Below are positions 1-64,000 of a stretch of DNA of 64,000 nucleotides, one piece after another. Where the stretch lies: the IMG/VR virus record IMGVR_UViG_3300032323_001214, positions 62,001 to 126,000 of that record. One strand, written 5' to 3'. Both the position numbers and the translations under genes were made by a program. Under the pieces are notes generated by a model. The model did not search any database. It saw only the letters and a program-made list of their open reading frames with translations, and was not told the origin of the DNA. Numbering within the stretch: the first letter of the stretch is position 1; the number at the start of each line of letters is the position of its first letter.

Positions 1-1659
1 TTCTGCAATTTCTTCAGGAGTTTCAAAAAGTTTAGCTAAATCAGTACCAAACAATTTATCAGAATAAATTGCCATACCTTTCATTACACCGCTCATTACT
101 TTCATTAATTTTTCAAATGCACCGGTAACTGGACCATTCAATAGTCCAACAATTGCATCTGCACCCAATCGTGCTCTACGTTCTGCTTGTTCTTGTGCGT
201 TACGTGCTGCCTTTGCTGGGTCGGTAGTACCTTCTTTGAGTGCTTTTGCTCTAACTGCACGTTCTTCTTCAATAATTTTTTTAATTTCTTCAGGATTTTT
301 GCCACGAAATTTAGCTTCGTTTTCTAATGCTCCTAAACTGTAGGCAAACGACTTACCAACTTCTTTGTTTTGTATAACAGCTTCGCCCAAATTCTCACGT
401 GTTCGTTTAGTTGCCTGTGCCATCATTAAACTTAATTCGTAAGGTTCTTTCTTACCTTTCTTAACTGCATCAATAAATTCTAATATCTCTGGTGCACCAC
501 TAGCAAAGCCAGCACTCAATTCATTAAAATTACCTGTAGCAACCATACTTTGGAACCCGGCTAGTTCCTCACCTTTTAACATGGTTCCAGCCATATCCAT
601 TAATGCAGCAGTACGTTCACGTTCAGCTTTAATATCATTAGCTTGGGCGTTAAGGCCTTGGCTGCGTAACTTTTCTTCTTTATCCTGTAATAATGCTAAT
701 CTAGTTTGTACAGCTAAATCAGCACGTGCAACTTCTTGTGCTTTCTTTGCTTCATCAACTGATAAGCCAGTGATAGCAGATAAATCCATCAAATAGTTGG
801 TATATTCAATTGTTGTTCGCTTTAATGTGCCGTCACGTTTATCTCTATCACTGATAGCAAGACCACTTTTAATTTGCAACTTAATGTAATCTGCTTGGTT
901 CTTGTTAAGTTGCTCTTGTGTAACACCCATTGCTCGATAGTTAGCTAGCAATGTTTCATCCATTGTTGCAAGTTCAGCAAATGCTTTGACACCACCTGTT
1001 ACCGATGCGCTTAGTCCTATAATATCTGTACCAAGACCTTTAGTAATACCTGCAAACTTTTCCATTTCGCCGCTAGAATATCCAGCGGCATTTGCCATGT
1101 TTAATAACTCTTTAGTTGTTAGTGCACCGGTAGCACCAAAATCTGCTAAAATATCCGCTGAATTTAGCATTGCGGCATTTTGCTTGAGTACCATTTCGGC
1201 ACCCACACTGAACAACTTAATTAATCCACCAATAGCAGTACCCAATATACCAAAGTTTTTACCAATACTCATTGCAGCATCACCGGCTGAACTGACTGCA
1301 CTACCATATTTGGTCATGTCACCGCCGGCAGTTAGTAGTGCATTACCAAACTTTTTAAGGCTATCAACTGCCTGCGCACCAGCCATTTTATAATTTGCTT
1401 GAACTTTAGCGTATTCTTCATCAGCTTTGGCTCTAGAGTGAGTTGCAGCGGTAGCCTCTTGTTGAGACTTTAGAAAATCATCTACTAACTTTTTGCCATT
1501 TTTCGTAGTATTTGCGTTACCTTTAGTAGCGTTCATGTTCTCATTCATGGCCGCAGTCATTAAGACCATAGCCGGAACCATACCCGCTACGGTTTCACGC
1601 ATATCACGCATTGATTCGTTTAATTGTCTTAATGTTTCGGGATCTAAATTATCTGCCAT
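1..1659 (-). CDS. Tape measure-like protein, N-terminal 553 aa (continues beyond the left edge; not in ORF track)
   Basis: Manual translation from ATG at 1659 (MADNLDPETLRQLNESMRDMRETVAGM...) stays open to base 1. Ala/Gly/Lys/Glu-rich helical composition, preceded by an ACTAAATA late-type motif, adjacent to hub-assembly genes. Confidence 0.75.
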   Translation of the reverse strand, partial: MADNLDPETLRQLNESMRDMRETVAGMVPAMVLMTAAMNENMNATKGNANTTKNGKKLVDDFLKSQQEATAATHSRAKADEEYAKVQANYKMAGAQAVDSLKKFGNALLTAGGDMTKYGSAVSSAGDAAMSIGKNFGILGTAIGGLIKLFSVGAEMVLKQNAAMLNSADILADFGATGALTTKELLNMANAAGYSSGEMEKFAGITKGLGTDIIGLSASVTGGVKAFAELATMDETLLANYRAMGVTQEQLNKNQADYIKLQIKSGLAISDRDKRDGTLKRTTIEYTNYLMDLSAITGLSVDEAKKAQEVARADLAVQTRLALLQDKEEKLRSQGLNAQANDIKAERERTAALMDMAGTMLKGEELAGFQSMVATGNFNELSAGFASGAPEILEFIDAVKKGKKEPYELSLMMAQATKRTRENLGEAVIQNKEVGKSFAYSLGALENEAKFRGKNPEEIKKIIEEERAVRAKALKEGTTDPAKAARNAQEQAERRARLGADAIVGLLNGPVTGAFEKLMKVMSGVMKGMAIYSDKLFGTDLAKLFETPEEIAE

Positions 1660-1670
1660 GGTTTGTACTC

Positions 1671-1695
1671 ACTAAATAATACTCATGTATTTAGT
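1671..1695. promoter_or_regulatory. Pair of overlapping divergent T4-type late promoters
   Basis: ACTAAATA at 1671-1678 (+) and its reverse complement TATTTAGT at 1688-1695 (-), between divergent structural genes; resembles the T4 gp55 consensus TATAAATA. Confidence 0.65.
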
Positions 1696-1734
1696 ATCGG
1701 GTAAACACCCATTTCAAAGACATAAGGAAAAATC

Positions 1735-2565
1735 ATGGCAATTCAAAACAATCCGTTAAAGCAATATTTTCGCAGACCAGCAATATATCTGAAATTACCA
1801 AGTGGTGGTAAAAACTATCCTGAGGGAGTTATTGTTATGCCCGAAACCGGAGAACTCCCAGTTTATCCTATGACTGCTATCGATGAAATTACCTCAAAGA
1901 CACCGGACGGACTTTTTAATGGTTCAGCAGTAGCCGAAATTATTAGTAGCTGTATTCCTAATATTAAGGATCCTTGGCAACTAACCAGCGTGGATTTGGA
2001 TGCTGTACTAATAGCTATACGTTCAGCCGCAAATGGTAGTGAATTGGAAATAGAAACTGTATGTCCAGCTTGTACAGAAGATGCCAAGTATGGTTTAAAT
2101 TTAGTTGGTTTGTTAAGTACTATTAAATCTGGAGATTACGATACCGAATTAGCAGTTAACGATTTGTTAATTAAATTTAGACCACTGACCTTTAAAGAAA
2201 TGAATATTGTTAGTGTAAGTCAGTTTGAAATGCAAAGACAGTTTATTCAATTAAATGCATTGGAAGACAGTGACGAGAAGAACAAAAGAAGCAAAGAAGT
2301 ATTAAAAGCAATTACCGATACAACTATGCAAGCTCTTTCAAAATGCATAGTGTATATAAAGACTCCTACGGTCTTCGTTGATGAAAACGAATTTATACTT
2401 GATTTTATACAGAACTGTGATAAGACAATGTATGAACAAATCAGAGACCATAATGCATTATTAAAGCAACAATCCGAATCAAAACCCTTAAAAGTAAAGT
2501 GTATTCACTGCAACCATGAATACGAACAACCCTTTACTATGAACATATCTGATTTTTTCGTATAA
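1735..2565 (+). CDS. T4 gp26-like baseplate hub subunit / tail assembly chaperone
   Basis: NPLKQYFRRPAIYLKLPS, YPMTAIDE, DLDAVLIAIRSA, two CxxC pairs (CPAC, CIHC), C-terminal DFF; AAGGA RBS upstream. Confidence 0.75.
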   Translation: MAIQNNPLKQYFRRPAIYLKLPSGGKNYPEGVIVMPETGELPVYPMTAIDEITSKTPDGLFNGSAVAEIISSCIPNIKDPWQLTSVDLDAVLIAIRSAANGSELEIETVCPACTEDAKYGLNLVGLLSTIKSGDYDTELAVNDLLIKFRPLTFKEMNIVSVSQFEMQRQFIQLNALEDSDEKNKRSKEVLKAITDTTMQALSKCIVYIKTPTVFVDENEFILDFIQNCDKTMYEQIRDHNALLKQQSESKPLKVKCIHCNHEYEQPFTMNISDFFV

Positions 2566-2602
2566 GGCTTCTGCATTCTAGCCCTGAGGATGTACAGAAG
2601 CT
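2553..2602 (+). promoter_or_regulatory. Candidate -1 programmed ribosomal frameshift signal
   Basis: In-frame slippery heptamer T_TTT_TTC (2553-2559), 6-7 nt spacer, stem-loop GGCTTCTG-CATTCT...AGGATG-TA-CAGAAGCT (2566-2602); the -1 frame is open from 2553 to the stop at 2789. Confidence 0.65.
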
Positions 2603-2612
2603 GATAGAAGGT

Positions 2613-2789
2613 ATGGAGAAGGAATGTGCCAGCATAAAGAAAAACGCAATAAGTTTAAGCTGGTACATGAGGGGTGGAATCTCATATGAAGATATACTAA
2701 ACATGTCCTCCGAGGAAAGAGCACAGGTAGTAGAATTGGTTAATAGTAACTTAGAAACTACTAAGAAGTCAGGACAGCCATTCTTCTAA
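2613..2789 (+). CDS. gp51-like hub assembly catalyst, 58 aa (not in ORF track; possibly the frameshifted C-terminal extension of the upstream gene)
   Basis: MEKECASIKKNAISLSWYMRGGISYEDILNMSSEERAQVVELVNSNLETTKKSGQPFF; the S-x-x-[DE]-I-x-x-M-x-x-x-ER pattern is typical of gp51-like/tail chaperone C-terminal domains. Confidence 0.7.
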   Translation: MEKECASIKKNAISLSWYMRGGISYEDILNMSSEERAQVVELVNSNLETTKKSGQPFF

Positions 2790-2834
2790 CTATATCCATA
2801 GCTGTTCATTTATCACATCGGGTGTCACTTGTAG

Positions 2835-2879
2835 AGATGGGCTTGACGCCCATCTAAGAACTCACTTCGTTCGTTCTTA
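2835..2879. repeat. Two adjacent inverted repeats (hairpins)
   Basis: AGATGGGC-ttgac-GCCCATCT (2835-2855) and TAAGAAC-tc-AC-ttc-GT-tc-GTTCTTA (2855-2879), followed on + by a T-rich tract; terminator and/or DNA hairpin. Confidence 0.6.
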
Positions 2880-2929
2880 AGTTTTATTCTTTTAAATTCT
2901 TTTTTATTCTAATCTAATAGGAGTATACT

Positions 2930-3290
2930 TGCCGATTTGAAGCCATGGTAGTGCAAATTTTGCACTACCATTGGTAAGGGTTGTTTTGCACGACCGTCAT
3001 CCATTAGTTGTCTATCCTCATACAATTAGCTATTTCTGCTATCACATGCTACCGGTTACCCTGTAAAGTTTATAGGCTGTAGTGAAGTCTGTCAATTATC
3101 TTTCAATTGACGCTTCGGTAACGCACATTCTGTATCATCAAGACAAAGTAGATACAGACTTGTTGAAGGTTCGCTTTTGTCGATTGCCTTCTCGGTATTC
3201 CATATACATAAATGTATACGTTTACTCCAGATCCATCAGCTATCTTTCAAGCATCTTCAAGGAGGTCCTGCAGCCAGGACGACAAATTTT
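2930..3290 (-). ncRNA. Candidate large structured non-coding RNA, family unassigned
   Basis: Dense stems in an intergenic gap: 3265-3280, 3201-3220, 3129-3136/3151-3158, 3091-3097/3105-3111, 3055-3060/3117-3122, 2945-2956/2960-2971, long-range 3176-3182/3280-3286. A mismatch in the 3201-3220 stem is a G-U pair only on the minus strand. Confidence 0.55.
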
Positions 3291-3299
3291 TATTTTAAT

Positions 3300-3872
3300 T
3301 TATTGTAGTGGGGAACTATCGTAGATGCTAATATCTTGTATTGACTTGGTGTCAGGTGATTCAGTTGAGTATGTTTTTAATAGATTAACATTGTGTTTGA
3401 AGAAACTGTCAAATTCGAAAATCATCCAGTCTCCGTGTTTTTTGCTAGTGTAATATATAAAATTGTCAGAAATCCATGTAAGCTTGCTTTGAACACAAAC
3501 ATACTTCCCCTTACGATTGAACTTCATAAAAAGAAGATTTACATCATTGGTATCTGCTACATCCATAAGTTGATCTAGCCAAGCGTCTATTACTTTACAA
3601 TCCCCTGTAAGTAATAGATGAAACGGGAAGTCAGCATAAAATTTGCATTCCACGTTCATTTTACTGAAACTTTGTCCTGGTACAATATCACCTTTGAATG
3701 AACGTACTTGTCCTTCATGTAATACTGTTGTTCTATGCTGATTTTTACCGCCCACATAAGCGCCAGACCCCGGAGCGCGGATGAATGATTCACCGTACTT
3801 CTCTGATAGATATTTAGCGACTTCTCGCTCAAAACCGGAGCCTTTAGCTTTTTGTGGACTTGTCATAGACAT
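3300..3872 (-). CDS. Hjc-like PD-(D/E)xK Holliday junction resolvase
   Basis: KAKGSGFEREVA, GDIV, NVECK nuclease motifs; downstream of gp46/47. The true start may be the ATG at 3866. Confidence 0.75.
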   Translation of the reverse strand: MSMTSPQKAKGSGFEREVAKYLSEKYGESFIRAPGSGAYVGGKNQHRTTVLHEGQVRSFKGDIVPGQSFSKMNVECKFYADFPFHLLLTGDCKVIDAWLDQLMDVADTNDVNLLFMKFNRKGKYVCVQSKLTWISDNFIYYTSKKHGDWMIFEFDSFFKHNVNLLKTYSTESPDTKSIQDISIYDSSPLQ

Positions 3873-3873
3873 A

Positions 3874-3881
3874 TACTTATC
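3874..3881 (-). promoter_or_regulatory. Possible late promoter variant GATAAGTA
   Basis: One mismatch to the GATAAATA motif seen repeatedly in this window; immediately upstream of the resolvase start. Confidence 0.4.
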
Positions 3882-3903
3882 ATGTATTATTACAACCTAT
3901 AAT

Positions 3904-5976
3904 TTATTCTACGTCCACCGCAGTATTATAGCTTGTAAAGCCGTTTTCTTTCACAACTTTTAGAACATTTGGTACACGACCTGCTAGTTCTTCACGGTGT
4001 GAAACAAGCCAAATAGATTTTTGTCGTCTACGTGACATGTCTTTGAGAATTGCTAGACTGTTCTCAACACCCATTGTGTCAAGACCACTGTCAATCAATT
4101 CGTCAATGAATAGTGTGTTGATCGGACTGTATAATGATTCCCAAACGTCACGGAATGCAAAACTCAAGCCAAGAATCAATCGATTGCGTTCACCACGGCT
4201 CAAGTTATCAAAGTCAAGTTCACGACCCAGTTCTGTAATTTCAACCTGCAAATCATTCTTAAAGATAACTTGATGTGGTAAACCAATTTTGTCTAGGTAA
4301 TGTGTCAATCTTGCGTTTAGATAACTCAAGTTTTGGTCAATAATCTTCTTACGAACAAAACTATCTTTGCTAGTTAACAAATCTAATAAGAACTTTTGAT
4401 GTTCCATTGTACGTGTTAATTTATTGATAGCTTCAAAGTCAATTGCTTGTAGTGCTTGTGTTTCCATTTCAGACACTTGTTCTGCATATGGATCAGTTTC
4501 TTGTGACTTGTTATCAATCTGATTAAGAATGTTAGCAACTTCACTTGAATGTTTGATTGCTTCTGCTTCTGTGTCATAATGGGTAACAGGTTGCGGACCT
4601 AAAACTATAGGAGTCAATTCATTTAGTTGTTCACTAAATGGATTAGTTTCTTGCTTTTTATCTTCCCAAACTTTCTTCAAGTTAGCTACGTCACCACTGT
4701 GACGTATCGCCTCTGCCTCAGTTTTATACGATGGTTTAGGTTTAGGACCCAATTCTTTAATTAGTGCTTGATTATTTGCTAGTTGTTCTTCTAAATCGGC
4801 TAAATCAGCCTTAGCATTTTCAAGCAGTGTGGTCTTTTGTAATGTAACTTCTAAATGCTTGTCATCATAGAAATCTTGTCCACAAGCATAACACTTATGA
4901 TCCTCAAGTTCTTTAACTTCCCGAACCAATTTATCAATTAATTTTTTTTCTTTTGTGATACTTTTGGTTAGGGTATCAATTATTGTTGCGATAGATTTTT
5001 GTTCGGCATCGTCATGCATCCACTCTTTTAAATCACTCCATGCTTTAAGTTCAGCATCAATATCATATTCATTCTTAAGCAGGTAAGCAGTATGTGCAAC
5101 AGAAACATCACTGTCGTGTTTCTGTTGCCAAGCAGTAGAACGTGCAACCAATGCATTGTATGCATCTTGTGCTTCTTTCTGTTTATTCCAGATGTTTAAA
5201 TCTTTGTGCGCTTGTAGTTCTATGGAAATATCAATCTTGCTCAACTCATCATATTGAAGTGCCAAACTGATTAAATCATCATCATGTTTCTTCAACCACA
5301 ATGTTTGTCTGCGTTTTAGTGCATCAATCTGTTCTTTAACTCGCTTGTTAGCTTCTTCAATGGCTTTAACTCTGAATTCTTCACTCTGAATATCATCTTT
5401 GCTACGGCGAATCATTTCTTTAATGATTTCAGCCTTTTCACTCAACAGTGTGATGCCCATTAGTTGTTCAATGATATCCTTTTGTTCGTTGTTCTTTAGT
5501 GCAAGAAACGGTTCGCTATATGTGTTCAATACAACGATATGACGGAACATGTCAGGAGACATGTTGATAACTTTTTCGATTGCCGCCTGTGTTTCTTTAT
5601 TTTCACCTTGCTGATCTTCAGTAGCCTTCTCCTGAACATTATTTACGTAGAACTTAAGAATGTTTGGCTTACGACCGCGCTCAATTTTATAGCTAATACC
5701 ATTGACGTTGAACGTCAATGTAACAAGCATAGCCTTCCCATTAGTACGATTAACTAAATTATCTTTACGAATGTTATTAATGGGTGTACCAAATAGTGCA
5801 TAGGATAGTCCTTGAATAAGTGTTGTCTTACCCGTACCGTTTCTAGCACCATCACCACCTAAGTCTAAGTTCTCACCTAGAATAAGTGTTAAGTCTTTCT
5901 TGTCAAAGTCAACTGCTTGTGTTACTGCGCCGATGCTTAAAAAATTTCGTAAAGTTATGTTTTGGAGTGTTATCAT
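3904..5976 (-). CDS. gp46: Rad50/SbcC-like recombination ATPase (T4 gp46-like)
   Basis: NFLSIG start, Walker A GTGKTT, coiled coils with central zinc hook CYAC, signature LSRGE, Walker B FIDE, H-loop VSH. Confidence 0.93.
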   Translation of the reverse strand: MITLQNITLRNFLSIGAVTQAVDFDKKDLTLILGENLDLGGDGARNGTGKTTLIQGLSYALFGTPINNIRKDNLVNRTNGKAMLVTLTFNVNGISYKIERGRKPNILKFYVNNVQEKATEDQQGENKETQAAIEKVINMSPDMFRHIVVLNTYSEPFLALKNNEQKDIIEQLMGITLLSEKAEIIKEMIRRSKDDIQSEEFRVKAIEEANKRVKEQIDALKRRQTLWLKKHDDDLISLALQYDELSKIDISIELQAHKDLNIWNKQKEAQDAYNALVARSTAWQQKHDSDVSVAHTAYLLKNEYDIDAELKAWSDLKEWMHDDAEQKSIATIIDTLTKSITKEKKLIDKLVREVKELEDHKCYACGQDFYDDKHLEVTLQKTTLLENAKADLADLEEQLANNQALIKELGPKPKPSYKTEAEAIRHSGDVANLKKVWEDKKQETNPFSEQLNELTPIVLGPQPVTHYDTEAEAIKHSSEVANILNQIDNKSQETDPYAEQVSEMETQALQAIDFEAINKLTRTMEHQKFLLDLLTSKDSFVRKKIIDQNLSYLNARLTHYLDKIGLPHQVIFKNDLQVEITELGRELDFDNLSRGERNRLILGLSFAFRDVWESLYSPINTLFIDELIDSGLDTMGVENSLAILKDMSRRRQKSIWLVSHREELAGRVPNVLKVVKENGFTSYNTAVDVE

Positions 5977-6179
5977 TTTAATTTTCTAAAAAAACTATCT
6001 TTGGCTAATTTTTCTGCCTTCAATGTCTTTTCTATAATACTTTCTACTCTAAGTTTGACTCTAATCAATCTATGTGTTTCTCTTAAACTACCTATATATG
6101 GTTGTGTTTTTGATAGTTCAGATAACGCAATACCCAAGTGCTTGTTTATTTTTATAAGAGAATCTAATTCGTAGTTCAT
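5973..6179 (-). CDS. Hypothetical protein, 68 aa
   Basis: Fills the gap between gp47 and gp46 with 4-bp overlaps at both ends. Confidence 0.65.
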   Translation of the reverse strand: MNYELDSLIKINKHLGIALSELSKTQPYIGSLRETHRLIRVKLRVESIIEKTLKAEKLAKDSFFRKLK

Positions 6180-7189
6180 AGATTGTTGTAGATGTCCAAA
6201 AGAATCTTCTTATCAAAATTATTTGATTCAATTGCATTAATTTGGTCAATGATAATTTGATCTACACTTTCAAACTTTAGTCCGTCACTAGTTTGACCAT
6301 TTTCATTTGTTTCTACTTTCATAGGTATCAATGCCATTTCACGTAGTTTATGTTCTGGTATCCATGTCTCACGCAAGAAGTTTGCTTCTTCGTATGAGAT
6401 TTCAATGTCAAGATGTACTCTAACATGACTGTCAATCAATAGCAAGCCCTCAGGGTTTTCTAAAATGTCACTTAGTTTATGAACACGAAACACGGGTTGT
6501 CTAGGCCATGTATGAAAGACTGGTTCACTTCCCCATTCCAATATCATCATGCCACGTGCGTCATCACCCGCATCAGCATAGTTATGTGGGAATGCATTAC
6601 CGATATACCAAATGTTCTTACGTGCTTGACGTTTATGAAAATGACCACTGAATACTTTCTCAAACCCGGTCATATGGTCCTCGTTAATTTCACCGTGATC
6701 GGGCATCTCTACCATAGCATTCATATAAAAGCGTGGTAGTTCTAAATGACCAAATAAGTATTTGCCACCCATCTTCTGTAGTTTTTTGTAATCTTCTTGT
6801 ACAAGCCAGGGTGCAATAACCACATCTCCTTGACTGAAGAAGTCGTTGATGATTTTAACATTTGGTAAATGCTTACCCCACTCAACACTATGAACGTCCC
6901 GCTTATCACGATAATAAAGATCGTGATTGCCTGGTATAAAATACACAGTGTCAAAGTTAGCACTTAGTTTTTCTAATGCTTGTAAGCCAAACTGTAGTGT
7001 ATGAATGTTAATACTTGCACGATGGTGATTATAATCGCCCAAGAAGAAACATGTCTCACATCCCTCACTCTTTGCTTTTTTAATGAACCAATCTACGAAA
7101 TCAGCACAGTCTTGATTGTGTTGTAGGCTGTTAGACTTCAATCCAAAATGCACGTCGGTGAAAACCGCTGCCTTCTTAAATAAATTCAT
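6176..7189 (-). CDS. gp47: Mre11/SbcD-like recombination nuclease (T4 gp47-like)
   Basis: Metallophosphoesterase motifs TDVHFG, LGD, GNHD, GHLE, SGHFH. Confidence 0.93.
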   Translation of the reverse strand: MNLFKKAAVFTDVHFGLKSNSLQHNQDCADFVDWFIKKAKSEGCETCFFLGDYNHHRASINIHTLQFGLQALEKLSANFDTVYFIPGNHDLYYRDKRDVHSVEWGKHLPNVKIINDFFSQGDVVIAPWLVQEDYKKLQKMGGKYLFGHLELPRFYMNAMVEMPDHGEINEDHMTGFEKVFSGHFHKRQARKNIWYIGNAFPHNYADAGDDARGMMILEWGSEPVFHTWPRQPVFRVHKLSDILENPEGLLLIDSHVRVHLDIEISYEEANFLRETWIPEHKLREMALIPMKVETNENGQTSDGLKFESVDQIIIDQINAIESNNFDKKILLDIYNNL

Positions 7190-7947
7190 TCATTGTCCTT
7201 AAGTTTGTATCCATTATAAAATTCCCCGTTTTTTGATTTTTCTCGAATAGTACTCATCCACTGACCTGTTTGTCTTTGGAACTCACTGATACTAGTATAC
7301 ACTTCTACTTCCCCGGAGTCACGCAATAAGGTAACCTTCTTAGATGTTTTTTCAGCACCTTTTAATCCGTTCTGTATTCTATATTTTTTTGCGAGTTCTG
7401 GATTTTCTTTTTGCCATTGTTTTATTCCAGCACTATGTTTTTCTTTTGCTCCGGCTACTGAATCATAATATCCTTTTAAGGTAGTTGATCTGTTTTTACA
7501 GGCATCATCTGTGTGGCAGTGCCTAATCATTTCTTGTCGTTCTTCAAGAGTAGTACCCTCCCATTTTTTCTTGTTGAACAACCTCCATTTTTCACCTAAT
7601 GCTTCTCTAATAATTACTACTTCTTCATCAGTGAACATAGTTAAATCATTGTTCAATCCATCACCACCGGGTGTGCTATTAAGACCATTCTTATAAGAAT
7701 CGTATTGACTAATATACTTTATTTCTGCTAATGCGAGTTGAGATATAGAATCAAATCCAGAGTCAATTACTTCATATACACAATTGCTGGGTCCATATTG
7801 GTTAATAGCGTTGTGTAATTTTCCTTTAGGATCAGTGATTGATTCCTTGCAGTGTGTTTTCCAACGAGATTTTTTATACTCAGGTTTTGTGTCTAACCCA
7901 ATGTATACTTTCCCTAAAGGAACAACGGTGATTTTGTAAATGAACAT
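7186..7947 (-). CDS. Free-standing GIY-YIG (Seg-like) homing endonuclease
   Basis: FIYKIT...VYIG, RWKTH, conserved E and GLN motifs in the N-terminal ~100 aa; basic C-terminal DNA-binding-like region; inserted between the sigma factor and gp47. Confidence 0.8.
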   Translation of the reverse strand: MFIYKITVVPLGKVYIGLDTKPEYKKSRWKTHCKESITDPKGKLHNAINQYGPSNCVYEVIDSGFDSISQLALAEIKYISQYDSYKNGLNSTPGGDGLNNDLTMFTDEEVVIIREALGEKWRLFNKKKWEGTTLEERQEMIRHCHTDDACKNRSTTLKGYYDSVAGAKEKHSAGIKQWQKENPELAKKYRIQNGLKGAEKTSKKVTLLRDSGEVEVYTSISEFQRQTGQWMSTIREKSKNGEFYNGYKLKDNE

Positions 7948-7951
7948 TTTA

Positions 7952-7993
7952 TAGCCCTAAATGAATGATATACTTATTTATCATTTAGGGCTA
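7952..7993 (-). promoter_or_regulatory. RBS-sequestering hairpin with an internal late promoter
   Basis: 13-bp perfect inverted repeat TAGCCCTAAATGA/TCATTTAGGGCTA; GATAAATA at 7982-7975 inside it; the 3' arm holds the AGGG RBS and ends 4 nt before the ATG. Confidence 0.8.
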
Positions 7994-8002
7994 AAATATT
8001 GA

Positions 8003-8911
8003 TTATTCTTCGTACACAGTGGATACTGATGCACCTGCCCCTTGACGTGACCAACTTGGATTTAGTCCATTCATTTCTAAAATGTCATCTCTGATATTTT
8101 GATTTCGTTTTTCTGAATTAAGTACACGACAGAAGCTATTGGTTATAGCGGCTGTGTAATATGCGAATGGGTTTGCTGACTTGGCTTCATTGAATCGTAA
8201 CCCAACATATGTTAATTGTAAAATAGCACTATTACGCATTTCGTCATTGTATGTGTACCCACGCCAATTATACTTCATTGCATATTTTTCACACATCATA
8301 ATATACATACGGGCTAGTTTATTAGTTACTTGACCGTGATCTTTGCTGAACTCACCACTTTCTAAATCACCTTTCCAATGACTTTTCCCCACACAATAGA
8401 ATGTATTGTTACTGTCAATTTTATAATGTTGGAATGGTGGGAAGTTTACTTTGACATGAACCATATCATCCACTTCAGCTTTGGTAGTGATATCTTCTAA
8501 ATCTGCAAAAATTGCGTCTGGATCTTCTTCTTCAAAATCAAAAATATCTTTTGCTGTTTTTTTCTTAACTGTTTTGCGGGGCTGTTTTGGTGCAACCGGT
8601 ACATGATCCCAAGTCATTACTCGAAACACTAAATCTTTAACATCTATCGATTCCGAGCTAACTGCGTCTTTACTACCCTGTTCAAGACTCAAACGTAAAG
8701 CACGTGTTTCTTTTGCTTGCTGAATAGTTTCAGGTTTGAATGCATACTCTAAACTTTTTTCTATAGCTTCTTGCGGCATGTCTACAATGAAATCATATCT
8801 ATGATAGTCAGGTTGTGCAAAATGACAATATGAATTTTTGCTTTCGTGTATTTCTTTTAAAATGTCTTTATTATTTAGGTAATTGACAGGTTTTCTTGAT
8901 GGTAGGGACAT
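8003..8911 (-). CDS. gp55: Late-transcription sigma factor (T4 gp55-like)
   Basis: VNYLNNKDILKEI, NWRGYTYNDEM, RFNEAKSANPFAYYT motifs; upstream of gp47/gp46 as in T4-like phages; GGAG RBS. Confidence 0.85.
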   Translation of the reverse strand: MSLPSRKPVNYLNNKDILKEIHESKNSYCHFAQPDYHRYDFIVDMPQEAIEKSLEYAFKPETIQQAKETRALRLSLEQGSKDAVSSESIDVKDLVFRVMTWDHVPVAPKQPRKTVKKKTAKDIFDFEEEDPDAIFADLEDITTKAEVDDMVHVKVNFPPFQHYKIDSNNTFYCVGKSHWKGDLESGEFSKDHGQVTNKLARMYIMMCEKYAMKYNWRGYTYNDEMRNSAILQLTYVGLRFNEAKSANPFAYYTAAITNSFCRVLNSEKRNQNIRDDILEMNGLNPSWSRQGAGASVSTVYEE

Positions 8912-8936
8912 AGTTCTCCGTTATTATGTTGATGTA

Positions 8937-8965
8937 ATTATAGCAAGAGTGTTGCTGAAAAGCAA
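8937..8965 (-). promoter_or_regulatory. sigma70-type promoter for the late sigma operon
   Basis: Minus strand TTGCTT (8965-8960), 17-nt spacer, TATAAT (8942-8937). Confidence 0.7.
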
Positions 8966-8998
8966 CATAACTGGGTAAAATTTGGTGATTTTTATAGC

Positions 8999-9014
8999 GA
9001 TAAATATATTTAGT
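8999..9014. promoter_or_regulatory. Abutting divergent late promoters
   Basis: GATAAATA at 8999-9006 (+) directly followed by TATTTAGT at 9007-9014 (ACTAAATA on -). Confidence 0.6.
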
Positions 9015-9026
9015 AAAGGTATAATC

Positions 9027-10328
9027 ATGTCAGAAGCCGAATTACAAGCACAAGCAGAATATTTGTCAGAACAGTTAGTCGAACTAAAGCGCCAGCTGGC
9101 TGAAGCAGAACTAATAGGAAATCCACAGGAAATTGCTACCTATGAATCTCAGATAGCGGCAGTAGAACTAGAATTACAACAAGTATTGCTAAAACTACGA
9201 AACATAACTACCACTGACACGATAAATACACCAGGTGTAGTGGTAACGCCTATTCCTGTCAACCAAGAAGATACTGTAAATTATAACAACTCTACTACGA
9301 GTACGGCATATGACGATGACGGTAATTTAAATCCTGGATGGGCAGTAGATGAACTTGGAACAGTTTATTTTGCTGGATTTGGACCACCATTAACAAAACC
9401 GGCTACTATTGAAGAAAGTGTTTTTAACCCTAGACAAGATGTTCAAGAAAGCGTATTTGATCCAACAACTGGCAGCGCTACGGGATCGTCACGTGGTTTA
9501 GGTGGTGAAACTAATCAAGCCAGATCAACTGCAACAGCACAGGACACCGCTAACTTTGAAACCAAACAAGATTGGAGAGTTAGATTAAGTCTAGCACCAA
9601 GCGCAACATACTTGTATAAAGCAGAAAATCCAGGAATTCTTAAGCCACTGAAAAACACTGATGGGGTAATTTTCCCGTACTTACCATCAGTCACTGTAAG
9701 TTATATGGCTAATTATGACCTGCAAGATTTAACACATAGTAACTATAAAGCATACCAATATAGAAATAGCAGTGTCGAACAAGTTCAAATAACAGGGGAT
9801 TTTACTGCACAAGACACAGCAGAAGCAAATTATATGCTCGCAGTAATTCATTTTTTCCGTAGTGTCACAAAAATGTTTTATGGGCAAGATCAAAATCCTA
9901 AGCCAGGAACACCCCCACCATTGGTATTCTTGTATGGTTTGGGTGACTTTCAATTTAACGCACATCCATTAGTAGTTACTACTTTTAATTATAGCCTACC
10001 TAATGATGTGGACTATATAAGAGCAAGTGCACCAACATTACCTGCTGGGATAAGTACTGCAGGATATACACCAGCATCAAACAGTACATCACCAACTAAT
10101 GTTAGATTGAATAATAGTGGATTGAATACTGGAGCAACAGCATCATCACCGCAATTTCAAACAAACAGTAATTCACAACCAACATATGTACCAACTAAAA
10201 TGCAGATTCAAATAACAGCGTTACCAATGGTAACTAGAAATGATATTAGTAATAATTTCAGTCTAAAACAATATGCTACTGGTGCATTATTACGTGGTAC
10301 ACAAAATAAACGAGCAGGAATTTGGTAA
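9027..10328 (+). CDS. Baseplate/tail-tube initiator-like structural protein
   Basis: Start moved to ATG 9027 (AAAGG RBS, late promoter upstream). GVIFPYLP, HSNY, GTPPPLVFL, PLVVTTFNYSLPNDVDY resemble tube-fold proteins of contractile tails; precedes the LysM/gp53 gene. Confidence 0.6.
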   Translation: MSEAELQAQAEYLSEQLVELKRQLAEAELIGNPQEIATYESQIAAVELELQQVLLKLRNITTTDTINTPGVVVTPIPVNQEDTVNYNNSTTSTAYDDDGNLNPGWAVDELGTVYFAGFGPPLTKPATIEESVFNPRQDVQESVFDPTTGSATGSSRGLGGETNQARSTATAQDTANFETKQDWRVRLSLAPSATYLYKAENPGILKPLKNTDGVIFPYLPSVTVSYMANYDLQDLTHSNYKAYQYRNSSVEQVQITGDFTAQDTAEANYMLAVIHFFRSVTKMFYGQDQNPKPGTPPPLVFLYGLGDFQFNAHPLVVTTFNYSLPNDVDYIRASAPTLPAGISTAGYTPASNSTSPTNVRLNNSGLNTGATASSPQFQTNSNSQPTYVPTKMQIQITALPMVTRNDISNNFSLKQYATGALLRGTQNKRAGIW

Positions 10329-10639
10329 TGGCTAGCAATAATATATACCCGTCAACAAGTCCATATAATTCTACTAGTGTTTTCAATGGCAAATTTTTAG
10401 ATTTTATGATAGATAGACCTATCATAAAAGATCCTAGCGACATATATTGGCAGATAACAACTCAATATGAATATAGACCTGACTTACTAGCATACGATTT
10501 ATACACAGATAGTAGACTGTGGTGGGTATTTTCACAACGAAATCCAAACACACTAAAAGATCCGTTGTTTGATTTTAAAACAGGATTGGGAATTTATTTG
10601 CCTAAGGCTGATATGTTAAAACAATTGTTGGGAATTTAA
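10328..10639 (+). CDS. Baseplate wedge protein, gp53/LysM-like
   Basis: YRPDLLAYDLYTDSRLWWVF..RN motif; TAATG overlap gives a start at 10328. Confidence 0.8.
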   Translation: MASNNIYPSTSPYNSTSVFNGKFLDFMIDRPIIKDPSDIYWQITTQYEYRPDLLAYDLYTDSRLWWVFSQRNPNTLKDPLFDFKTGLGIYLPKADMLKQLLGI

Positions 10640-10640
10640 G

Positions 10641-13490
10641 ATGTCATCATACAGTCAAGGTGGTTATACGTACACTGCATCCAGTGGTGGTCTAGTAGTA
10701 GTTCGTGGGCCCGGCATGCCAAGTGTAGGTGGCGATTTAGGATTAGTTAATAACCTATCTCCACAAGCGTTTACAAGTTTAGCATCAAGTCCAAATTTAG
10801 ATGAAGTGGCGCAAGCTGCAATGATTGCTGTTGCACAATCAGGAGATTGGAGTCAGATTAAAGCGGAATTAACAGCTACACCAAAATCAGAACCTATACC
10901 ACCCGGTACAGAAAACAGTAGTAATTCAAATAATCTAGAGGGTACGCCAGCCGGCGGTGACAATGGATTTGAACAAAGTGAAGCTGCACGATTAAATGCT
11001 ATCAATAATGCAGAGAGTGAAGGAACCACTACATCAAACAATGAGATGGAAACTCTCAATGAGAGTTTTGCAGGCAAGACACCGGCCGGTGTTGCTAATG
11101 CTAATAATGCAAAAACTACGTCAGGTACTACTACTACAACTGGAGCCAAACCCGGTAAACGAGCACAAAATCCTTTATCTAATTTTTCTAGTTACACATA
11201 CCAGATAACATTATATATGATAACACCTGACGCATATGATGCATTTATTGAGACCGGTAGAAGAAAAATTGACGCATTAAGTAATGGAACTGAAGGTGCA
11301 TTTATTGTTGCACAAAGTGGTGGAATCAACAATGAAACGAGCAGAAGACCACCTGGTTTCAAGTACGACTATTTCATTGATGACTTAAAGATAAAATCTA
11401 GTCTCAATGGTAAAGAATCACTTACCGCAAGCAATATCACTAATCTAAGTTTTAATATATATGAACCATATGGTTTTAGTTTTATATCAAATCTTGCAAA
11501 CGCCGCACTTGCATTAAAAAGTAATAAGAAAAATTTTAGAGATTTATCAAATGCATCTAGACAGTTTTTTGTATTGGGCATACGTTTTCAAGGATATGAT
11601 AAAGACGGAAAGTTAATTTCTGGTTCTGTGGCAACTCAACAGAATACGGTATCAAATCCACAAGGAGAACCAGGTGGAATATTTGAAAGATTCTTTGACA
11701 TATATCTTACTAGTATGAAATTTAAAATAGATGGTAAAGTAACCGTCTATAATATAACTGCGGCAACAGTAGCTCCAAGAGCGGCATTTGGTGTCAAACG
11801 AGGTACTATTAAGACTGGTGCACAAGTAGTAGCAGGAACAGTGCAGCAAGCACTTGGTAATGAAGGTACTGATCCAATAGGTGTAAAAAGTTTACTAGGA
11901 ACACTAAACGAACAAGAACGATTATATGTTAAGAATGCCCCCGCTAATTCAGGAGCAATAGCAAACGTGTATAGGTTAGAGTTTCAGGGTCCAGCAGATG
12001 TTATTTCTAATTCTTCAATTGTGACAGAATCTGATAAACAGAATAAAGATTTGTGGCCTATGAGTAAGGCTGCAAGAACTATTCAAGTTAATGAAACTAT
12101 TTCAGTGTCCAGTACCCCGGATAATACCAAACGGTCTATTTCTTTTAGAAATGGTATGTCTATCATGCAAGCTATATCATCTATTATATCTCAGAGTACA
12201 TATATGGCTGACGCACTTAAAGTTATATACACAAGTGAAATTGAACCAGATCAAAATTCAAATGGTGAAGACGAGATTGTTAACAAAGAACCCAAAACTT
12301 TTAAATGGTATAATTTAGGTGCTAGAGTTAAACCCTTAGGATTTGACAAGAATGTAGGTGACTGGGCGTATGAAATAACATATGTAATACAACCTTACGA
12401 TTGCCCAGCAGTAATAAGCCCTTATGCAGGAAAGACTCCTAAATACTATGGACCTCACAAAAGATATGAATACTGGTACACTGGCAAGAACAGTGAAATA
12501 TTGAACTATGAACAACGATTAGACAATGCATATTTTAATACAGCAGTAATGCCCTCAGGTGATGATGCATCTCATGGTGGGGGACAAGATGTTCCTACTA
12601 TTGCAGGTATGCGCCAAAATGAAGATAGAACCGGACAGAAAGATATCGGTAAAGAAGCACAAAATAGTGTTCTTACTAGTTTATTCTCTCCAGGTGATTA
12701 CGCACAAGCAAAAATTACAATCATGGGTGATCCTGATTACTTGATACAAGATAGTCCTGCTACTACAAACGCAGTTTATAGTCAATATTATGGAACTGAT
12801 GGGTTTACTATTAATCCTAACGGTGGGCAAGTTTTTATTGAGATTGATTTTAAAGAAGCAGAAGATTATAAAGTCGATAGTGGATTGTTAACTATAAATC
12901 AATCAATATTATTTTGGAAATATCCAAGTAGCATCAATATCAAGGGTATAAGCTACATGGTAAATACAGTAACTAGTACGATGAGTAAAGGTAAATTTAC
13001 ACAAGATTTAGAATGTGTTATTAATACATTCCCTGGTGCAACAAATACAGCGGCCGCAGCTAATAGAGAAACTGTTGCAACTCCTAATTTGGGTGATGTA
13101 CGTACAGGAACTACAGAAGGTGGAACAACCGGAACACAAGGTTCATCTGGACAAAACACTACTAGTGGATCTGGATACGTAGGAGAAGATTTCACAGGTG
13201 TTGATGAAGCTATTGCAAGACAAGCTCAGATAAACAACTTGGGTGATTTTGCAGTAGTATCTGAAGCAATTGCTAGGAACCAACAATCAACTACGCCAAC
13301 TGGTAATGCTCTTAATCCAATTGTTAATAGTGACGAAAATGAATTTAGTGGTTCGACTACTGCAGGAAGTGTAAATTCCGGATCATCCTCAGTGATTGAG
13401 GGAGGTAGAGAATCAGAAGATGTTGCAACAGGTCGAACAGTATCTAGAGTAACTTTGGTAACAGGTATTGGCTCTAATCAAAACGTATAA
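10641..13490 (+). CDS. Baseplate hub-like protein (gp27/gpD-like) with low-complexity termini
   Basis: Lies between the LysM and spike genes; IYEPYGFSF, AKITIMGDP, YMVNTVTSTMSKGKFTQDL motifs. Confidence 0.6.
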   Translation: MSSYSQGGYTYTASSGGLVVVRGPGMPSVGGDLGLVNNLSPQAFTSLASSPNLDEVAQAAMIAVAQSGDWSQIKAELTATPKSEPIPPGTENSSNSNNLEGTPAGGDNGFEQSEAARLNAINNAESEGTTTSNNEMETLNESFAGKTPAGVANANNAKTTSGTTTTTGAKPGKRAQNPLSNFSSYTYQITLYMITPDAYDAFIETGRRKIDALSNGTEGAFIVAQSGGINNETSRRPPGFKYDYFIDDLKIKSSLNGKESLTASNITNLSFNIYEPYGFSFISNLANAALALKSNKKNFRDLSNASRQFFVLGIRFQGYDKDGKLISGSVATQQNTVSNPQGEPGGIFERFFDIYLTSMKFKIDGKVTVYNITAATVAPRAAFGVKRGTIKTGAQVVAGTVQQALGNEGTDPIGVKSLLGTLNEQERLYVKNAPANSGAIANVYRLEFQGPADVISNSSIVTESDKQNKDLWPMSKAARTIQVNETISVSSTPDNTKRSISFRNGMSIMQAISSIISQSTYMADALKVIYTSEIEPDQNSNGEDEIVNKEPKTFKWYNLGARVKPLGFDKNVGDWAYEITYVIQPYDCPAVISPYAGKTPKYYGPHKRYEYWYTGKNSEILNYEQRLDNAYFNTAVMPSGDDASHGGGQDVPTIAGMRQNEDRTGQKDIGKEAQNSVLTSLFSPGDYAQAKITIMGDPDYLIQDSPATTNAVYSQYYGTDGFTINPNGGQVFIEIDFKEAEDYKVDSGLLTINQSILFWKYPSSINIKGISYMVNTVTSTMSKGKFTQDLECVINTFPGATNTAAAANRETVATPNLGDVRTGTTEGGTTGTQGSSGQNTTSGSGYVGEDFTGVDEAIARQAQINNLGDFAVVSEAIARNQQSTTPTGNALNPIVNSDENEFSGSTTAGSVNSGSSSVIEGGRESEDVATGRTVSRVTLVTGIGSNQNV

Positions 13491-13529
13491 TATGGTTGGT
13501 TAAATTTTTAATGAATAGAGATAAATGTC

Positions 13530-16500
13530 ATGTATGATGAAATAAAACCTAGAGGTGCTATTAAAGGTAGTAATCCCGATGCAGGTGGTGCTGTATTACG
13601 TGAAGTACCGGTATTCGCAGTTGTAAAGGATAATATAGATCCAACCCGTTCGGGCAGACTACAAGTATATGTGAGTGACATTGGTAGTCAAGACCCAGAT
13701 GATGCAAACGGATGGATAACAGTCAAATACATGAGTCCCTTCTATGGGATGACAGAAGGTTCCGGGGGTAAAGCGACATACGGTAACTACCTAGATAATC
13801 CACATAGCTACGGAGTTTGGAATAGCCCACCTGATATCGGAAGTACAGTTATATGTTTATTTGTTAACGGTGATCCCAATTTTGGTTACTACATCGGATG
13901 TGTTCCAAATGCAGAAGCACTACACATGGTACCTGCGATAGGCGGTGGAGAAAACATTGTAGCAAATGCAGGTGAAGCAGCCGCGTTTGGTGGCGCAACC
14001 AGATTACCTGTAGTAAATTTGAACAATAATAATTCAAGCGTATCAGACTCTACAAATTATCTGTTAGCACCAAAGCCTGTACACAGTTATCAAGCAAGTA
14101 TTTTAAGTCAACAAGGTCTAATAAGAGATCCTATTCGAGGAGTAATTAGTACTAGCGCACAGCGAGAAAGCCCGTCTAGAGTTGGATATGGTATTAGCAC
14201 ACCTGGTAGACCTGTATATGAAGGTGGATTCACAGATGAACAAATTGCAGATGCTGTAAAAGAGGGATCTCCTGCAAAACTAAAAGTTATAGGAAGACGC
14301 GGGGGTCACACGTTTGTTATGGATGATGGCGACTCATTGGGCCGTGACCAATTAGTCAGATTGCGTTCAGCAACCGGTCATCAAATATTAATGAGTGATG
14401 ATGGTCAATGTTTATTCATTGTTCATAGTAACGGACAGAGTTGGATTGAGTTAGGTAAAGAAGGTACTATTGATATGTACGCTACTAACTCAGTTAACAT
14501 TAGAACTCAGGGTGATTTGAATTTACATGCAGACAATAACATAAACATAAATGCAGCCAAAGCGTTGAATATAAGTGCCGAATCCATTGCAATGACTTCT
14601 GAAAAAGAAATGACAATGCGTGTCGGTACTGATTTTAGTCAATATACTATTGGCAAATACACAGTTAAAGTTAATGGCTCAATGTCACAATATTCGGCAA
14701 GTGAAGGGTCATATGCTTCTAAAAGCACTATGTATATCAACGGTGAGAAAATTAACTTGAATACCGGATCAGCTTCTACTGTACCACAAGAAGTAAAGCC
14801 GCTACCAGTAGTAGCACACACTGATACATTGTTTGATAGTGTTAAGGGTTGGGCAGCTGCTCCGGGCAAACTATTAAGCATTGTAAGTAGAGCTCCTGCA
14901 CATGCTCCATGGGCTATGTCTGGACAAGGTGTAGATGTAAAAGTAAACAATAATGCTAGTGCCGCACTACCATCAGCACCGGCGCCAGCAATAGTAGCAA
15001 CAAATAGTTCAGTGGCCACTACACAGACACCGGGGGTAACACCGGCAGTAGTATCTACGATTCCTAATACTGGACAAATTAGTGCGGCAGTGGATAAGAA
15101 CACAACAGCAGCCATCATTGGACAATCAGCAGTACTTGCACAAACAGGCATTGCAGCCGATGTTATTAAACAAACTGGTGCCGGTGTAGTGCAAACGGCA
15201 CAGGGCGCTGTAGCCGCAATTGGAAGAATGGCTCAATCTCCTGCCCAACTTGAAGCTGCCGGAGTATTGAAACCGGGTGCATCACAACTGGTAAATACTC
15301 TAGTTGCCGGGGGTAAAACAGTAGAACAAGCCATGACAAATAACTTGTTTACAGGTAAATCCGGAGCAGAAACATTAACCGCATACGTTACTAATCCAGT
15401 AGCACAAGTTCAAGCACAAGTAGCGACCCTTCAACAAGCCCAAGCTCAACTTACACAAGCGGGTATAATTACTGGAACTGAATCAGGAACACAGTTGGGT
15501 GGACTATTATTGGCAACAGCTACAGCTGGCATTTCTAATGTTACCAATTTTGTAAAAAATGCTGCCCAAGCAGCCGGACAAGCTGTTACCGGTATTGTAG
15601 GTGGAGTTGGAAAAGCAGTGAACGGTTTATTAGGCCCATTACAAAATACATTAAGTGCAGGTAATTTTGCTAGCAATTTAGCATCTACTGTAACCGGTGG
15701 ATTGAGTTCAATTGCAGGTGCACTTAGTGGTGCAACAGCAGGTGCAATACAAGGAATTGCAGGATTAGCTAATGCCGCAAAAGGTATTGCAGCCTCAGCA
15801 TTCTCCGCAGTAACTAAAGGATTTGCTACAATAAAATCAGGTATTCCTCAAAATTTAAGAGACATAACAGAAAAAGCTCAAGCAACAAACGCATTAAATT
15901 CTGACAGTCCACCTTCATTCACTACAGATCCAATTACAGGGGAACAAGTTAGAAACTTCACGGCTGAACAAGAAGCTGCAATGAGAGTAAGTAATGCATC
16001 ATTAAATGCAACTTTGACTAATGCAGTTAATAGCGGTATCGGAAACCCAATCATAAACACTGTAGCAAATGCAAGTGCTTCTAATGGTTCGTTAGTCAAT
16101 GTAGTTTCATCTGTAAATGGGTCTTCTGTCACTAACTTAGTTAGAACAACAACATCAGGACCTGTATCTACCGCATTGGCATCAGTGGGAGCAATTACAG
16201 GGGTAAGTACTGGACTCAATGCAATTGCCGGCGGAGAAAAAGCAGTAGCAACAGTGGTTGATAATGCAAAAAATGCAATTAATTTAATTCCAGGAGCTAA
16301 CACTATAACCGGATTGATAAACAGTACTGGGTCTGCTGCCGCTACAGGAATAGCTAAACTAAAAGATGGAACTGCTACATTACAATCACTTGCATCAGCA
16401 GGATTACCCGCCGGAGCAGCCGCACAATTGAATTCAGCAATAAGCTCCTTAAGTTCCGGCGGTTCAATTTCTATTCAATTACCCACTGTGGCATTCAATA

Positions 16501-16904
16501 CAGTTGACAGGGGCGAGTTAACCGCTCAGATTACTTCAACATTGGGTAGTGCAAAGATACCTTTACCCAACTTCTCAGGAAATCCGGCAACCTTAGGCAA
16601 ACCTTTGTCAGAAGAAGCATTAAACAAATACGCTGAAATTAATGACGAATTAAACACTTTGGTTGACCAAAGATTTGAATTGGACAAAGCGGTGCGTGAT
16701 GCAAGATATGCTCTAAACATTGCTAAAACAGACTTGCCCGCCGGAGATCCCGCAATTGCAATTGCGGAACAGACGTTAACACAAACTAAGCAACAGTTAA
16801 AAACCTTAGATGATCGTATTATTGAAATAAGAAATAGACAAGCTCAATTAGCCACAACCTCACCTGGCAACTCAGTAAACAGTAATACAACCGGCACTAG
16901 CTAA
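13530..16904 (+). CDS. Baseplate central spike (gp5/VgrG-like) with a long C-terminal extension
   Basis: OB-fold motifs DPTRSGRLQV and PPDIGSTVICLF-x2-GDPN, beta-helix-like segment (GHQILMSD, SWIELGKEGTIDMY), then ~650 aa rich in Ala/Gly/Thr. Confidence 0.8.
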   Translation: MYDEIKPRGAIKGSNPDAGGAVLREVPVFAVVKDNIDPTRSGRLQVYVSDIGSQDPDDANGWITVKYMSPFYGMTEGSGGKATYGNYLDNPHSYGVWNSPPDIGSTVICLFVNGDPNFGYYIGCVPNAEALHMVPAIGGGENIVANAGEAAAFGGATRLPVVNLNNNNSSVSDSTNYLLAPKPVHSYQASILSQQGLIRDPIRGVISTSAQRESPSRVGYGISTPGRPVYEGGFTDEQIADAVKEGSPAKLKVIGRRGGHTFVMDDGDSLGRDQLVRLRSATGHQILMSDDGQCLFIVHSNGQSWIELGKEGTIDMYATNSVNIRTQGDLNLHADNNININAAKALNISAESIAMTSEKEMTMRVGTDFSQYTIGKYTVKVNGSMSQYSASEGSYASKSTMYINGEKINLNTGSASTVPQEVKPLPVVAHTDTLFDSVKGWAAAPGKLLSIVSRAPAHAPWAMSGQGVDVKVNNNASAALPSAPAPAIVATNSSVATTQTPGVTPAVVSTIPNTGQISAAVDKNTTAAIIGQSAVLAQTGIAADVIKQTGAGVVQTAQGAVAAIGRMAQSPAQLEAAGVLKPGASQLVNTLVAGGKTVEQAMTNNLFTGKSGAETLTAYVTNPVAQVQAQVATLQQAQAQLTQAGIITGTESGTQLGGLLLATATAGISNVTNFVKNAAQAAGQAVTGIVGGVGKAVNGLLGPLQNTLSAGNFASNLASTVTGGLSSIAGALSGATAGAIQGIAGLANAAKGIAASAFSAVTKGFATIKSGIPQNLRDITEKAQATNALNSDSPPSFTTDPITGEQVRNFTAEQEAAMRVSNASLNATLTNAVNSGIGNPIINTVANASASNGSLVNVVSSVNGSSVTNLVRTTTSGPVSTALASVGAITGVSTGLNAIAGGEKAVATVVDNAKNAINLIPGANTITGLINSTGSAAATGIAKLKDGTATLQSLASAGLPAGAAAQLNSAISSLSSGGSISIQLPTVAFNTVDRGELTAQITSTLGSAKIPLPNFSGNPATLGKPLSEEALNKYAEINDELNTLVDQRFELDKAVRDARYALNIAKTDLPAGDPAIAIAEQTLTQTKQQLKTLDDRIIEIRNRQAQLATTSPGNSVNSNTTGTS

Positions 16905-16912
16905 TATAAATA
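16905..16912 (+). promoter_or_regulatory. T4-type late promoter
   Basis: Exact TATAAATA upstream of the gp25-like gene and its AAGGA RBS. Confidence 0.7.
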
Positions 16913-16927
16913 TAATAAGGAACAGTC

Positions 16928-17377
16928 ATGGCAACATATAATGGATTCAGTACAATAAACGCAAATAAACCTAGATCAACTAATCTGACTCCGGGTACTG
17001 GTGGCGGATACGGATCCACTACTCAACCTGTGATTCCGGGGAAAAAGTTTAAATTGATCAATGAACAACTGGTAATTCAAGACTTTTTGAATGCATTAAA
17101 CATTCAACAGGGACAAAAAGTAGGTCAACCGGGCTATGGAACAACACTCTGGTCTTTTATATTTGAACCTAATACGGCTGACACTCAATTTCAACTACAG
17201 GACGAAATACGCAGAGTAGCTAGTTCTGATCCTAGAATAATTCTTAACTCAGTTAAAGCTTTTCCCAAAGAAAATGGTATATTAATTGAAGTAGAATTAG
17301 CAATAGCACCATTCAATAACGCTCAACTGTTAAGCGTTTTCTTCAACAATTTAACTAACGTAGCAGCTATACAGTAA
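16928..17377 (+). CDS. gp25: Baseplate wedge subunit gp25-like
   Basis: GQKVGQPGYGTTLWSFIFEP ... DPRI motif of the gpW/gp25 family. Confidence 0.88.
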   Translation: MATYNGFSTINANKPRSTNLTPGTGGGYGSTTQPVIPGKKFKLINEQLVIQDFLNALNIQQGQKVGQPGYGTTLWSFIFEPNTADTQFQLQDEIRRVASSDPRIILNSVKAFPKENGILIEVELAIAPFNNAQLLSVFFNNLTNVAAIQ

Positions 17378-17400
17378 TCAATAATTGGTATTTTCATAAT

Positions 17401-17408
17401 GATAAATA
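17401..17408 (+). promoter_or_regulatory. T4-type late promoter
   Basis: GATAAATA 17 nt upstream of the gp6-like start. Confidence 0.65.
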
Positions 17409-17425
17409 CTTGAGAGAGATTACTT

Positions 17426-20400
17426 ATGGCTACAAGTTCACGACAATCAGCAATATTCGGCGTCAATGACTGGAAAGCAATTTACCAGACATTCCGTGAG
17501 GCCGACTTTAAAAGTTACGACTATGAAACTTTGCGTAAAAGCTTCATAGATTATCTACGAGTATACTATCCGGAGACGTTTAATGACTTCATCGAATCTA
17601 GTGAGTTCATCGCTCTATTAGACATTATTGCGTTTATGGGTCAGGGTCTTGCATTTCGCAATGACTTAAATGCACGTGAAAATTTTATTGATACCGCTGA
17701 ACGTAGAGATAGTGTTATTAAACTAGCCAACTTAGTGAGTTATAACGCTAAAAGAAACTTAGCAGCACAGGGTTACATTAAAGTAACTAGCATACAAACA
17801 ACAGAAGATATCACGGATATTAATGGATTTAACTTAAGCAACGTTCCGGTATTATGGAATGATCCGGCAAACTCTAACTGGCTAAATCAATACAATACTA
17901 TTGTAAACGCAACATTAATTAATAGCCAACGTGTAGGTCGTCCTGGTAATTCTGCACAATTATTGGGTATAAAAACAGACGAATACACTATTAACATTCC
18001 CGGTGGTAACTTACCGGTAGTACCATTCTCCTCTGTTGTCGATAATCAGACAATGAATTTTGAACTTGTCAGTGTTACAAGTTTGGATGAAGATTATGTG
18101 TACGAAATTCCACCTGCACCAACTGGCAAATTTAACATGCTATATCGTAACGATAAATTAGGTTACGGTAGTCCAAACACAGGGTTCTTCTTCTATTTTA
18201 AACAAGGGCGCTTACAAAGTTATGATTTTAATCTACAACAACAAATCAGCAATCAAGTTGTAGACATTAGTGATATTCAGGGTGTTAACAATACAGACAC
18301 ATGGCTATTTCAATTGAATACAGATAACACTAGCGTAGTAACAAGAACACTATGGAGAGAAGTAGAAAACGTATACGCTGATGCATATCTACAAACAGAA
18401 ACTAGTGGTAAGAAAATTTTCTCGGTCGTATCACGTTACAATGACCAAGTAAGTTACAGTTTTGGTGACGGAGTATTTTCTGAGATTCCAGTTGGTACAT
18501 TTAGATCATATGTCCGTGCAGGTAATGCATTGACATATACTATCGATCCAACAGAAATGCAAGGATTGAGCGTTACTATAAATTATATTAGTCGAGCAGG
18601 AAGAACAGAAGCACTAACATTAGGATTAGAATTACAATTACCAGTATCAAATGCACAAGCAAGAGAAACACTATCAAATATTAAACAACGTGCCCCTGCC
18701 CGCTACTACACACAAAATAGAATGGTCAATGGAGAAGATTATAACAATTTCCCATATACTTTGTATAATTCAATAATCAAGAGTAAAGCAATCAATCGTA
18801 GTTCTATTGGTGTGTCAAAGAATTTAGACTTATTAGATCCTACTGGAAAATACTCCAGCACTAATTCATTTGCTAATGATGGTGCTGTATATCAAAATAG
18901 TGATGATGGTAACTTAGGATTAACTATAACTAATACCGGTGATATTATTACATTTTTAACAACTACATTGGCTGCTGAACTAGCAGACAATAGGGCAAGA
19001 CAATATTACTTACAAAACTTTACACGATATGCTGTTAACAGCACAACAGGTGACGGAACTGTTTATTGGAAAGAATCTACTGTTGACGCAAATAGTGTTA
19101 CTGGATATTTTTATAATATAAGTGGCAGTAATGAAGTACCTATACCAATTGGTACATATTCAACATACAGTATGAAATATGCTACTAAAGGTGCTATGAT
19201 AAAACTTACTGCACCTGCAGGTTATTATTTTGATAGTAACAATCGTTTGGTTGCTGGCATTCCTGGATCTAGTAACTCTACTTATATTTGGACAACCGTG
19301 TTAAATGTAGTAGGTGATGGATATAATAACGGTGAAGGTCAATTTAGTAATGGCACCGGTCCAGTCACATTAAATGCGTATGTACCTGAAGGTGTTATAG
19401 TAACGCAAATTATACCTGCATTTGATAATTCATTGCCTGCTCTTGTTATACAAGAATGTATTACTAGAATGGAATTGAATCAAGATTTTTCACTAGTGTT
19501 CAACAATTCATTAGTAGTGTCTCAAGACAGATGGAGTGTGGAAGCATACAATGCTACAAACTGGTTTGTGAATTTTAATAGTTTGGGTAATAATGTTTAT
19601 CAAATTGCATATAGAAGCCTGCGATATTATTTTGGAAGTGTAGCAGATACTCGTTTTAATTTTGAGACAGGCAAATTAGTTTACGATCCTTTTACCGGTA
19701 AAGTATTACAAGATTATATAAAAGTGCTTGCTACAAACACACAGTATAATTCTAATTATCCATTAAGTAAACCAGTACAAATGAGTATTTTAGGACAGAC
19801 CGTTGAAAGTGATGGATACGTCAATGACTTTGAAGTGGAAGTAGCTAGTATTGATGAGAACGATAGAACAATCATAAGTGATCCTGATTTCTTTAGTTCA
19901 ATTACTGGATACACACCTAATAGTTCTAATATAGGAATATATGCATTTTTTGAATTAGTTGAAGATGCTATTAGTTTGTCTCGTTATCAAATCATACCTA
20001 GCACCAGTGTGAGTTATGCATATGCAACTAAGACACAAATTGAAGTTGTAAAGTATGAATACCCTGAAGGACAATTATTTTATGCATTTGTTGAAAATAA
20101 ATTTTACACATCTGTACAAGATGATACAGTAAACACTCCTTTCTATGTGTTGATTGAACAACCTCAGTATTCTATTCAATATGGTCGTCAAGGATTACAG
20201 TTTCAATATCGCCACAACAGTAACAACACGACACGTATCGATCCTGCAACAACAAACATTATTGATTTGTATCTAGTAACACAGTCTTATTATACACAAT
20301 ATCAAAATTGGATACAAGATACGACCGGTAGTATTCCAGAACCAAACAAACCCACTATTAATGAGTTAAATCAGTCATATGGTAGATTACAAGACTATAA

Positions 20401-20809
20401 GATGTTAAGCGATAGTTTAATACCTAACAGTGTTATATTCAAACCATTATTTGGTGCGAAAGCTGCACCGGCATTACGTGCTACTGTTAAAGTAGTTAAA
20501 GCCGCTAATACTAATGCAAGTAATAGTGAAATACGTAGCGCAGTATTATCTTCAATGAATAGTTATTTTAATATTAATAACTGGAACTTTGGAGACACGT
20601 TTTATTTTTCTGAATTAAGTGCATATCTGCACGATCAATTAGGAGAAATAATTAGTTCAGTGGTACTTGTACCAAACAACCCTACACAATCTTTTGGTGA
20701 CTTATATGAAATTAAATGTGCCCCTTACGAAATCTTTCAAAATGCAGCTACAGCATCTGATATACAGGTAATAGCCGCACTTACTCCCGCCGAATTGCAA
20801 ATAAGATAA
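17426..20809 (+). CDS. Baseplate wedge subunit gp6-like (baseplate J family)
   Basis: DFKSYDYETLR, ENFIDTAERRDSVIKLA, FGDGVF, ETLSNIKQRAP..YYTQNRMVNGEDY motifs. Confidence 0.88.
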   Translation: MATSSRQSAIFGVNDWKAIYQTFREADFKSYDYETLRKSFIDYLRVYYPETFNDFIESSEFIALLDIIAFMGQGLAFRNDLNARENFIDTAERRDSVIKLANLVSYNAKRNLAAQGYIKVTSIQTTEDITDINGFNLSNVPVLWNDPANSNWLNQYNTIVNATLINSQRVGRPGNSAQLLGIKTDEYTINIPGGNLPVVPFSSVVDNQTMNFELVSVTSLDEDYVYEIPPAPTGKFNMLYRNDKLGYGSPNTGFFFYFKQGRLQSYDFNLQQQISNQVVDISDIQGVNNTDTWLFQLNTDNTSVVTRTLWREVENVYADAYLQTETSGKKIFSVVSRYNDQVSYSFGDGVFSEIPVGTFRSYVRAGNALTYTIDPTEMQGLSVTINYISRAGRTEALTLGLELQLPVSNAQARETLSNIKQRAPARYYTQNRMVNGEDYNNFPYTLYNSIIKSKAINRSSIGVSKNLDLLDPTGKYSSTNSFANDGAVYQNSDDGNLGLTITNTGDIITFLTTTLAAELADNRARQYYLQNFTRYAVNSTTGDGTVYWKESTVDANSVTGYFYNISGSNEVPIPIGTYSTYSMKYATKGAMIKLTAPAGYYFDSNNRLVAGIPGSSNSTYIWTTVLNVVGDGYNNGEGQFSNGTGPVTLNAYVPEGVIVTQIIPAFDNSLPALVIQECITRMELNQDFSLVFNNSLVVSQDRWSVEAYNATNWFVNFNSLGNNVYQIAYRSLRYYFGSVADTRFNFETGKLVYDPFTGKVLQDYIKVLATNTQYNSNYPLSKPVQMSILGQTVESDGYVNDFEVEVASIDENDRTIISDPDFFSSITGYTPNSSNIGIYAFFELVEDAISLSRYQIIPSTSVSYAYATKTQIEVVKYEYPEGQLFYAFVENKFYTSVQDDTVNTPFYVLIEQPQYSIQYGRQGLQFQYRHNSNNTTRIDPATTNIIDLYLVTQSYYTQYQNWIQDTTGSIPEPNKPTINELNQSYGRLQDYKMLSDSLIPNSVIFKPLFGAKAAPALRATVKVVKAANTNASNSEIRSAVLSSMNSYFNINNWNFGDTFYFSELSAYLHDQLGEIISSVVLVPNNPTQSFGDLYEIKCAPYEIFQNAATASDIQVIAALTPAELQIR

Positions 20810-20834
20810 GTAATATAATTGATAGAGATTTAAT

Positions 20835-23800
20835 ATGGCCACAAGTACAAGAATTAGAACACTAAACTTTTTACCAGACATTTTCAAAACAACAACCAAT
20901 GCTCAGTTTTTAGCGGCTACATTGGATCAAATTGTTGACCAACCAAATACGGAACGTATTGAAGGTTATATTGGTAGTAAGTTTGGCTACGGCATAAATG
21001 CGAAAAACAAATATGTAATTGAACCAACTAAAACACGAACAGATTATCAACTAGATCCAGGTGTAGCTTTCTTAAAGAAAGATACAGGTATTGCACAAGA
21101 TTTTATCAGTTATCCTGGCATAATTGATGCATTGAAGCTTGAAGGTGGTATCACAAACAATAATGATAGATTGTTTGAAAGCCAAATCTATTCATGGGAT
21201 AGCTTCACTGACTTAGATAAAATAATTAACTTCAATCAATATTATTGGTTACCAGAAGGTCCTGATCCAGTAACAATTTCTACCGACATTGTTTTCAATG
21301 CATCTGATTATATTATTACTGATGCCCCAAATGGTTACAACGTAACTGCTGATGGACAAGCACAGGGTTCTACAAATCCTACGCTAACGTTATTGCGTGG
21401 CGGAACATATAGATTTAGTGTCAACCAAGATAGTCAATTTTGGATTCAAGGCGCCCCGGGCGTTACTGGCTTAGACCCCACACAAACAAACGTTCAAACA
21501 CGTGATGTATTTGGTGTTTCTAATAACGGTGAGGAAGTAGGTATAGTGACATTTACTGTTCCAGCAAAAGATGCACTAGATGAATATAATTTTCCAGGAA
21601 ATAACATAGTTGATGTAGTATCCACTACTCCGTACGACCAAATTAACGGACAACTACTAAGTACTGTTGGAAATATTGATGGTATTAGTTCACTAAATGG
21701 CCTTACTGTAATGTTTTACAATACAGGTGTACCCAATGAACAAGGTTATATAAGTAATTTCTTTGATGAAACTAACTTTGACGTAAACAGTAATTTGGTA
21801 CCGGCACAAACAATTACTATTAGCTCCACTAATTCTACTGGAAATGTAATAACATGTTCTTCTACTGCTAACTTAGTAGTGGGACAAACTATAACATTTT
21901 CTGGATCTACTTTTGGTGGAATACTAGTATACGATGCCGTATTTCCAAATACAATATATTATGTAAATTCTATCATTAGCCCCACTGAATTTACTATTGC
22001 ACAACAATTATTTGATGTTGGTGTAACCCCTTTCAGTGTATCGACTGCTAGTGGTTCAGGTTTAATCGCTAACATTAATCAAGGCTTAAATGAAGAAGGT
22101 TATTACACTGATGTAACCGCAACATTTTACCGTATAACTTATGCGGGTAGCGTGAGTGATCCAGTATTAAGATTAGTAGAAGTTGGACCTATTCCTACTA
22201 ATCAAAAAATTACTGCACAATATGGTACTGCTTGGATCGCTAGAAATTTTTATAGAAACGTTGCGGGAACAATTAATTTAGTTCCATATAACAGTGCAAT
22301 ATTAGATGTGTTATATTATCAAGATGGTACTTCCGGTAATAAGGTTGGTCAATTACGTATAATTAATAGCAACACTACTAATCGTATTGATGTAGTAGAA
22401 GATATATTAGGTAAAAAACAATATACAGCACCAAACGGTGTACAATTTACCAATGGCTTAAAAGTGGTATTTCAAGGTGACATCTATCCTGTAAGCTACG
22501 AGAATGTTCAATATTATGTTGAAGGTGTAGGTACTGCCATTCAATTAATACCGGTATCAGATTTAATAGCACCTGAACCGTTTACCTCAAGCACATATAT
22601 ACCATATGATACTTTACCTTATGATATTGGTAACTATGACAGTAACTTATATATACCAGTAACTCCAGATTACATTACTATCGCTAGAAACAGTATTAAT
22701 AAAAATCCATGGTCACGTAGCAATCGTTGGTTCCATATTGATGTTATCACTGCTACTGCTACATACAATAATAACCCAAATTTTGTAACTATAGCAGCCA
22801 CACAAGAAAATAAAGCAAAACGACCAATCATTGAATTCTATCCTAACTTAAGATTATTCAACTCAGGATATTTAGGTAAAGCTCCAATTGACTTTATTGA
22901 TTTTAGAACAACTGATGCGTTTGAATACGTTGCGGGTCAAGAAAATTATTACCCGGACGTTGAAGTATATACTGCATACACAGCTACAATTAATAGCGCA
23001 GTTTCAAGCACGACTACTACAATCTCATTATCTACGTCAGATATTGTTGGTACATTTCAAGTTGGTCAATATATAAATGACACAACTAATTTGTTGCCAA
23101 CTAATGCACAAATTAGTAATATCAGTGTTGCATCTGGCATCACTACACTGACAGTCACTTGGTTAGGCAATTACACATTTGGTAGCACTACTGTAGCTTC
23201 ATTGATTGCTAACGATGGTCAGAATGATAACTATGCATTATTTGATGGTGCCAGAATTGTTTTTGCCGCAGACACAAATGAAAATGTAAAAGACAAAATA
23301 TATGTGGTAAGATTTTCTTCAATCACACCACTATCAACTCCTGTGATTACTCTTACCCCAGCAGATGACGGTGAAGTTCTTCCATTAGAACAAACTGTTG
23401 CATTTAGAGGATTTAATTATAAGGGTAAAGATTTCTACTTTGATAGTATTGATTGGTTAGAATCACAACAAAAAACAACAGTTAATCAACCTCCGTTGTT
23501 TGATATCTTCGATGAAAATGGTATAAGCTTATCAAATAGTGAGTACTATGTTGGTACATCTTTTAAGGGTAATAAATTATTTTCATATGGATTGGGATCA
23601 GGATTAGATGATTCCATCTTAGGCTTCCCAATACGATATAGTTCAATAGACAACGTAGGTGATATTAGTTTTGATGTATCACTTAACGCAGACACATTCA
23701 ATTATGTTAGAGGGACTACGCCCATAACTCAAAGAGTTAACACAGGATATGTTTATAACTACACCGTTTTAGGTGAACAGTATAGACAAATTGGTTGGGA

Positions 23801-26800
23801 AACTGCAGTGGGCAGTAGTGTTCAGTATCAACTATTTGAATTTAATTACTTTGCAAGTTCACCTACAACCACATACACATGTGACGTATCAATGCTTAGT
23901 CCCGATGCATCAGCATGGCCTACCTTGCAAGTATATGTGAATAACGTACTACAAACAGGAACATACACAGTAACTGTTGGACCAAATAGTACCGTTATTA
24001 ATCTTGAAGTACCTGATCCATTAGTAGATACAGTAGTGCAAGTATCAATTTTGAGTAATCAAGTAAGTAAAATTGGATATTATTCTGTACCTATTAACTT
24101 GAATAATAACCCATTGAACCAAGATATAGTTGTAGCAAACGTAGGTGATATTCGTGGTCAATATCAAAGTATCTTCTACAATAACCCTGACATTACCGGT
24201 GTTGTATTTGGTGCTAACAATTATCGTGACTTGGGCAATCTTGTTCCATGGGGCAATCGAATTATACAGAACAGCGCAAGCTTAGTATTGCCTGGCACGT
24301 TCCTTCGCAAACAAAATCACAATCTATTCAATGCGTTAATGTTTAACAGCAAAGAATATATTAATTTCAAAACATTGTTAGTTGGCACAGTTAACAACAC
24401 TGACTATAGCCGACACTATCCTCCTGCATATATGCTAGACGATGCACTGGATCAAATAACAGCTAGTAAAACAGAAGATGAATCATTCTTCTGGAGCGAT
24501 ATGTTACCGAATAAAGCAGCCTATATTACTAACACATATAGTTTTGCAAATAGTTTGGACGTATCGATATATCCATTGAGTAAGGTTTATAACTATGATA
24601 CCGCAAATTACAATGGTATTTTAGTATACTTAACAAGAACAACCAGTGGCGTAACAACGACCACTCAATTGATAAAAGGAATCGACTACACCGTAAGTTC
24701 AACTAGTCCTGCATTAACAGTTGAAACTGACTTGTTGCCCGGTGATCAGATTACTATCAATGAGTATAATCAAACATATGGTAGTTACTGCCCCAATACA
24801 CCCACTAAGTTAGGTCTATATCCAAGCACAATTCCTCAAGTTATACTAGATAGTAACTATGTAACACCTACCTATTTTATAGTAGGACATGATGGATCAT
24901 ACAACAAATTGTATGGTGATTATATCGATGGACAATTGATTGATTTTAGAGATCAAGTATTGTTAGAATTTGAAAAACGTGTCTACAATAACTTAAAATT
25001 AAGTAATGTTATTCCTATTAATGAATCGGATGTTATACCTGGGTTTTGGAGAACAACTGACTACAGTTTAGATGAAATAAAACAGATATATTCTATAAAC
25101 TTTTTAAACTGGGTAGGACAGAATCGTGTTAATTACAAAAAACAAGTTTACAATGCAAATAATCAATACACTTACAACTACAATCGTAGCGGTAACAAAA
25201 TAAACAGAGATCCAATTCCACAAGGTTATTGGAGAGGTATATATGAATACTTCTATGACACAAGTAATCCTGATACTAAACCATGGGAAATGTTAGGTTT
25301 TGCAAATCAACCAACATGGTGGGCATCGAGATACGGATCAGCACCCTATACAAGTGATAACTTAGTATTGTGGGGGGATTTAGCTGCCGGTTATATTTGG
25401 AATGACGGCGTGCCATACGTCAATGAAGCATATGTAAGACCTGAATTGTTACAAGTGTTGCCGGTCGATACTGCAGGTAATTTGGTATCACCGTTTATAG
25501 CAATCGTAGGTAATTACTATAACCAATCATTTGTGAGAGATTGGGCTGTAGGAGATGTTGGTCCAACAGAATTTAGCTATCGTAGAAGTAGCACATGGCC
25601 ATTTGATCTAATGAAGATGTATGCGTTAACTAAACCTGCAGAGTTTTTTAACTTAGGGGTTGACATTGACAACTACAAATACAATGCAGAATTTAATCAA
25701 TATCTGGTTAACGACAGAAGCCACTTAGTAATTAGTGATGTAGAAATATATGGTAATGGTACTCCTAAAACAAGTTACATAAATTGGATTGTTGACTACG
25801 AGAAACAATTAGGGGTTGACGCAACAAAGAATATTACTGAACTACTAGATAACTTGGATGTAAGGTTAGTGTATCGTTTGGCTGGATTCTCTGACAAGAG
25901 TTTATTAAAGTTCTACGTTGAAAAGGGAACACCTAATAGCAATAACGCATCATTATTGATTCCTGATGAAAGCTTTGGTGTATTATTATATGACAATCAA
26001 CCATTCGAACGTATCGTTTACAGTGGGGTGATAGTTCAAAGCACGCCTGAGGGTTATTTCAAAGTATATGGTAACTCACAAACTAATGCATATTTTACTA
26101 TATCGAATCCTAAAATAAATGGTAACTATGACAGAATTACTTTGCAGAATTTGTCTGTACAAGTACCTAAAGATTATTATGATACTACCACTATAGTATC
26201 ATATGGAACCGAATTTTACTCATTACAAGAAGTTGCAGTATTTTTAAGTTCATATGGTAGATACTTGTCTACTCAGGGCGTATTGTTTGATCAAATCGAA
26301 ACTGGTCTAGAAGTTTCATGGAATCAAATGGTTGCTGAATTCTTATATTGGGCACAGAGTGGATGGGAACCGGGAAGTCTTATCAATTTAAATCCGGCAG
26401 CTAGTTTGATTTCTATAAACAAAGACAGCTATATTGTTCAACCATTAACACTACAACAACAAAACTTTATTCTAAATCAAAACTTATATCCAATACAATC
26501 CGTTGATATGTCAATTGTGCGTGATGGTACGTTGTTTACAGCACAACCTTTAAATCAAGGTGACACTGTTGCGTATGGACAATTTAACATCAGTAATTTT
26601 GAACATGGTATTGTATTTGATAATGTAACATTATTTGATGATATCATTTATAATTTGATAACAGGTTTGCGCCAACAACGAATTATTGTTCGTGGTACTA
26701 AAACTGCTGAGTGGAACGGTACTATTGATGCTCAAGGTTTTATTCTTAACCAAGACAATATTATTGAGTGGAATAATGAGACAAAGTATACCACTGGTTC

Positions 26801-29800
26801 TATTGTCAAATACAAAAATAAGTATTGGATAGCAGTAAAGATAATACAAGCTAGTGAAGTATTCGATGAACGTGATTGGAAAGAAACAGATTATAATGAA
26901 ATACAAAAAGGTCTATTACCAAACTCAAGTACACGTAGCTATGAGAGCACATTGTATTATGATGTAAACAAGGCCAACCTAGAAAATGATGCTGACTTGT
27001 TAAGCTTCAGTTTAATTGGATATCGCCCACGTGATTATTTGGCTCTTGTTGACCTAACTGACATTACACAGATTAATGTATATAAAAACTTTATTAAGAA
27101 TAAAGGTACATTGAATGCAGTATCTGCATTTAAAGGCGCAAACTTACCACAGGGTGGTATTGATTATGAAGTATACGAGAACTGGGCAATTAAAGCAGGT
27201 GAATTTGGAGGTGTATTAAACAGTAACTTTGTAGAGTTTAAGTTAAACCAATCTGAATTAACTGGTAACCCATCTACTGTAGAATTAACTAACGGGGCGT
27301 ACACTCAAGGAATACAACAACAAGTTCCGTTGTATAACATTTTCAATTACGGTAGACCAATAAATTCTCCTAATGTATTACCCACACTACCAATAGATAC
27401 TCCTAATGTATTGTTTCCAGACGCAGGCTACGTAAGTTTTGAAGATGTCAAAACGTATGCATACTATTACTTTGGATTGACTGGTGCTGAAACACCTATA
27501 ACAAGACTATATCAAGGTGATTATGTTTGGATCGCTAACTTACAAGGTACATGGCAGATCATGTCACCATTATCTTTGGGTACCGTAATAGAAGCAAGAA
27601 ATCTAGCAAATGGTACTATTACTCTACGATTTGCAACAGCACACGCATTAACAAAGTATTCAGCATTTGCAGTAACTAACTTTGATAATAGAGTCAATGG
27701 ATACTATACTGTTCAAAATGTCATTGATCCGTTTACTGTATTAGTTTCTGCTAATTTGAATCCATCAGTGCAAACCATTACAGGTCAAGGTATTGGCTTT
27801 AAGTTCCAATCACATCGTGCTCAAGAACCTAGCGACATTATCAATTTACCATTGCTTAACAACGAATTTGTAAAAAACAAAGTATGGGTCGATCTTGGCA
27901 ACGAAGGTAGCTGGCAAGTTTATCGTAAGAGTTTGAACTACACATATAGTAATGAAATTGTAAAAGCTAATTCACAATCATTTGGTAGTGCAGTAGCATA
28001 TACTGACAATATTGGTTATTTAATTGCTGATGCAGATGCCGGCGTAATGTACCGATATATCTATAATGCATTGACCGAACAGTATGAGCTATTCCAAACA
28101 TATACCGGATCTGCGTCTTTTGGTACAACTATAAGTTATGCAGGTGATACGTTTGTCGTATCACAACCTACAGGATCAACCGCAAGTGATAGAACTATCA
28201 ATATCTATCAACTGGTATCTACTACGTTGACTGATAGGCTTGAATTAATTCAAGAACCAATTCAAGCACCATCAAGTTCTATAACAAATTGGGGAAGTGC
28301 AACTGCAATTTCCGGAGATCAAAATTGGTTATATGTTTCTGACACTGTGAATAACAGAGTATATGTATATCGTAAATCACAAGTAACTGGAAAATATGAA
28401 TATGTAAACATTATATCAATCACAGGAGTTGGCGGTCTAGATCAATTTGGATATTCATTATCCACAGATTACTATGGATATACTTTAGTAATCGGCACAC
28501 CAGATCAAAACTATAGTTCAACGATTGACAATTCTGGCTACAGCTACATCTTTGATAGACTATATCAGAACTTTGAAGCACAATCTTCAAGTCAACCGTT
28601 CATCCCGTTGTTGTTTAATTTAGCAGTTAATACCAATACTACTACATATAATGCCAGTGCAACTACAGCAGGATCTAACAAAATAAATGTAGATACACTA
28701 CAAGGGTTGACTGTGGGTACTCCATCAGTATTCACTGGTCCTGTGTTTGGTGATATTTCATTGAACACTGTGTATTATATACGTGATACCTTTTCTCCTG
28801 CTAATCAAGTAACACTATCAACTAACAAGTATACAGAAACAGTTGATAATACATATGCAACAGGCAATAAAATTCGTGTAAGTAGTAATTCAGACTTTGT
28901 AGTAAACGCACCAATTGTGTTTTACGGTGAGACAGGTACTTCCAACATTGTATCTGGTACAAAATACTATATAAAATCAATTACAACAGTAACGATTGAC
29001 ACTATTAACTATGATGCTATCACAATATCTACAACGATAGGTGGCTCTACATTTACTGTTTCAAATAGTGACTTGAATGTAACAGCAGTAACATTTGGCA
29101 ATGAAGTAACATTGTCTTCTGATACAGGTACAATGACACTAAATGCACAAACACAACCTGTGTCAGTGTCTGTAAATGGTACAACTATTTCTGAAGATCA
29201 GTATGCAGTAATAGGCAATGTATTAAACATGTACGGTAATATAACAGCCGGTGACATTATTACATTAGATAGTTCAACATTTGTACTGATGCAAACATTA
29301 TCTACGGGAACTACCCCTAGAGTAGGTACACAATTTGGTCAAAGCGTTGCTGTTAATAAATATGCATCAGAAGTTTTAGTTGGTGCACCCTTCCAAATAA
29401 GTGAGACTGCAGGTGAAGGTGCAGTCTATCGATTTACTAACGGTGGCGGCAAATATGGTATGATTACCGGTACCGTCGATTGTAATTTAACATCAAGTGA
29501 AACAATTTTAATTAATGGTTTTGTAGTAACATTGCCTATAGGTGGTGCAACAGGCGCAGCTAATGCTATTAATAAAGCAAACATTACAAACGTTCAGGCC
29601 GCAAATGTTGATGACAAATTAGTAATCAGTCTAGTCAACACATCACTTGCGACCATCAATGACAAGTTAAACATAGCCGCACTAAGTCCCACAGCATATA
29701 CTGGCATGGGTATTGCTCCATATACATTGACACAAACAATTACATGTCCTCATGTTGGTGGTGCTACACAATTTGGTGAAAAAATAAAATTTAATGAGTT

Positions 29801-32800
29801 TGGATCATTCATTGTAAGTGCGCCAGCTGGCACAAGATTTGCAGGCACAACATTTGATTCAACTGATGATGAAAACTTTGATAATGATACAATATTCGAC
29901 AACAACACAACACAATGGGTAGACCCGTTTGCTAATGCTGGCGCAGTATACATGTTTGATTATCTATCAAATTATAATGAAAATTTATTAAACGTTGGTA
30001 ATTTTGTATATGCACAAAGTGTAAATGATATTAATCAAGAATATGGTGATCAACCATATTATGGTCAAGCAATAGATTATAATAACTATACAGTAATAGT
30101 TGGCTCACCACAGTTCAAACCTGCTTTCGTTAATGGGCAAGTAGTTGTTTATACAAATACTGCAGGCGAACAAGACTGGGTTGTGTTCAAAGAATCTAAC
30201 CCAATTGTTGACACATCACGTATTCAAAATGGTTTATTGTATAGTGCAAGCACTAACAATACACTTGAGAATTTAGATTATATCGATCCGTTACAAGGTA
30301 AATTATTGGGCGTTGTGCGTGAGAATATTGACTATGTATCAAACACAGATCCAGCATCATACAACTCACCGAATGCTACAAACAGAGGATCAAGTGTTTG
30401 GGGTTCTCCTCAAATAGGTGAACTATGGTTCGACACAAGCAATACCAGATTTGTGAACTATCATCAACCAGATGTTACCTATAATAGTAAATGGTGGGGT
30501 CGTGTGTTCCCAGGTAGTAACGTGTCAGTTTACTCATGGATTAGCAGTAATGTAGAGCCATCTCAGTATCAAGGACCGGGCGTACCGTACGACACAGATA
30601 ATTATGCTATTGAATTAGTACAAGATGCACGTGGAAGTTTAGTACCACAGTATTTTTATTGGGTACGAAATACAAATATAGTGTTTTCTAAATTAGGAAA
30701 GACTTTATCTGATACTATACTTGAATATTATATTATAAATCCTATAAATTCAGGCATTAGCTACTTTGCACCATTACTACCCAATGCATTTGCACTATAC
30801 AATTCAGATCCATACATCAATAATATTGATACTATATTCCATGTAGGATTTAGCACAGGTACAAACGATGATGTATCACACAGTGTGTATAACTTAATTC
30901 GTGCAAATTATGCAGACGATTTCTTACCTGGTTTACCTGCAACAAATTCATTAGACATACCCGAATCGTTATACGATAGGATGCTTGATAGTTTAGCAGG
31001 CTTGGACGAGACTGGTGCTGTGGTTCCAGACCCATTCTTACCAAAACCAGTACAGTATGGTATCTATGCAAGACCTAGACAAAGTTTCTTTGTTAATAGA
31101 TTTGGCGCGTTACAAAATTACCTACAATATGCTAACGAAGTATTGGCTCAATTCCCGATCACTGAAACTAGAAGTGCTAACTTCTTGTTCCAAGATGGAT
31201 CAGTTAATCCAAGTACAGTGAATAATCCTAATTGGACTGGTGGTACTGAACTATTCTACGATACACAACAATATTGGAATTATATTGATTGGTGGGCTGC
31301 TGGATATAATAACAACACAAAATCAGCATTCCGTGTACCTTTGTACGCAGACCTATCGACATTATCAGTACCATCAGGTACTATAGTTACTGTAGCACAA
31401 AATGGTAATGGTAAGTTTGAAGTATACAGAAGCAATGATGATAATACATGGACCCGTATTGGTCTAGAAGACGGTACAATCGAATTCACTAACACACTTT
31501 GGGACTATGAAGAAGCTCGCTTAGGTTTTGGTGACAACTTCTTTGACACCACACCATATGATTCTTTCCCTAGCCAAGAAACTCGATACATATTACGAGC
31601 ATTGAATGAGCAAATCTATACACAAGAGTTGCAAATTTACAGAAATAAGAGTTTAATTCTGTTATTTGAATATATTCAGTCAGAAACTATTGAAGGTCAA
31701 AATTATTTGCCATGGTTAAACAAAACCTCATTTATCGATGTTGGTCATACTATTCGTGAATTGTTACCTATCGAAGTATTCCAAACTGACAATCAAGATT
31801 TCTTGCAAGGTTATTTAAACGAAGTTAAGCCATATCACGTAGTGATCAAAGAATTCTTGTTTAAGTATACAGGTCAAGATGTGTATGACGGGGATATAAC
31901 TGACTTTGATCTACCGGCACAATATAATTCAACCATACAAAAATTTGTGTCACCTGAACTAGTGTATGCAAACCCAAGTTCTGCATATGAATTCTTGCCA
32001 ACAGATCCTATATGGGAAACACAGGCATACAATCAATGGTTTGACAATTTTGGATTAAGCATCACTGGTGTTAATGGTTATCCTATAACTACCTTGTCAT
32101 CATATATTTCCTTGAACAGTAGTTCATTTACAGTTGACAACAGTTTTGGTTTCCCGATCAACGGCGTAGTTTTAATTGACGCAGAGTTGATTGCGTATTC
32201 TAACGTAGACCGTAGTACTAACACATTGAGTGGATTGACACGTGGTGTAGACGGTACAGCTATTACACAACACATACCCGGGGCACAATTAACTATTGAT
32301 CTTCCTGCTGTATTGTTATTAGATGGCGGCCGCGGTTATACTGAACCACCTAGAGTTACTGCATATTATGATGAGACATTATATGGACCACCAAAACGAC
32401 CAGCGCAACTTGAGGCAGTCATGTTTTTGGATTCAGTATTATCAGTAAATGTAATAGATCCAGGAGCTGGATACCCGGTGTTGCCTGAAATTAGAATCGA
32501 TCCATCTATCTCAATATTGTTCAATTCTACACAAGTAAGCACATTAACAAATACTATCGTGTTGGATACACCTTTGTTACAAACAGGTGATTTGGTTAAG
32601 TATATTGTGGGTGAGAACACCACTGCAGTGGGTGGATTAGATGACGGTCAATATTACTATATAAACGTATTAGAAACTGCTCCGGCATTTACGATTGCGC
32701 TATACACTAACTACGGCGATGCAGTAAATGACCAGCGCAGAGTTGTGTTGTTCGATCAAGGTATTGGTTCTGATAATAAATTAAATTTAAGTGCTAGAGC

Positions 32801-35800
32801 AAGTTGTGTATCGTCTAGTGCACCTATAAGACAAAATCAAATTACGCTACGTTTTGACAGAACATCATACACATCACGTGTGACAGATTGGGAATCAGGA
32901 GCTTTCTATGGAAGTTTCTATGCAGGATTATATACCAATAGCGAAAGTATTTCAAGTTCTTCTATAAGTCTACAATCTACACAGCCACCAATAAGTAACA
33001 TACTAGCTAGTGCAGCCGGAGCCGCATTTGAAATTAATAGCGTAACGAATGATGAATCATCGACTTGGTCGTCACGTACTAGAGATGTTGTTGCTACTGT
33101 TGCAGATAATAAGATCACAATTGTAGAATCTGCAGGTGGTACTACACAAGGTTTATCAGGTGTTGGTCCAACAATAGGTTTCTATGTAGGTATGCCTGTT
33201 AAGTTTGAAGGCGCCGTTGGCACAACTGGTTTAGTAAATAGTACAACATACTATGTCGCAGAAGTTACAAATGACAGTCAAATTAAAATTTCAGCGACTG
33301 ACGGCGGACCCGTATTCTCTTTAAATGCAGAGGTAATTTCTGTTGCGGGTCTAACATTATATGTTGGTCAAGTACTTGACTCGACTATTATAAATATTAC
33401 CTATCCTGGCATACGACAAGTAACTGCAACTACCGCAATTACTAACAAATTAACAGTTCCGTTAACATTAAGCGGTCAAGGTGGAACATCAGAGTTCTAT
33501 ACTAACTTGCCTGTATTCTTTACAGGAAATGTGTTTGGTGGAATCATTGAAAATGAAACATACTATGTAACTACCGTAGCAGATAACCAAACGTTCACTC
33601 TTTCAACTAAACAAGATCCAGTAATGCTTAACATAACTGGCACATCTAGTACTGGTAATTTGGTCACATGTAATAGTACTTTGGGCTTGGCAGTAAACGA
33701 TCCTATCATCTTTACTGACTTGACAGTTTCAAGCGGAACGACTAATTTAGTTGAAGGTACTACATATTATGTACAATCAATATTCAGCGGAACTCAGTTC
33801 AAAGTTGCTACAAACGTTAATAGCGGAGAGATTAATCCCGGCACTGCTACATTGACGGGTGTTGTTACGGATCAAAAAGACACAGTAACACTAACGACCG
33901 CTACTGGAAATATGACAATTAATGTAGGCTTACCAATAAGCCCAGGACAAATTAATGGTCAGCAATTCACATTCTACCCAACATCAGCTCAAATTAATGA
34001 TCCTGCGTATACAAATGGTAACTTAATAGAAAGAGTTATACCTGCGACAGTTACAGAAACTACAACAGGCACCGGCGGTTGGGTATTCTTAACAGATACT
34101 AGCGGTGGGTTAACTAACATATATGTTAATATGCCAATAGAAGTAGATACTACTTACGGCGGGCTAACTGCCGGTACAGTATATTATGTTACCGAAGCAG
34201 ATTCTATCGAAACTACAGTTACAACTACTACTGCAGGTAATGCATTAATATGTACTAGCACTGCTGGATTCTACGTAGGCATGCCTATAGTATTCGATGG
34301 TATATCATTAGGAGGAACACAACTAGACTTCCAATACTATGTACAATCTATTGCTAGTAGTACCTCATTTAAAATTGCAGAAACACCAACCGGCCCAGAA
34401 GTAGATTTAACTTCAGACAGTGGTTCAATGAATGCGTTAGGTGAAAGCTATATTAAAGTTTCAACAACATTGTCTGGAACACCAATTGCACTAACTACTG
34501 TAACCGCAGGTGAAACAAACTTGACACAAGTTATTGATCCAACAGGACTTGATGCTGCTACATTTGACGTAAGTTCTATACTAGGTGGATATCGTGTAAT
34601 TGTTACAAATGATAGTTCAGGATACGCAATAGATAATACCATAGTTATAAATGGTAGTGAATTGGGTGGAACTGACGGTGTTAATGATTTAACAATGACT
34701 GTTAACACTATTGGTACAAATGGTGAATTATTATCACTAATATGTTCAGGTACTCCGGCTGGAACAAATACTGAATATTACTTGAAGGTTATTTCAGCAA
34801 ATGAATGCGAAGTATATAGTGATCCACTATTACAAATACCAGTAGCATATGACGATTTTTCATTTAATGGAATTCGTTCCACAACAGCTACAAGTGTTAC
34901 AGCATCAAATGATAGAATCACTGTAAACAGTAACTCATTGTTTAATGTAAATGACCCGGTTGTGTTTACTGGTTCAGTGTTTGGAGGATTAGTAGTAGGA
35001 CAAACTTACTATATACTAGCCAAACCAACATCTACTACAGTAACTGTATCAGCAACTGTAGGTGGATCGGTCGTAAATATTGCTGCTGACGCATCCGGTA
35101 CAATGTATATGGCTAAGTCAGGTGATTATGCATTATTACCAGAACCATTCTTCTTCAATCAAAGCTTGGTTAAGTACAACAATAGAGTGTATCAGTGCGT
35201 TGTTTCTAATAATGATACTGATTTTATATTTGGTAAGTGGGAAGTATTAGACAGCGGGTCACGTGAATTGAATGCACTTGATAGAATTGTCGGCTATTAT
35301 CAACCCACTGTAAACATGCCGGGTCTAGACTTAACTCAGCTAGTAAATGGTATAACATATCCTAATTCTACATACTATGGTAATGCATTTGCACCAGATG
35401 ATGAGTACGAATTAGACACGATATTACAAGACCAACCATTCTATCCAACTGAGATTGATACAGCATCTATCATATGGAATGGCTCTGGATATATTGGCGT
35501 TGCAAACAGCCCTGAGTATTCAGCAATAATTGCAAGCCCAGATAATACTGACTGGGTGATTGATAATATTTCTAATCAACCAGTTGGAGTGACAGACATT
35601 GCATATGCAAATGGAAAATATGTAATAACAACCACTAACGCTGCTACTCCTATATATACTAGCCCTAACGGAACAATATGGAGCACTAATGGTAGCTATA
35701 CACCTTACGGTTCGACACCATATGATGAAATACCATATGATGTAACAGCTTTAGTAGTAGAATCAAACTTATTAAATAGCGTTAGTTATTTAAATAACAA

Positions 35801-38800
35801 GTGGGTGGCAGTAGGAAACAACATAGTAACATCTGAGGATGGAACAGTATGGAGAGAAACTGACGCATTCACAAATGGATTAACAAATGTATTGAATGGT
35901 ATTATAGGTGCAAATACTACTAACTTCACTGGTTTTGTTGCAGTAGGTAAAGGACAAGAAGTTGTTTCTGGTATTACTACTAATGTTAACTTATTAAAAA
36001 CTAGTACAAATGGAACAATCTGGTCTACATTGAACACTTTATCTACTAAAGGATTTAATGCTGTAGCTGCTAGCCCAACACAACTAGTAACTGTTGGTGA
36101 AGATGGTGTGATATATGCATCACAAAACGGTGTTAATTGGTTAGGTGTAAACGAAGCAGTTATAATAAGTGTTAATGGTTCTTCTAATGAAATCATTGTT
36201 CCAAGTACTGCTGGATTCCAAGTGGGTGATACTGTACGATTTACTAATAGTTTTGGTGTGATTAATTCATCTACTAGCTACACAATTAGTGCGATACCTT
36301 CAACGACTCAAGTTCAATTAACGAGCGTCATATTATCTGGTACAGTTCCTACATCAACTACGTACATGTACAAATACCCTAGAACAGAAACATTGAATGA
36401 TGTTCACTATGCTAATGGTATATATGTTGCGGTTGGTGATGTAGGTGCTGGTAACGCAGTTATCAAAACATCAAGTGACGGTTATACCTGGACAAGTCGC
36501 AACAGTACAGTTGCACAGAAATTAAATGGAGTAAATTACAATTCTGATGATGGTGTATGGATTGTTGTAGGTGACAATAATGTAATTCTACAAAGTACTG
36601 ATAACGGTGTAACATGGGAAAGTTCAAGTGTATTCTTAACTGATCCAACTGTATATAATGTTCAAGGTGATCCTTTCTTATCAGGATATGGTCCAGAAGA
36701 AATGGTACCGGGTGTTGTATCTGACAATTTAACAATGATTGTTACTACACGCCCGGGTACAAACTGGGATGCAACTGAATATCAACATGTAGGCTACAAT
36801 GTTGTGTCTACTGAGATTGTACCTGATTCAGGAACACAGACAACATTTAGCTTTGACAATCTTGTACAGATACCTGCACAAATTGCAGTATGGCAGATTG
36901 ACGGTATAACCGAGTTAGGAACAAGACTATACGATGGTTATGATTATGTAACAAACAATAGTTCAAACTGGATTAACAAAATAGTAGAATTAAACAGTCC
37001 TCTGCCATTAGGAGATTCTTTACGCATCGATGTATATGAAGTAGGTAACGGAGACCAATTAGTAAAATCTAATTCACAGACTGATCCAATTCGTATAAAT
37101 GATGTTACTGGATTCAATGAAATTTATCTAAGTTGTAACTACTCAGGTACACGAACTAGTGGTTCTGGTGTAATTCGTCAGGGTACCGAACCAATACAAA
37201 CTACAGTGATTGCAACCGAGAGTACCGGTGACAGTATGGTATGTATTGATGCAAGTAAATTGACTATTAACCAACAAATCACATTCCAAGGTGATGTATT
37301 TGGTGGTGTAGCAATTGATACTCCTTATTATGTAAAAACTATAAGTAACATAACAAATAGAATTACAATCAGTGATTCAATTGTATCAGGAGTTGCCGGC
37401 CCAACGTTACAACTAACATCTGATACCGGATCAATGGACTTGATTATCCAAGTTGGATCTGGTGCAGTATGGAGTGATCCAATTACATATCACAATGGTA
37501 ATAAATTAATATTTGGTACAGTTACACAAATATCACAAACTAAGAGTTCTACAAACACCATAGTTTGTAACAGTACTGGTGGTATAGCAATCAATGATCG
37601 TATTACATTCAGTGATACAATGATAGGTGGATTAACTCCGCAGACAACATACTATGTTCGTTCAGTAGTAGATGGTAATGAATTTACCGTTTCGTTAACA
37701 CAAGGCGGTCCAGTAGTAGCATTGACTGACAACAATGGCGGTGCATTAGCAATCACAAATGATTATGCGTTTGGCCAAGTAATTAATTCAACTGCTGCTA
37801 AAATAATATTCTCGGCACAATACAATGATACAGTTGACTATTTGGTTTATACTGTATTTGGAGAAACACAACCGCAACAGTATGGTTACACTATACCAGA
37901 AACTGAAGTATTTTTGGTACCATCTACACCAGTAACAACGTTTACTCTAACTAATTACTATAGCGGGGACAATCCAGAAAATGCTGTGGTTGAGCACAAT
38001 GGGTTACGATTGGTTAATTTATCAGATTACACAATTGATACTATGACTGGTGTGTTGACATTGACTTTTTCTCCTAGTGCAGGTGATACAATTGCTGTTA
38101 CAACATATAATTTAACAGAAAGACAGTACCTACATACTAATTATGGTGGAAGCTTCTCCGGATCAATAACTACCAGTCTGACAGTTAGCAATTCTACACA
38201 TCAACCGGGTTATGACGAAACAAATTATGACATAGGAGACTATTCACCTGGACCAGATTATTTGACATTAGGTTCAGGTTCGACAGCATCACTAATAGTT
38301 AATGATGCTATTATATTCAATGCTCCTACTATTGGTGGTATTGTTGCTAATCAAACGTATTATGTTGTAAATATTTTAAGTTCAACTCAGTTTGCTGTAT
38401 CTAATACTTTGGGGGGCGCACCTTTAACATTGACAACAGCTTCTGGGTCAATGATAGGTATTATTAATCCACCAACTGTTTCTAATATCGTTGCAATTAA
38501 TAACGCAATAGCACCTCCTATTGCATCAACATTAGTAACTACAGCAACAGGTACAGTAATTACAGGAACAACGACTGCGGGATTTGTAGTAGGTCAAACT
38601 ATAATTTTTAAATCAGCCGGTAGCACTATTGGTAATATTGTAAATGGTGAATACTATTATGTTGAAAGTATTATTGACGGAACTGATTTTACAATTAGTG
38701 AAACGCCAGGTGGTAGTGCATTTGTAGTAGATGCCGGCACCGTAACAGGAACACTAGTTGTATATGTTGGTGGTTTAGAAGCAGTACGAGTCACTACAGG

Positions 38801-40097
38801 TGTACCTCATAACTTGGCAACCAATAATGTCGTAAGAATTGATGGAACTTCTGGCTCTACACAACTAAACAACAACATATATTATGTTAAAGTTGTAAGT
38901 GATACACAAGTAGACTTATATGAGTATGGTATCCCGGGCAATGCAGGTTATGATCCTGCATATGCGGCTATAAACTATCCAGTAGTTTCGGTGTCTACAT
39001 ATACAGGTGGAGGTTATATTTGGTTAGATCAAACATTTACACTGACAACTACTGTTGCTAGACAAACATATGTAACTACTAATCGAATTCGTGTAGACAG
39101 CACAAGTGAATTAGTTGAAGGAACACCAATTATATTTGCAGGTACTAATATTGGTAATTTGATTGCCAATACAACATACTATGTAAAAACTATTGTATCT
39201 AGTACTTTATTTACTATATCCGCTACACGAGGAGGAAGTGAATTTGTACAGATAAATGCTACTGGTACTATGGGGGCAACTCAATGGGAGCAAGTTAATG
39301 TAGATAGACTTTGGGTAACCGTTAATGGATATAGAGTACCTTCTAGTTCATTGGTAATAAACCCGGATAACAATTTGAGTATTCTTACTACCATTGTTCC
39401 CGGAGACATTATTGTGATTACAAGTATGATGCCAACAGCGACTCCAAACGAAAAAGTTTATATCAACAATGTAACCAAAAGTGGTATTTCGTCCGTGTAT
39501 AGAGCAAATACAGAAACACGTACATGGTTAACTAGTGATTTGTTTAATACTGATCAAACTATCTACGTAAATGATGTTACACGTTTAACTAATCAAATAG
39601 TCCAAAACGTTGCTAGCCCAGCTGCAATTGACGGGGTGACAAATATTGGATTAACTGCTGATAAACGTATTATTTGTCAGGTGATTATTTATAACAATAC
39701 AACAAGTACAACGTTGAGTTCTTCTGCTTATAGGGTAGTTGTAGATAATATTGCACCTGTATTGAAGATTACTTCCGGTGTGTCTACCGGAGATTCATTG
39801 ACTATAACAACAATTGAAGGCAATATTATATATGTTAACGGGGAACAGATTAGATTCAGTACTGTTGATTTTACACTAAATTCTTTATCTAATCTACAGC
39901 GTGGAGCTAATGGTACAGGTGAACAGACGTTTATTCCTGAATATTCAGAAGTATATGGTATATTATCAGAAAATAGACTAGTTCAAGCTGACTATTTTGA
40001 GACTTGGAATAGCTATATTTACAATACTACTGAGGGAGATCCGTTGCAGATAAGTCTTACTGCCGGAGCAGATTTCTTGCGAGCGGATGTTTCCTAA
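20835..40097 (+). CDS. Giant (6420 aa) baseplate/virion structural protein, gp7-like wedge scaffold with many inserted repeat domains
   Basis: Uninterrupted 19.3-kb ORF after gp6; YLNEVKPYHV motif; ~17 copies of a G-x-x-[VI]-x-F...GG...T-x-YY[VI] domain; FG-GAP-like and Asp-box repeats. Confidence 0.8.
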   Translation: MATSTRIRTLNFLPDIFKTTTNAQFLAATLDQIVDQPNTERIEGYIGSKFGYGINAKNKYVIEPTKTRTDYQLDPGVAFLKKDTGIAQDFISYPGIIDALKLEGGITNNNDRLFESQIYSWDSFTDLDKIINFNQYYWLPEGPDPVTISTDIVFNASDYIITDAPNGYNVTADGQAQGSTNPTLTLLRGGTYRFSVNQDSQFWIQGAPGVTGLDPTQTNVQTRDVFGVSNNGEEVGIVTFTVPAKDALDEYNFPGNNIVDVVSTTPYDQINGQLLSTVGNIDGISSLNGLTVMFYNTGVPNEQGYISNFFDETNFDVNSNLVPAQTITISSTNSTGNVITCSSTANLVVGQTITFSGSTFGGILVYDAVFPNTIYYVNSIISPTEFTIAQQLFDVGVTPFSVSTASGSGLIANINQGLNEEGYYTDVTATFYRITYAGSVSDPVLRLVEVGPIPTNQKITAQYGTAWIARNFYRNVAGTINLVPYNSAILDVLYYQDGTSGNKVGQLRIINSNTTNRIDVVEDILGKKQYTAPNGVQFTNGLKVVFQGDIYPVSYENVQYYVEGVGTAIQLIPVSDLIAPEPFTSSTYIPYDTLPYDIGNYDSNLYIPVTPDYITIARNSINKNPWSRSNRWFHIDVITATATYNNNPNFVTIAATQENKAKRPIIEFYPNLRLFNSGYLGKAPIDFIDFRTTDAFEYVAGQENYYPDVEVYTAYTATINSAVSSTTTTISLSTSDIVGTFQVGQYINDTTNLLPTNAQISNISVASGITTLTVTWLGNYTFGSTTVASLIANDGQNDNYALFDGARIVFAADTNENVKDKIYVVRFSSITPLSTPVITLTPADDGEVLPLEQTVAFRGFNYKGKDFYFDSIDWLESQQKTTVNQPPLFDIFDENGISLSNSEYYVGTSFKGNKLFSYGLGSGLDDSILGFPIRYSSIDNVGDISFDVSLNADTFNYVRGTTPITQRVNTGYVYNYTVLGEQYRQIGWETAVGSSVQYQLFEFNYFASSPTTTYTCDVSMLSPDASAWPTLQVYVNNVLQTGTYTVTVGPNSTVINLEVPDPLVDTVVQVSILSNQVSKIGYYSVPINLNNNPLNQDIVVANVGDIRGQYQSIFYNNPDITGVVFGANNYRDLGNLVPWGNRIIQNSASLVLPGTFLRKQNHNLFNALMFNSKEYINFKTLLVGTVNNTDYSRHYPPAYMLDDALDQITASKTEDESFFWSDMLPNKAAYITNTYSFANSLDVSIYPLSKVYNYDTANYNGILVYLTRTTSGVTTTTQLIKGIDYTVSSTSPALTVETDLLPGDQITINEYNQTYGSYCPNTPTKLGLYPSTIPQVILDSNYVTPTYFIVGHDGSYNKLYGDYIDGQLIDFRDQVLLEFEKRVYNNLKLSNVIPINESDVIPGFWRTTDYSLDEIKQIYSINFLNWVGQNRVNYKKQVYNANNQYTYNYNRSGNKINRDPIPQGYWRGIYEYFYDTSNPDTKPWEMLGFANQPTWWASRYGSAPYTSDNLVLWGDLAAGYIWNDGVPYVNEAYVRPELLQVLPVDTAGNLVSPFIAIVGNYYNQSFVRDWAVGDVGPTEFSYRRSSTWPFDLMKMYALTKPAEFFNLGVDIDNYKYNAEFNQYLVNDRSHLVISDVEIYGNGTPKTSYINWIVDYEKQLGVDATKNITELLDNLDVRLVYRLAGFSDKSLLKFYVEKGTPNSNNASLLIPDESFGVLLYDNQPFERIVYSGVIVQSTPEGYFKVYGNSQTNAYFTISNPKINGNYDRITLQNLSVQVPKDYYDTTTIVSYGTEFYSLQEVAVFLSSYGRYLSTQGVLFDQIETGLEVSWNQMVAEFLYWAQSGWEPGSLINLNPAASLISINKDSYIVQPLTLQQQNFILNQNLYPIQSVDMSIVRDGTLFTAQPLNQGDTVAYGQFNISNFEHGIVFDNVTLFDDIIYNLITGLRQQRIIVRGTKTAEWNGTIDAQGFILNQDNIIEWNNETKYTTGSIVKYKNKYWIAVKIIQASEVFDERDWKETDYNEIQKGLLPNSSTRSYESTLYYDVNKANLENDADLLSFSLIGYRPRDYLALVDLTDITQINVYKNFIKNKGTLNAVSAFKGANLPQGGIDYEVYENWAIKAGEFGGVLNSNFVEFKLNQSELTGNPSTVELTNGAYTQGIQQQVPLYNIFNYGRPINSPNVLPTLPIDTPNVLFPDAGYVSFEDVKTYAYYYFGLTGAETPITRLYQGDYVWIANLQGTWQIMSPLSLGTVIEARNLANGTITLRFATAHALTKYSAFAVTNFDNRVNGYYTVQNVIDPFTVLVSANLNPSVQTITGQGIGFKFQSHRAQEPSDIINLPLLNNEFVKNKVWVDLGNEGSWQVYRKSLNYTYSNEIVKANSQSFGSAVAYTDNIGYLIADADAGVMYRYIYNALTEQYELFQTYTGSASFGTTISYAGDTFVVSQPTGSTASDRTINIYQLVSTTLTDRLELIQEPIQAPSSSITNWGSATAISGDQNWLYVSDTVNNRVYVYRKSQVTGKYEYVNIISITGVGGLDQFGYSLSTDYYGYTLVIGTPDQNYSSTIDNSGYSYIFDRLYQNFEAQSSSQPFIPLLFNLAVNTNTTTYNASATTAGSNKINVDTLQGLTVGTPSVFTGPVFGDISLNTVYYIRDTFSPANQVTLSTNKYTETVDNTYATGNKIRVSSNSDFVVNAPIVFYGETGTSNIVSGTKYYIKSITTVTIDTINYDAITISTTIGGSTFTVSNSDLNVTAVTFGNEVTLSSDTGTMTLNAQTQPVSVSVNGTTISEDQYAVIGNVLNMYGNITAGDIITLDSSTFVLMQTLSTGTTPRVGTQFGQSVAVNKYASEVLVGAPFQISETAGEGAVYRFTNGGGKYGMITGTVDCNLTSSETILINGFVVTLPIGGATGAANAINKANITNVQAANVDDKLVISLVNTSLATINDKLNIAALSPTAYTGMGIAPYTLTQTITCPHVGGATQFGEKIKFNEFGSFIVSAPAGTRFAGTTFDSTDDENFDNDTIFDNNTTQWVDPFANAGAVYMFDYLSNYNENLLNVGNFVYAQSVNDINQEYGDQPYYGQAIDYNNYTVIVGSPQFKPAFVNGQVVVYTNTAGEQDWVVFKESNPIVDTSRIQNGLLYSASTNNTLENLDYIDPLQGKLLGVVRENIDYVSNTDPASYNSPNATNRGSSVWGSPQIGELWFDTSNTRFVNYHQPDVTYNSKWWGRVFPGSNVSVYSWISSNVEPSQYQGPGVPYDTDNYAIELVQDARGSLVPQYFYWVRNTNIVFSKLGKTLSDTILEYYIINPINSGISYFAPLLPNAFALYNSDPYINNIDTIFHVGFSTGTNDDVSHSVYNLIRANYADDFLPGLPATNSLDIPESLYDRMLDSLAGLDETGAVVPDPFLPKPVQYGIYARPRQSFFVNRFGALQNYLQYANEVLAQFPITETRSANFLFQDGSVNPSTVNNPNWTGGTELFYDTQQYWNYIDWWAAGYNNNTKSAFRVPLYADLSTLSVPSGTIVTVAQNGNGKFEVYRSNDDNTWTRIGLEDGTIEFTNTLWDYEEARLGFGDNFFDTTPYDSFPSQETRYILRALNEQIYTQELQIYRNKSLILLFEYIQSETIEGQNYLPWLNKTSFIDVGHTIRELLPIEVFQTDNQDFLQGYLNEVKPYHVVIKEFLFKYTGQDVYDGDITDFDLPAQYNSTIQKFVSPELVYANPSSAYEFLPTDPIWETQAYNQWFDNFGLSITGVNGYPITTLSSYISLNSSSFTVDNSFGFPINGVVLIDAELIAYSNVDRSTNTLSGLTRGVDGTAITQHIPGAQLTIDLPAVLLLDGGRGYTEPPRVTAYYDETLYGPPKRPAQLEAVMFLDSVLSVNVIDPGAGYPVLPEIRIDPSISILFNSTQVSTLTNTIVLDTPLLQTGDLVKYIVGENTTAVGGLDDGQYYYINVLETAPAFTIALYTNYGDAVNDQRRVVLFDQGIGSDNKLNLSARASCVSSSAPIRQNQITLRFDRTSYTSRVTDWESGAFYGSFYAGLYTNSESISSSSISLQSTQPPISNILASAAGAAFEINSVTNDESSTWSSRTRDVVATVADNKITIVESAGGTTQGLSGVGPTIGFYVGMPVKFEGAVGTTGLVNSTTYYVAEVTNDSQIKISATDGGPVFSLNAEVISVAGLTLYVGQVLDSTIINITYPGIRQVTATTAITNKLTVPLTLSGQGGTSEFYTNLPVFFTGNVFGGIIENETYYVTTVADNQTFTLSTKQDPVMLNITGTSSTGNLVTCNSTLGLAVNDPIIFTDLTVSSGTTNLVEGTTYYVQSIFSGTQFKVATNVNSGEINPGTATLTGVVTDQKDTVTLTTATGNMTINVGLPISPGQINGQQFTFYPTSAQINDPAYTNGNLIERVIPATVTETTTGTGGWVFLTDTSGGLTNIYVNMPIEVDTTYGGLTAGTVYYVTEADSIETTVTTTTAGNALICTSTAGFYVGMPIVFDGISLGGTQLDFQYYVQSIASSTSFKIAETPTGPEVDLTSDSGSMNALGESYIKVSTTLSGTPIALTTVTAGETNLTQVIDPTGLDAATFDVSSILGGYRVIVTNDSSGYAIDNTIVINGSELGGTDGVNDLTMTVNTIGTNGELLSLICSGTPAGTNTEYYLKVISANECEVYSDPLLQIPVAYDDFSFNGIRSTTATSVTASNDRITVNSNSLFNVNDPVVFTGSVFGGLVVGQTYYILAKPTSTTVTVSATVGGSVVNIAADASGTMYMAKSGDYALLPEPFFFNQSLVKYNNRVYQCVVSNNDTDFIFGKWEVLDSGSRELNALDRIVGYYQPTVNMPGLDLTQLVNGITYPNSTYYGNAFAPDDEYELDTILQDQPFYPTEIDTASIIWNGSGYIGVANSPEYSAIIASPDNTDWVIDNISNQPVGVTDIAYANGKYVITTTNAATPIYTSPNGTIWSTNGSYTPYGSTPYDEIPYDVTALVVESNLLNSVSYLNNKWVAVGNNIVTSEDGTVWRETDAFTNGLTNVLNGIIGANTTNFTGFVAVGKGQEVVSGITTNVNLLKTSTNGTIWSTLNTLSTKGFNAVAASPTQLVTVGEDGVIYASQNGVNWLGVNEAVIISVNGSSNEIIVPSTAGFQVGDTVRFTNSFGVINSSTSYTISAIPSTTQVQLTSVILSGTVPTSTTYMYKYPRTETLNDVHYANGIYVAVGDVGAGNAVIKTSSDGYTWTSRNSTVAQKLNGVNYNSDDGVWIVVGDNNVILQSTDNGVTWESSSVFLTDPTVYNVQGDPFLSGYGPEEMVPGVVSDNLTMIVTTRPGTNWDATEYQHVGYNVVSTEIVPDSGTQTTFSFDNLVQIPAQIAVWQIDGITELGTRLYDGYDYVTNNSSNWINKIVELNSPLPLGDSLRIDVYEVGNGDQLVKSNSQTDPIRINDVTGFNEIYLSCNYSGTRTSGSGVIRQGTEPIQTTVIATESTGDSMVCIDASKLTINQQITFQGDVFGGVAIDTPYYVKTISNITNRITISDSIVSGVAGPTLQLTSDTGSMDLIIQVGSGAVWSDPITYHNGNKLIFGTVTQISQTKSSTNTIVCNSTGGIAINDRITFSDTMIGGLTPQTTYYVRSVVDGNEFTVSLTQGGPVVALTDNNGGALAITNDYAFGQVINSTAAKIIFSAQYNDTVDYLVYTVFGETQPQQYGYTIPETEVFLVPSTPVTTFTLTNYYSGDNPENAVVEHNGLRLVNLSDYTIDTMTGVLTLTFSPSAGDTIAVTTYNLTERQYLHTNYGGSFSGSITTSLTVSNSTHQPGYDETNYDIGDYSPGPDYLTLGSGSTASLIVNDAIIFNAPTIGGIVANQTYYVVNILSSTQFAVSNTLGGAPLTLTTASGSMIGIINPPTVSNIVAINNAIAPPIASTLVTTATGTVITGTTTAGFVVGQTIIFKSAGSTIGNIVNGEYYYVESIIDGTDFTISETPGGSAFVVDAGTVTGTLVVYVGGLEAVRVTTGVPHNLATNNVVRIDGTSGSTQLNNNIYYVKVVSDTQVDLYEYGIPGNAGYDPAYAAINYPVVSVSTYTGGGYIWLDQTFTLTTTVARQTYVTTNRIRVDSTSELVEGTPIIFAGTNIGNLIANTTYYVKTIVSSTLFTISATRGGSEFVQINATGTMGATQWEQVNVDRLWVTVNGYRVPSSSLVINPDNNLSILTTIVPGDIIVITSMMPTATPNEKVYINNVTKSGISSVYRANTETRTWLTSDLFNTDQTIYVNDVTRLTNQIVQNVASPAAIDGVTNIGLTADKRIICQVIIYNNTTSTTLSSSAYRVVVDNIAPVLKITSGVSTGDSLTITTIEGNIIYVNGEQIRFSTVDFTLNSLSNLQRGANGTGEQTFIPEYSEVYGILSENRLVQADYFETWNSYIYNTTEGDPLQISLTAGADFLRADVS

Positions 40098-40099
40098 AA

Positions 40100-40107
40100 G
40101 ATAAATA
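40100..40107 (+). promoter_or_regulatory. T4-type late promoter
   Basis: GATAAATA (with an overlapping second TAAATA) just after the giant gene stop. Confidence 0.6.
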
Positions 40108-40112
40108 AATAT

Positions 40113-40262
40113 ATGAACACGACTACGGACCAACATAAAAAAGAGCCTTTAGAGGCTCCTATAAAACCCAATGAAACCGGAGGGTTTTATTTTAGTTCCC
40201 ACGTAAGAATAACAGACCCAAATACAAAAGAAGTATTAGTCCAAACTAGAGGCGACAACTAA
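40113..40262 (+). CDS. Small hypothetical protein, 49 aa (not in ORF track)
   Basis: MNTTTDQHKKEPLEAPIKPNETGGFYFSSHVRITDPNTKEVLVQTRGDN; TAATG overlap with the next gene. Confidence 0.65.
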   Translation: MNTTTDQHKKEPLEAPIKPNETGGFYFSSHVRITDPNTKEVLVQTRGDN

Positions 40263-40882
40263 TGTCAGTAATTACATTATCATATAAAGTAGAGGGTTTT
40301 CTAAAAATCTATGACCCAAACAATGGGGAAGTTTTTGTAGACAAACACAATGCTATTAACTACGAAAATATGTCAGAAGCTATTGCTGACACATTAAGTA
40401 GTCGAGGTTACGGTGAAATTTATCAAATGGCGTTCGGTAACGGAGGCGCAAGTGTAGATGAGACCGGAATTATCACATATTTACCACCCAATACAACTGG
40501 TCAAAATGCGGCTCTGTATAACCAAACTTACGCTAAAATCGTTGATGATACTAGCGTTTTCAACTTAGATCCTACACGCAATAAAATGACTGTTTCACAC
40601 ACTACTGGTCGTGTATATACGGACATTTTAGTACAGTGTTTGCTAGATTATGGTGAACCTGCAGGACAAAATGCATTTGATAATAGCACCCAAACAGACT
40701 CAAACTATATTTTTGATGAATTGGGGCTATTGGCAAACTATGGAACAGACAGTGACGGAAACGTGATTACTAGGTTACTTACCCATGTAATTTTCCACCC
40801 TGTCCAAAAGAGTTTAAACAGACAAATACAAATAGATTACACAGTTAGAATTCAAAGCCTGACTAACTTAGTAACTATTTAA
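40262..40882 (+). CDS. Putative baseplate/virion structural protein
   Basis: MAFGNGG, FDELGL, LLTHVIFHPVQKS, IDYTVRI; located in the baseplate module. Confidence 0.6.
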   Translation: MSVITLSYKVEGFLKIYDPNNGEVFVDKHNAINYENMSEAIADTLSSRGYGEIYQMAFGNGGASVDETGIITYLPPNTTGQNAALYNQTYAKIVDDTSVFNLDPTRNKMTVSHTTGRVYTDILVQCLLDYGEPAGQNAFDNSTQTDSNYIFDELGLLANYGTDSDGNVITRLLTHVIFHPVQKSLNRQIQIDYTVRIQSLTNLVTI

Positions 40883-40890
40883 GATAAATA
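40883..40890 (+). promoter_or_regulatory. T4-type late promoter
   Basis: GATAAATA upstream of a GGAG RBS and the ATG at 40913. Confidence 0.65.
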
Positions 40891-40912
40891 ATGAATATCG
40901 GAGTGATTTAAA

Positions 40913-42109
40913 ATGGCATATACAATTGTTAAAAGTGATGGTACAGTACTAACGACCATTGCCGACGGTACTATTAATACTACAAGTACCTCATTAGGTT
41001 TACCGGGTAGAAATTATGCAGGTTATGGTCAAACACTAGACACTAACTTTGTACATATGACGGAAAATTTTGCGGACACTACCCCTCCGTCAAACCCTTT
41101 ACGAGGTCAATTATGGTTTAATACAAATGCTAATACGTTGTATGTTTGCCCAGCAGATGGAACTAGTAACGCTAACGCCTGGCTAGCGTTGACTTCTACT
41201 GCATCAGGTGGAACAACAACGTTCGGTGCAGTTACAGTAACTGGTAACCTACAAGCTAATAATATTACTGCACTAAACAATATTACTGGTGCAAATGGAG
41301 TATTCACAAATATATCTGTTAGTGCAAATGCCAATATTGCTACAGGTAACATCACTACTGGTAATATTTCAACTCTTAATACTACAGTAATTTCTGCTGG
41401 TGCTAACACAACAGCCGGAACTTTAACTGGTACTTGGACAGCAAACGGTGGGGGTTCAGGAAACTCACTTATTGTAACAAATGGTAATATTGTTGCTTCA
41501 ACCGGTATTAAAACAGATAATTACTACTATGCAAATGGATCTCCAATCTCATTTGCAGGTACATATAATAACAGTAACGTAGCTGCATACTTACCAACGT
41601 ACGGTGGTAATATATTGACAGTACAAACACAAGCAACTATAATAACTACAGGTGCTAATACAACAGCAGGAACAATAACTGGTAACTGGTCACTATCATC
41701 TGGTTCTAGATTGATGGCAACATACGCTGACTTGGCAGAACGTTTCGAAGCAGACAGTTACTATGACGCCGGCACAGTTGTTGAATTGGGCGGAGACAAA
41801 GAAATTACTGCTGTTCAGTATGAATTAAGTGATGACGTATTTGGTGTTGTATCGGATACAGCGGCTTATTTGATGAATGCAGGCGCAGGCTCAGACAAAA
41901 CTCACCCTCCAGTAGCGGTTGGCGGTCGTGTGCTAGTAAAAGTAACAGGTAAAGTTCGCAAAGGTCAACGTCTAGTTTCTGCAGGTAACGGTATAGCCCG
42001 CGCGGCAAAAGCTGGTGAAGCAACATCATTCAACACAATTGGTAGAGCATTAGCTCACAAAACTGACGAAGCTGTTGGAACGGTCGAAGCATTCGTTTCA
42101 ATTAAATAA
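40913..42109 (+). CDS. Tail fibre-like protein with a C-terminal intramolecular chaperone/autocleavage-like domain
   Basis: N-terminal GRNYAGYG...ENFA...GQLWF anchor, Asn/Thr-rich repeats (GANTTAGT twice), C-terminal YADLAERF...GVVS...GRVLVKV domain. Confidence 0.7.
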   Translation: MAYTIVKSDGTVLTTIADGTINTTSTSLGLPGRNYAGYGQTLDTNFVHMTENFADTTPPSNPLRGQLWFNTNANTLYVCPADGTSNANAWLALTSTASGGTTTFGAVTVTGNLQANNITALNNITGANGVFTNISVSANANIATGNITTGNISTLNTTVISAGANTTAGTLTGTWTANGGGSGNSLIVTNGNIVASTGIKTDNYYYANGSPISFAGTYNNSNVAAYLPTYGGNILTVQTQATIITTGANTTAGTITGNWSLSSGSRLMATYADLAERFEADSYYDAGTVVELGGDKEITAVQYELSDDVFGVVSDTAAYLMNAGAGSDKTHPPVAVGGRVLVKVTGKVRKGQRLVSAGNGIARAAKAGEATSFNTIGRALAHKTDEAVGTVEAFVSIK

Positions 42110-42118
42110 GGATAAAAG

Positions 42119-43072
42119 ATGAGCTATGCACAATTTGGATTAATCGATGCATCAGACTTTAACACGTTAGTAGGTGGAAATCCCACTGCAACTGCTAATA
42201 CACTGAACGCAACATGGGCTACTGGGTCAGGCGCAGCAGGATATGGCCAAACTGCCCAAGCGAACGTTGCTGTATCTGATACTGTTCTTGCTTCTTCATG
42301 GGCTAACTTAGTCAACAGAACAGCTAACGCCGCAACACACCAAGGATCAAGTATTAGTAATGTGGCCGCGCCTGTTGTAGGTGGCATCATCACATTTTCG
42401 TCTGCTATTCCTACAAACTTACAAACAATTTACACAAACAGACGTAATGCCGCAACACAAAGTTCCACTACATCCAACACAGTAGCATCTGGTTCTACCT
42501 GGTCCGATAGAGCAACATTTACGCATACTGCAACATTTGCAAATGGTGACGCAGCCCGTTATTTCTTTAATTCAGGTGGTCAGCTGGCAATCACAGTGTC
42601 ACATGCTAACACAACATCCGGTATTAACTTGTTGTTGAATCAGTTATGCACGAACGTAGGTACCGTAGTGTTGAGTTCTGTTACCAGCGGCACAGCAACG
42701 ATTACAGGAACAAACTATAATGGTATTACTAAAATCGGCGGTGGCGGCAACGCTCCTACTATAAGCACCAACAGCGGATACTATGCTTTGTCTACCAGTA
42801 ACGCAAATGTATTCTATCAAACAGCATCTACTGGTCCATCAGGATATCTATCAACTAATATTAACATATTGATTAGAACAAATGGTACAGTTGGTAGCAA
42901 CGGTGATGTGGGTAACGTTATTACAATCACTACAGTTTGGGATGAAATTCCAAACGGATTGACAGTTGGTACAGGAGCGACAACTACATTGACTGTGCGC
43001 CCACCAGAAGTTACTAACTTAGCTAACAGTTGGGGTACTATTAATCTTACTGGTTCTGTAACACAAGTTTAA
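42119..43072 (+). CDS. Putative virion structural protein
   Basis: Thr/Ser/Gly/Asn-rich; GYGQ and ARYFFNSGG motifs; AAGGA RBS. Confidence 0.6.
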   Translation: MSYAQFGLIDASDFNTLVGGNPTATANTLNATWATGSGAAGYGQTAQANVAVSDTVLASSWANLVNRTANAATHQGSSISNVAAPVVGGIITFSSAIPTNLQTIYTNRRNAATQSSTTSNTVASGSTWSDRATFTHTATFANGDAARYFFNSGGQLAITVSHANTTSGINLLLNQLCTNVGTVVLSSVTSGTATITGTNYNGITKIGGGGNAPTISTNSGYYALSTSNANVFYQTASTGPSGYLSTNINILIRTNGTVGSNGDVGNVITITTVWDEIPNGLTVGTGATTTLTVRPPEVTNLANSWGTINLTGSVTQV

Positions 43073-43094
43073 TTTTTTAGCTACTTGGTATCCA

Positions 43095-43102
43095 TCTAAA
43101 TA
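43095..43102 (+). promoter_or_regulatory. Possible late promoter heading the modification gene run
   Basis: TCTAAATA followed by an AGGAG RBS and the ATG at 43120. Confidence 0.55.
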
Positions 43103-43119
43103 CTCTCAGGAGAGTTTAA

Positions 43120-43425
43120 ATGGATACCAAAACCTTAATTGCAGAGGCTAAAGCTAGATTCAATCATAATGCAGCCAAAGCCCAATTAAAAGACAAATAT
43201 GATGGCAAATTTATTGTTGCCGATCAAGGAGGGCTTTGGACAGCCACCCCTGAACTTATTGCATTCTTAAATGCAGTGGATGACAATTTTGTTATAATTA
43301 TTGATAACTTTAATAACCCCGTAGAAGTTAAACGTGAAGATTTGTTGCGAATACTACAAGACACTTATCAAAAAGTTATGCTTGAATGGTATAAAGAATG
43401 GAAAGAGTTAGAGTCTAAACGATGA
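43120..43425 (+). CDS. Hypothetical protein, 101 aa
   Basis: Strong RBS; 4-bp overlap with the next gene. Confidence 0.7.
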   Translation: MDTKTLIAEAKARFNHNAAKAQLKDKYDGKFIVADQGGLWTATPELIAFLNAVDDNFVIIIDNFNNPVEVKREDLLRILQDTYQKVMLEWYKEWKELESKR

Positions 43426-44222
43426 GTAGAGGTGTAATATTATTTGCATTCAACTCGCCAAAGTTTGATTACTACAAAATGGCGGTTGCAACAGCAAAGA
43501 GAATCAATCATTTTCTAAACATGCCCGTCACAGTTGTGACAGATGAAAAATCCATATCTAATTCAAATTATAAATTTGACAAAACAATATTAGTAGAACC
43601 TGATAGAAGTAATAGTAGAGATTGGGGAGTATGGATTAACAAAGGTAGATACCAAGCATACGAATTAAGCCCATATGATGAAACCATATTGCTTGATACT
43701 GATTACATGGTAAATTCAACTAAGATTCTTGATATCTTTAACTACTATGATGATTTTTGTTGTCATGATACTACTAGCTTTTTAATGCAGCCTAATGTTG
43801 CCCAAGAAGTGTTAAGTGTATATAGCTATAAAACATTATGGGCTACTGTTGTTGCATTTAAAAAATCAAATAGGGCTAAACAAATATTTGAGTGCTTAGA
43901 AATGGTTCAAAAGAATTTTGAGCATTATGGTAATCTACATGGATTCGTTGCTGGCACCTATAGAAATGACTATGCATTGACGTTAGCATTGAATATTGTC
44001 AATGGCCATAGTAGAAATAAACGTGATATTATACCGTGGAATTTAGTTCATGTAGGAAAAAACACGCAACTATACAAAAATAACACTGATGAATTTGACA
44101 CTGAATTTACCATAATGTATGATAATTGGCAGCGCGGAAAAATACGTAAAGAATATATTACATTAAAAGATTTTGATTTTCATGTAATGAATAAAGAAAA
44201 TTTCTTGGAGATCATAGAATGA
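43422..44222 (+). CDS. GT-A fold glycosyltransferase-like protein
   Basis: RGVILFA start, SPYDETILLDTD (DxD), RNDYAL, C-terminal HVMNK. Confidence 0.7.
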   Translation: MSRGVILFAFNSPKFDYYKMAVATAKRINHFLNMPVTVVTDEKSISNSNYKFDKTILVEPDRSNSRDWGVWINKGRYQAYELSPYDETILLDTDYMVNSTKILDIFNYYDDFCCHDTTSFLMQPNVAQEVLSVYSYKTLWATVVAFKKSNRAKQIFECLEMVQKNFEHYGNLHGFVAGTYRNDYALTLALNIVNGHSRNKRDIIPWNLVHVGKNTQLYKNNTDEFDTEFTIMYDNWQRGKIRKEYITLKDFDFHVMNKENFLEIIE

Positions 44223-44995
44223 CTCGCGGTTTTGTAATTATGGCTCAAGATACTGAAAAGGTACGCTACACTAAATGTGCTAGCGCATTGGAAGCAAGTA
44301 TTAAACGTGTGATGCCAAAAGCTAATGTGACTATCATTGCAACTGACATGTTGCCACATGGAGATTTGGCACCAAATAGTGATTGGAAATTAATCAATGA
44401 CTGGCAAGTATATGAAGCAAGTCCGTATAATGAAACAATAAAGCTAGAAGCAGACCTTTTTATACCAAGAGATATATCTCATTGGTTTGATGTGTTATCA
44501 ATACAAGATGTTGCAGTATGTACTAAAATTCGTAATTTTAAAGGTGATATATCAGATATAAGAACCTACCGTAGATTCATTGATGATAATAACTTACCTG
44601 ATACTTATAACGCAATTACTTATTTTAAAAAGTCAGATACGGCTGAACGATTTTATAAAATAGTTAGAAATATTTTTGAGAATTGGGACGAATACAAGGC
44701 TTTATTAAAATGCAATCCTGATGAAAAGGCAACTACTGATTGGGTGTATGCAATTGCATGTCATATTGTAGGAGTAGAAAAAACCACAATACCTGACTTC
44801 AGTGAGTTTAGTATGACACATATGAAACAGTGGGTAAACGGTGTGACCACTGAAGACTGGACCGACACATTGGTGTATGAGATTCAACCTGAATCATTAA
44901 GAGTACATACCTATCCCCAATATTATCCTTTTCATTATCATATAAAGTCTTTTGGTGATAAAATAATAGAAAGTTATAAAAAATGGAACACGTGA
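44219..44995 (+). CDS. GT-A fold glycosyltransferase-like protein, paralog of the upstream gene
   Basis: RGFVIMA start, SPYNETIKLEAD (ExD), TTDWVYAIA, FHYHIK. Confidence 0.68.
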   Translation: MTRGFVIMAQDTEKVRYTKCASALEASIKRVMPKANVTIIATDMLPHGDLAPNSDWKLINDWQVYEASPYNETIKLEADLFIPRDISHWFDVLSIQDVAVCTKIRNFKGDISDIRTYRRFIDDNNLPDTYNAITYFKKSDTAERFYKIVRNIFENWDEYKALLKCNPDEKATTDWVYAIACHIVGVEKTTIPDFSEFSMTHMKQWVNGVTTEDWTDTLVYEIQPESLRVHTYPQYYPFHYHIKSFGDKIIESYKKWNT

Positions 44996-45312
44996 TAATT
45001 TGGGAAGCTCCTCCTATTGTCAAGCCTGAATTCAGGTTATACTATGACGATAAAGGTAATGTTTTATTTTATACCTGTGATAAACCCGAAGGTAATTATT
45101 TAGTCATTGACGCCCCTACATTTGCTGCCGGAAGACCTGATATTAGAGTAATTGATGGTAGGATATCCACTGTCGTTGTTAGTGCAGTTGTTAGTAAAAT
45201 TATGCCAAACACCGACGGTGTAAGTTGCGCAGAAGAAGATGTTAGTATCGTGGTTGACGCAACCTATGTAGGTAATACTATTAAATGGAAAACAGTAACA
45301 TATGAACTCTGA
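44983..45312 (+). CDS. Hypothetical protein, 109 aa
   Basis: Overlaps both neighbours; FRLYYDDKG motif. Confidence 0.65.
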   Translation: MEHVIIWEAPPIVKPEFRLYYDDKGNVLFYTCDKPEGNYLVIDAPTFAAGRPDIRVIDGRISTVVVSAVVSKIMPNTDGVSCAEEDVSIVVDATYVGNTIKWKTVTYEL

Positions 45313-46255
45313 AGATATTATTGATGTTGCAGATTTAGACTGCATCTATCTAAGTTATGATGAACCACAGAAAGAAGAATTCTGGCTCAAGATTAAAAAC
45401 ATGGTGCCTTGGGCAAAACGTGTTGATGGGGTAAAAGGAAGTGATGCGGCACACAAAGCCGCCGGCGCCGCAAGCGATACTGAACGTTTTATTCTAATCG
45501 ACGGCGACAACATGCCAGAAGAAAGTTTCTTTAATATTCAATTAGATTTTACGGGTAAAGACGAGTCATTTAAACGAGCGCAATTTCGTTGGAAAGCCAT
45601 CAATAATATTAACGGGCTGAGATATGGTAATGGCGGAATGAGTTCTTGGACTAAAGAATATGTCGCCAACATGAAAACACATGAACATCAAAAAGACGGC
45701 GATGTGTCACGTATTGCTGATTTTTGTATGGGCGGAGATGATAATTTATATTGGGCCATGTGGGACTGTTATTCAACTACATATCCAAACATGACACCAT
45801 TTCAAGCATGGCGTGCAGGATTCCGTGAGGGTGTCAAAATGAGTTTAGATAGAGGAGCTCGCCCCACAGTAGATCAATTCAAAGAAACAGTAGCAAGTCG
45901 TAACTTAGATAACTTAACAATATGGCATAATGTTGGTGCAGATGTTGAAAACGGAGAGTGGGCTATATATGGCGCACGACTTGGCACGTACATGACCATG
46001 CTCACAGAATGGGATCATTCAAACGTTCAATGGTTTGATAATTATATTATATTGTGGGAAGAACATGTGAACAGAAATCCTGTGCGTGAGTCAGTATTAT
46101 TGGGTGACGCATTACAGGACAAACTAGGACTACCAATGTGTACATTAGACAGTGTACAAAGTAAATTCTTTAAACGCCATTATGGTGCAGACAAATATAA
46201 CCGAGGACCTCTTGTAACCGAGATGGAAGTTGTTCGACAGATTCAGGGTTGGTAA
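45302..46255 (+). CDS. Glycosyltransferase-like protein (GT-A, DGD motif)
   Basis: YLSYDEP, RVDGVKGSDAAHKAA, FILIDGDN, YGNGG, AWRAGFREGVKM. Confidence 0.6.
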   Translation: MNSEDIIDVADLDCIYLSYDEPQKEEFWLKIKNMVPWAKRVDGVKGSDAAHKAAGAASDTERFILIDGDNMPEESFFNIQLDFTGKDESFKRAQFRWKAINNINGLRYGNGGMSSWTKEYVANMKTHEHQKDGDVSRIADFCMGGDDNLYWAMWDCYSTTYPNMTPFQAWRAGFREGVKMSLDRGARPTVDQFKETVASRNLDNLTIWHNVGADVENGEWAIYGARLGTYMTMLTEWDHSNVQWFDNYIILWEEHVNRNPVRESVLLGDALQDKLGLPMCTLDSVQSKFFKRHYGADKYNRGPLVTEMEVVRQIQGW

Positions 46256-47820
46256 TGAGCGGAGAATACGACCAATTTGCTAGGGATATGCGTGACCGCT
46301 TGAATGCGGTCAGTCCATCTCTGTGTCTTGCTAAGTGGCAACAAGTTTCTATTCACTTACCTAGTGGATTGACACAAAGTTGCTACCATCCACCTACACA
46401 TAAAATACCCTTAGATTTATTAAAAGATAATCCTAGCGTACTACACAACACTCCTATTAAGATACATGAGCGCAAACAAATGCTTGAAGGTGTAAGACCT
46501 GAGGGCTGTAGCTATTGTTGGAAAGTAGAAGATGCCAAAAGTGATGATCCTAAAGGTCACATGAGTGACAGACATTATCGTAGTAGTGAATGGTGGAATG
46601 CACCCACGTTTGACGAAGTTACTACAAACAGTTTTGATTATGATGTTATACCGCGGTATGTAGAAGTCAACTTCAATCAAGCATGTAACTTCAAATGTAT
46701 GTACTGTAGCCCTCACCTATCCACTAGTTGGGAAGAAGAAGTTAAAAAGCACGGTGGCTATAAATTAGCACACATGACACATAACAATTTGCAGTCACTT
46801 GAAGAAAAAGGATTAATGCCACTTAAAGTAGCAAATAGAGACAATCCTTATGTTGAAGCATTTTGGCAATGGTTCCCTGAAATCTACCGTAAACTACGTG
46901 TGTTCAGAATGACCGGCGGCGAACCGCTTATGGACAAGAACACATTCAAAGTGTTAGACTATGTGAATGAAAATCCTCATGGTCAGCTTGAGTTATCTAT
47001 AACAAGCAACATGTGTCCTCCGGATCAGAAGTTGTTTGATACTTTCTTAACTAAAGTAAAAGCAATTGAAGAATTACGTACCTACGAAGATAAAGAAAAT
47101 TTCAACGAACACTCAGGCAACCATTGGTATGTAGATAAAGGATTCAAACATTTTTGGTTATTCGTATCATTAGATGGTTTTGGTAAACAAGCGGAATATA
47201 TGCGTACTGGATTAGAGTTTGAACGTATGCTCAACAACGTTCGCACATTCTTGCGTGAAACAAAGTACTCTACTGTGAGTTTCATTAATACGTTCAACAT
47301 TCTGAGTATTCCAAGTCTACATAATTTCCTAGCTATGATCTTAGAATTACGTGCTGAGTTTGGTGGAAGAAGTCAAGTTGAATTTGAGATTGCACCAGAA
47401 CAAACTGAAACAGAAAAAGAACAAAATATTGTCCATAAAGTTTACACACAAAAGAAGTTTCAGCGTGTATTCTTTGACATTCCTATTCTACGTTATCCAC
47501 CGTGGTTCAGTATTCAAAATGCAGGAGAATATGGGATTACCGAAGTAGAACGTTGTCTGAAATATATGGAAGATAATGTACAAGATGGTGATTATTTAGA
47601 GACATTTGAAGGTTTTAAACCATATGAGATATTGAAAATAAAAAGAGATTTGGCTATTATGAAAGAATCTCTACCAGTAGAACAGTTGCAACTAAATAAA
47701 AAGAACTTCTACATGTTCATCACAGAATATGATAGACGCAGACAAACTAATTTTATAGAAACTTTCCCAGAACTAAAAATGTACTGGAGAGAGTGTATCA
47801 AAGCACATACCAAACATTAA
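46255..47820 (+). CDS. Radical SAM enzyme with N-terminal twitch-like domain (#1, SCxH subtype)
   Basis: CLAKW...SCYH...CSYCW; CNFKCMYC; GGEP; TAATG overlap gives a start at 46255. Confidence 0.9.
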   Translation: MSGEYDQFARDMRDRLNAVSPSLCLAKWQQVSIHLPSGLTQSCYHPPTHKIPLDLLKDNPSVLHNTPIKIHERKQMLEGVRPEGCSYCWKVEDAKSDDPKGHMSDRHYRSSEWWNAPTFDEVTTNSFDYDVIPRYVEVNFNQACNFKCMYCSPHLSTSWEEEVKKHGGYKLAHMTHNNLQSLEEKGLMPLKVANRDNPYVEAFWQWFPEIYRKLRVFRMTGGEPLMDKNTFKVLDYVNENPHGQLELSITSNMCPPDQKLFDTFLTKVKAIEELRTYEDKENFNEHSGNHWYVDKGFKHFWLFVSLDGFGKQAEYMRTGLEFERMLNNVRTFLRETKYSTVSFINTFNILSIPSLHNFLAMILELRAEFGGRSQVEFEIAPEQTETEKEQNIVHKVYTQKKFQRVFFDIPILRYPPWFSIQNAGEYGITEVERCLKYMEDNVQDGDYLETFEGFKPYEILKIKRDLAIMKESLPVEQLQLNKKNFYMFITEYDRRRQTNFIETFPELKMYWRECIKAHTKH

Positions 47821-47829
47821 GGAAAATAA

Positions 47830-49362
47830 ATGGCAGGAAAAAAACACGAAGAATCGTTTGCACAATATAAAGCAAGATTGATTGACCCAATTAGCGATAG
47901 CTATTGCGCGGCTAAATGGCTTAATGCAACAATCTGGCTGGGTAACGGACAAACAACTAGTTGTCACCATCCACTGGGTCATCAAATCGATGCAGGAGAA
48001 TTGCAAACTAATCCATCAGCTATTCATAACACACCACATAAGAAATATATGCGTAAGTTGATGCAAGAGGGTAAACGACCACAAGAGTGTGAATACTGTT
48101 GGAAGATTGAAGATATAGGTCGTGATAACATGAGTGACCGTGTTTACAAAACTGCCGTATTTGAAGAATCAGATATTCTACACACTGCTAAAGCAGATTG
48201 GCAAGAGAATACAATGTTAAAAACATTGGAAATCAGTTTTGACCGAACATGTAACTTTGCTTGTAGTTATTGCAATCCAAGTTTCAGTACAACATGGGTC
48301 AAAGATATTCATAAATTTGGACCTTATCGCAATATTGACGGTGATGCACGTAGTCACTTTATCAACGAAGCCGACCATGCAAAACCATTACCCGATGATG
48401 TTAACCCATATAGTCAAGCGTTTTGGCGCTGGTGGGAACAAGAAAACGGTCTGGCAGACAACCTAGAAGAAATCAGAATCACAGGTGGAGAACCACTTAT
48501 GGCACCTGGTGTTTGGAAGTTGTTTGAGTGGTTCAAAGATAACCAGGAACGGGTGAAGAATCGCAAAGATGGTAAGGTTATGCGTTATGCAATTAACAGC
48601 AATCTGGTTCCCAAAGATGATATTATGGACAGACTAATTGAATTGAGTCACTATGTTCCTCATTTAGAAGTTTATACTAGTTGCGAAGCATTTGGTTCTC
48701 ATGCAGAATATATTCGTGATGGATTCGTTTGGAGCAAATGGAAAGCTAACTTAACACGATTGCACACTGAAGGTAATATTAAAAAGACTCATATGATGAT
48801 GACCATCAATAGTTTATGTCTAGCTAGCATTACTGAGTTCATGGATGAAATGATGGCTTTCAAGAAAACTCATGACACTGTTTACCCCACTATGAGTTTG
48901 AATATTTTACGTTTCCCTAGTTTCCAAAGTTGTGCTATGTTACCAACAGAGATTCGTCAAAAGTATAAAGACAAATTACAAGTTTGGTTAGATCAACAAA
49001 TTGCTATGGATTTGCAAACATCTGATGGTAAACAAATGCTAATGAGTATTGAACGTGAGCAAACACAACGGTTAATTGATTACCTTGACGTTGTTAAAAC
49101 ACCACACAAGAATGTCAAAGACATTGAACAAAACCGTCGTGACTTCAAACAGTTCTATGCTCAGTATGATGTCCGTCGTGGTAAGAGTTTCCGTGATACG
49201 TTTCCTTCAGAGTTTGTCGCTTTCTATGATAGTATTCAAACTGATTTACCAACAGCAGAGGAAATTATTACACAAAATTATCGTGCAGGAGTTGATTTGA
49301 TCCCAGATCATCCACCGGAAGATCCAAGCAAAGATGTGTTTGTCAACCCTGATTTACAATGA
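47830..49362 (+). CDS. Radical SAM enzyme with N-terminal twitch-like domain (#2, SCxH subtype)
   Basis: CAAKW...SCHH...CEYCW; CNFACSYC; GGEP. Confidence 0.9.
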   Translation: MAGKKHEESFAQYKARLIDPISDSYCAAKWLNATIWLGNGQTTSCHHPLGHQIDAGELQTNPSAIHNTPHKKYMRKLMQEGKRPQECEYCWKIEDIGRDNMSDRVYKTAVFEESDILHTAKADWQENTMLKTLEISFDRTCNFACSYCNPSFSTTWVKDIHKFGPYRNIDGDARSHFINEADHAKPLPDDVNPYSQAFWRWWEQENGLADNLEEIRITGGEPLMAPGVWKLFEWFKDNQERVKNRKDGKVMRYAINSNLVPKDDIMDRLIELSHYVPHLEVYTSCEAFGSHAEYIRDGFVWSKWKANLTRLHTEGNIKKTHMMMTINSLCLASITEFMDEMMAFKKTHDTVYPTMSLNILRFPSFQSCAMLPTEIRQKYKDKLQVWLDQQIAMDLQTSDGKQMLMSIEREQTQRLIDYLDVVKTPHKNVKDIEQNRRDFKQFYAQYDVRRGKSFRDTFPSEFVAFYDSIQTDLPTAEEIITQNYRAGVDLIPDHPPEDPSKDVFVNPDLQ

Positions 49363-50750
49363 CAAACAAAATAATTCCTATATGGGAACATGCAAAGCCC
49401 CATAAAGATAGTAAGAACAAGGTGTTTTGCATGGCACCTTGGACTCACACTTACATAAGTCCTCAAAGCGAACGCAGATTATGCTGTGCTAGTAGAGAGG
49501 AACATTCGTTCCAGAAACAATATATTGACAGTAGCAACGATAGTAAGTATGGAGAAGTCAAAGAATCAAAAACTGCATTAGATGACTATAAACCGGTTAG
49601 TTTAAAAGAACACTGGAATAGTGAATACATGAAAGATATTCGTGTAAAACTAATGCGCGGCGAAGAGATTCCGCAGTGTGATGTATGTAACAAAAATCTA
49701 TTGATGGAAGGACACAGCTATCGCGGCTGGTTTACTGGTTCTTTGTTTCATGACAAGATACAAGAAGCATTTGACAAGACAGACGACACTGGTTACACTA
49801 CAATGGAACCGATCTCGTTTGATTATAGATTCAGTAACCTATGTAATTTTAAATGTCGCATGTGCGGAGAACAACTAAGTTCAACATGGGAGACTGAAAA
49901 GAAAATTCACAATATGTGGGACGAGAAAAATCAACCTTTCATGGTTCCTGAAATTAAATCTGCTATGCAAAACTTTCAGCAGACAGTAGTTGAACCAGAA
50001 TTCCGTGATGCAGTAAGTCGTGGTATTGTAGAAGAAATGTATTGGGTTGGTGGTGAACCATTAATGTATGATGTACATTGGTGGACATTAGAAGAAATGT
50101 TGCGCAACGGTAGTAATAAAAAATGCTATATGCGTTACAATAGTAATTTAAGCCGTGTTCAATTTGGTGACAAAAATTTATATGATTATCTTCCATTGTA
50201 CAAAGACTGGATGATGTGTGCTAGTATTGATGGTACAGGTGAAATTGTCGAATACATTCGCACGGGTATCAAGTGGGACAAGTGGTTAGAGAATTTTAAG
50301 AAAGGTCTTGAGTTACCAAATGGTAAAGATAAGATGGTTCTTGATTTGACATTGACTGCACCCGGTATGTTCAGTTTAAAAGAACTATTTGATTTAAGCA
50401 TTGAGTTGGATGTTAAAATTGAGACTAAAACCACATTCGGTTTTCATCCTGATATAATGTGGACACCTCTTAGCTGGCCCCGTGAAATATTAGATGAAGT
50501 TGTTGACGATATACTTGAATATATTCGACCTCGTGTTACATGGAAACAACATACTTTAGTTGGTAATTTAGAAGCATTAAAGAATACTCGCAAGACTCAT
50601 GCAGAGGAATGGCCTGATACTTATAAGCAAGCTGCAAAAAACGGTAAGGGCTGGGTCGAGAGACTTGAACAAATACGAGGTGGTCCTACTACACTGCGTG
50701 GCATTTATAGTCGTAATTCAAAATTATTAGAATGGTGGGACAACATATGA
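49359..50750 (+). CDS. Radical SAM enzyme with N-terminal twitch-like domain (#3, CC subtype)
   Basis: CMAPW...LCC...CDVC; CNFKCRMC; GGEP. Confidence 0.9.
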   Translation: MTNKIIPIWEHAKPHKDSKNKVFCMAPWTHTYISPQSERRLCCASREEHSFQKQYIDSSNDSKYGEVKESKTALDDYKPVSLKEHWNSEYMKDIRVKLMRGEEIPQCDVCNKNLLMEGHSYRGWFTGSLFHDKIQEAFDKTDDTGYTTMEPISFDYRFSNLCNFKCRMCGEQLSSTWETEKKIHNMWDEKNQPFMVPEIKSAMQNFQQTVVEPEFRDAVSRGIVEEMYWVGGEPLMYDVHWWTLEEMLRNGSNKKCYMRYNSNLSRVQFGDKNLYDYLPLYKDWMMCASIDGTGEIVEYIRTGIKWDKWLENFKKGLELPNGKDKMVLDLTLTAPGMFSLKELFDLSIELDVKIETKTTFGFHPDIMWTPLSWPREILDEVVDDILEYIRPRVTWKQHTLVGNLEALKNTRKTHAEEWPDTYKQAAKNGKGWVERLEQIRGGPTTLRGIYSRNSKLLEWWDNI

Positions 50751-51925
50751 GTAAAACAATGTGTGTGCTACCTTGGATGCATTTAGCTACGCACCCTAAT
50801 GGTGGTGCAAGTCTCTGTTGCCGCAGTAATCATACAAATGCTATAAGCTGGGCAAAGAAAGCGGAAACTAATAGTATAGTCACATTAGATAATGACAACA
50901 TTATTGACATTATGAACAGTAATACCTTCGTCAAAGTCAGACAAGATATGATAGATGGTAGACGTCCTATCGAATGTGAAGGTTGCTGGAAAGATGAAGA
51001 TAGTGGTCTAAAAAGTAAACGTCAATATGAGAATGAGCGTTGGGCACACATTATCCCCAAACTTGAACAAACGGCAAAGCTTAATGATATCAACTTAATA
51101 TATGTAGAACTACGTTTGGGTAATGTGTGTAACAATGCTTGCTTAACTTGCAACAGTTATAGCAGTACTAAATGGTATCCTGATGAGAAGAAAATTGCCA
51201 ATGACTTACCTTGGTTTCAATTAAGACCAATGGAAAATTTCAAATGGTTTGAGAATGATGAGTTCTATTTAGAATTAGCAAACAAAAGTCGAGAAGTAGA
51301 AGAAATCTATATCAATGGAGGCGAACCTACGTTGATTAAGGCTCACTTTGAATACTTGAAGCACTTGATTACATTAGGTACAGCACAAAACGTACACTTG
51401 GTTTACAGTTTGAACATGTTGGATATACCTGACAATCTAATTGAATTATGGAAAAGTTTCAAACAAGTCACGGTAAATGCAAGTATTGATGATTTAGGTG
51501 AGCGTAACTATTATATTCGTTATCCTACTAAGTGGGAAGAGACAATTGCAAGTATTGAAAAATTAACTAAGTTACCAAACTTAAATTGGCATGTAACACA
51601 AACTGTTAGTATACTCAACATTTACCATTTAGCAGAGTTTGGTAATTGGTTAGAAACTAATTACAACAAAACACCTCACCATAATTATGTAATCTACCCA
51701 GACTATTTAAGTTTAGCAACATTGCCCGATTTTTATAAAGAAGAATTGCGTAGTCATTATGCAAGTAGACTACCTGAATGGCAACGCAAAGATTTATTTA
51801 ATAAACTACATGAGCCCTATCAACCAGACTTGCTAAAAAAAGCAAAAGAGTTTATAATAGCAGTTGATAAAGCACGTGGACTAGATTATAAAAACTACAT
51901 TCCAGAATTAAAAGATATACTATGA
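50747..51925 (+). CDS. Radical SAM enzyme with N-terminal twitch-like domain (#4, CC subtype)
   Basis: CVLPW...LCC...CEGCW; CNNACLTC; GGEP; ATGA overlap gives a start at 50747. Confidence 0.9.
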   Translation: MSKTMCVLPWMHLATHPNGGASLCCRSNHTNAISWAKKAETNSIVTLDNDNIIDIMNSNTFVKVRQDMIDGRRPIECEGCWKDEDSGLKSKRQYENERWAHIIPKLEQTAKLNDINLIYVELRLGNVCNNACLTCNSYSSTKWYPDEKKIANDLPWFQLRPMENFKWFENDEFYLELANKSREVEEIYINGGEPTLIKAHFEYLKHLITLGTAQNVHLVYSLNMLDIPDNLIELWKSFKQVTVNASIDDLGERNYYIRYPTKWEETIASIEKLTKLPNLNWHVTQTVSILNIYHLAEFGNWLETNYNKTPHHNYVIYPDYLSLATLPDFYKEELRSHYASRLPEWQRKDLFNKLHEPYQPDLLKKAKEFIIAVDKARGLDYKNYIPELKDIL

Positions 51926-53208
51926 TACCAATTATACCAGACAAAATTAAAGACTCATTCTGTTCAGCTAAGTGGCTGATGGCTACTATGCACTTTGGTA
52001 TGGGGGAAAACCACAGTTGTTATCATCCACCTATTCATCGTTGGAACTTAGAAGATGTTAAGCGTGATCCTAGTATGCTTCATAACACACAGCACAAGAT
52101 TGAACAGCGTAGACAGATGATGAATGGCGAGAAGCCAAAAGAATGTTACTATTGCTTTGACATGGAGGCAATCAATCCTAATGTTATTAGTGATAGAAAA
52201 CGTTTCACAAACGAATCATACGCTATTGAACGCAGACAAGAATTGATTGATGCACCATATGATAAACATGTGAATCCAAGTTATTTGGAGTTAAGCTTCA
52301 GTAATGTATGTAACTTTGGTTGCAGTTATTGTAGTCCTGGTCAATCTAGTAAATGGGAGAATGAAGTTAGAAAGTATGGTAGCTACCCAGTAGTCGATCC
52401 TACAGTACATGCAGACAAACTGCATGACATGATTCCGGAAGATGATAACCCATACATTGATGCATTTTGGAAGTGGTTACCTGACGCCTATAAAGATTTG
52501 AAGTATCTACGTATTACAGGTGGTGAACCATTGGCTACTCGCAACTTCATGAAACTATTAGACTTTGTAGCACAAAATCATAACCCTAATTTAACACTAG
52601 TTGTCAATACTAACCTATGTGTACCTGACAAAAACTTGAATATGTTCTTTGAGAAAGCAACAACACTACTAAACGCCAAGACTATTAAAGGTCTAGAAGT
52701 GTACACTAGCATGGATACATGGGGCCCTCAAGCAGAATACATACGTGATGGTTTAGATACCGCACGGTGGGAACAAACTGTACGTAAAATAAGTACAACT
52801 TTTAATGTGCCAATTCGTGTTATGGTCACGTTTGGTTTAATGAGCATTTTTAACTTTCAAACATTTGTTGAGAAGATTATACAAATGCGTAATGAGGGCA
52901 TCGATATTATGTTTAATTGTGCCAGACTAGTAGATCCAAAACAATTTGATTTGCGCATTCTTCCGGATAGCGTAGACCAGTATTTTACAAAGACAAACAC
53001 GTTTATTGTTGACAACGGGCAAGTTGTTAATGTCGAACGTGAAACTTGGGCTATGGTCTATGACTTTTGGAAAGCACGTAAAAGTACAATGACTGAGGAA
53101 GATAGAGACTGGCGCAGAGATCAGTTTGCTAAATTTACAGATGAGTATGATAAGCGTAGGGGTAAAAATTTTAAATCTAATTTCCCGGAGTTGTCAACAT
53201 GGATTTAA
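51922..53208 (+). CDS. Radical SAM enzyme with N-terminal twitch-like domain (#5, SCxH subtype)
   Basis: CSAKW...SCYH...CYYC; CNFGCSYC; GGEP. Confidence 0.9.
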   Translation: MIPIIPDKIKDSFCSAKWLMATMHFGMGENHSCYHPPIHRWNLEDVKRDPSMLHNTQHKIEQRRQMMNGEKPKECYYCFDMEAINPNVISDRKRFTNESYAIERRQELIDAPYDKHVNPSYLELSFSNVCNFGCSYCSPGQSSKWENEVRKYGSYPVVDPTVHADKLHDMIPEDDNPYIDAFWKWLPDAYKDLKYLRITGGEPLATRNFMKLLDFVAQNHNPNLTLVVNTNLCVPDKNLNMFFEKATTLLNAKTIKGLEVYTSMDTWGPQAEYIRDGLDTARWEQTVRKISTTFNVPIRVMVTFGLMSIFNFQTFVEKIIQMRNEGIDIMFNCARLVDPKQFDLRILPDSVDQYFTKTNTFIVDNGQVVNVERETWAMVYDFWKARKSTMTEEDRDWRRDQFAKFTDEYDKRRGKNFKSNFPELSTWI

Positions 53209-54362
53209 CACCATATAAAAACTGTTTGGCATTAACAAACAGTATTTTTATTGCCAACGAAGAAAAACCATATCGACCATGTTGTTGGTTTAAAACCTAT
53301 ATTGATGCTACTGATATCACTGATTATAATAATCAACTAGCAGAAATGGATTTGGAATATAATTGTGATTATTGTATTCAACAAGATAAGGGAGGGGGAT
53401 ACAGTTATAGACAAAAATTTATACATGCGGATGAGTTGACAATCACAGCATCGTTTGACAATTTATGTAATTTAAAATGTGTTACCTGTACACCTCACAA
53501 TAGCACACAAATTCTTGCAGAAAAAATAAAGCACGAAACTACATATACTAGTAAATATTTTGCCGAAATTGTCACTAAGCAAGCACCAAAAAAGATAGAT
53601 TTTATTAAAACAATGCTGAATAGTTCGTCATTCAATGACTTACGATTTGATATATTAGGTGGTGAACCATTAATCAATCCTGCTATCTTTGAATTTATTG
53701 ATTGGCTAGCAGAACAACCATATGCTAAAAAAACATCTCTTACTATCACTACAAACGGTACAACATATACAGATAAGATAGTAAAATATATTGACAGTTT
53801 TAAAACTGTTGGAGTGCAATTAAGTATTGATGGTATCGGAGATGAATTTGAATATCTTAGATTTGGTTCTTCTTTTGAAAAACTAGAAAATGTATGCGAT
53901 TCGTTCCATGCACTAACAGATAAGTACACCAACTTTCGTATGGGATGCCATTATACATTGTCCTGGATGAATTGCTTACAATTTGATGAATTTTTTAATT
54001 GGATGCAAACCAGATATCCCAATGTAACAGATATGTATATCAGTAAATTACAGTCACCTAATCAATATTCTATTGAATTACTATCCTTAGCAATGCGGAC
54101 TAAAGTTTATAACGAAGTTATAACTCACTTAAAAAATCCAATGAATGAGGTATATGAAAAGGCCTTGTTCCTGTACAAAGAACACATGTTAACTACTGCG
54201 TATGATAAATTTGATTTAGAACTGTTTAAGCATGGTATTAATACATTATGTGTATCGGATGGTATACGAGGAAATGACCATAGAAAAATTATAAAAAAGT
54301 TTGTTAAGTTCTTGTCATTATACATGCTTCATCCTCATTTGAAGTATATCAATAAAATATAA
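53199..54362 (+). CDS. Radical SAM enzyme with a short N-terminal twitch-like domain (#6, CC subtype)
   Basis: CLAL...PCCW...CDYC; CNLKCVTC; GGEP. Confidence 0.88.
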   Translation: MDLTPYKNCLALTNSIFIANEEKPYRPCCWFKTYIDATDITDYNNQLAEMDLEYNCDYCIQQDKGGGYSYRQKFIHADELTITASFDNLCNLKCVTCTPHNSTQILAEKIKHETTYTSKYFAEIVTKQAPKKIDFIKTMLNSSSFNDLRFDILGGEPLINPAIFEFIDWLAEQPYAKKTSLTITTNGTTYTDKIVKYIDSFKTVGVQLSIDGIGDEFEYLRFGSSFEKLENVCDSFHALTDKYTNFRMGCHYTLSWMNCLQFDEFFNWMQTRYPNVTDMYISKLQSPNQYSIELLSLAMRTKVYNEVITHLKNPMNEVYEKALFLYKEHMLTTAYDKFDLELFKHGINTLCVSDGIRGNDHRKIIKKFVKFLSLYMLHPHLKYINKI

Positions 54363-54370
54363 AGGTTGTT

Positions 54371-55687
54371 ATGTTGGATAGAAAAATAGAAGATTTACCA
54401 AAAAATTTTTGTAGTGTTGCTTGGTTGCAAATACATACTGAACCTGATGGCAAAGTATTCCCCTGTTGTTATTACAGTCATAAACGTGAACATGATTTAG
54501 GTAATTGGAATCAAGAAAAGATTGGTGATATCTTTCATAATGACAAGTGGAATAATCTTAGAAAAGAGTTTCTAGATGGTAAACGTCCAGATGCATGTGC
54601 TAGATGCTGGAAAGAAGAAGATGCTGGTATTGTTAGTATGCGTAATCGTTTTAATGAACGATATGCCAATTTTCCCGACTACACAAATCAAAATAGCTAT
54701 AATAAATTCAAAGACATTATTAGTTTAAGCAATGAAGATGGCTCAGTTGATGAGGATATAAAATTAGCCACAGTTGATTTGATATTCAACAACTTATGCA
54801 ATATGAAATGTAGGACATGCGGATCAGGACTAAGTACAGCATGGATACCGGATCAAATCAAATTAGGTAGATCAAACAAACCAATATCATTATTGACTAA
54901 TGAAACTATTACTCACATGAAAGATGATTTGGTTGCACTTGTAAACATGGTAGATCCATACACCGAGATACACTTTAGTGGTGGTGAACCCATGATGCAA
55001 GAAGATCATTATTTGTTCCTGCAATTATTATTAGATATGGGTAAGACTAAAGTTAAAATTCGGTACAATACAAATCTAACAACGTACACATTGAAAGATT
55101 ACCATGCATTTGAAATGTTAAGGCATTTTGATTGTGTGTTTATTGTAGGAAGTATTGATGCAATGGGTGCGCAAGGTGAATATATCCGTAAAGGTTTTAA
55201 CTGGGAACATGCGCTTGAGTGGATAAAAACTTGTAAAGAATACTTACCCAATGCTGATTACGGAATCAGTGCTGTATTTGAATTACTGAATGCTTCCGCT
55301 TCAGTTGACTTACATCGTTACATGTGCGAAAATGATTTATTCAAACGTAGTAATGGTTCAAACTTTGGGTTTTATTTAAACACATTGCATGAGCCCGGTT
55401 GGTTAAAAACGACATTGTTGCCACCTGAGGTTAAATTAGAAGTTACTGAAAAAATTAATAAACATATAGCCTGGTTATCAGAAACACAAGAGCATGATAT
55501 GCACTATGATGTATATGTGGATCACTGGAAAAATGCAATCACACTAATGAACGGTGCAGACCATTCTAATTTCATACCTAATTTTTATTATGAAACTAGA
55601 CTATTAGATAAGATTCGTGATGAAAAGTTTGAAGAAGTGTTCCCTGAACTACATGAAAAGATGAAGAAATATGACAAACAAATTTAA
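54371..55687 (+). CDS. Radical SAM enzyme with N-terminal twitch-like domain (#7, CC subtype)
   Basis: CSVAW...DGKVFPCC...CARCW; CNMKCRTC; GGEP. Confidence 0.9.
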   Translation: MLDRKIEDLPKNFCSVAWLQIHTEPDGKVFPCCYYSHKREHDLGNWNQEKIGDIFHNDKWNNLRKEFLDGKRPDACARCWKEEDAGIVSMRNRFNERYANFPDYTNQNSYNKFKDIISLSNEDGSVDEDIKLATVDLIFNNLCNMKCRTCGSGLSTAWIPDQIKLGRSNKPISLLTNETITHMKDDLVALVNMVDPYTEIHFSGGEPMMQEDHYLFLQLLLDMGKTKVKIRYNTNLTTYTLKDYHAFEMLRHFDCVFIVGSIDAMGAQGEYIRKGFNWEHALEWIKTCKEYLPNADYGISAVFELLNASASVDLHRYMCENDLFKRSNGSNFGFYLNTLHEPGWLKTTLLPPEVKLEVTEKINKHIAWLSETQEHDMHYDVYVDHWKNAITLMNGADHSNFIPNFYYETRLLDKIRDEKFEEVFPELHEKMKKYDKQI

Positions 55688-56984
55688 TCCAGTCGAAATG
55701 GCTAAAAATAGTAAAACATTTTGCATCTTCCCATGGATACAACAATATGTAGGTCCGCCCGGTGACGTGAAACCGTGCTGTGTTTACGACAATCAAGCTG
55801 AGATTGGTAATTTAAAAGAAAATACGTTATCTGAAATTTGGAATAACGATAAGACTAAGCAAATGCGTTTGAATTTTCTTAACGGGGTTGAAGAACCCAG
55901 TTGTAGTATATGCAATCGCCGTGCAGCATTGGGTCATGCCCACAAGAATCAATATAATAAAATGTTCTTTGATCAGGATGAAGAAATTCAGAATATTGTC
56001 GCAAACACAAATCCAGACGGATCATTAGATGACCATAAGTTATATTACATTGACGTTAGGTTTAACAATCTATGTAATCTAAGTTGTCGTAGTTGTGCCC
56101 CTCACTTTAGTACTGGTTGGGTATTGGATCATAGAAAGCTGTATAACACAAAGCGTAAAAGAGATAAAGATGATGGATTTCAGTTTCCAGGTAAAACTGA
56201 AGGTCAAGCATTAGAAGAAATAATCCCACATCTAGCAACAGCAAAAATGATTTACTTTGCAGGTGGAGAACCATTAATTCAAAAAGAACATTACGAGGTT
56301 CTCGAAAAACTTATTGAATTTGGAAATACTGATTTAGAAATTCGCTATAACACAAACTTCAGCAATTTTAAACTGAAGAAATATGACAATATATTAGAGT
56401 ACTGGAAGAAGTTTAGCAACGTTCACGTATATGCTAGCTTGGATGGTAGTCATGAAAAGGGTGAATACTGGCGCAACGGTCTAGATTGGAAACAAGTCAT
56501 AGAGAATCGTAAACAAATGATGGAAGAATGTCCCCATGTTCATTTTATGATATCATATACACTAAGTTGGCCTAATGCACTAAACCTTGTAGAGTTTCAT
56601 AAAGAATGGGCAGAACTAGGATATTTAAAGCCAGAGAATATGTTAGTTAACCCATTAGATACACCACCTTACTATTGTTTAAAAAATATTCCAGATTGGA
56701 AGAAGCGTGAAATTGAAGAAGCGTTGCAAAAGAACATAAACTGGTTAAGATCAATTAACCCTGAATTTGCCATCATAACTCAGTACGAAACTGTAATTAA
56801 ATTTATGTGGGACAAAACTGGACAATACCATTCAGGTATAGATGAAAGCTTGAAAGAATTTAATAAGATTACTACTAAACTAGATGACATTCGTGATCAA
56901 AGTTTCTTTGATGTTTATCCCGAACACATGAATATCAAAAATTATTTAATTCATAACAATTTAAATATGGAGTTTAAGTACTGA
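55671..56984 (+). CDS. Radical SAM enzyme with N-terminal twitch-like domain (#8, CC subtype)
   Basis: CIFPW...GDVKPCC...CSIC; CNLSCRSC; GGEP. Confidence 0.9.
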   Translation: MTNKFNPVEMAKNSKTFCIFPWIQQYVGPPGDVKPCCVYDNQAEIGNLKENTLSEIWNNDKTKQMRLNFLNGVEEPSCSICNRRAALGHAHKNQYNKMFFDQDEEIQNIVANTNPDGSLDDHKLYYIDVRFNNLCNLSCRSCAPHFSTGWVLDHRKLYNTKRKRDKDDGFQFPGKTEGQALEEIIPHLATAKMIYFAGGEPLIQKEHYEVLEKLIEFGNTDLEIRYNTNFSNFKLKKYDNILEYWKKFSNVHVYASLDGSHEKGEYWRNGLDWKQVIENRKQMMEECPHVHFMISYTLSWPNALNLVEFHKEWAELGYLKPENMLVNPLDTPPYYCLKNIPDWKKREIEEALQKNINWLRSINPEFAIITQYETVIKFMWDKTGQYHSGIDESLKEFNKITTKLDDIRDQSFFDVYPEHMNIKNYLIHNNLNMEFKY

Positions 56985-58237
56985 TGGACGAAAAGAAATT
57001 ATTTAAGATACGAGATGAAACAAGCAAAACTTTTTGTCTAGCAAAATTTCACGAAGCAAGTATCTGGGTGTACTCGGGTAAGATTGCTAGTTGCCACTAT
57101 ACCCCTTTCATTCAAGTAGGTAACACAGTAGATACATTTTATAACCCTGCAGAGAAGCGTGAACAACAAAAGCGTATGCTTGCAGGAGAACAACCGCCTG
57201 CATGTGATAGTTGCTGGCGCTATGAAAATCTAGGATTGCAAAGTGATAGGACACGTAAGAGTTTAAGTTTCACTGACCATTTAAACAAAGAAGATTATAA
57301 GAATCCTAACTATGTATTCAAGCCCAAAGCATTAGAACTAGCATTCCAGAATACATGTAACTTAGCTTGTAGCTATTGTAGCCCTCAATTTAGTACAAGC
57401 TGGATGAACGATATCAGAGTGAATGGTGTTTATCAAAGTATCATCACTGATGACCGCAGACACTATCAAAAAGATATCAACGAAATTAATGAGATGATTG
57501 ACCCTCCTGACATGACATTGTTCTGGGAGTGGTTCGAAAGTGTTGCTACTAGTTTAGAATCTATCCGGGTTTCAGGCGGAGAGCCATTAATGCATGAGGA
57601 AGTTTTTCGTGTGTTTGAAATGATGACAGAGATAAACCCAAACATTGAATGCGTTATACACAGCAACCTCTGTCAGAAGCCGGTAATCATGGATAGATTC
57701 TTTGATAAGATTAGTGGATTGTCTAATCTACGTATGAATATTAGTAATGAATCTGCAGGTGAGACTGCTGAATTTGTGCGTGAGGGTATGATATATTCTG
57801 AATGGTTAGAGAATATTGAACGATTAGCAAACAGTACAGTCAAAGAGTTTAGCATAAGCACAACTGTGAGTGCAATTGCACTGCAATCACTTGACCAAAT
57901 GTATTTGGACATTATTGATATACGCAATCGTTCTAAAGTAAAACCTTATATCTCTATCAATATGGTAGATAAACCAGATTTTCAAGGCTTTGCTTGCTTA
58001 ACACGTGCAGAGCGTGACTTCTATATCAATAAATATACTAAGTTTTACGATTCAATTAAAGATGAATTGTTATCGGTAGAGCATGAGCATTGCAATAGAT
58101 TATTAAAATTTTTAGATGAAGGTTTTATAAAAGAAACACAACCTGCCCTTCGTAAAGATAGTGACATGTTCTTTGAACAATACACTAAGCGTAGAAATAA
58201 ACCAGACAATTTAGCAAAATATATAGGATTAAAATAA
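56984..58237 (+). CDS. Radical SAM enzyme with N-terminal twitch-like domain (#9, SCH subtype)
   Basis: CLAKF...SCHY...CDSCW; CNLACSYC; GGEP. Confidence 0.9.
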   Translation: MDEKKLFKIRDETSKTFCLAKFHEASIWVYSGKIASCHYTPFIQVGNTVDTFYNPAEKREQQKRMLAGEQPPACDSCWRYENLGLQSDRTRKSLSFTDHLNKEDYKNPNYVFKPKALELAFQNTCNLACSYCSPQFSTSWMNDIRVNGVYQSIITDDRRHYQKDINEINEMIDPPDMTLFWEWFESVATSLESIRVSGGEPLMHEEVFRVFEMMTEINPNIECVIHSNLCQKPVIMDRFFDKISGLSNLRMNISNESAGETAEFVREGMIYSEWLENIERLANSTVKEFSISTTVSAIALQSLDQMYLDIIDIRNRSKVKPYISINMVDKPDFQGFACLTRAERDFYINKYTKFYDSIKDELLSVEHEHCNRLLKFLDEGFIKETQPALRKDSDMFFEQYTKRRNKPDNLAKYIGLK

Positions 58238-59412
58238 TGGAAGAACAAATGTATGATATAGATTGTGTAAAAAGATTACACATTGAGTTATCAAGTAGAT
58301 GCAATGCTAGCTGTCCTGCATGTAGTAGAAACCACAGTGGCGGTCCAGTAGCAGAAGATTTGGAATTAACTGAATTATCAATTGGTGATATCAAACGTAT
58401 GGTTCCTGTAGAGATTGCAAGAAATATAAAAAGTATAAATTTTTGTGGTAATGTAGGCGATCCGGGTATGGCACCTGATCTACTAGAAATTATACAATAT
58501 TTCAGAGAACATTCACCTAAGGTTGTACAACAAATAAGAACAAACGGCGGGATGCGTAATCCAGAGTTCTGGACTAAATTAGGTAATTTCTTTGCAAGTC
58601 AAGCAGATCCTAAAAATAAGTTTTTGTTTAATCTAGCAGGAGTGGTATTCAGTGTCGACGGGTTAGAAGATACTAATCACATTTATCGTAGGGGCGTCAA
58701 GTGGGATAAACTGATAGCTAACATGAGAGCATACAGTGCCACAGGTGCATACGCTATATGGGAATGGTTAGTGTTTGAACATAACCAACATCAAATTGAA
58801 GAAGCTAAAGCACTTGCAAAAGAATTAAATTTTCAATTTGTTGTAAAAAATCCATTAGGTTTTGGTGAATATGATGGTAAAGCTAAAGGTTTATCAGTAT
58901 ATAACAAAGAGGGCGAATATGAATATTCTATTTGGCCTGCTAACCACACGGGCCCTAAATTAGGACCTAATTTTGGTCAGAAAGTAGATTTTACTAAGAT
59001 GGTTAAAACTATACCTATCATAAATGAGTTTAGTAAAGAATTAGAAAAAACATCTACAATAAAGTGTAAATCTATTGAGCGCCAAGAGTCACAAGAAGTG
59101 TACATTTCTGCTACAGGATATATGTTACCTTGTTGTTTTTTAGGAGGCGTGTTCGGTCAATTTAATTCTTCATACTCTAGATATCAATTTAACACAATGA
59201 TTAACGATTATGGATTGGATGTATTTAATTTAAATAAACGTTCGATGCTAGAGATAATTAAGGGTCCTGAATTTTCAAAATTCTTTTTAAATGGATGGAA
59301 AGCAGATACTATTGAAAATGGTAAATTATTATTTTGTTTGGAAACATGCGGGAATAAATCTGCTATGGATAATTTATATACTACTAAAACAATTACAAAG
59401 GAAGCACAATAA
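58237..59412 (+). CDS. Radical SAM enzyme with C-terminal twitch/SPASM-like domain (#10)
   Basis: N-terminal CNASCPAC, FCGNVGDP, SVDG; C-terminal C...GYMLPCCF...CLETC. Confidence 0.88.
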   Translation: MEEQMYDIDCVKRLHIELSSRCNASCPACSRNHSGGPVAEDLELTELSIGDIKRMVPVEIARNIKSINFCGNVGDPGMAPDLLEIIQYFREHSPKVVQQIRTNGGMRNPEFWTKLGNFFASQADPKNKFLFNLAGVVFSVDGLEDTNHIYRRGVKWDKLIANMRAYSATGAYAIWEWLVFEHNQHQIEEAKALAKELNFQFVVKNPLGFGEYDGKAKGLSVYNKEGEYEYSIWPANHTGPKLGPNFGQKVDFTKMVKTIPIINEFSKELEKTSTIKCKSIERQESQEVYISATGYMLPCCFLGGVFGQFNSSYSRYQFNTMINDYGLDVFNLNKRSMLEIIKGPEFSKFFLNGWKADTIENGKLLFCLETCGNKSAMDNLYTTKTITKEAQ

Positions 59413-60143
59413 TGAGAATAGGTGTATTTGGTGATAGTTTTGCGGATAGAACCGCCTACAATCCAGAGAGTAATATCACAGAAGATGAATCTTGGATTGC
59501 TGACATGGAGAATGCCGGTCATAAAATAACTACATATGGTAAAACTGGATCTTCTACTTGGTATTCCTTTCAACAATTTTTAGCTCACCATGAACAGTTT
59601 GACCATATTGTATTTTGCTACTCATCGTTGCATAGAATACATCACTTGCCAGAAGGTCTTGAAGATTTGAGTTTCTTAACAACACCGGATGAGTTGTATG
59701 CATTAAGAAGAAATAAAAATTTATCTAAACAACAAGAATTAGAAATGGTTAGAATATTAACTGGACATATCCCCAATATATCATCGCCGTTCGATGTTTG
59801 GGTAAAACAAAAAATATTTGATGATGTAAACTTATTGTGTTATAGTAATAATATCAAACTTGTAAATCTACTTACGTTCGATGATAGAAAAGATAAAAAT
59901 CTCAACATGTCCTTAGAATCAAGACACGGGGACTGTTTGTATAATTTGTTCAATGTAAGTAAGAAGGAATTACCATCGATGGGTGAAGTAGATAACAGAT
60001 GGTGTCATTTATCTAAAGAAAACAACACGATACTGTCCGGTATTATATTTGATTCACTAGTTAGTAACGATAAAAATATTATTGATTTGTATAAACACAA
60101 TGGATTTATATATAGTAAAGAAATTACTGCGAGATATGAATGA
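59412..60143 (+). CDS. SGNH/GDSL-like hydrolase or acyltransferase
   Basis: GVFGDSF block I, GSS block II, C-terminal DNRWCHLS. Confidence 0.6.
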   Translation: MRIGVFGDSFADRTAYNPESNITEDESWIADMENAGHKITTYGKTGSSTWYSFQQFLAHHEQFDHIVFCYSSLHRIHHLPEGLEDLSFLTTPDELYALRRNKNLSKQQELEMVRILTGHIPNISSPFDVWVKQKIFDDVNLLCYSNNIKLVNLLTFDDRKDKNLNMSLESRHGDCLYNLFNVSKKELPSMGEVDNRWCHLSKENNTILSGIIFDSLVSNDKNIIDLYKHNGFIYSKEITARYE

Positions 60144-60889
60144 GCACAATTGGTAGAATAGTAATATTGGGAGATAGTTACACATTTGGTCATGGATGTT
60201 CAGATAGAGAATATTACTATGATCAAAAATTGCAAAGCTTTGTAGGTGATTATAAACCATTTGAAAACAGAATTCCTAGTAAGTTTTGCTGGGCAACATT
60301 ATTACAACAACAATATCCAAACATTGAAGTAGTTAATCTATCGGTACCCGGACATACTAGTCAGGGTATGTTTAGAGACTTGACAAACTATTACTATGAC
60401 AATGAATATTCACCTAATGATATGATAATGTTTAATGGAACATTCTCTAACAGAATCGAAATAGCATTGGGAGATAGTCCAGAAGTTACTGTCCCGTGGG
60501 TTATGGGATGGGATAAGCAATCATATGATGAAGGTAAAATGCAATATAATATTGCTAAAAAAATGTATATAACACATTTGTTCAATGATGATATAGGTTA
60601 TAATCTCTCAATTACCGGACTAATGGCAGCGTATGCATTTGCTCATTCACGCAACTTAAAATTCTTATGGAGTTTACCTACATATGACTATTCAGCTAAA
60701 GTATTACACAATATATTACCGTCGATGAAAAGCACTAATATTTCTGAGATAGTTAATTATGATTATTCAGGGAAACTGGATTTAAAATTTAATGAAACGT
60801 GTGTTGCATCTGATTTTCATATTAATGACAAGGGTCATGCTATATATTTTGAAAGAGAAATATTACCTGCGATACAACGCCTTCTATAA
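60140..60889 (+). CDS. SGNH/GDSL-like hydrolase or acyltransferase
   Basis: ILGDSYTFGHG, NLSVPG, SDFHINDKGH. Confidence 0.7.
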   Translation: MSTIGRIVILGDSYTFGHGCSDREYYYDQKLQSFVGDYKPFENRIPSKFCWATLLQQQYPNIEVVNLSVPGHTSQGMFRDLTNYYYDNEYSPNDMIMFNGTFSNRIEIALGDSPEVTVPWVMGWDKQSYDEGKMQYNIAKKMYITHLFNDDIGYNLSITGLMAAYAFAHSRNLKFLWSLPTYDYSAKVLHNILPSMKSTNISEIVNYDYSGKLDLKFNETCVASDFHINDKGHAIYFEREILPAIQRLL

Positions 60890-60892
60890 ATA
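60885..60892 (+). promoter_or_regulatory. Possible internal late promoter
   Basis: Exact TATAAATA ending 5 nt before the ATG at 60898. Confidence 0.45.
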
Positions 60893-60897
60893 GCTTA

Positions 60898-62184
60898 ATG
60901 CAAAAAACTTTCCCTATACAAAATGACGCCGCCTGTTTATATAAATGGGCATGGAGCACAGTCTTCTTAAGCAGAGGAACTACTGCAAGTTGTCATCGTG
61001 GTTATCATTGGCGATTAAATGAAGATAACTTCATGGATTTTCACAATCATCCAGGTAAATTAAGTGACCGAGAGAAAATGGCTAACGGTGACTGGCCTAG
61101 TAATGGATGTGAGTACTGCCGCGATGTAGAAAAAGCCGGCGGGGTAAGTGATAGGGTAGGATTTGTCAATAATTCAATTGAATTACTTCCTCCTGAGATG
61201 AAAGATTTACAAGTTCGTGCATATGAGTATGACAACATTCCATTGAGTGTGAGTCCTACACTACTTGAAGTTTACTTCAATAACGTATGCAACCAATCAT
61301 GTGTTTATTGTACTCCGGGTTTTAGTAGTCAAATTGAACAAGAAGTTCGTAAGTATGGACCAATAGATTTTAACAAAGATTACAGTAACTGGCGCCCTGA
61401 TACAAAATATGAATTATATAAAGAGAAGTTTTGGGAGTGGATGGAAAAGCATTCTCATTCATTACAGATTCTTCAAGTATTAGGAGGTGAACCACTATAT
61501 CAAAAAGAGTTTGAACAATGTTTAGACTTCTTTGATAAAAATCCTAGACCTAATCTAATATATAGAACGTTTAGTAACTTAAAGCATGACCCTGCAAAGT
61601 TCAAGGAAAAGATACAACGTGTGCAAAATTTGATTGACCAGGGAAAATTAAAACAAATGGAATTTGTTTGTAGTATCGATTGCTGGGGACCTGAGATTGA
61701 ATATGTGCGTGATGGTTTGATATTAGAAGATTGGGAAAACAATATTGATACGTTAGTAGATACCCCCGGAGTGTCTATTAATATTCATGCTACTCTCACT
61801 GCATTGACACTACCTACTTTGTATCAATTGATTGAGAAAACTGTATCATGGCAACGTCCTGATAAGTATGTGGGTATAAATTGGAATACAGTAGTAAGTC
61901 CTACTCCGTTTAATCCATACCATTTTGGTGAGCATTTGTCCCCTTTTATTGATACAGCCATAGAAACATTACAAAAGTTTCCTGACTTTACGGAATCTAG
62001 TAATTTACAAAAACATCTGCACGGTATTAAACAGCAGTTGATAAGTACTCCTGTTAATAAAGCAGAAGTTGCTAATTTAGTAGGTTTTTTAGATGAAATA
62101 GATAGACGTAGAAATCGAAATTGGAGGAAGGTATTTCCACAAATCGAACAAATAGTAAATACTATTAACACAGGAGAATTATAA
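60898..62184 (+). CDS. Radical SAM enzyme with N-terminal twitch-like domain (#11, SCH subtype)
   Basis: CLYKW...SCHR...CEYC; CNQSCVYC; GGEP. Confidence 0.9.
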   Translation: MQKTFPIQNDAACLYKWAWSTVFLSRGTTASCHRGYHWRLNEDNFMDFHNHPGKLSDREKMANGDWPSNGCEYCRDVEKAGGVSDRVGFVNNSIELLPPEMKDLQVRAYEYDNIPLSVSPTLLEVYFNNVCNQSCVYCTPGFSSQIEQEVRKYGPIDFNKDYSNWRPDTKYELYKEKFWEWMEKHSHSLQILQVLGGEPLYQKEFEQCLDFFDKNPRPNLIYRTFSNLKHDPAKFKEKIQRVQNLIDQGKLKQMEFVCSIDCWGPEIEYVRDGLILEDWENNIDTLVDTPGVSINIHATLTALTLPTLYQLIEKTVSWQRPDKYVGINWNTVVSPTPFNPYHFGEHLSPFIDTAIETLQKFPDFTESSNLQKHLHGIKQQLISTPVNKAEVANLVGFLDEIDRRRNRNWRKVFPQIEQIVNTINTGEL

Positions 62185-62288
62185 TGTTTAAATGGATTAA
62201 AAATTTATACCACACTATTAAAGCAGAGATACGTTATAGAAAACGTATCAAAGAACTACGTAAACGTGACCCCTTCATTTATAAATGA
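62184..62288 (+). CDS. Small basic peptide, 34 aa (not in ORF track)
   Basis: MFKWIKNLYHTIKAEIRYRKRIKELRKRDPFIYK; AGGAG RBS at 62172-62176; TAATG and ATGA overlaps with both neighbours. Confidence 0.75.
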   Translation: MFKWIKNLYHTIKAEIRYRKRIKELRKRDPFIYK

Positions 62289-63133
62289 GTACCGACATTG
62301 CTAATCAAAAATCCAATCGCTATGCTACATTGAATTTAGTAAATTCGCAAGATATCACTGATCTTTTGCATTATGTACATAATGAAACACAATCTATAAA
62401 ACCTGAAGGTGTAACAGTATTTGACTTTTATAGTATGGATGATTTGAACCATGCTGATAAATGGGACTATGAACACTTTGATTATAGAGTAAATCAATAT
62501 GGCTTTAGGATGGAAGAGTTACCGAAAGAAGTAGATATTGCTGTATTCGGCTGTAGTTTTACCTTTGGTGTAGGTCTCCCCCCTCAATTTTTGTGGCATA
62601 ACTTATTAGCAAAAGATTTAAATGTATCTTGCGCTAATTTTGGTATTGCAGGTGCCTCTGTCAAAACTATTATAGATGTATTTCTTATAGTATCTAAACA
62701 TGTAAAGATTAAAAAAGCAATATTTTTATTTCCACCTTTTATGCGTTTTCAAGTGGCAAAGACAAACCTTCAAAATATTGTTAGTCATTTTGATGTTATA
62801 CCGGGTCACAAATCACAGCTTTGTAAACGATATGGTATAGAAGGGGATATGGTTTACAAAACACTACCAAACGAAGAACTATTTAAGGTGGCAAAAGATT
62901 CATTATATCTTGCAGAATATATTGCAAAAGATAGGAATATCGAAATTTTCTATAGTTGCTGGGAAGATGAATCTTGGTATTTTATCGAAAACATGAAATT
63001 TGAATATGCAAAATTGTTACCTAGATGGATGACGCCGGATGATTGTCAAGATGACTTAGCCAGAGATAAAATGCATCCAGGACCAAAGCATCATAATTAT
63101 TGGTTTTTATCAATTAACAGATTTTTAAAATGA
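62285..63133 (+). CDS. SGNH-like protein (GCS variant)
   Basis: NQYGFR, VFGCSFTFGVG, NFGIAGAS, ARDKMHPG. Confidence 0.68.
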   Translation: MSTDIANQKSNRYATLNLVNSQDITDLLHYVHNETQSIKPEGVTVFDFYSMDDLNHADKWDYEHFDYRVNQYGFRMEELPKEVDIAVFGCSFTFGVGLPPQFLWHNLLAKDLNVSCANFGIAGASVKTIIDVFLIVSKHVKIKKAIFLFPPFMRFQVAKTNLQNIVSHFDVIPGHKSQLCKRYGIEGDMVYKTLPNEELFKVAKDSLYLAEYIAKDRNIEIFYSCWEDESWYFIENMKFEYAKLLPRWMTPDDCQDDLARDKMHPGPKHHNYWFLSINRFLK

Positions 63134-64000
63134 ATTATTTAGGAATATCGTCGGGCTTCCATGATGCTGCCATTAGTGTAATAGATGACAACGGTAACAT
63201 TTTGTTTGCGGGTCATGGCGAACGTTATAGTAAACATAAACATGATAAACATTTGTCAATTGGTATAATTGAAGATGCATTGTCATACTGTACTAGCAAA
63301 GATATAGAAATTCATTACTACGAACGACCATGGATGAAATTTTTACGACAAGTTAGATCAGGTGAAAAGCCTAAATTATCTAATCTGTCTGTTAAAGAGA
63401 TAATTGGTACTGGATTGTTACACAAATTACAAGACGGCCGCAAGGGCAAAATTCACACGCATAATCATCATTTAAGTCATGCAGCCGCGGGTTTCCAAAC
63501 AAGTAGCTATGATGATGCTACTATAGTTATAATCGATGCTATCGGTGAGTTTGATACTATTAGTATTTGGAACGCTTGGTATGATAAGAACGGCAAGACA
63601 CAGTATAAGAAGTTATGGGGACAACGCTATCCAGATAGTATTGGATTGTTTTACTCGGCAATGACTGAACGTGTAGGTCTACGCCCATTAGATGAAGAAT
63701 ACATATTGATGGGTATGGCTGCATATGGTAATGACCGTCCGGTGAAAGATATGTCTAATGAGTTAATATCATCATTCAGCGACATTACTTTTAAAGATAA
63801 TTTACATACAGGCGTATCAAAATCTTTTCTTGAAGGGGAAGATGAAATGAACATAGCATGTAGCGCACAATTGATTGTTGAACAATTGATAATGAATGTT
63901 ATCAGTAAAGCAAAGATGTTAGGTGGTAGTAAGAACTTAGTGTATGGTGGTGGTGTCGCATTAAATTGTTTAGCAAATAGATTATTAGGAAACTTTTATG
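63130..64000 (+). CDS. NodU/CmcH-family carbamoyltransferase, N-terminal part (continues beyond the right edge; not in ORF track)
   Basis: Manual translation MNYLGISSGFHDAAISVID...ERYSKHKHD...HHLSHAAAGF...IDAIGE...SIGLFYS...EYILMGMAAYG...GGGVALNCLAN. Confidence 0.92.
   Translation, partial: MNYLGISSGFHDAAISVIDDNGNILFAGHGERYSKHKHDKHLSIGIIEDALSYCTSKDIEIHYYERPWMKFLRQVRSGEKPKLSNLSVKEIIGTGLLHKLQDGRKGKIHTHNHHLSHAAAGFQTSSYDDATIVIIDAIGEFDTISIWNAWYDKNGKTQYKKLWGQRYPDSIGLFYSAMTERVGLRPLDEEYILMGMAAYGNDRPVKDMSNELISSFSDITFKDNLHTGVSKSFLEGEDEMNIACSAQLIVEQLIMNVISKAKMLGGSKNLVYGGGVALNCLANRLLGNFY

What the first reader, a model, noticed from the sequence alone, without database searches (positions are those of the whole stretch)
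46255..62184. The ten N-twitch radical SAM paralogs split 5:5 into two subtypes with co-varying Fe-S motifs
Seen: enzymes with an N-terminal C-x-x-K-[WF]...SC(Y/H)(H/Y/R) motif (46255, 47830, 51922, 56984, 60898) all have CxxxCxYC. Enzymes with ...[LP]CC (49359, 50747, 53199, 54371, 55671) all lack the aromatic residue before the third Cys (CRMC, CLTC, CVTC, CRTC, CRSC). Most share a C-terminal D-x-x-R...F...[FY]PE tail. The auxiliary-cluster domain precedes the SAM barrel, the reverse of the BtrN/MoaA order. Inference: two chemistries (3-Cys+His or open-site versus 4-Cys auxiliary cluster), or heterodimer partners given the equal numbers.
Basis: partly seen in the sequence, partly recalled or inferred. 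Interest (0 to 1): 0.75.

Follow-up and report, generated by a model that had tools for sequence, protein, structure and literature searches.

The report
Two subfamilies of phage N-twitch radical SAM enzymes
A marine T4-like jumbo phage carries ten radical SAM enzymes with a front-mounted iron-sulfur domain; they fall into two ancient subfamilies, and the equal 5:5 count is a coincidence, so they are most likely independent sugar-tailoring enzymes and not paired partners.

Summary
Ten genes (46255-62184) all pass NCBIfam NF033640 (N_Twi_rSAM). They split 5:5 into type A (CxxK[WF]...SC[HY]x, CxxxCxYC) and type B ([LP]CC, no aromatic residue). The same linkage holds in 274 homologs from 81 viral loci (143 A, 116 B, 4 mixed). 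With the motif columns masked, the trees put A on one side of a single branch (support 99-100).

Both interpretations fail. All four N-terminal Cys are invariant in both types, and B has a fifth, so "3-Cys+His versus 4-Cys" is not what differs. A:B ratios vary freely: 1:0, 2:5 and 4:11 in complete jumbo phages, 5:4 in an 84%-identical relative, and B alone in four of five bacterial genomes. The motif linkage is one evolutionary event. It is not repeated co-variation.

The array lies in the host-recognition cluster of a T4-like phage: giant protein, tail fibres, GT8-like and GT-A-like glycosyltransferases, then the radical SAM genes, SGNH hydrolases and a carbamoyltransferase. Type A is found fused to glycosyltransferases elsewhere. 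The best reading is a set of independent glycan-tailoring enzymes. The family is curated but has no characterised member, and the function is inferred.

The parts
46255..47820 (+). N-twitch radical SAM, type A. This is the first gene of the conserved array ('A1'). A TTG at 46249 is an alternative start.
   Evidence: NF033640 284 bits; motifs CLAKW, SCYH and CNFKCMYC; 86% identical ortholog in L001
47830..49362 (+). N-twitch radical SAM, type A ('A2'). It is the ortholog of the single copy in Ralstonia phage RsoM2USA.
   Evidence: NF033640 298 bits; tblastn 49% identity to RsoM2USA; tree
49359..50750 (+). N-twitch radical SAM, type B
   Evidence: NF033640 305 bits, Pfam SPASM at residues 24-111; LCC and CNFKCRMC
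50747..51925 (+). N-twitch radical SAM, type B (alternative ATG start at 50732)
   Evidence: NF033640 342 bits, Pfam SPASM at residues 11-86; LCC and CNNACLTC
51922..53208 (+). N-twitch radical SAM, type A. This protein was modelled.
   Evidence: NF033640 291 bits; AF2 model with pLDDT 96.8
53199..54362 (+). N-twitch radical SAM, type B. It is the most divergent copy and is absent from the close relative L203.
   Evidence: NF033640 179 bits, just over the cut-off; end branch of 3.1; no ortholog in L203
54371..55687 (+). N-twitch radical SAM, type B
   Evidence: NF033640 330 bits, Pfam SPASM 7.6e-12
55671..56984 (+). N-twitch radical SAM, type B. This protein was modelled.
   Evidence: NF033640 363 bits, Pfam SPASM 5.2e-12; AF2 model with pLDDT 93.2
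56984..58237 (+). N-twitch radical SAM, type A
   Evidence: NF033640 240 bits; CLAKF, SCHY and CNLACSYC
58237..59412 (+). Ordinary radical SAM with a C-terminal SPASM-like domain. It is not a family member and is absent from L203.
   Evidence: Pfam Radical_SAM at residues 16-170 and SPASM at 283-350; NF033640 only 47 bits, core only
59412..60143 (+). Probable SGNH-type hydrolase or acyltransferase. It has an N-terminal GDS motif but no Pfam match.
   Evidence: Sequence MRIGVFGDSFADR; two paralogs in L203; assignment is an inference
60140..60889 (+). GDSL/SGNH hydrolase
   Evidence: Pfam Lipase_GDSL 1.5e-5; the family recurs in related loci
60898..62184 (+). N-twitch radical SAM, type A. It belongs to the deepest A sub-clade.
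   Evidence: NF033640 235 bits; tree
62285..63133 (+). SGNH-like protein (weak match)
   Evidence: Pfam Lipase_GDSL 8.5e-4; matches the SGNH cluster profile
63130..64000 (+). Carbamoyltransferase (NodU/CmcH type), cut off by the window end
   Evidence: In the same BLAST cluster as L017:18674-20140, which has Carbam_trans_N and Carbam_trans_C
45302..46255 (+). Conserved partner gene directly upstream of the first type A gene. It is probably a GT-A-fold glycosyltransferase with a DGD motif.
   Evidence: Directly upstream in 42 of 72 loci; fused to a type A enzyme in P0032; weak GT2/Fringe matches in several members
43422..44995 (+). Two GT8-like (glycogenin-like) glycosyltransferase paralogs (43422-44222 and 44219-44995)
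   Evidence: Family profile against PDB matches glycogenin at E 3.8e-6; present in 58 of 82 loci
40913..42109 (+). Tail-fibre or tail-spike protein with an intramolecular-chaperone domain
   Evidence: Pfam Peptidase_G2 7.7e-6; present in 43 of 82 loci
20835..40097 (+). Giant 6420-aa structural ORF that opens the cluster. Its position matches that of VrlC; it was not shown to be VrlC.
   Evidence: a 6349-aa ortholog in L203; PMC7029224 places the host recognition cluster after VrlC

Best explanation
The ten genes belong to the curated but uncharacterised family N_Twi_rSAM. In this family a twitch-like Fe-S domain (a beta-hairpin flanked by Cys, then a helix carrying CxxC) sits in front of the radical SAM barrel.

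The ten copies belong to two anciently separated lineages. Type A is one tightly conserved clade, with 54 positions at least 90% conserved, and it probably arose from within the looser and older-looking type B assemblage (22 such positions). Type B still resembles a canonical SPASM domain. The linked motif differences were fixed once, on the stem of A. They do not show repeated co-evolution.

Both types keep four invariant N-terminal Cys, so each should hold one fully Cys-ligated auxiliary [4Fe-4S] cluster alongside the SAM cluster. Type B has an additional free Cys next to a ligand.

The enzymes work as separate catalysts, not as A-B pairs. Gene numbers of each type rise and fall independently through gain and loss of cassettes.

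Their setting is the host-recognition cluster of a marine T4-like jumbo phage, next to tail fibres, GT8-like, GT-A-like, GT7 and GT2 glycosyltransferases, SGNH enzymes, methyltransferases and a carbamoyltransferase. The most likely role is radical tailoring of sugars or glycans on the virion fibres or on the host envelope, such as oxidation, epimerisation, dehydration or decarboxylation. Each paralog would supply a different step or specificity.

Shown: family membership, the two clades, Cys conservation, free ratios and the gene neighbourhood. Inferred: cluster content, monomeric action and a glycan substrate.
For: Family: 10 of 10 copies pass the NF033640 cut-off.

Two clades: A lies on one side of a branch at 100 and 99 support with the motif columns masked, and at 99 in a tree of the core alone.

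One event: CC/SC changes once and K changes once, while the aromatic residue changes four times, so there is only one independent contrast.

Cys: C1-C4 and the three SAM-cluster Cys are invariant or at least 97% conserved in both types.

Structure: the AF2 models are confident (pLDDT 96.8 and 93.2) and show the hairpin-plus-helix N-domain.

Free ratios.

Glycan context: GT8/glycogenin-like profile match at E 3.8e-6. The 45302 family lies directly upstream in 42 of 72 loci, and a GT7-LamG gene in 11 of 72. Type A is fused to GT2 in P0052 and P0127, and to the 45302 family in P0032. Carbamoyltransferase, GT2, GT7 and methyltransferase genes occur in related loci. SGNH genes occur in the phage and in bacterial loci. 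A Chitinophagales locus has two type B genes among GT4, a PMT_2-type GT-C, UbiA, SDR, GDSL and PhyH genes.

Literature: pelagimyophage host recognition clusters hold tail fibres, GT8 genes and variable radical SAM cassettes (PMC7029224). T4-like marine genomes with an A-type Fe-S carrier and 12 radical SAM genes have been reported (PMC5332604). This genome has Gp23 and an A-type carrier. The known twitch enzyme BtrN acts on an aminocyclitol sugar analogue with a 4-Cys auxiliary cluster (PMC9012708). BlsE, which acts on a sugar nucleoside, is the second-best PDB fold match.
Against: No member of the family has been characterised, and no substrate is known. Fold searches match only the generic radical SAM core, with TM below 0.5 against PDB and Swiss-Prot.

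The glycan link rests on neighbourhood and a few fusions. Some of those fusions may be gene-calling artefacts between overlapping genes.

Many bacterial type B genes sit in uninformative neighbourhoods, for example in Reichenbachiella. An ABC exporter and PhyH oxygenases near some of them would also fit peptide or natural-product chemistry.

The root inside B carries a long-branch warning.

Cluster stoichiometry and ligation are inferred from sequence only. Model coordinates could not be read, so spatial relations between the motifs were not measured.
Confidence: 0.6

Rival explanations
1. A and B are subunits of obligate heterodimers, which would explain the equal numbers.
For: The window has 5:5. 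A and B genes are adjacent and often overlap, which is compatible with translational coupling. Arrays of AABBB form are common.
Against: Complete genomes carry 1:0, 2:5 and about 4:11. An 84%-identical relative has 5:4. Four of five bacterial genomes have B only, and many viral loci have A only. Among the 30 multi-domain proteins in the 150 best representatives, B-B fusions dominate and only one is A-B. The predicted A2-B1 complex scored 0.00, which is reported as no answer and not as evidence.
Confidence: 0.04
2. The two types differ in auxiliary-cluster ligation (3 Cys plus His or an open iron site in A, as in MoaA, against 4 Cys in B) and hence in chemistry.
For: A carries conserved His or Tyr right after the second Cys (HH in 81 members, YH in 44), plus further A-specific His39 and His54. 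MoaA shows that a twitch cluster can have an open site that binds substrate (PMC9012708).
Against: All four Cys positions are invariant in A as well as in B, with the same spacing in both types. The residue that differs is an extra Cys in B, aligned to an invariant Ser in A, and is not a ligand missing from A.
Confidence: 0.1
3. The enzymes are peptide or protein maturases (RiPP-like). They would modify the giant protein, the tail fibres or a small peptide instead of sugars.
For: Most characterised SPASM-type enzymes modify peptides (PMC11002830; PMC9012708). The best fold hits include SkfB, SuiB, CteB and anSME. ABC exporters and multi-copy PhyH oxygenases lie near some bacterial type B genes. 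One type A protein is fused to a subtilase fragment. The array follows a 6420-aa protein and fibre genes.
Against: No RRE/PqqD-type domain was found in any copy. The genes abut or overlap, leaving no room for precursor genes inside the array. The conserved partners are glycosyltransferases, SGNH enzymes and a carbamoyltransferase. The fusions are to GT2.
Confidence: 0.2
4. The enzymes act on nucleotides or DNA, for example by making modified nucleotides in the manner of viperin or MoaA, or hypermodified bases for anti-restriction.
For: There are weak partial matches to viperin, MoaA and QueE models and fold hits to viperin, MoaA and QueE. T4-type phages use glycosyltransferases on DNA (discussed in PMC7029224).
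Against: All those matches fall far below the family cut-offs and cover only the shared barrel. The array sits in the tail-fibre and host-recognition cluster, not in the replication or nucleotide-metabolism modules. Type B genes in bacteria lie in envelope-glycan contexts.
Confidence: 0.06

Closest known systems
NCBIfam NF033640 N_Twi_rSAM ('twitch domain-containing radical SAM protein')
   Same: All ten proteins match end to end above the curated cut-off. They share the architecture of an N-terminal Cys-rich twitch-like domain, a CxxxCxxC barrel and a helical C-terminal region.
   Different: The model does not separate the A and B subfamilies. No function or paper could be found for the family.
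BtrN (twitch radical SAM dehydrogenase in butirosin biosynthesis, PDB 4M7T)
   Same: One auxiliary [4Fe-4S] cluster bound by four Cys in a truncated SPASM module, and a carbohydrate-type substrate (PMC9012708). The number of Cys is the same as in these proteins.
   Different: BtrN's twitch domain follows the barrel, whereas here it precedes it. There is no significant sequence match, and BtrN is not among the listed fold hits.
MoaA (GTP 3',8-cyclase)
   Same: A twitch-class enzyme. The barrel aligns at rmsd 3.5-4 A over about 220 residues.
   Different: MoaA's auxiliary cluster has three Cys and an open iron that binds GTP, and it is C-terminal. The TIGR02666 scores here are 29-40 bits against a cut-off of 284.
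SPASM-domain maturases (anSME, SkfB, SuiB, CteB; Pfam PF13186 and TIGR04085)
   Same: Four of the five type B N-domains pass the Pfam SPASM gathering score, and they share the G-x-x-x-P-C and CxxC signature.
   Different: Only 4-5 Cys are present, not the seven-Cys, two-cluster motif. The domain order is reversed. The type A domains do not match the Pfam model at all.
Radical SAM cassettes in the host recognition cluster of marine T4-like myophages (Zaragoza-Solas et al. 2020, PMC7029224; Nishimura et al. 2017, PMC5332604)
   Same: The genomic setting is the same: after the giant baseplate protein, among tail fibres and GT8 glycosyltransferases. Cassette number varies between close relatives, and the genome also carries an A-type Fe-S carrier.
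   Different: Those papers only note 'radical SAM proteins'. They do not give the family, the N-terminal twitch architecture or the A/B split.

Membership tests
NF033640 N_Twi_rSAM | Full-length match above the curated cut-off (170 bits) | tested here: met
   179-363 bits for all ten copies. The 58237 protein fails at 47 bits.
NF033640 N_Twi_rSAM | Cys-rich twitch-like domain N-terminal to the CxxxCxxC barrel | tested here: met
   C-x18-C...C-x2-C lies about 56 residues before CxxxCxxC in all ten copies. Pfam SPASM hits fall at residues 11-111 and Radical_SAM at 89-330. The AF2 models show a hairpin and helix before the barrel.
Twitch domain (truncated SPASM, one auxiliary cluster) | Enough Cys for one and not two auxiliary clusters | tested here: met
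   Four invariant N-terminal Cys in A and five in B, with no CX5CX3C segment.
Twitch domain (truncated SPASM, one auxiliary cluster) | C-terminal extension of the radical SAM barrel, as described in the literature | tested here: not met
   The domain is N-terminal. PMC9012708 describes SPASM and twitch domains as C-terminal extensions.
Twitch domain (truncated SPASM, one auxiliary cluster) | Actually binds a [4Fe-4S] cluster | not testable with these tools
   This needs reconstitution with iron and sulfide analysis, EPR or Moessbauer spectroscopy.
SPASM domain (PF13186 / TIGR04085) | Pfam match above the gathering score | tested here: inconclusive
   Met for four type B proteins (21.8-46.3 bits against 21.5). 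There is no match for 53199 or for any type A protein.
SPASM domain (PF13186 / TIGR04085) | Seven-Cys motif for two auxiliary clusters | tested here: not met
   Only 4-5 conserved Cys lie outside the SAM-cluster motif.
MoaA-type open-site auxiliary cluster | Three Cys ligands, with the fourth position vacant or non-Cys | tested here: not met
   The fourth Cys is invariant in both types.
RiPP radical SAM maturases | RRE/PqqD-like recognition domain or an adjacent precursor peptide gene | tested here: not met
   No such Pfam or NCBIfam domain was found. Genes in the array overlap or are 8-9 nt apart. Small ORFs elsewhere were not searched.
Sugar-tailoring twitch enzymes (BtrN, BlsE, AprD4, DesII type) | Homology beyond the common barrel | tested here: not met
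   BlsE TM is 0.38/0.48 over 256 columns. TIGR04466 BlsE scores 19.5 bits against a cut-off of 400. The resemblance is functional inference only.
Host recognition cluster of marine T4-like myophages | T4-type phage, with the cluster following a giant structural protein and holding tail fibres, GT8 genes and radical SAM cassettes | tested here: met
   Gp23 at E 6e-99; 6420-aa ORF; Peptidase_G2 fibre protein; GT8-like profile. The flanking gp14 and the identity of the giant protein as VrlC were not tested.

The most novel reading that the evidence does not exclude
Marine and soil jumbo phages carry a modular radical 'glyco-tailoring kit'. Its core would be a conserved pair made of a GT-A-type transferase (the 45302 family) and a type A N-twitch enzyme. 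This pair would install a radical-modified sugar on the receptor-binding fibres or on the host envelope. Variable type B cassettes, up to about 11 per genome, would diversify that glycan. In this reading the extra Cys next to a cluster ligand in type B serves as a hydrogen-atom donor (epimerase-like chemistry, as proposed from memory for NeoN and YydG), and type A uses its conserved Lys, His and Tyr set for an oxidative or eliminative step. That would be a new enzyme architecture with new carbohydrate chemistry, used for host recognition or superinfection exclusion.
Probability: 0.2. Interest if true: 0.75.

Novelty: new member of a known kind. Interest (0 to 1): 0.45.

Why it matters
N_Twi_rSAM is a very large family. 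It has 7,370 representatives at 50% identity with E no greater than 1e-30, and it has no characterised member and no solved structure.

This work makes three points:
- The family splits cleanly into a conserved type A and a diverse type B.
- Phage genomes carry from 1 to about 16 copies.
- The copies lie in glycan-building, host-recognition islands.

Together these points give enzymologists concrete targets: a compact A/B pair with confident models and a candidate substrate class. They also give phage biologists a hypothesis for what the 'radical SAM cassettes' noted in marine myophages do. The work further removes two attractive but wrong ideas, obligate pairing and a difference in Cys ligation.

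Tried and rejected
- A megablast of the array against 50,697 phage records found nothing. A protein search found only Ralstonia phage RsoM2USA, where every neighbouring gene is annotated as hypothetical.
- Literature searches for 'N-terminal twitch' and NF033640 found nothing.
- Fold searches of the type A model against PDB and Swiss-Prot returned only generic radical SAM barrels with TM below 0.5. AFDB clusters returned only unnamed 'twitch domain-containing' proteins.
- The predicted complex of the conserved adjacent pair 47830+49359 scored 0.00, which the tool calls 'no answer'. I do not use it as evidence either way.
- The 45302-family profile had no PDB sequence match. The protein atlas gave only viral hypothetical clusters for it and for the GT8-like protein.
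It was redone with four type B sequences, so that sample is biased towards B. The viral sample was confirmed against a type A query and is biased towards A. The whole-genome counts avoid both biases.
- One look-up of encoding contigs was wasted on a guessed start codon.
- Pfam scans of the giant ORF and the baseplate genes added little.
- Model coordinates could not be read. I therefore could not measure whether the Tyr of CxxxCxYC lies near the N-domain motifs.
- Recent tandem duplication was considered and rejected. The paralogs share only 19-34% identity, and each has its own ortholog in related phages.

Full report
WHAT IS THERE

The window is part of a 249.6-kb IMG/VR virus record, with CheckV completeness of 67%. 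The phage is T4-like: Gp23 matches at E 6e-99. It also encodes an A-type Fe-S carrier outside the window.

Between 46255 and 62184 lie ten co-directional genes, mostly abutting or overlapping. Each one matches NCBIfam NF033640, 'twitch domain-containing radical SAM protein' (N_Twi_rSAM), end to end and above the curated cut-off, at 179-363 bits against 170. An eleventh radical SAM gene, 58237-59412, interrupts the array. It has the ordinary order of barrel then SPASM-like domain and is not a family member.

CHECK OF THE OBSERVATION

- Type A comprises 46255, 47830, 51922, 56984 and 60898. These have C-x-x-K-[WF], then S-C-[HY]-[HYR], and CxxxCxYC.
- Type B comprises 49359, 50747, 53199, 54371 and 55671. 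These have [LP]-C-C and a non-aromatic residue before the third SAM-cluster Cys.

The Fe-S domain precedes the barrel. Pfam SPASM matches fall at about residues 11-111 and Radical_SAM at about 89-330.

The C-terminal tail is only partly as described. One Arg is invariant in all ten, D-x-x-R occurs in 8 of 10, and a strict [FY]PE occurs in 4 of 10.

The pattern is not peculiar to this window. In 274 family members from the window and 80 viral loci, the combinations are 143 (Ser, Tyr), 116 (Cys, non-Tyr) and only 4 (Cys, Tyr). The same holds in 133 members from bacterial or MAG loci.

TWO LINEAGES, ONE EVENT

I masked the nine motif positions and built trees.
- FastTree on 258 rows puts all 143 type A on one side of a branch, with support 100. 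The A/B label changes once.
- IQ-TREE (LG+C20) on 93 rows gives the same split at 99, with a stem length of 1.36.
- A tree built from the barrel and C-terminal part alone, without any N-domain column and rooted with the ordinary radical SAM-SPASM family from the same loci, again recovers A at 99. It places the outgroup inside B. That join carries a long-branch warning, so 'A derived from within B' is likely but not secure.

On the tree the CC/SC state and the Lys each change once. The aromatic residue changes four times, three of them inside B with no change at CC. That leaves a single independent contrast. The 'co-variation' is therefore shared ancestry, and it carries no statistical evidence of functional coupling between the motifs.

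Type A is far more constrained than type B, with 54 positions at least 90% conserved against 22. Type B has a conserved Arg in CxxxC-R-x-C.

The ten window paralogs are old. They share 19-34% identity, and each has its own ortholog in related contigs.

(i) Different cluster ligation. Four N-terminal Cys are invariant in both types. In the 46255 protein these are C24, C43, C85 and C88, arranged as C-x18-C...C-x2-C. The position that differs is an additional Cys in B, which aligns to an invariant Ser in A. It is not a ligand missing from A.

By the literature's criteria, BtrN has four Cys and MoaA has three Cys with an open iron (PMC9012708). Both types here look BtrN-like in ligand count. The AF2 models (pLDDT 96.8 for A and 93.2 for B) show the expected hairpin-plus-helix module ahead of the barrel.

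(ii) Heterodimer partners. They do.
- Local arrays read AABBB (the commonest), AABB, AAB, AA and A.
- Whole genomes give 2 A to 3 B plus 2 CC/aromatic forms, about 4 A to 11 B, and 1 A to 0 B in three complete 337-367-kb phages.
- Two incomplete phage genomes give 2:6 and 2:9.
- A relative whose A2 protein is 84% identical lacks the 53199 ortholog and the 58237 gene and has an extra methyltransferase. Its eight array genes read AABBABBA, which gives 5:4 if a truncated 419-aa gene at the locus end is the 60898 ortholog.
- Four of five bacterial genomes searched whole have B only: Reichenbachiella faecimaris, a Crocinitomicaceae chromosome, Eubacterium sp. and a Chitinophagales MAG. A Bacteriovoracaceae MAG has both types.
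- Thirty of the 150 best 50%-identity representatives are multi-domain proteins. Among them B-B dominates, with two A-A and one A-B.
- A predicted complex of the conserved adjacent pair 47830+49359 returned 'no answer', with score 0.00. I do not count it either way.

The 5:5 count is a coincidence of this genome.

CONTEXT AND LIKELY FUNCTION

The neighbourhood is conserved across the viral loci.
- Upstream genes run in this order: the giant ORF (6420 aa), a 206-aa protein, a fibre protein with a Peptidase_G2 chaperone domain, two small conserved proteins, and two paralogs whose family profile matches glycogenin (GT8) at E 3.8e-6.
- Next comes a 317-aa family with a DGD motif and weak GT2/Fringe matches. 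It lies directly upstream of the first type A gene in 42 of 72 loci.
- In 11 further loci that position is held by a GT7-plus-lectin protein.
- Downstream of or within the arrays lie SGNH/GDSL proteins, a NodU/CmcH-type carbamoyltransferase, GT2 genes and methyltransferases.

Type A domains occur fused to GT2 domains (P0052, P0127) and to the 45302 family (P0032).

In a Chitinophagales locus, two type B genes sit among GT4, a PMT_2-type GT-C, UbiA, SDR, GDSL and four PhyH genes. GDSL genes recur near bacterial type B genes in 15 loci.

This layout matches the published 'host recognition cluster' of marine T4-like myophages. That cluster lies after the giant VrlC protein and holds tail fibres, GT8 glycosyltransferases and radical SAM cassettes whose number differs between close relatives (PMC7029224). 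It also matches the report of T4-like marine genomes with an A-type carrier and up to 12 radical SAM genes (PMC5332604).

I therefore favour radical tailoring of sugars or glycans, with each paralog contributing a distinct step. Whether the target is the virion fibres or the host envelope is open.

This is inference from neighbourhood and fusions. No family member is characterised. Fold searches find only the common barrel, and I found no paper on the family. A peptide- or protein-modifying role remains a real rival, because SPASM-type enzymes are mostly peptide maturases and ABC exporters and PhyH genes lie near some type B genes. However, there is no RRE domain and no room for precursor genes inside the array.

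COMPARISON WITH WHAT IS KNOWN, AND NOVELTY

The proteins are members of a curated family, so the architecture, 'twitch first, barrel second', is already recorded in NF033640. It departs from the textbook description of SPASM and twitch domains as C-terminal extensions.

I could not find three things described elsewhere: the clean A/B subdivision, the extent of paralog expansion in jumbo phages (1 to about 16 copies per genome), and the tight link of type A to a glycosyltransferase partner.

I rate this as new members of a known but unstudied kind, with moderate interest.

LIMITS

The viral sample was seeded with a type A query and the bacterial sample with type B queries. Only the whole-genome counts are free of that bias, and they cover eleven genomes. 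The window's own genome is incomplete. Root placement is uncertain. Cluster content, oligomeric state and substrate are all untested.

Noticed in passing
window 20835-40097 (+): A single 6420-aa ORF opens the cluster, and a 6349-aa ortholog exists in the relative L203. Pfam finds almost nothing in its first or last 1500 residues. By position it corresponds to the giant VrlC baseplate protein of marine T4-like phages, but this was not shown.
   Followed up: partly
window 58237-59412 (+): An ordinary radical SAM enzyme with a C-terminal SPASM-like domain (it also has a PCC motif) sits inside the N-twitch array. Its family occurs in about 21 related loci, but the gene is missing from the 84%-identical relative L203.
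   Followed up: partly
L203:7817-8428 compared with window 46255: The close relative has a Methyltransf_23 gene inserted between the 45302-family gene and the first type A gene. It also lacks the 53199 ortholog. This shows cassette-level gain and loss within one lineage.
   Followed up: yes
window 59412-60143, 60140-60889, 62285-63133: Three SGNH/GDSL-like paralogs flank the last type A gene. GDSL genes also recur next to type B genes in bacterial loci (15 loci).
   Followed up: partly
G000:C1:179816-180118 (outside the window): The phage encodes an A-type Fe-S cluster carrier (Pfam Fe-S_biosyn, E 4e-21). This fits a need to mature its many Fe-S enzymes, as noted for marine T4-like genomes in PMC5332604.
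   Followed up: partly
P0001-P0150; L106 and L099 (Elusimicrobia MAG): Thirty of the 150 best family representatives carry two or three N-twitch modules in one protein, mostly B-B. One Elusimicrobia MAG has six or seven tandem genes of 680-1040 aa. I did not check whether these are true fusions or gene-calling read-throughs.
   Followed up: no
L088, L092, L093, L086 (MAGs labelled Haliscomenobacter, Rickettsiales, Betaproteobacteria, Verrucomicrobia): These contigs carry phage-type arrays (AABBB in L088) that are nearly identical in tree position to the arrays of the jumbo-phage contigs L017, L022 and L027. They look like phage contigs binned into bacterial MAGs.
   Followed up: no
L105:10964-18250 and other Chitinophagales loci: There are 47 PhyH-type 2OG/Fe(II) oxygenase genes across 12 bacterial loci that carry type B genes, with four in L105 alone. 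They lie beside GT4, GT-C, UbiA and SDR genes. This looks like an unusual envelope-glycan or glycolipid cluster.
   Followed up: partly
related viral loci, cluster 'c6' (e.g. L026:11355-12461): A 368-aa family with no Pfam match occurs 65 times in 31 loci, inside or just downstream of the radical SAM arrays. It is absent from this window. Its function is unknown.
   Followed up: no
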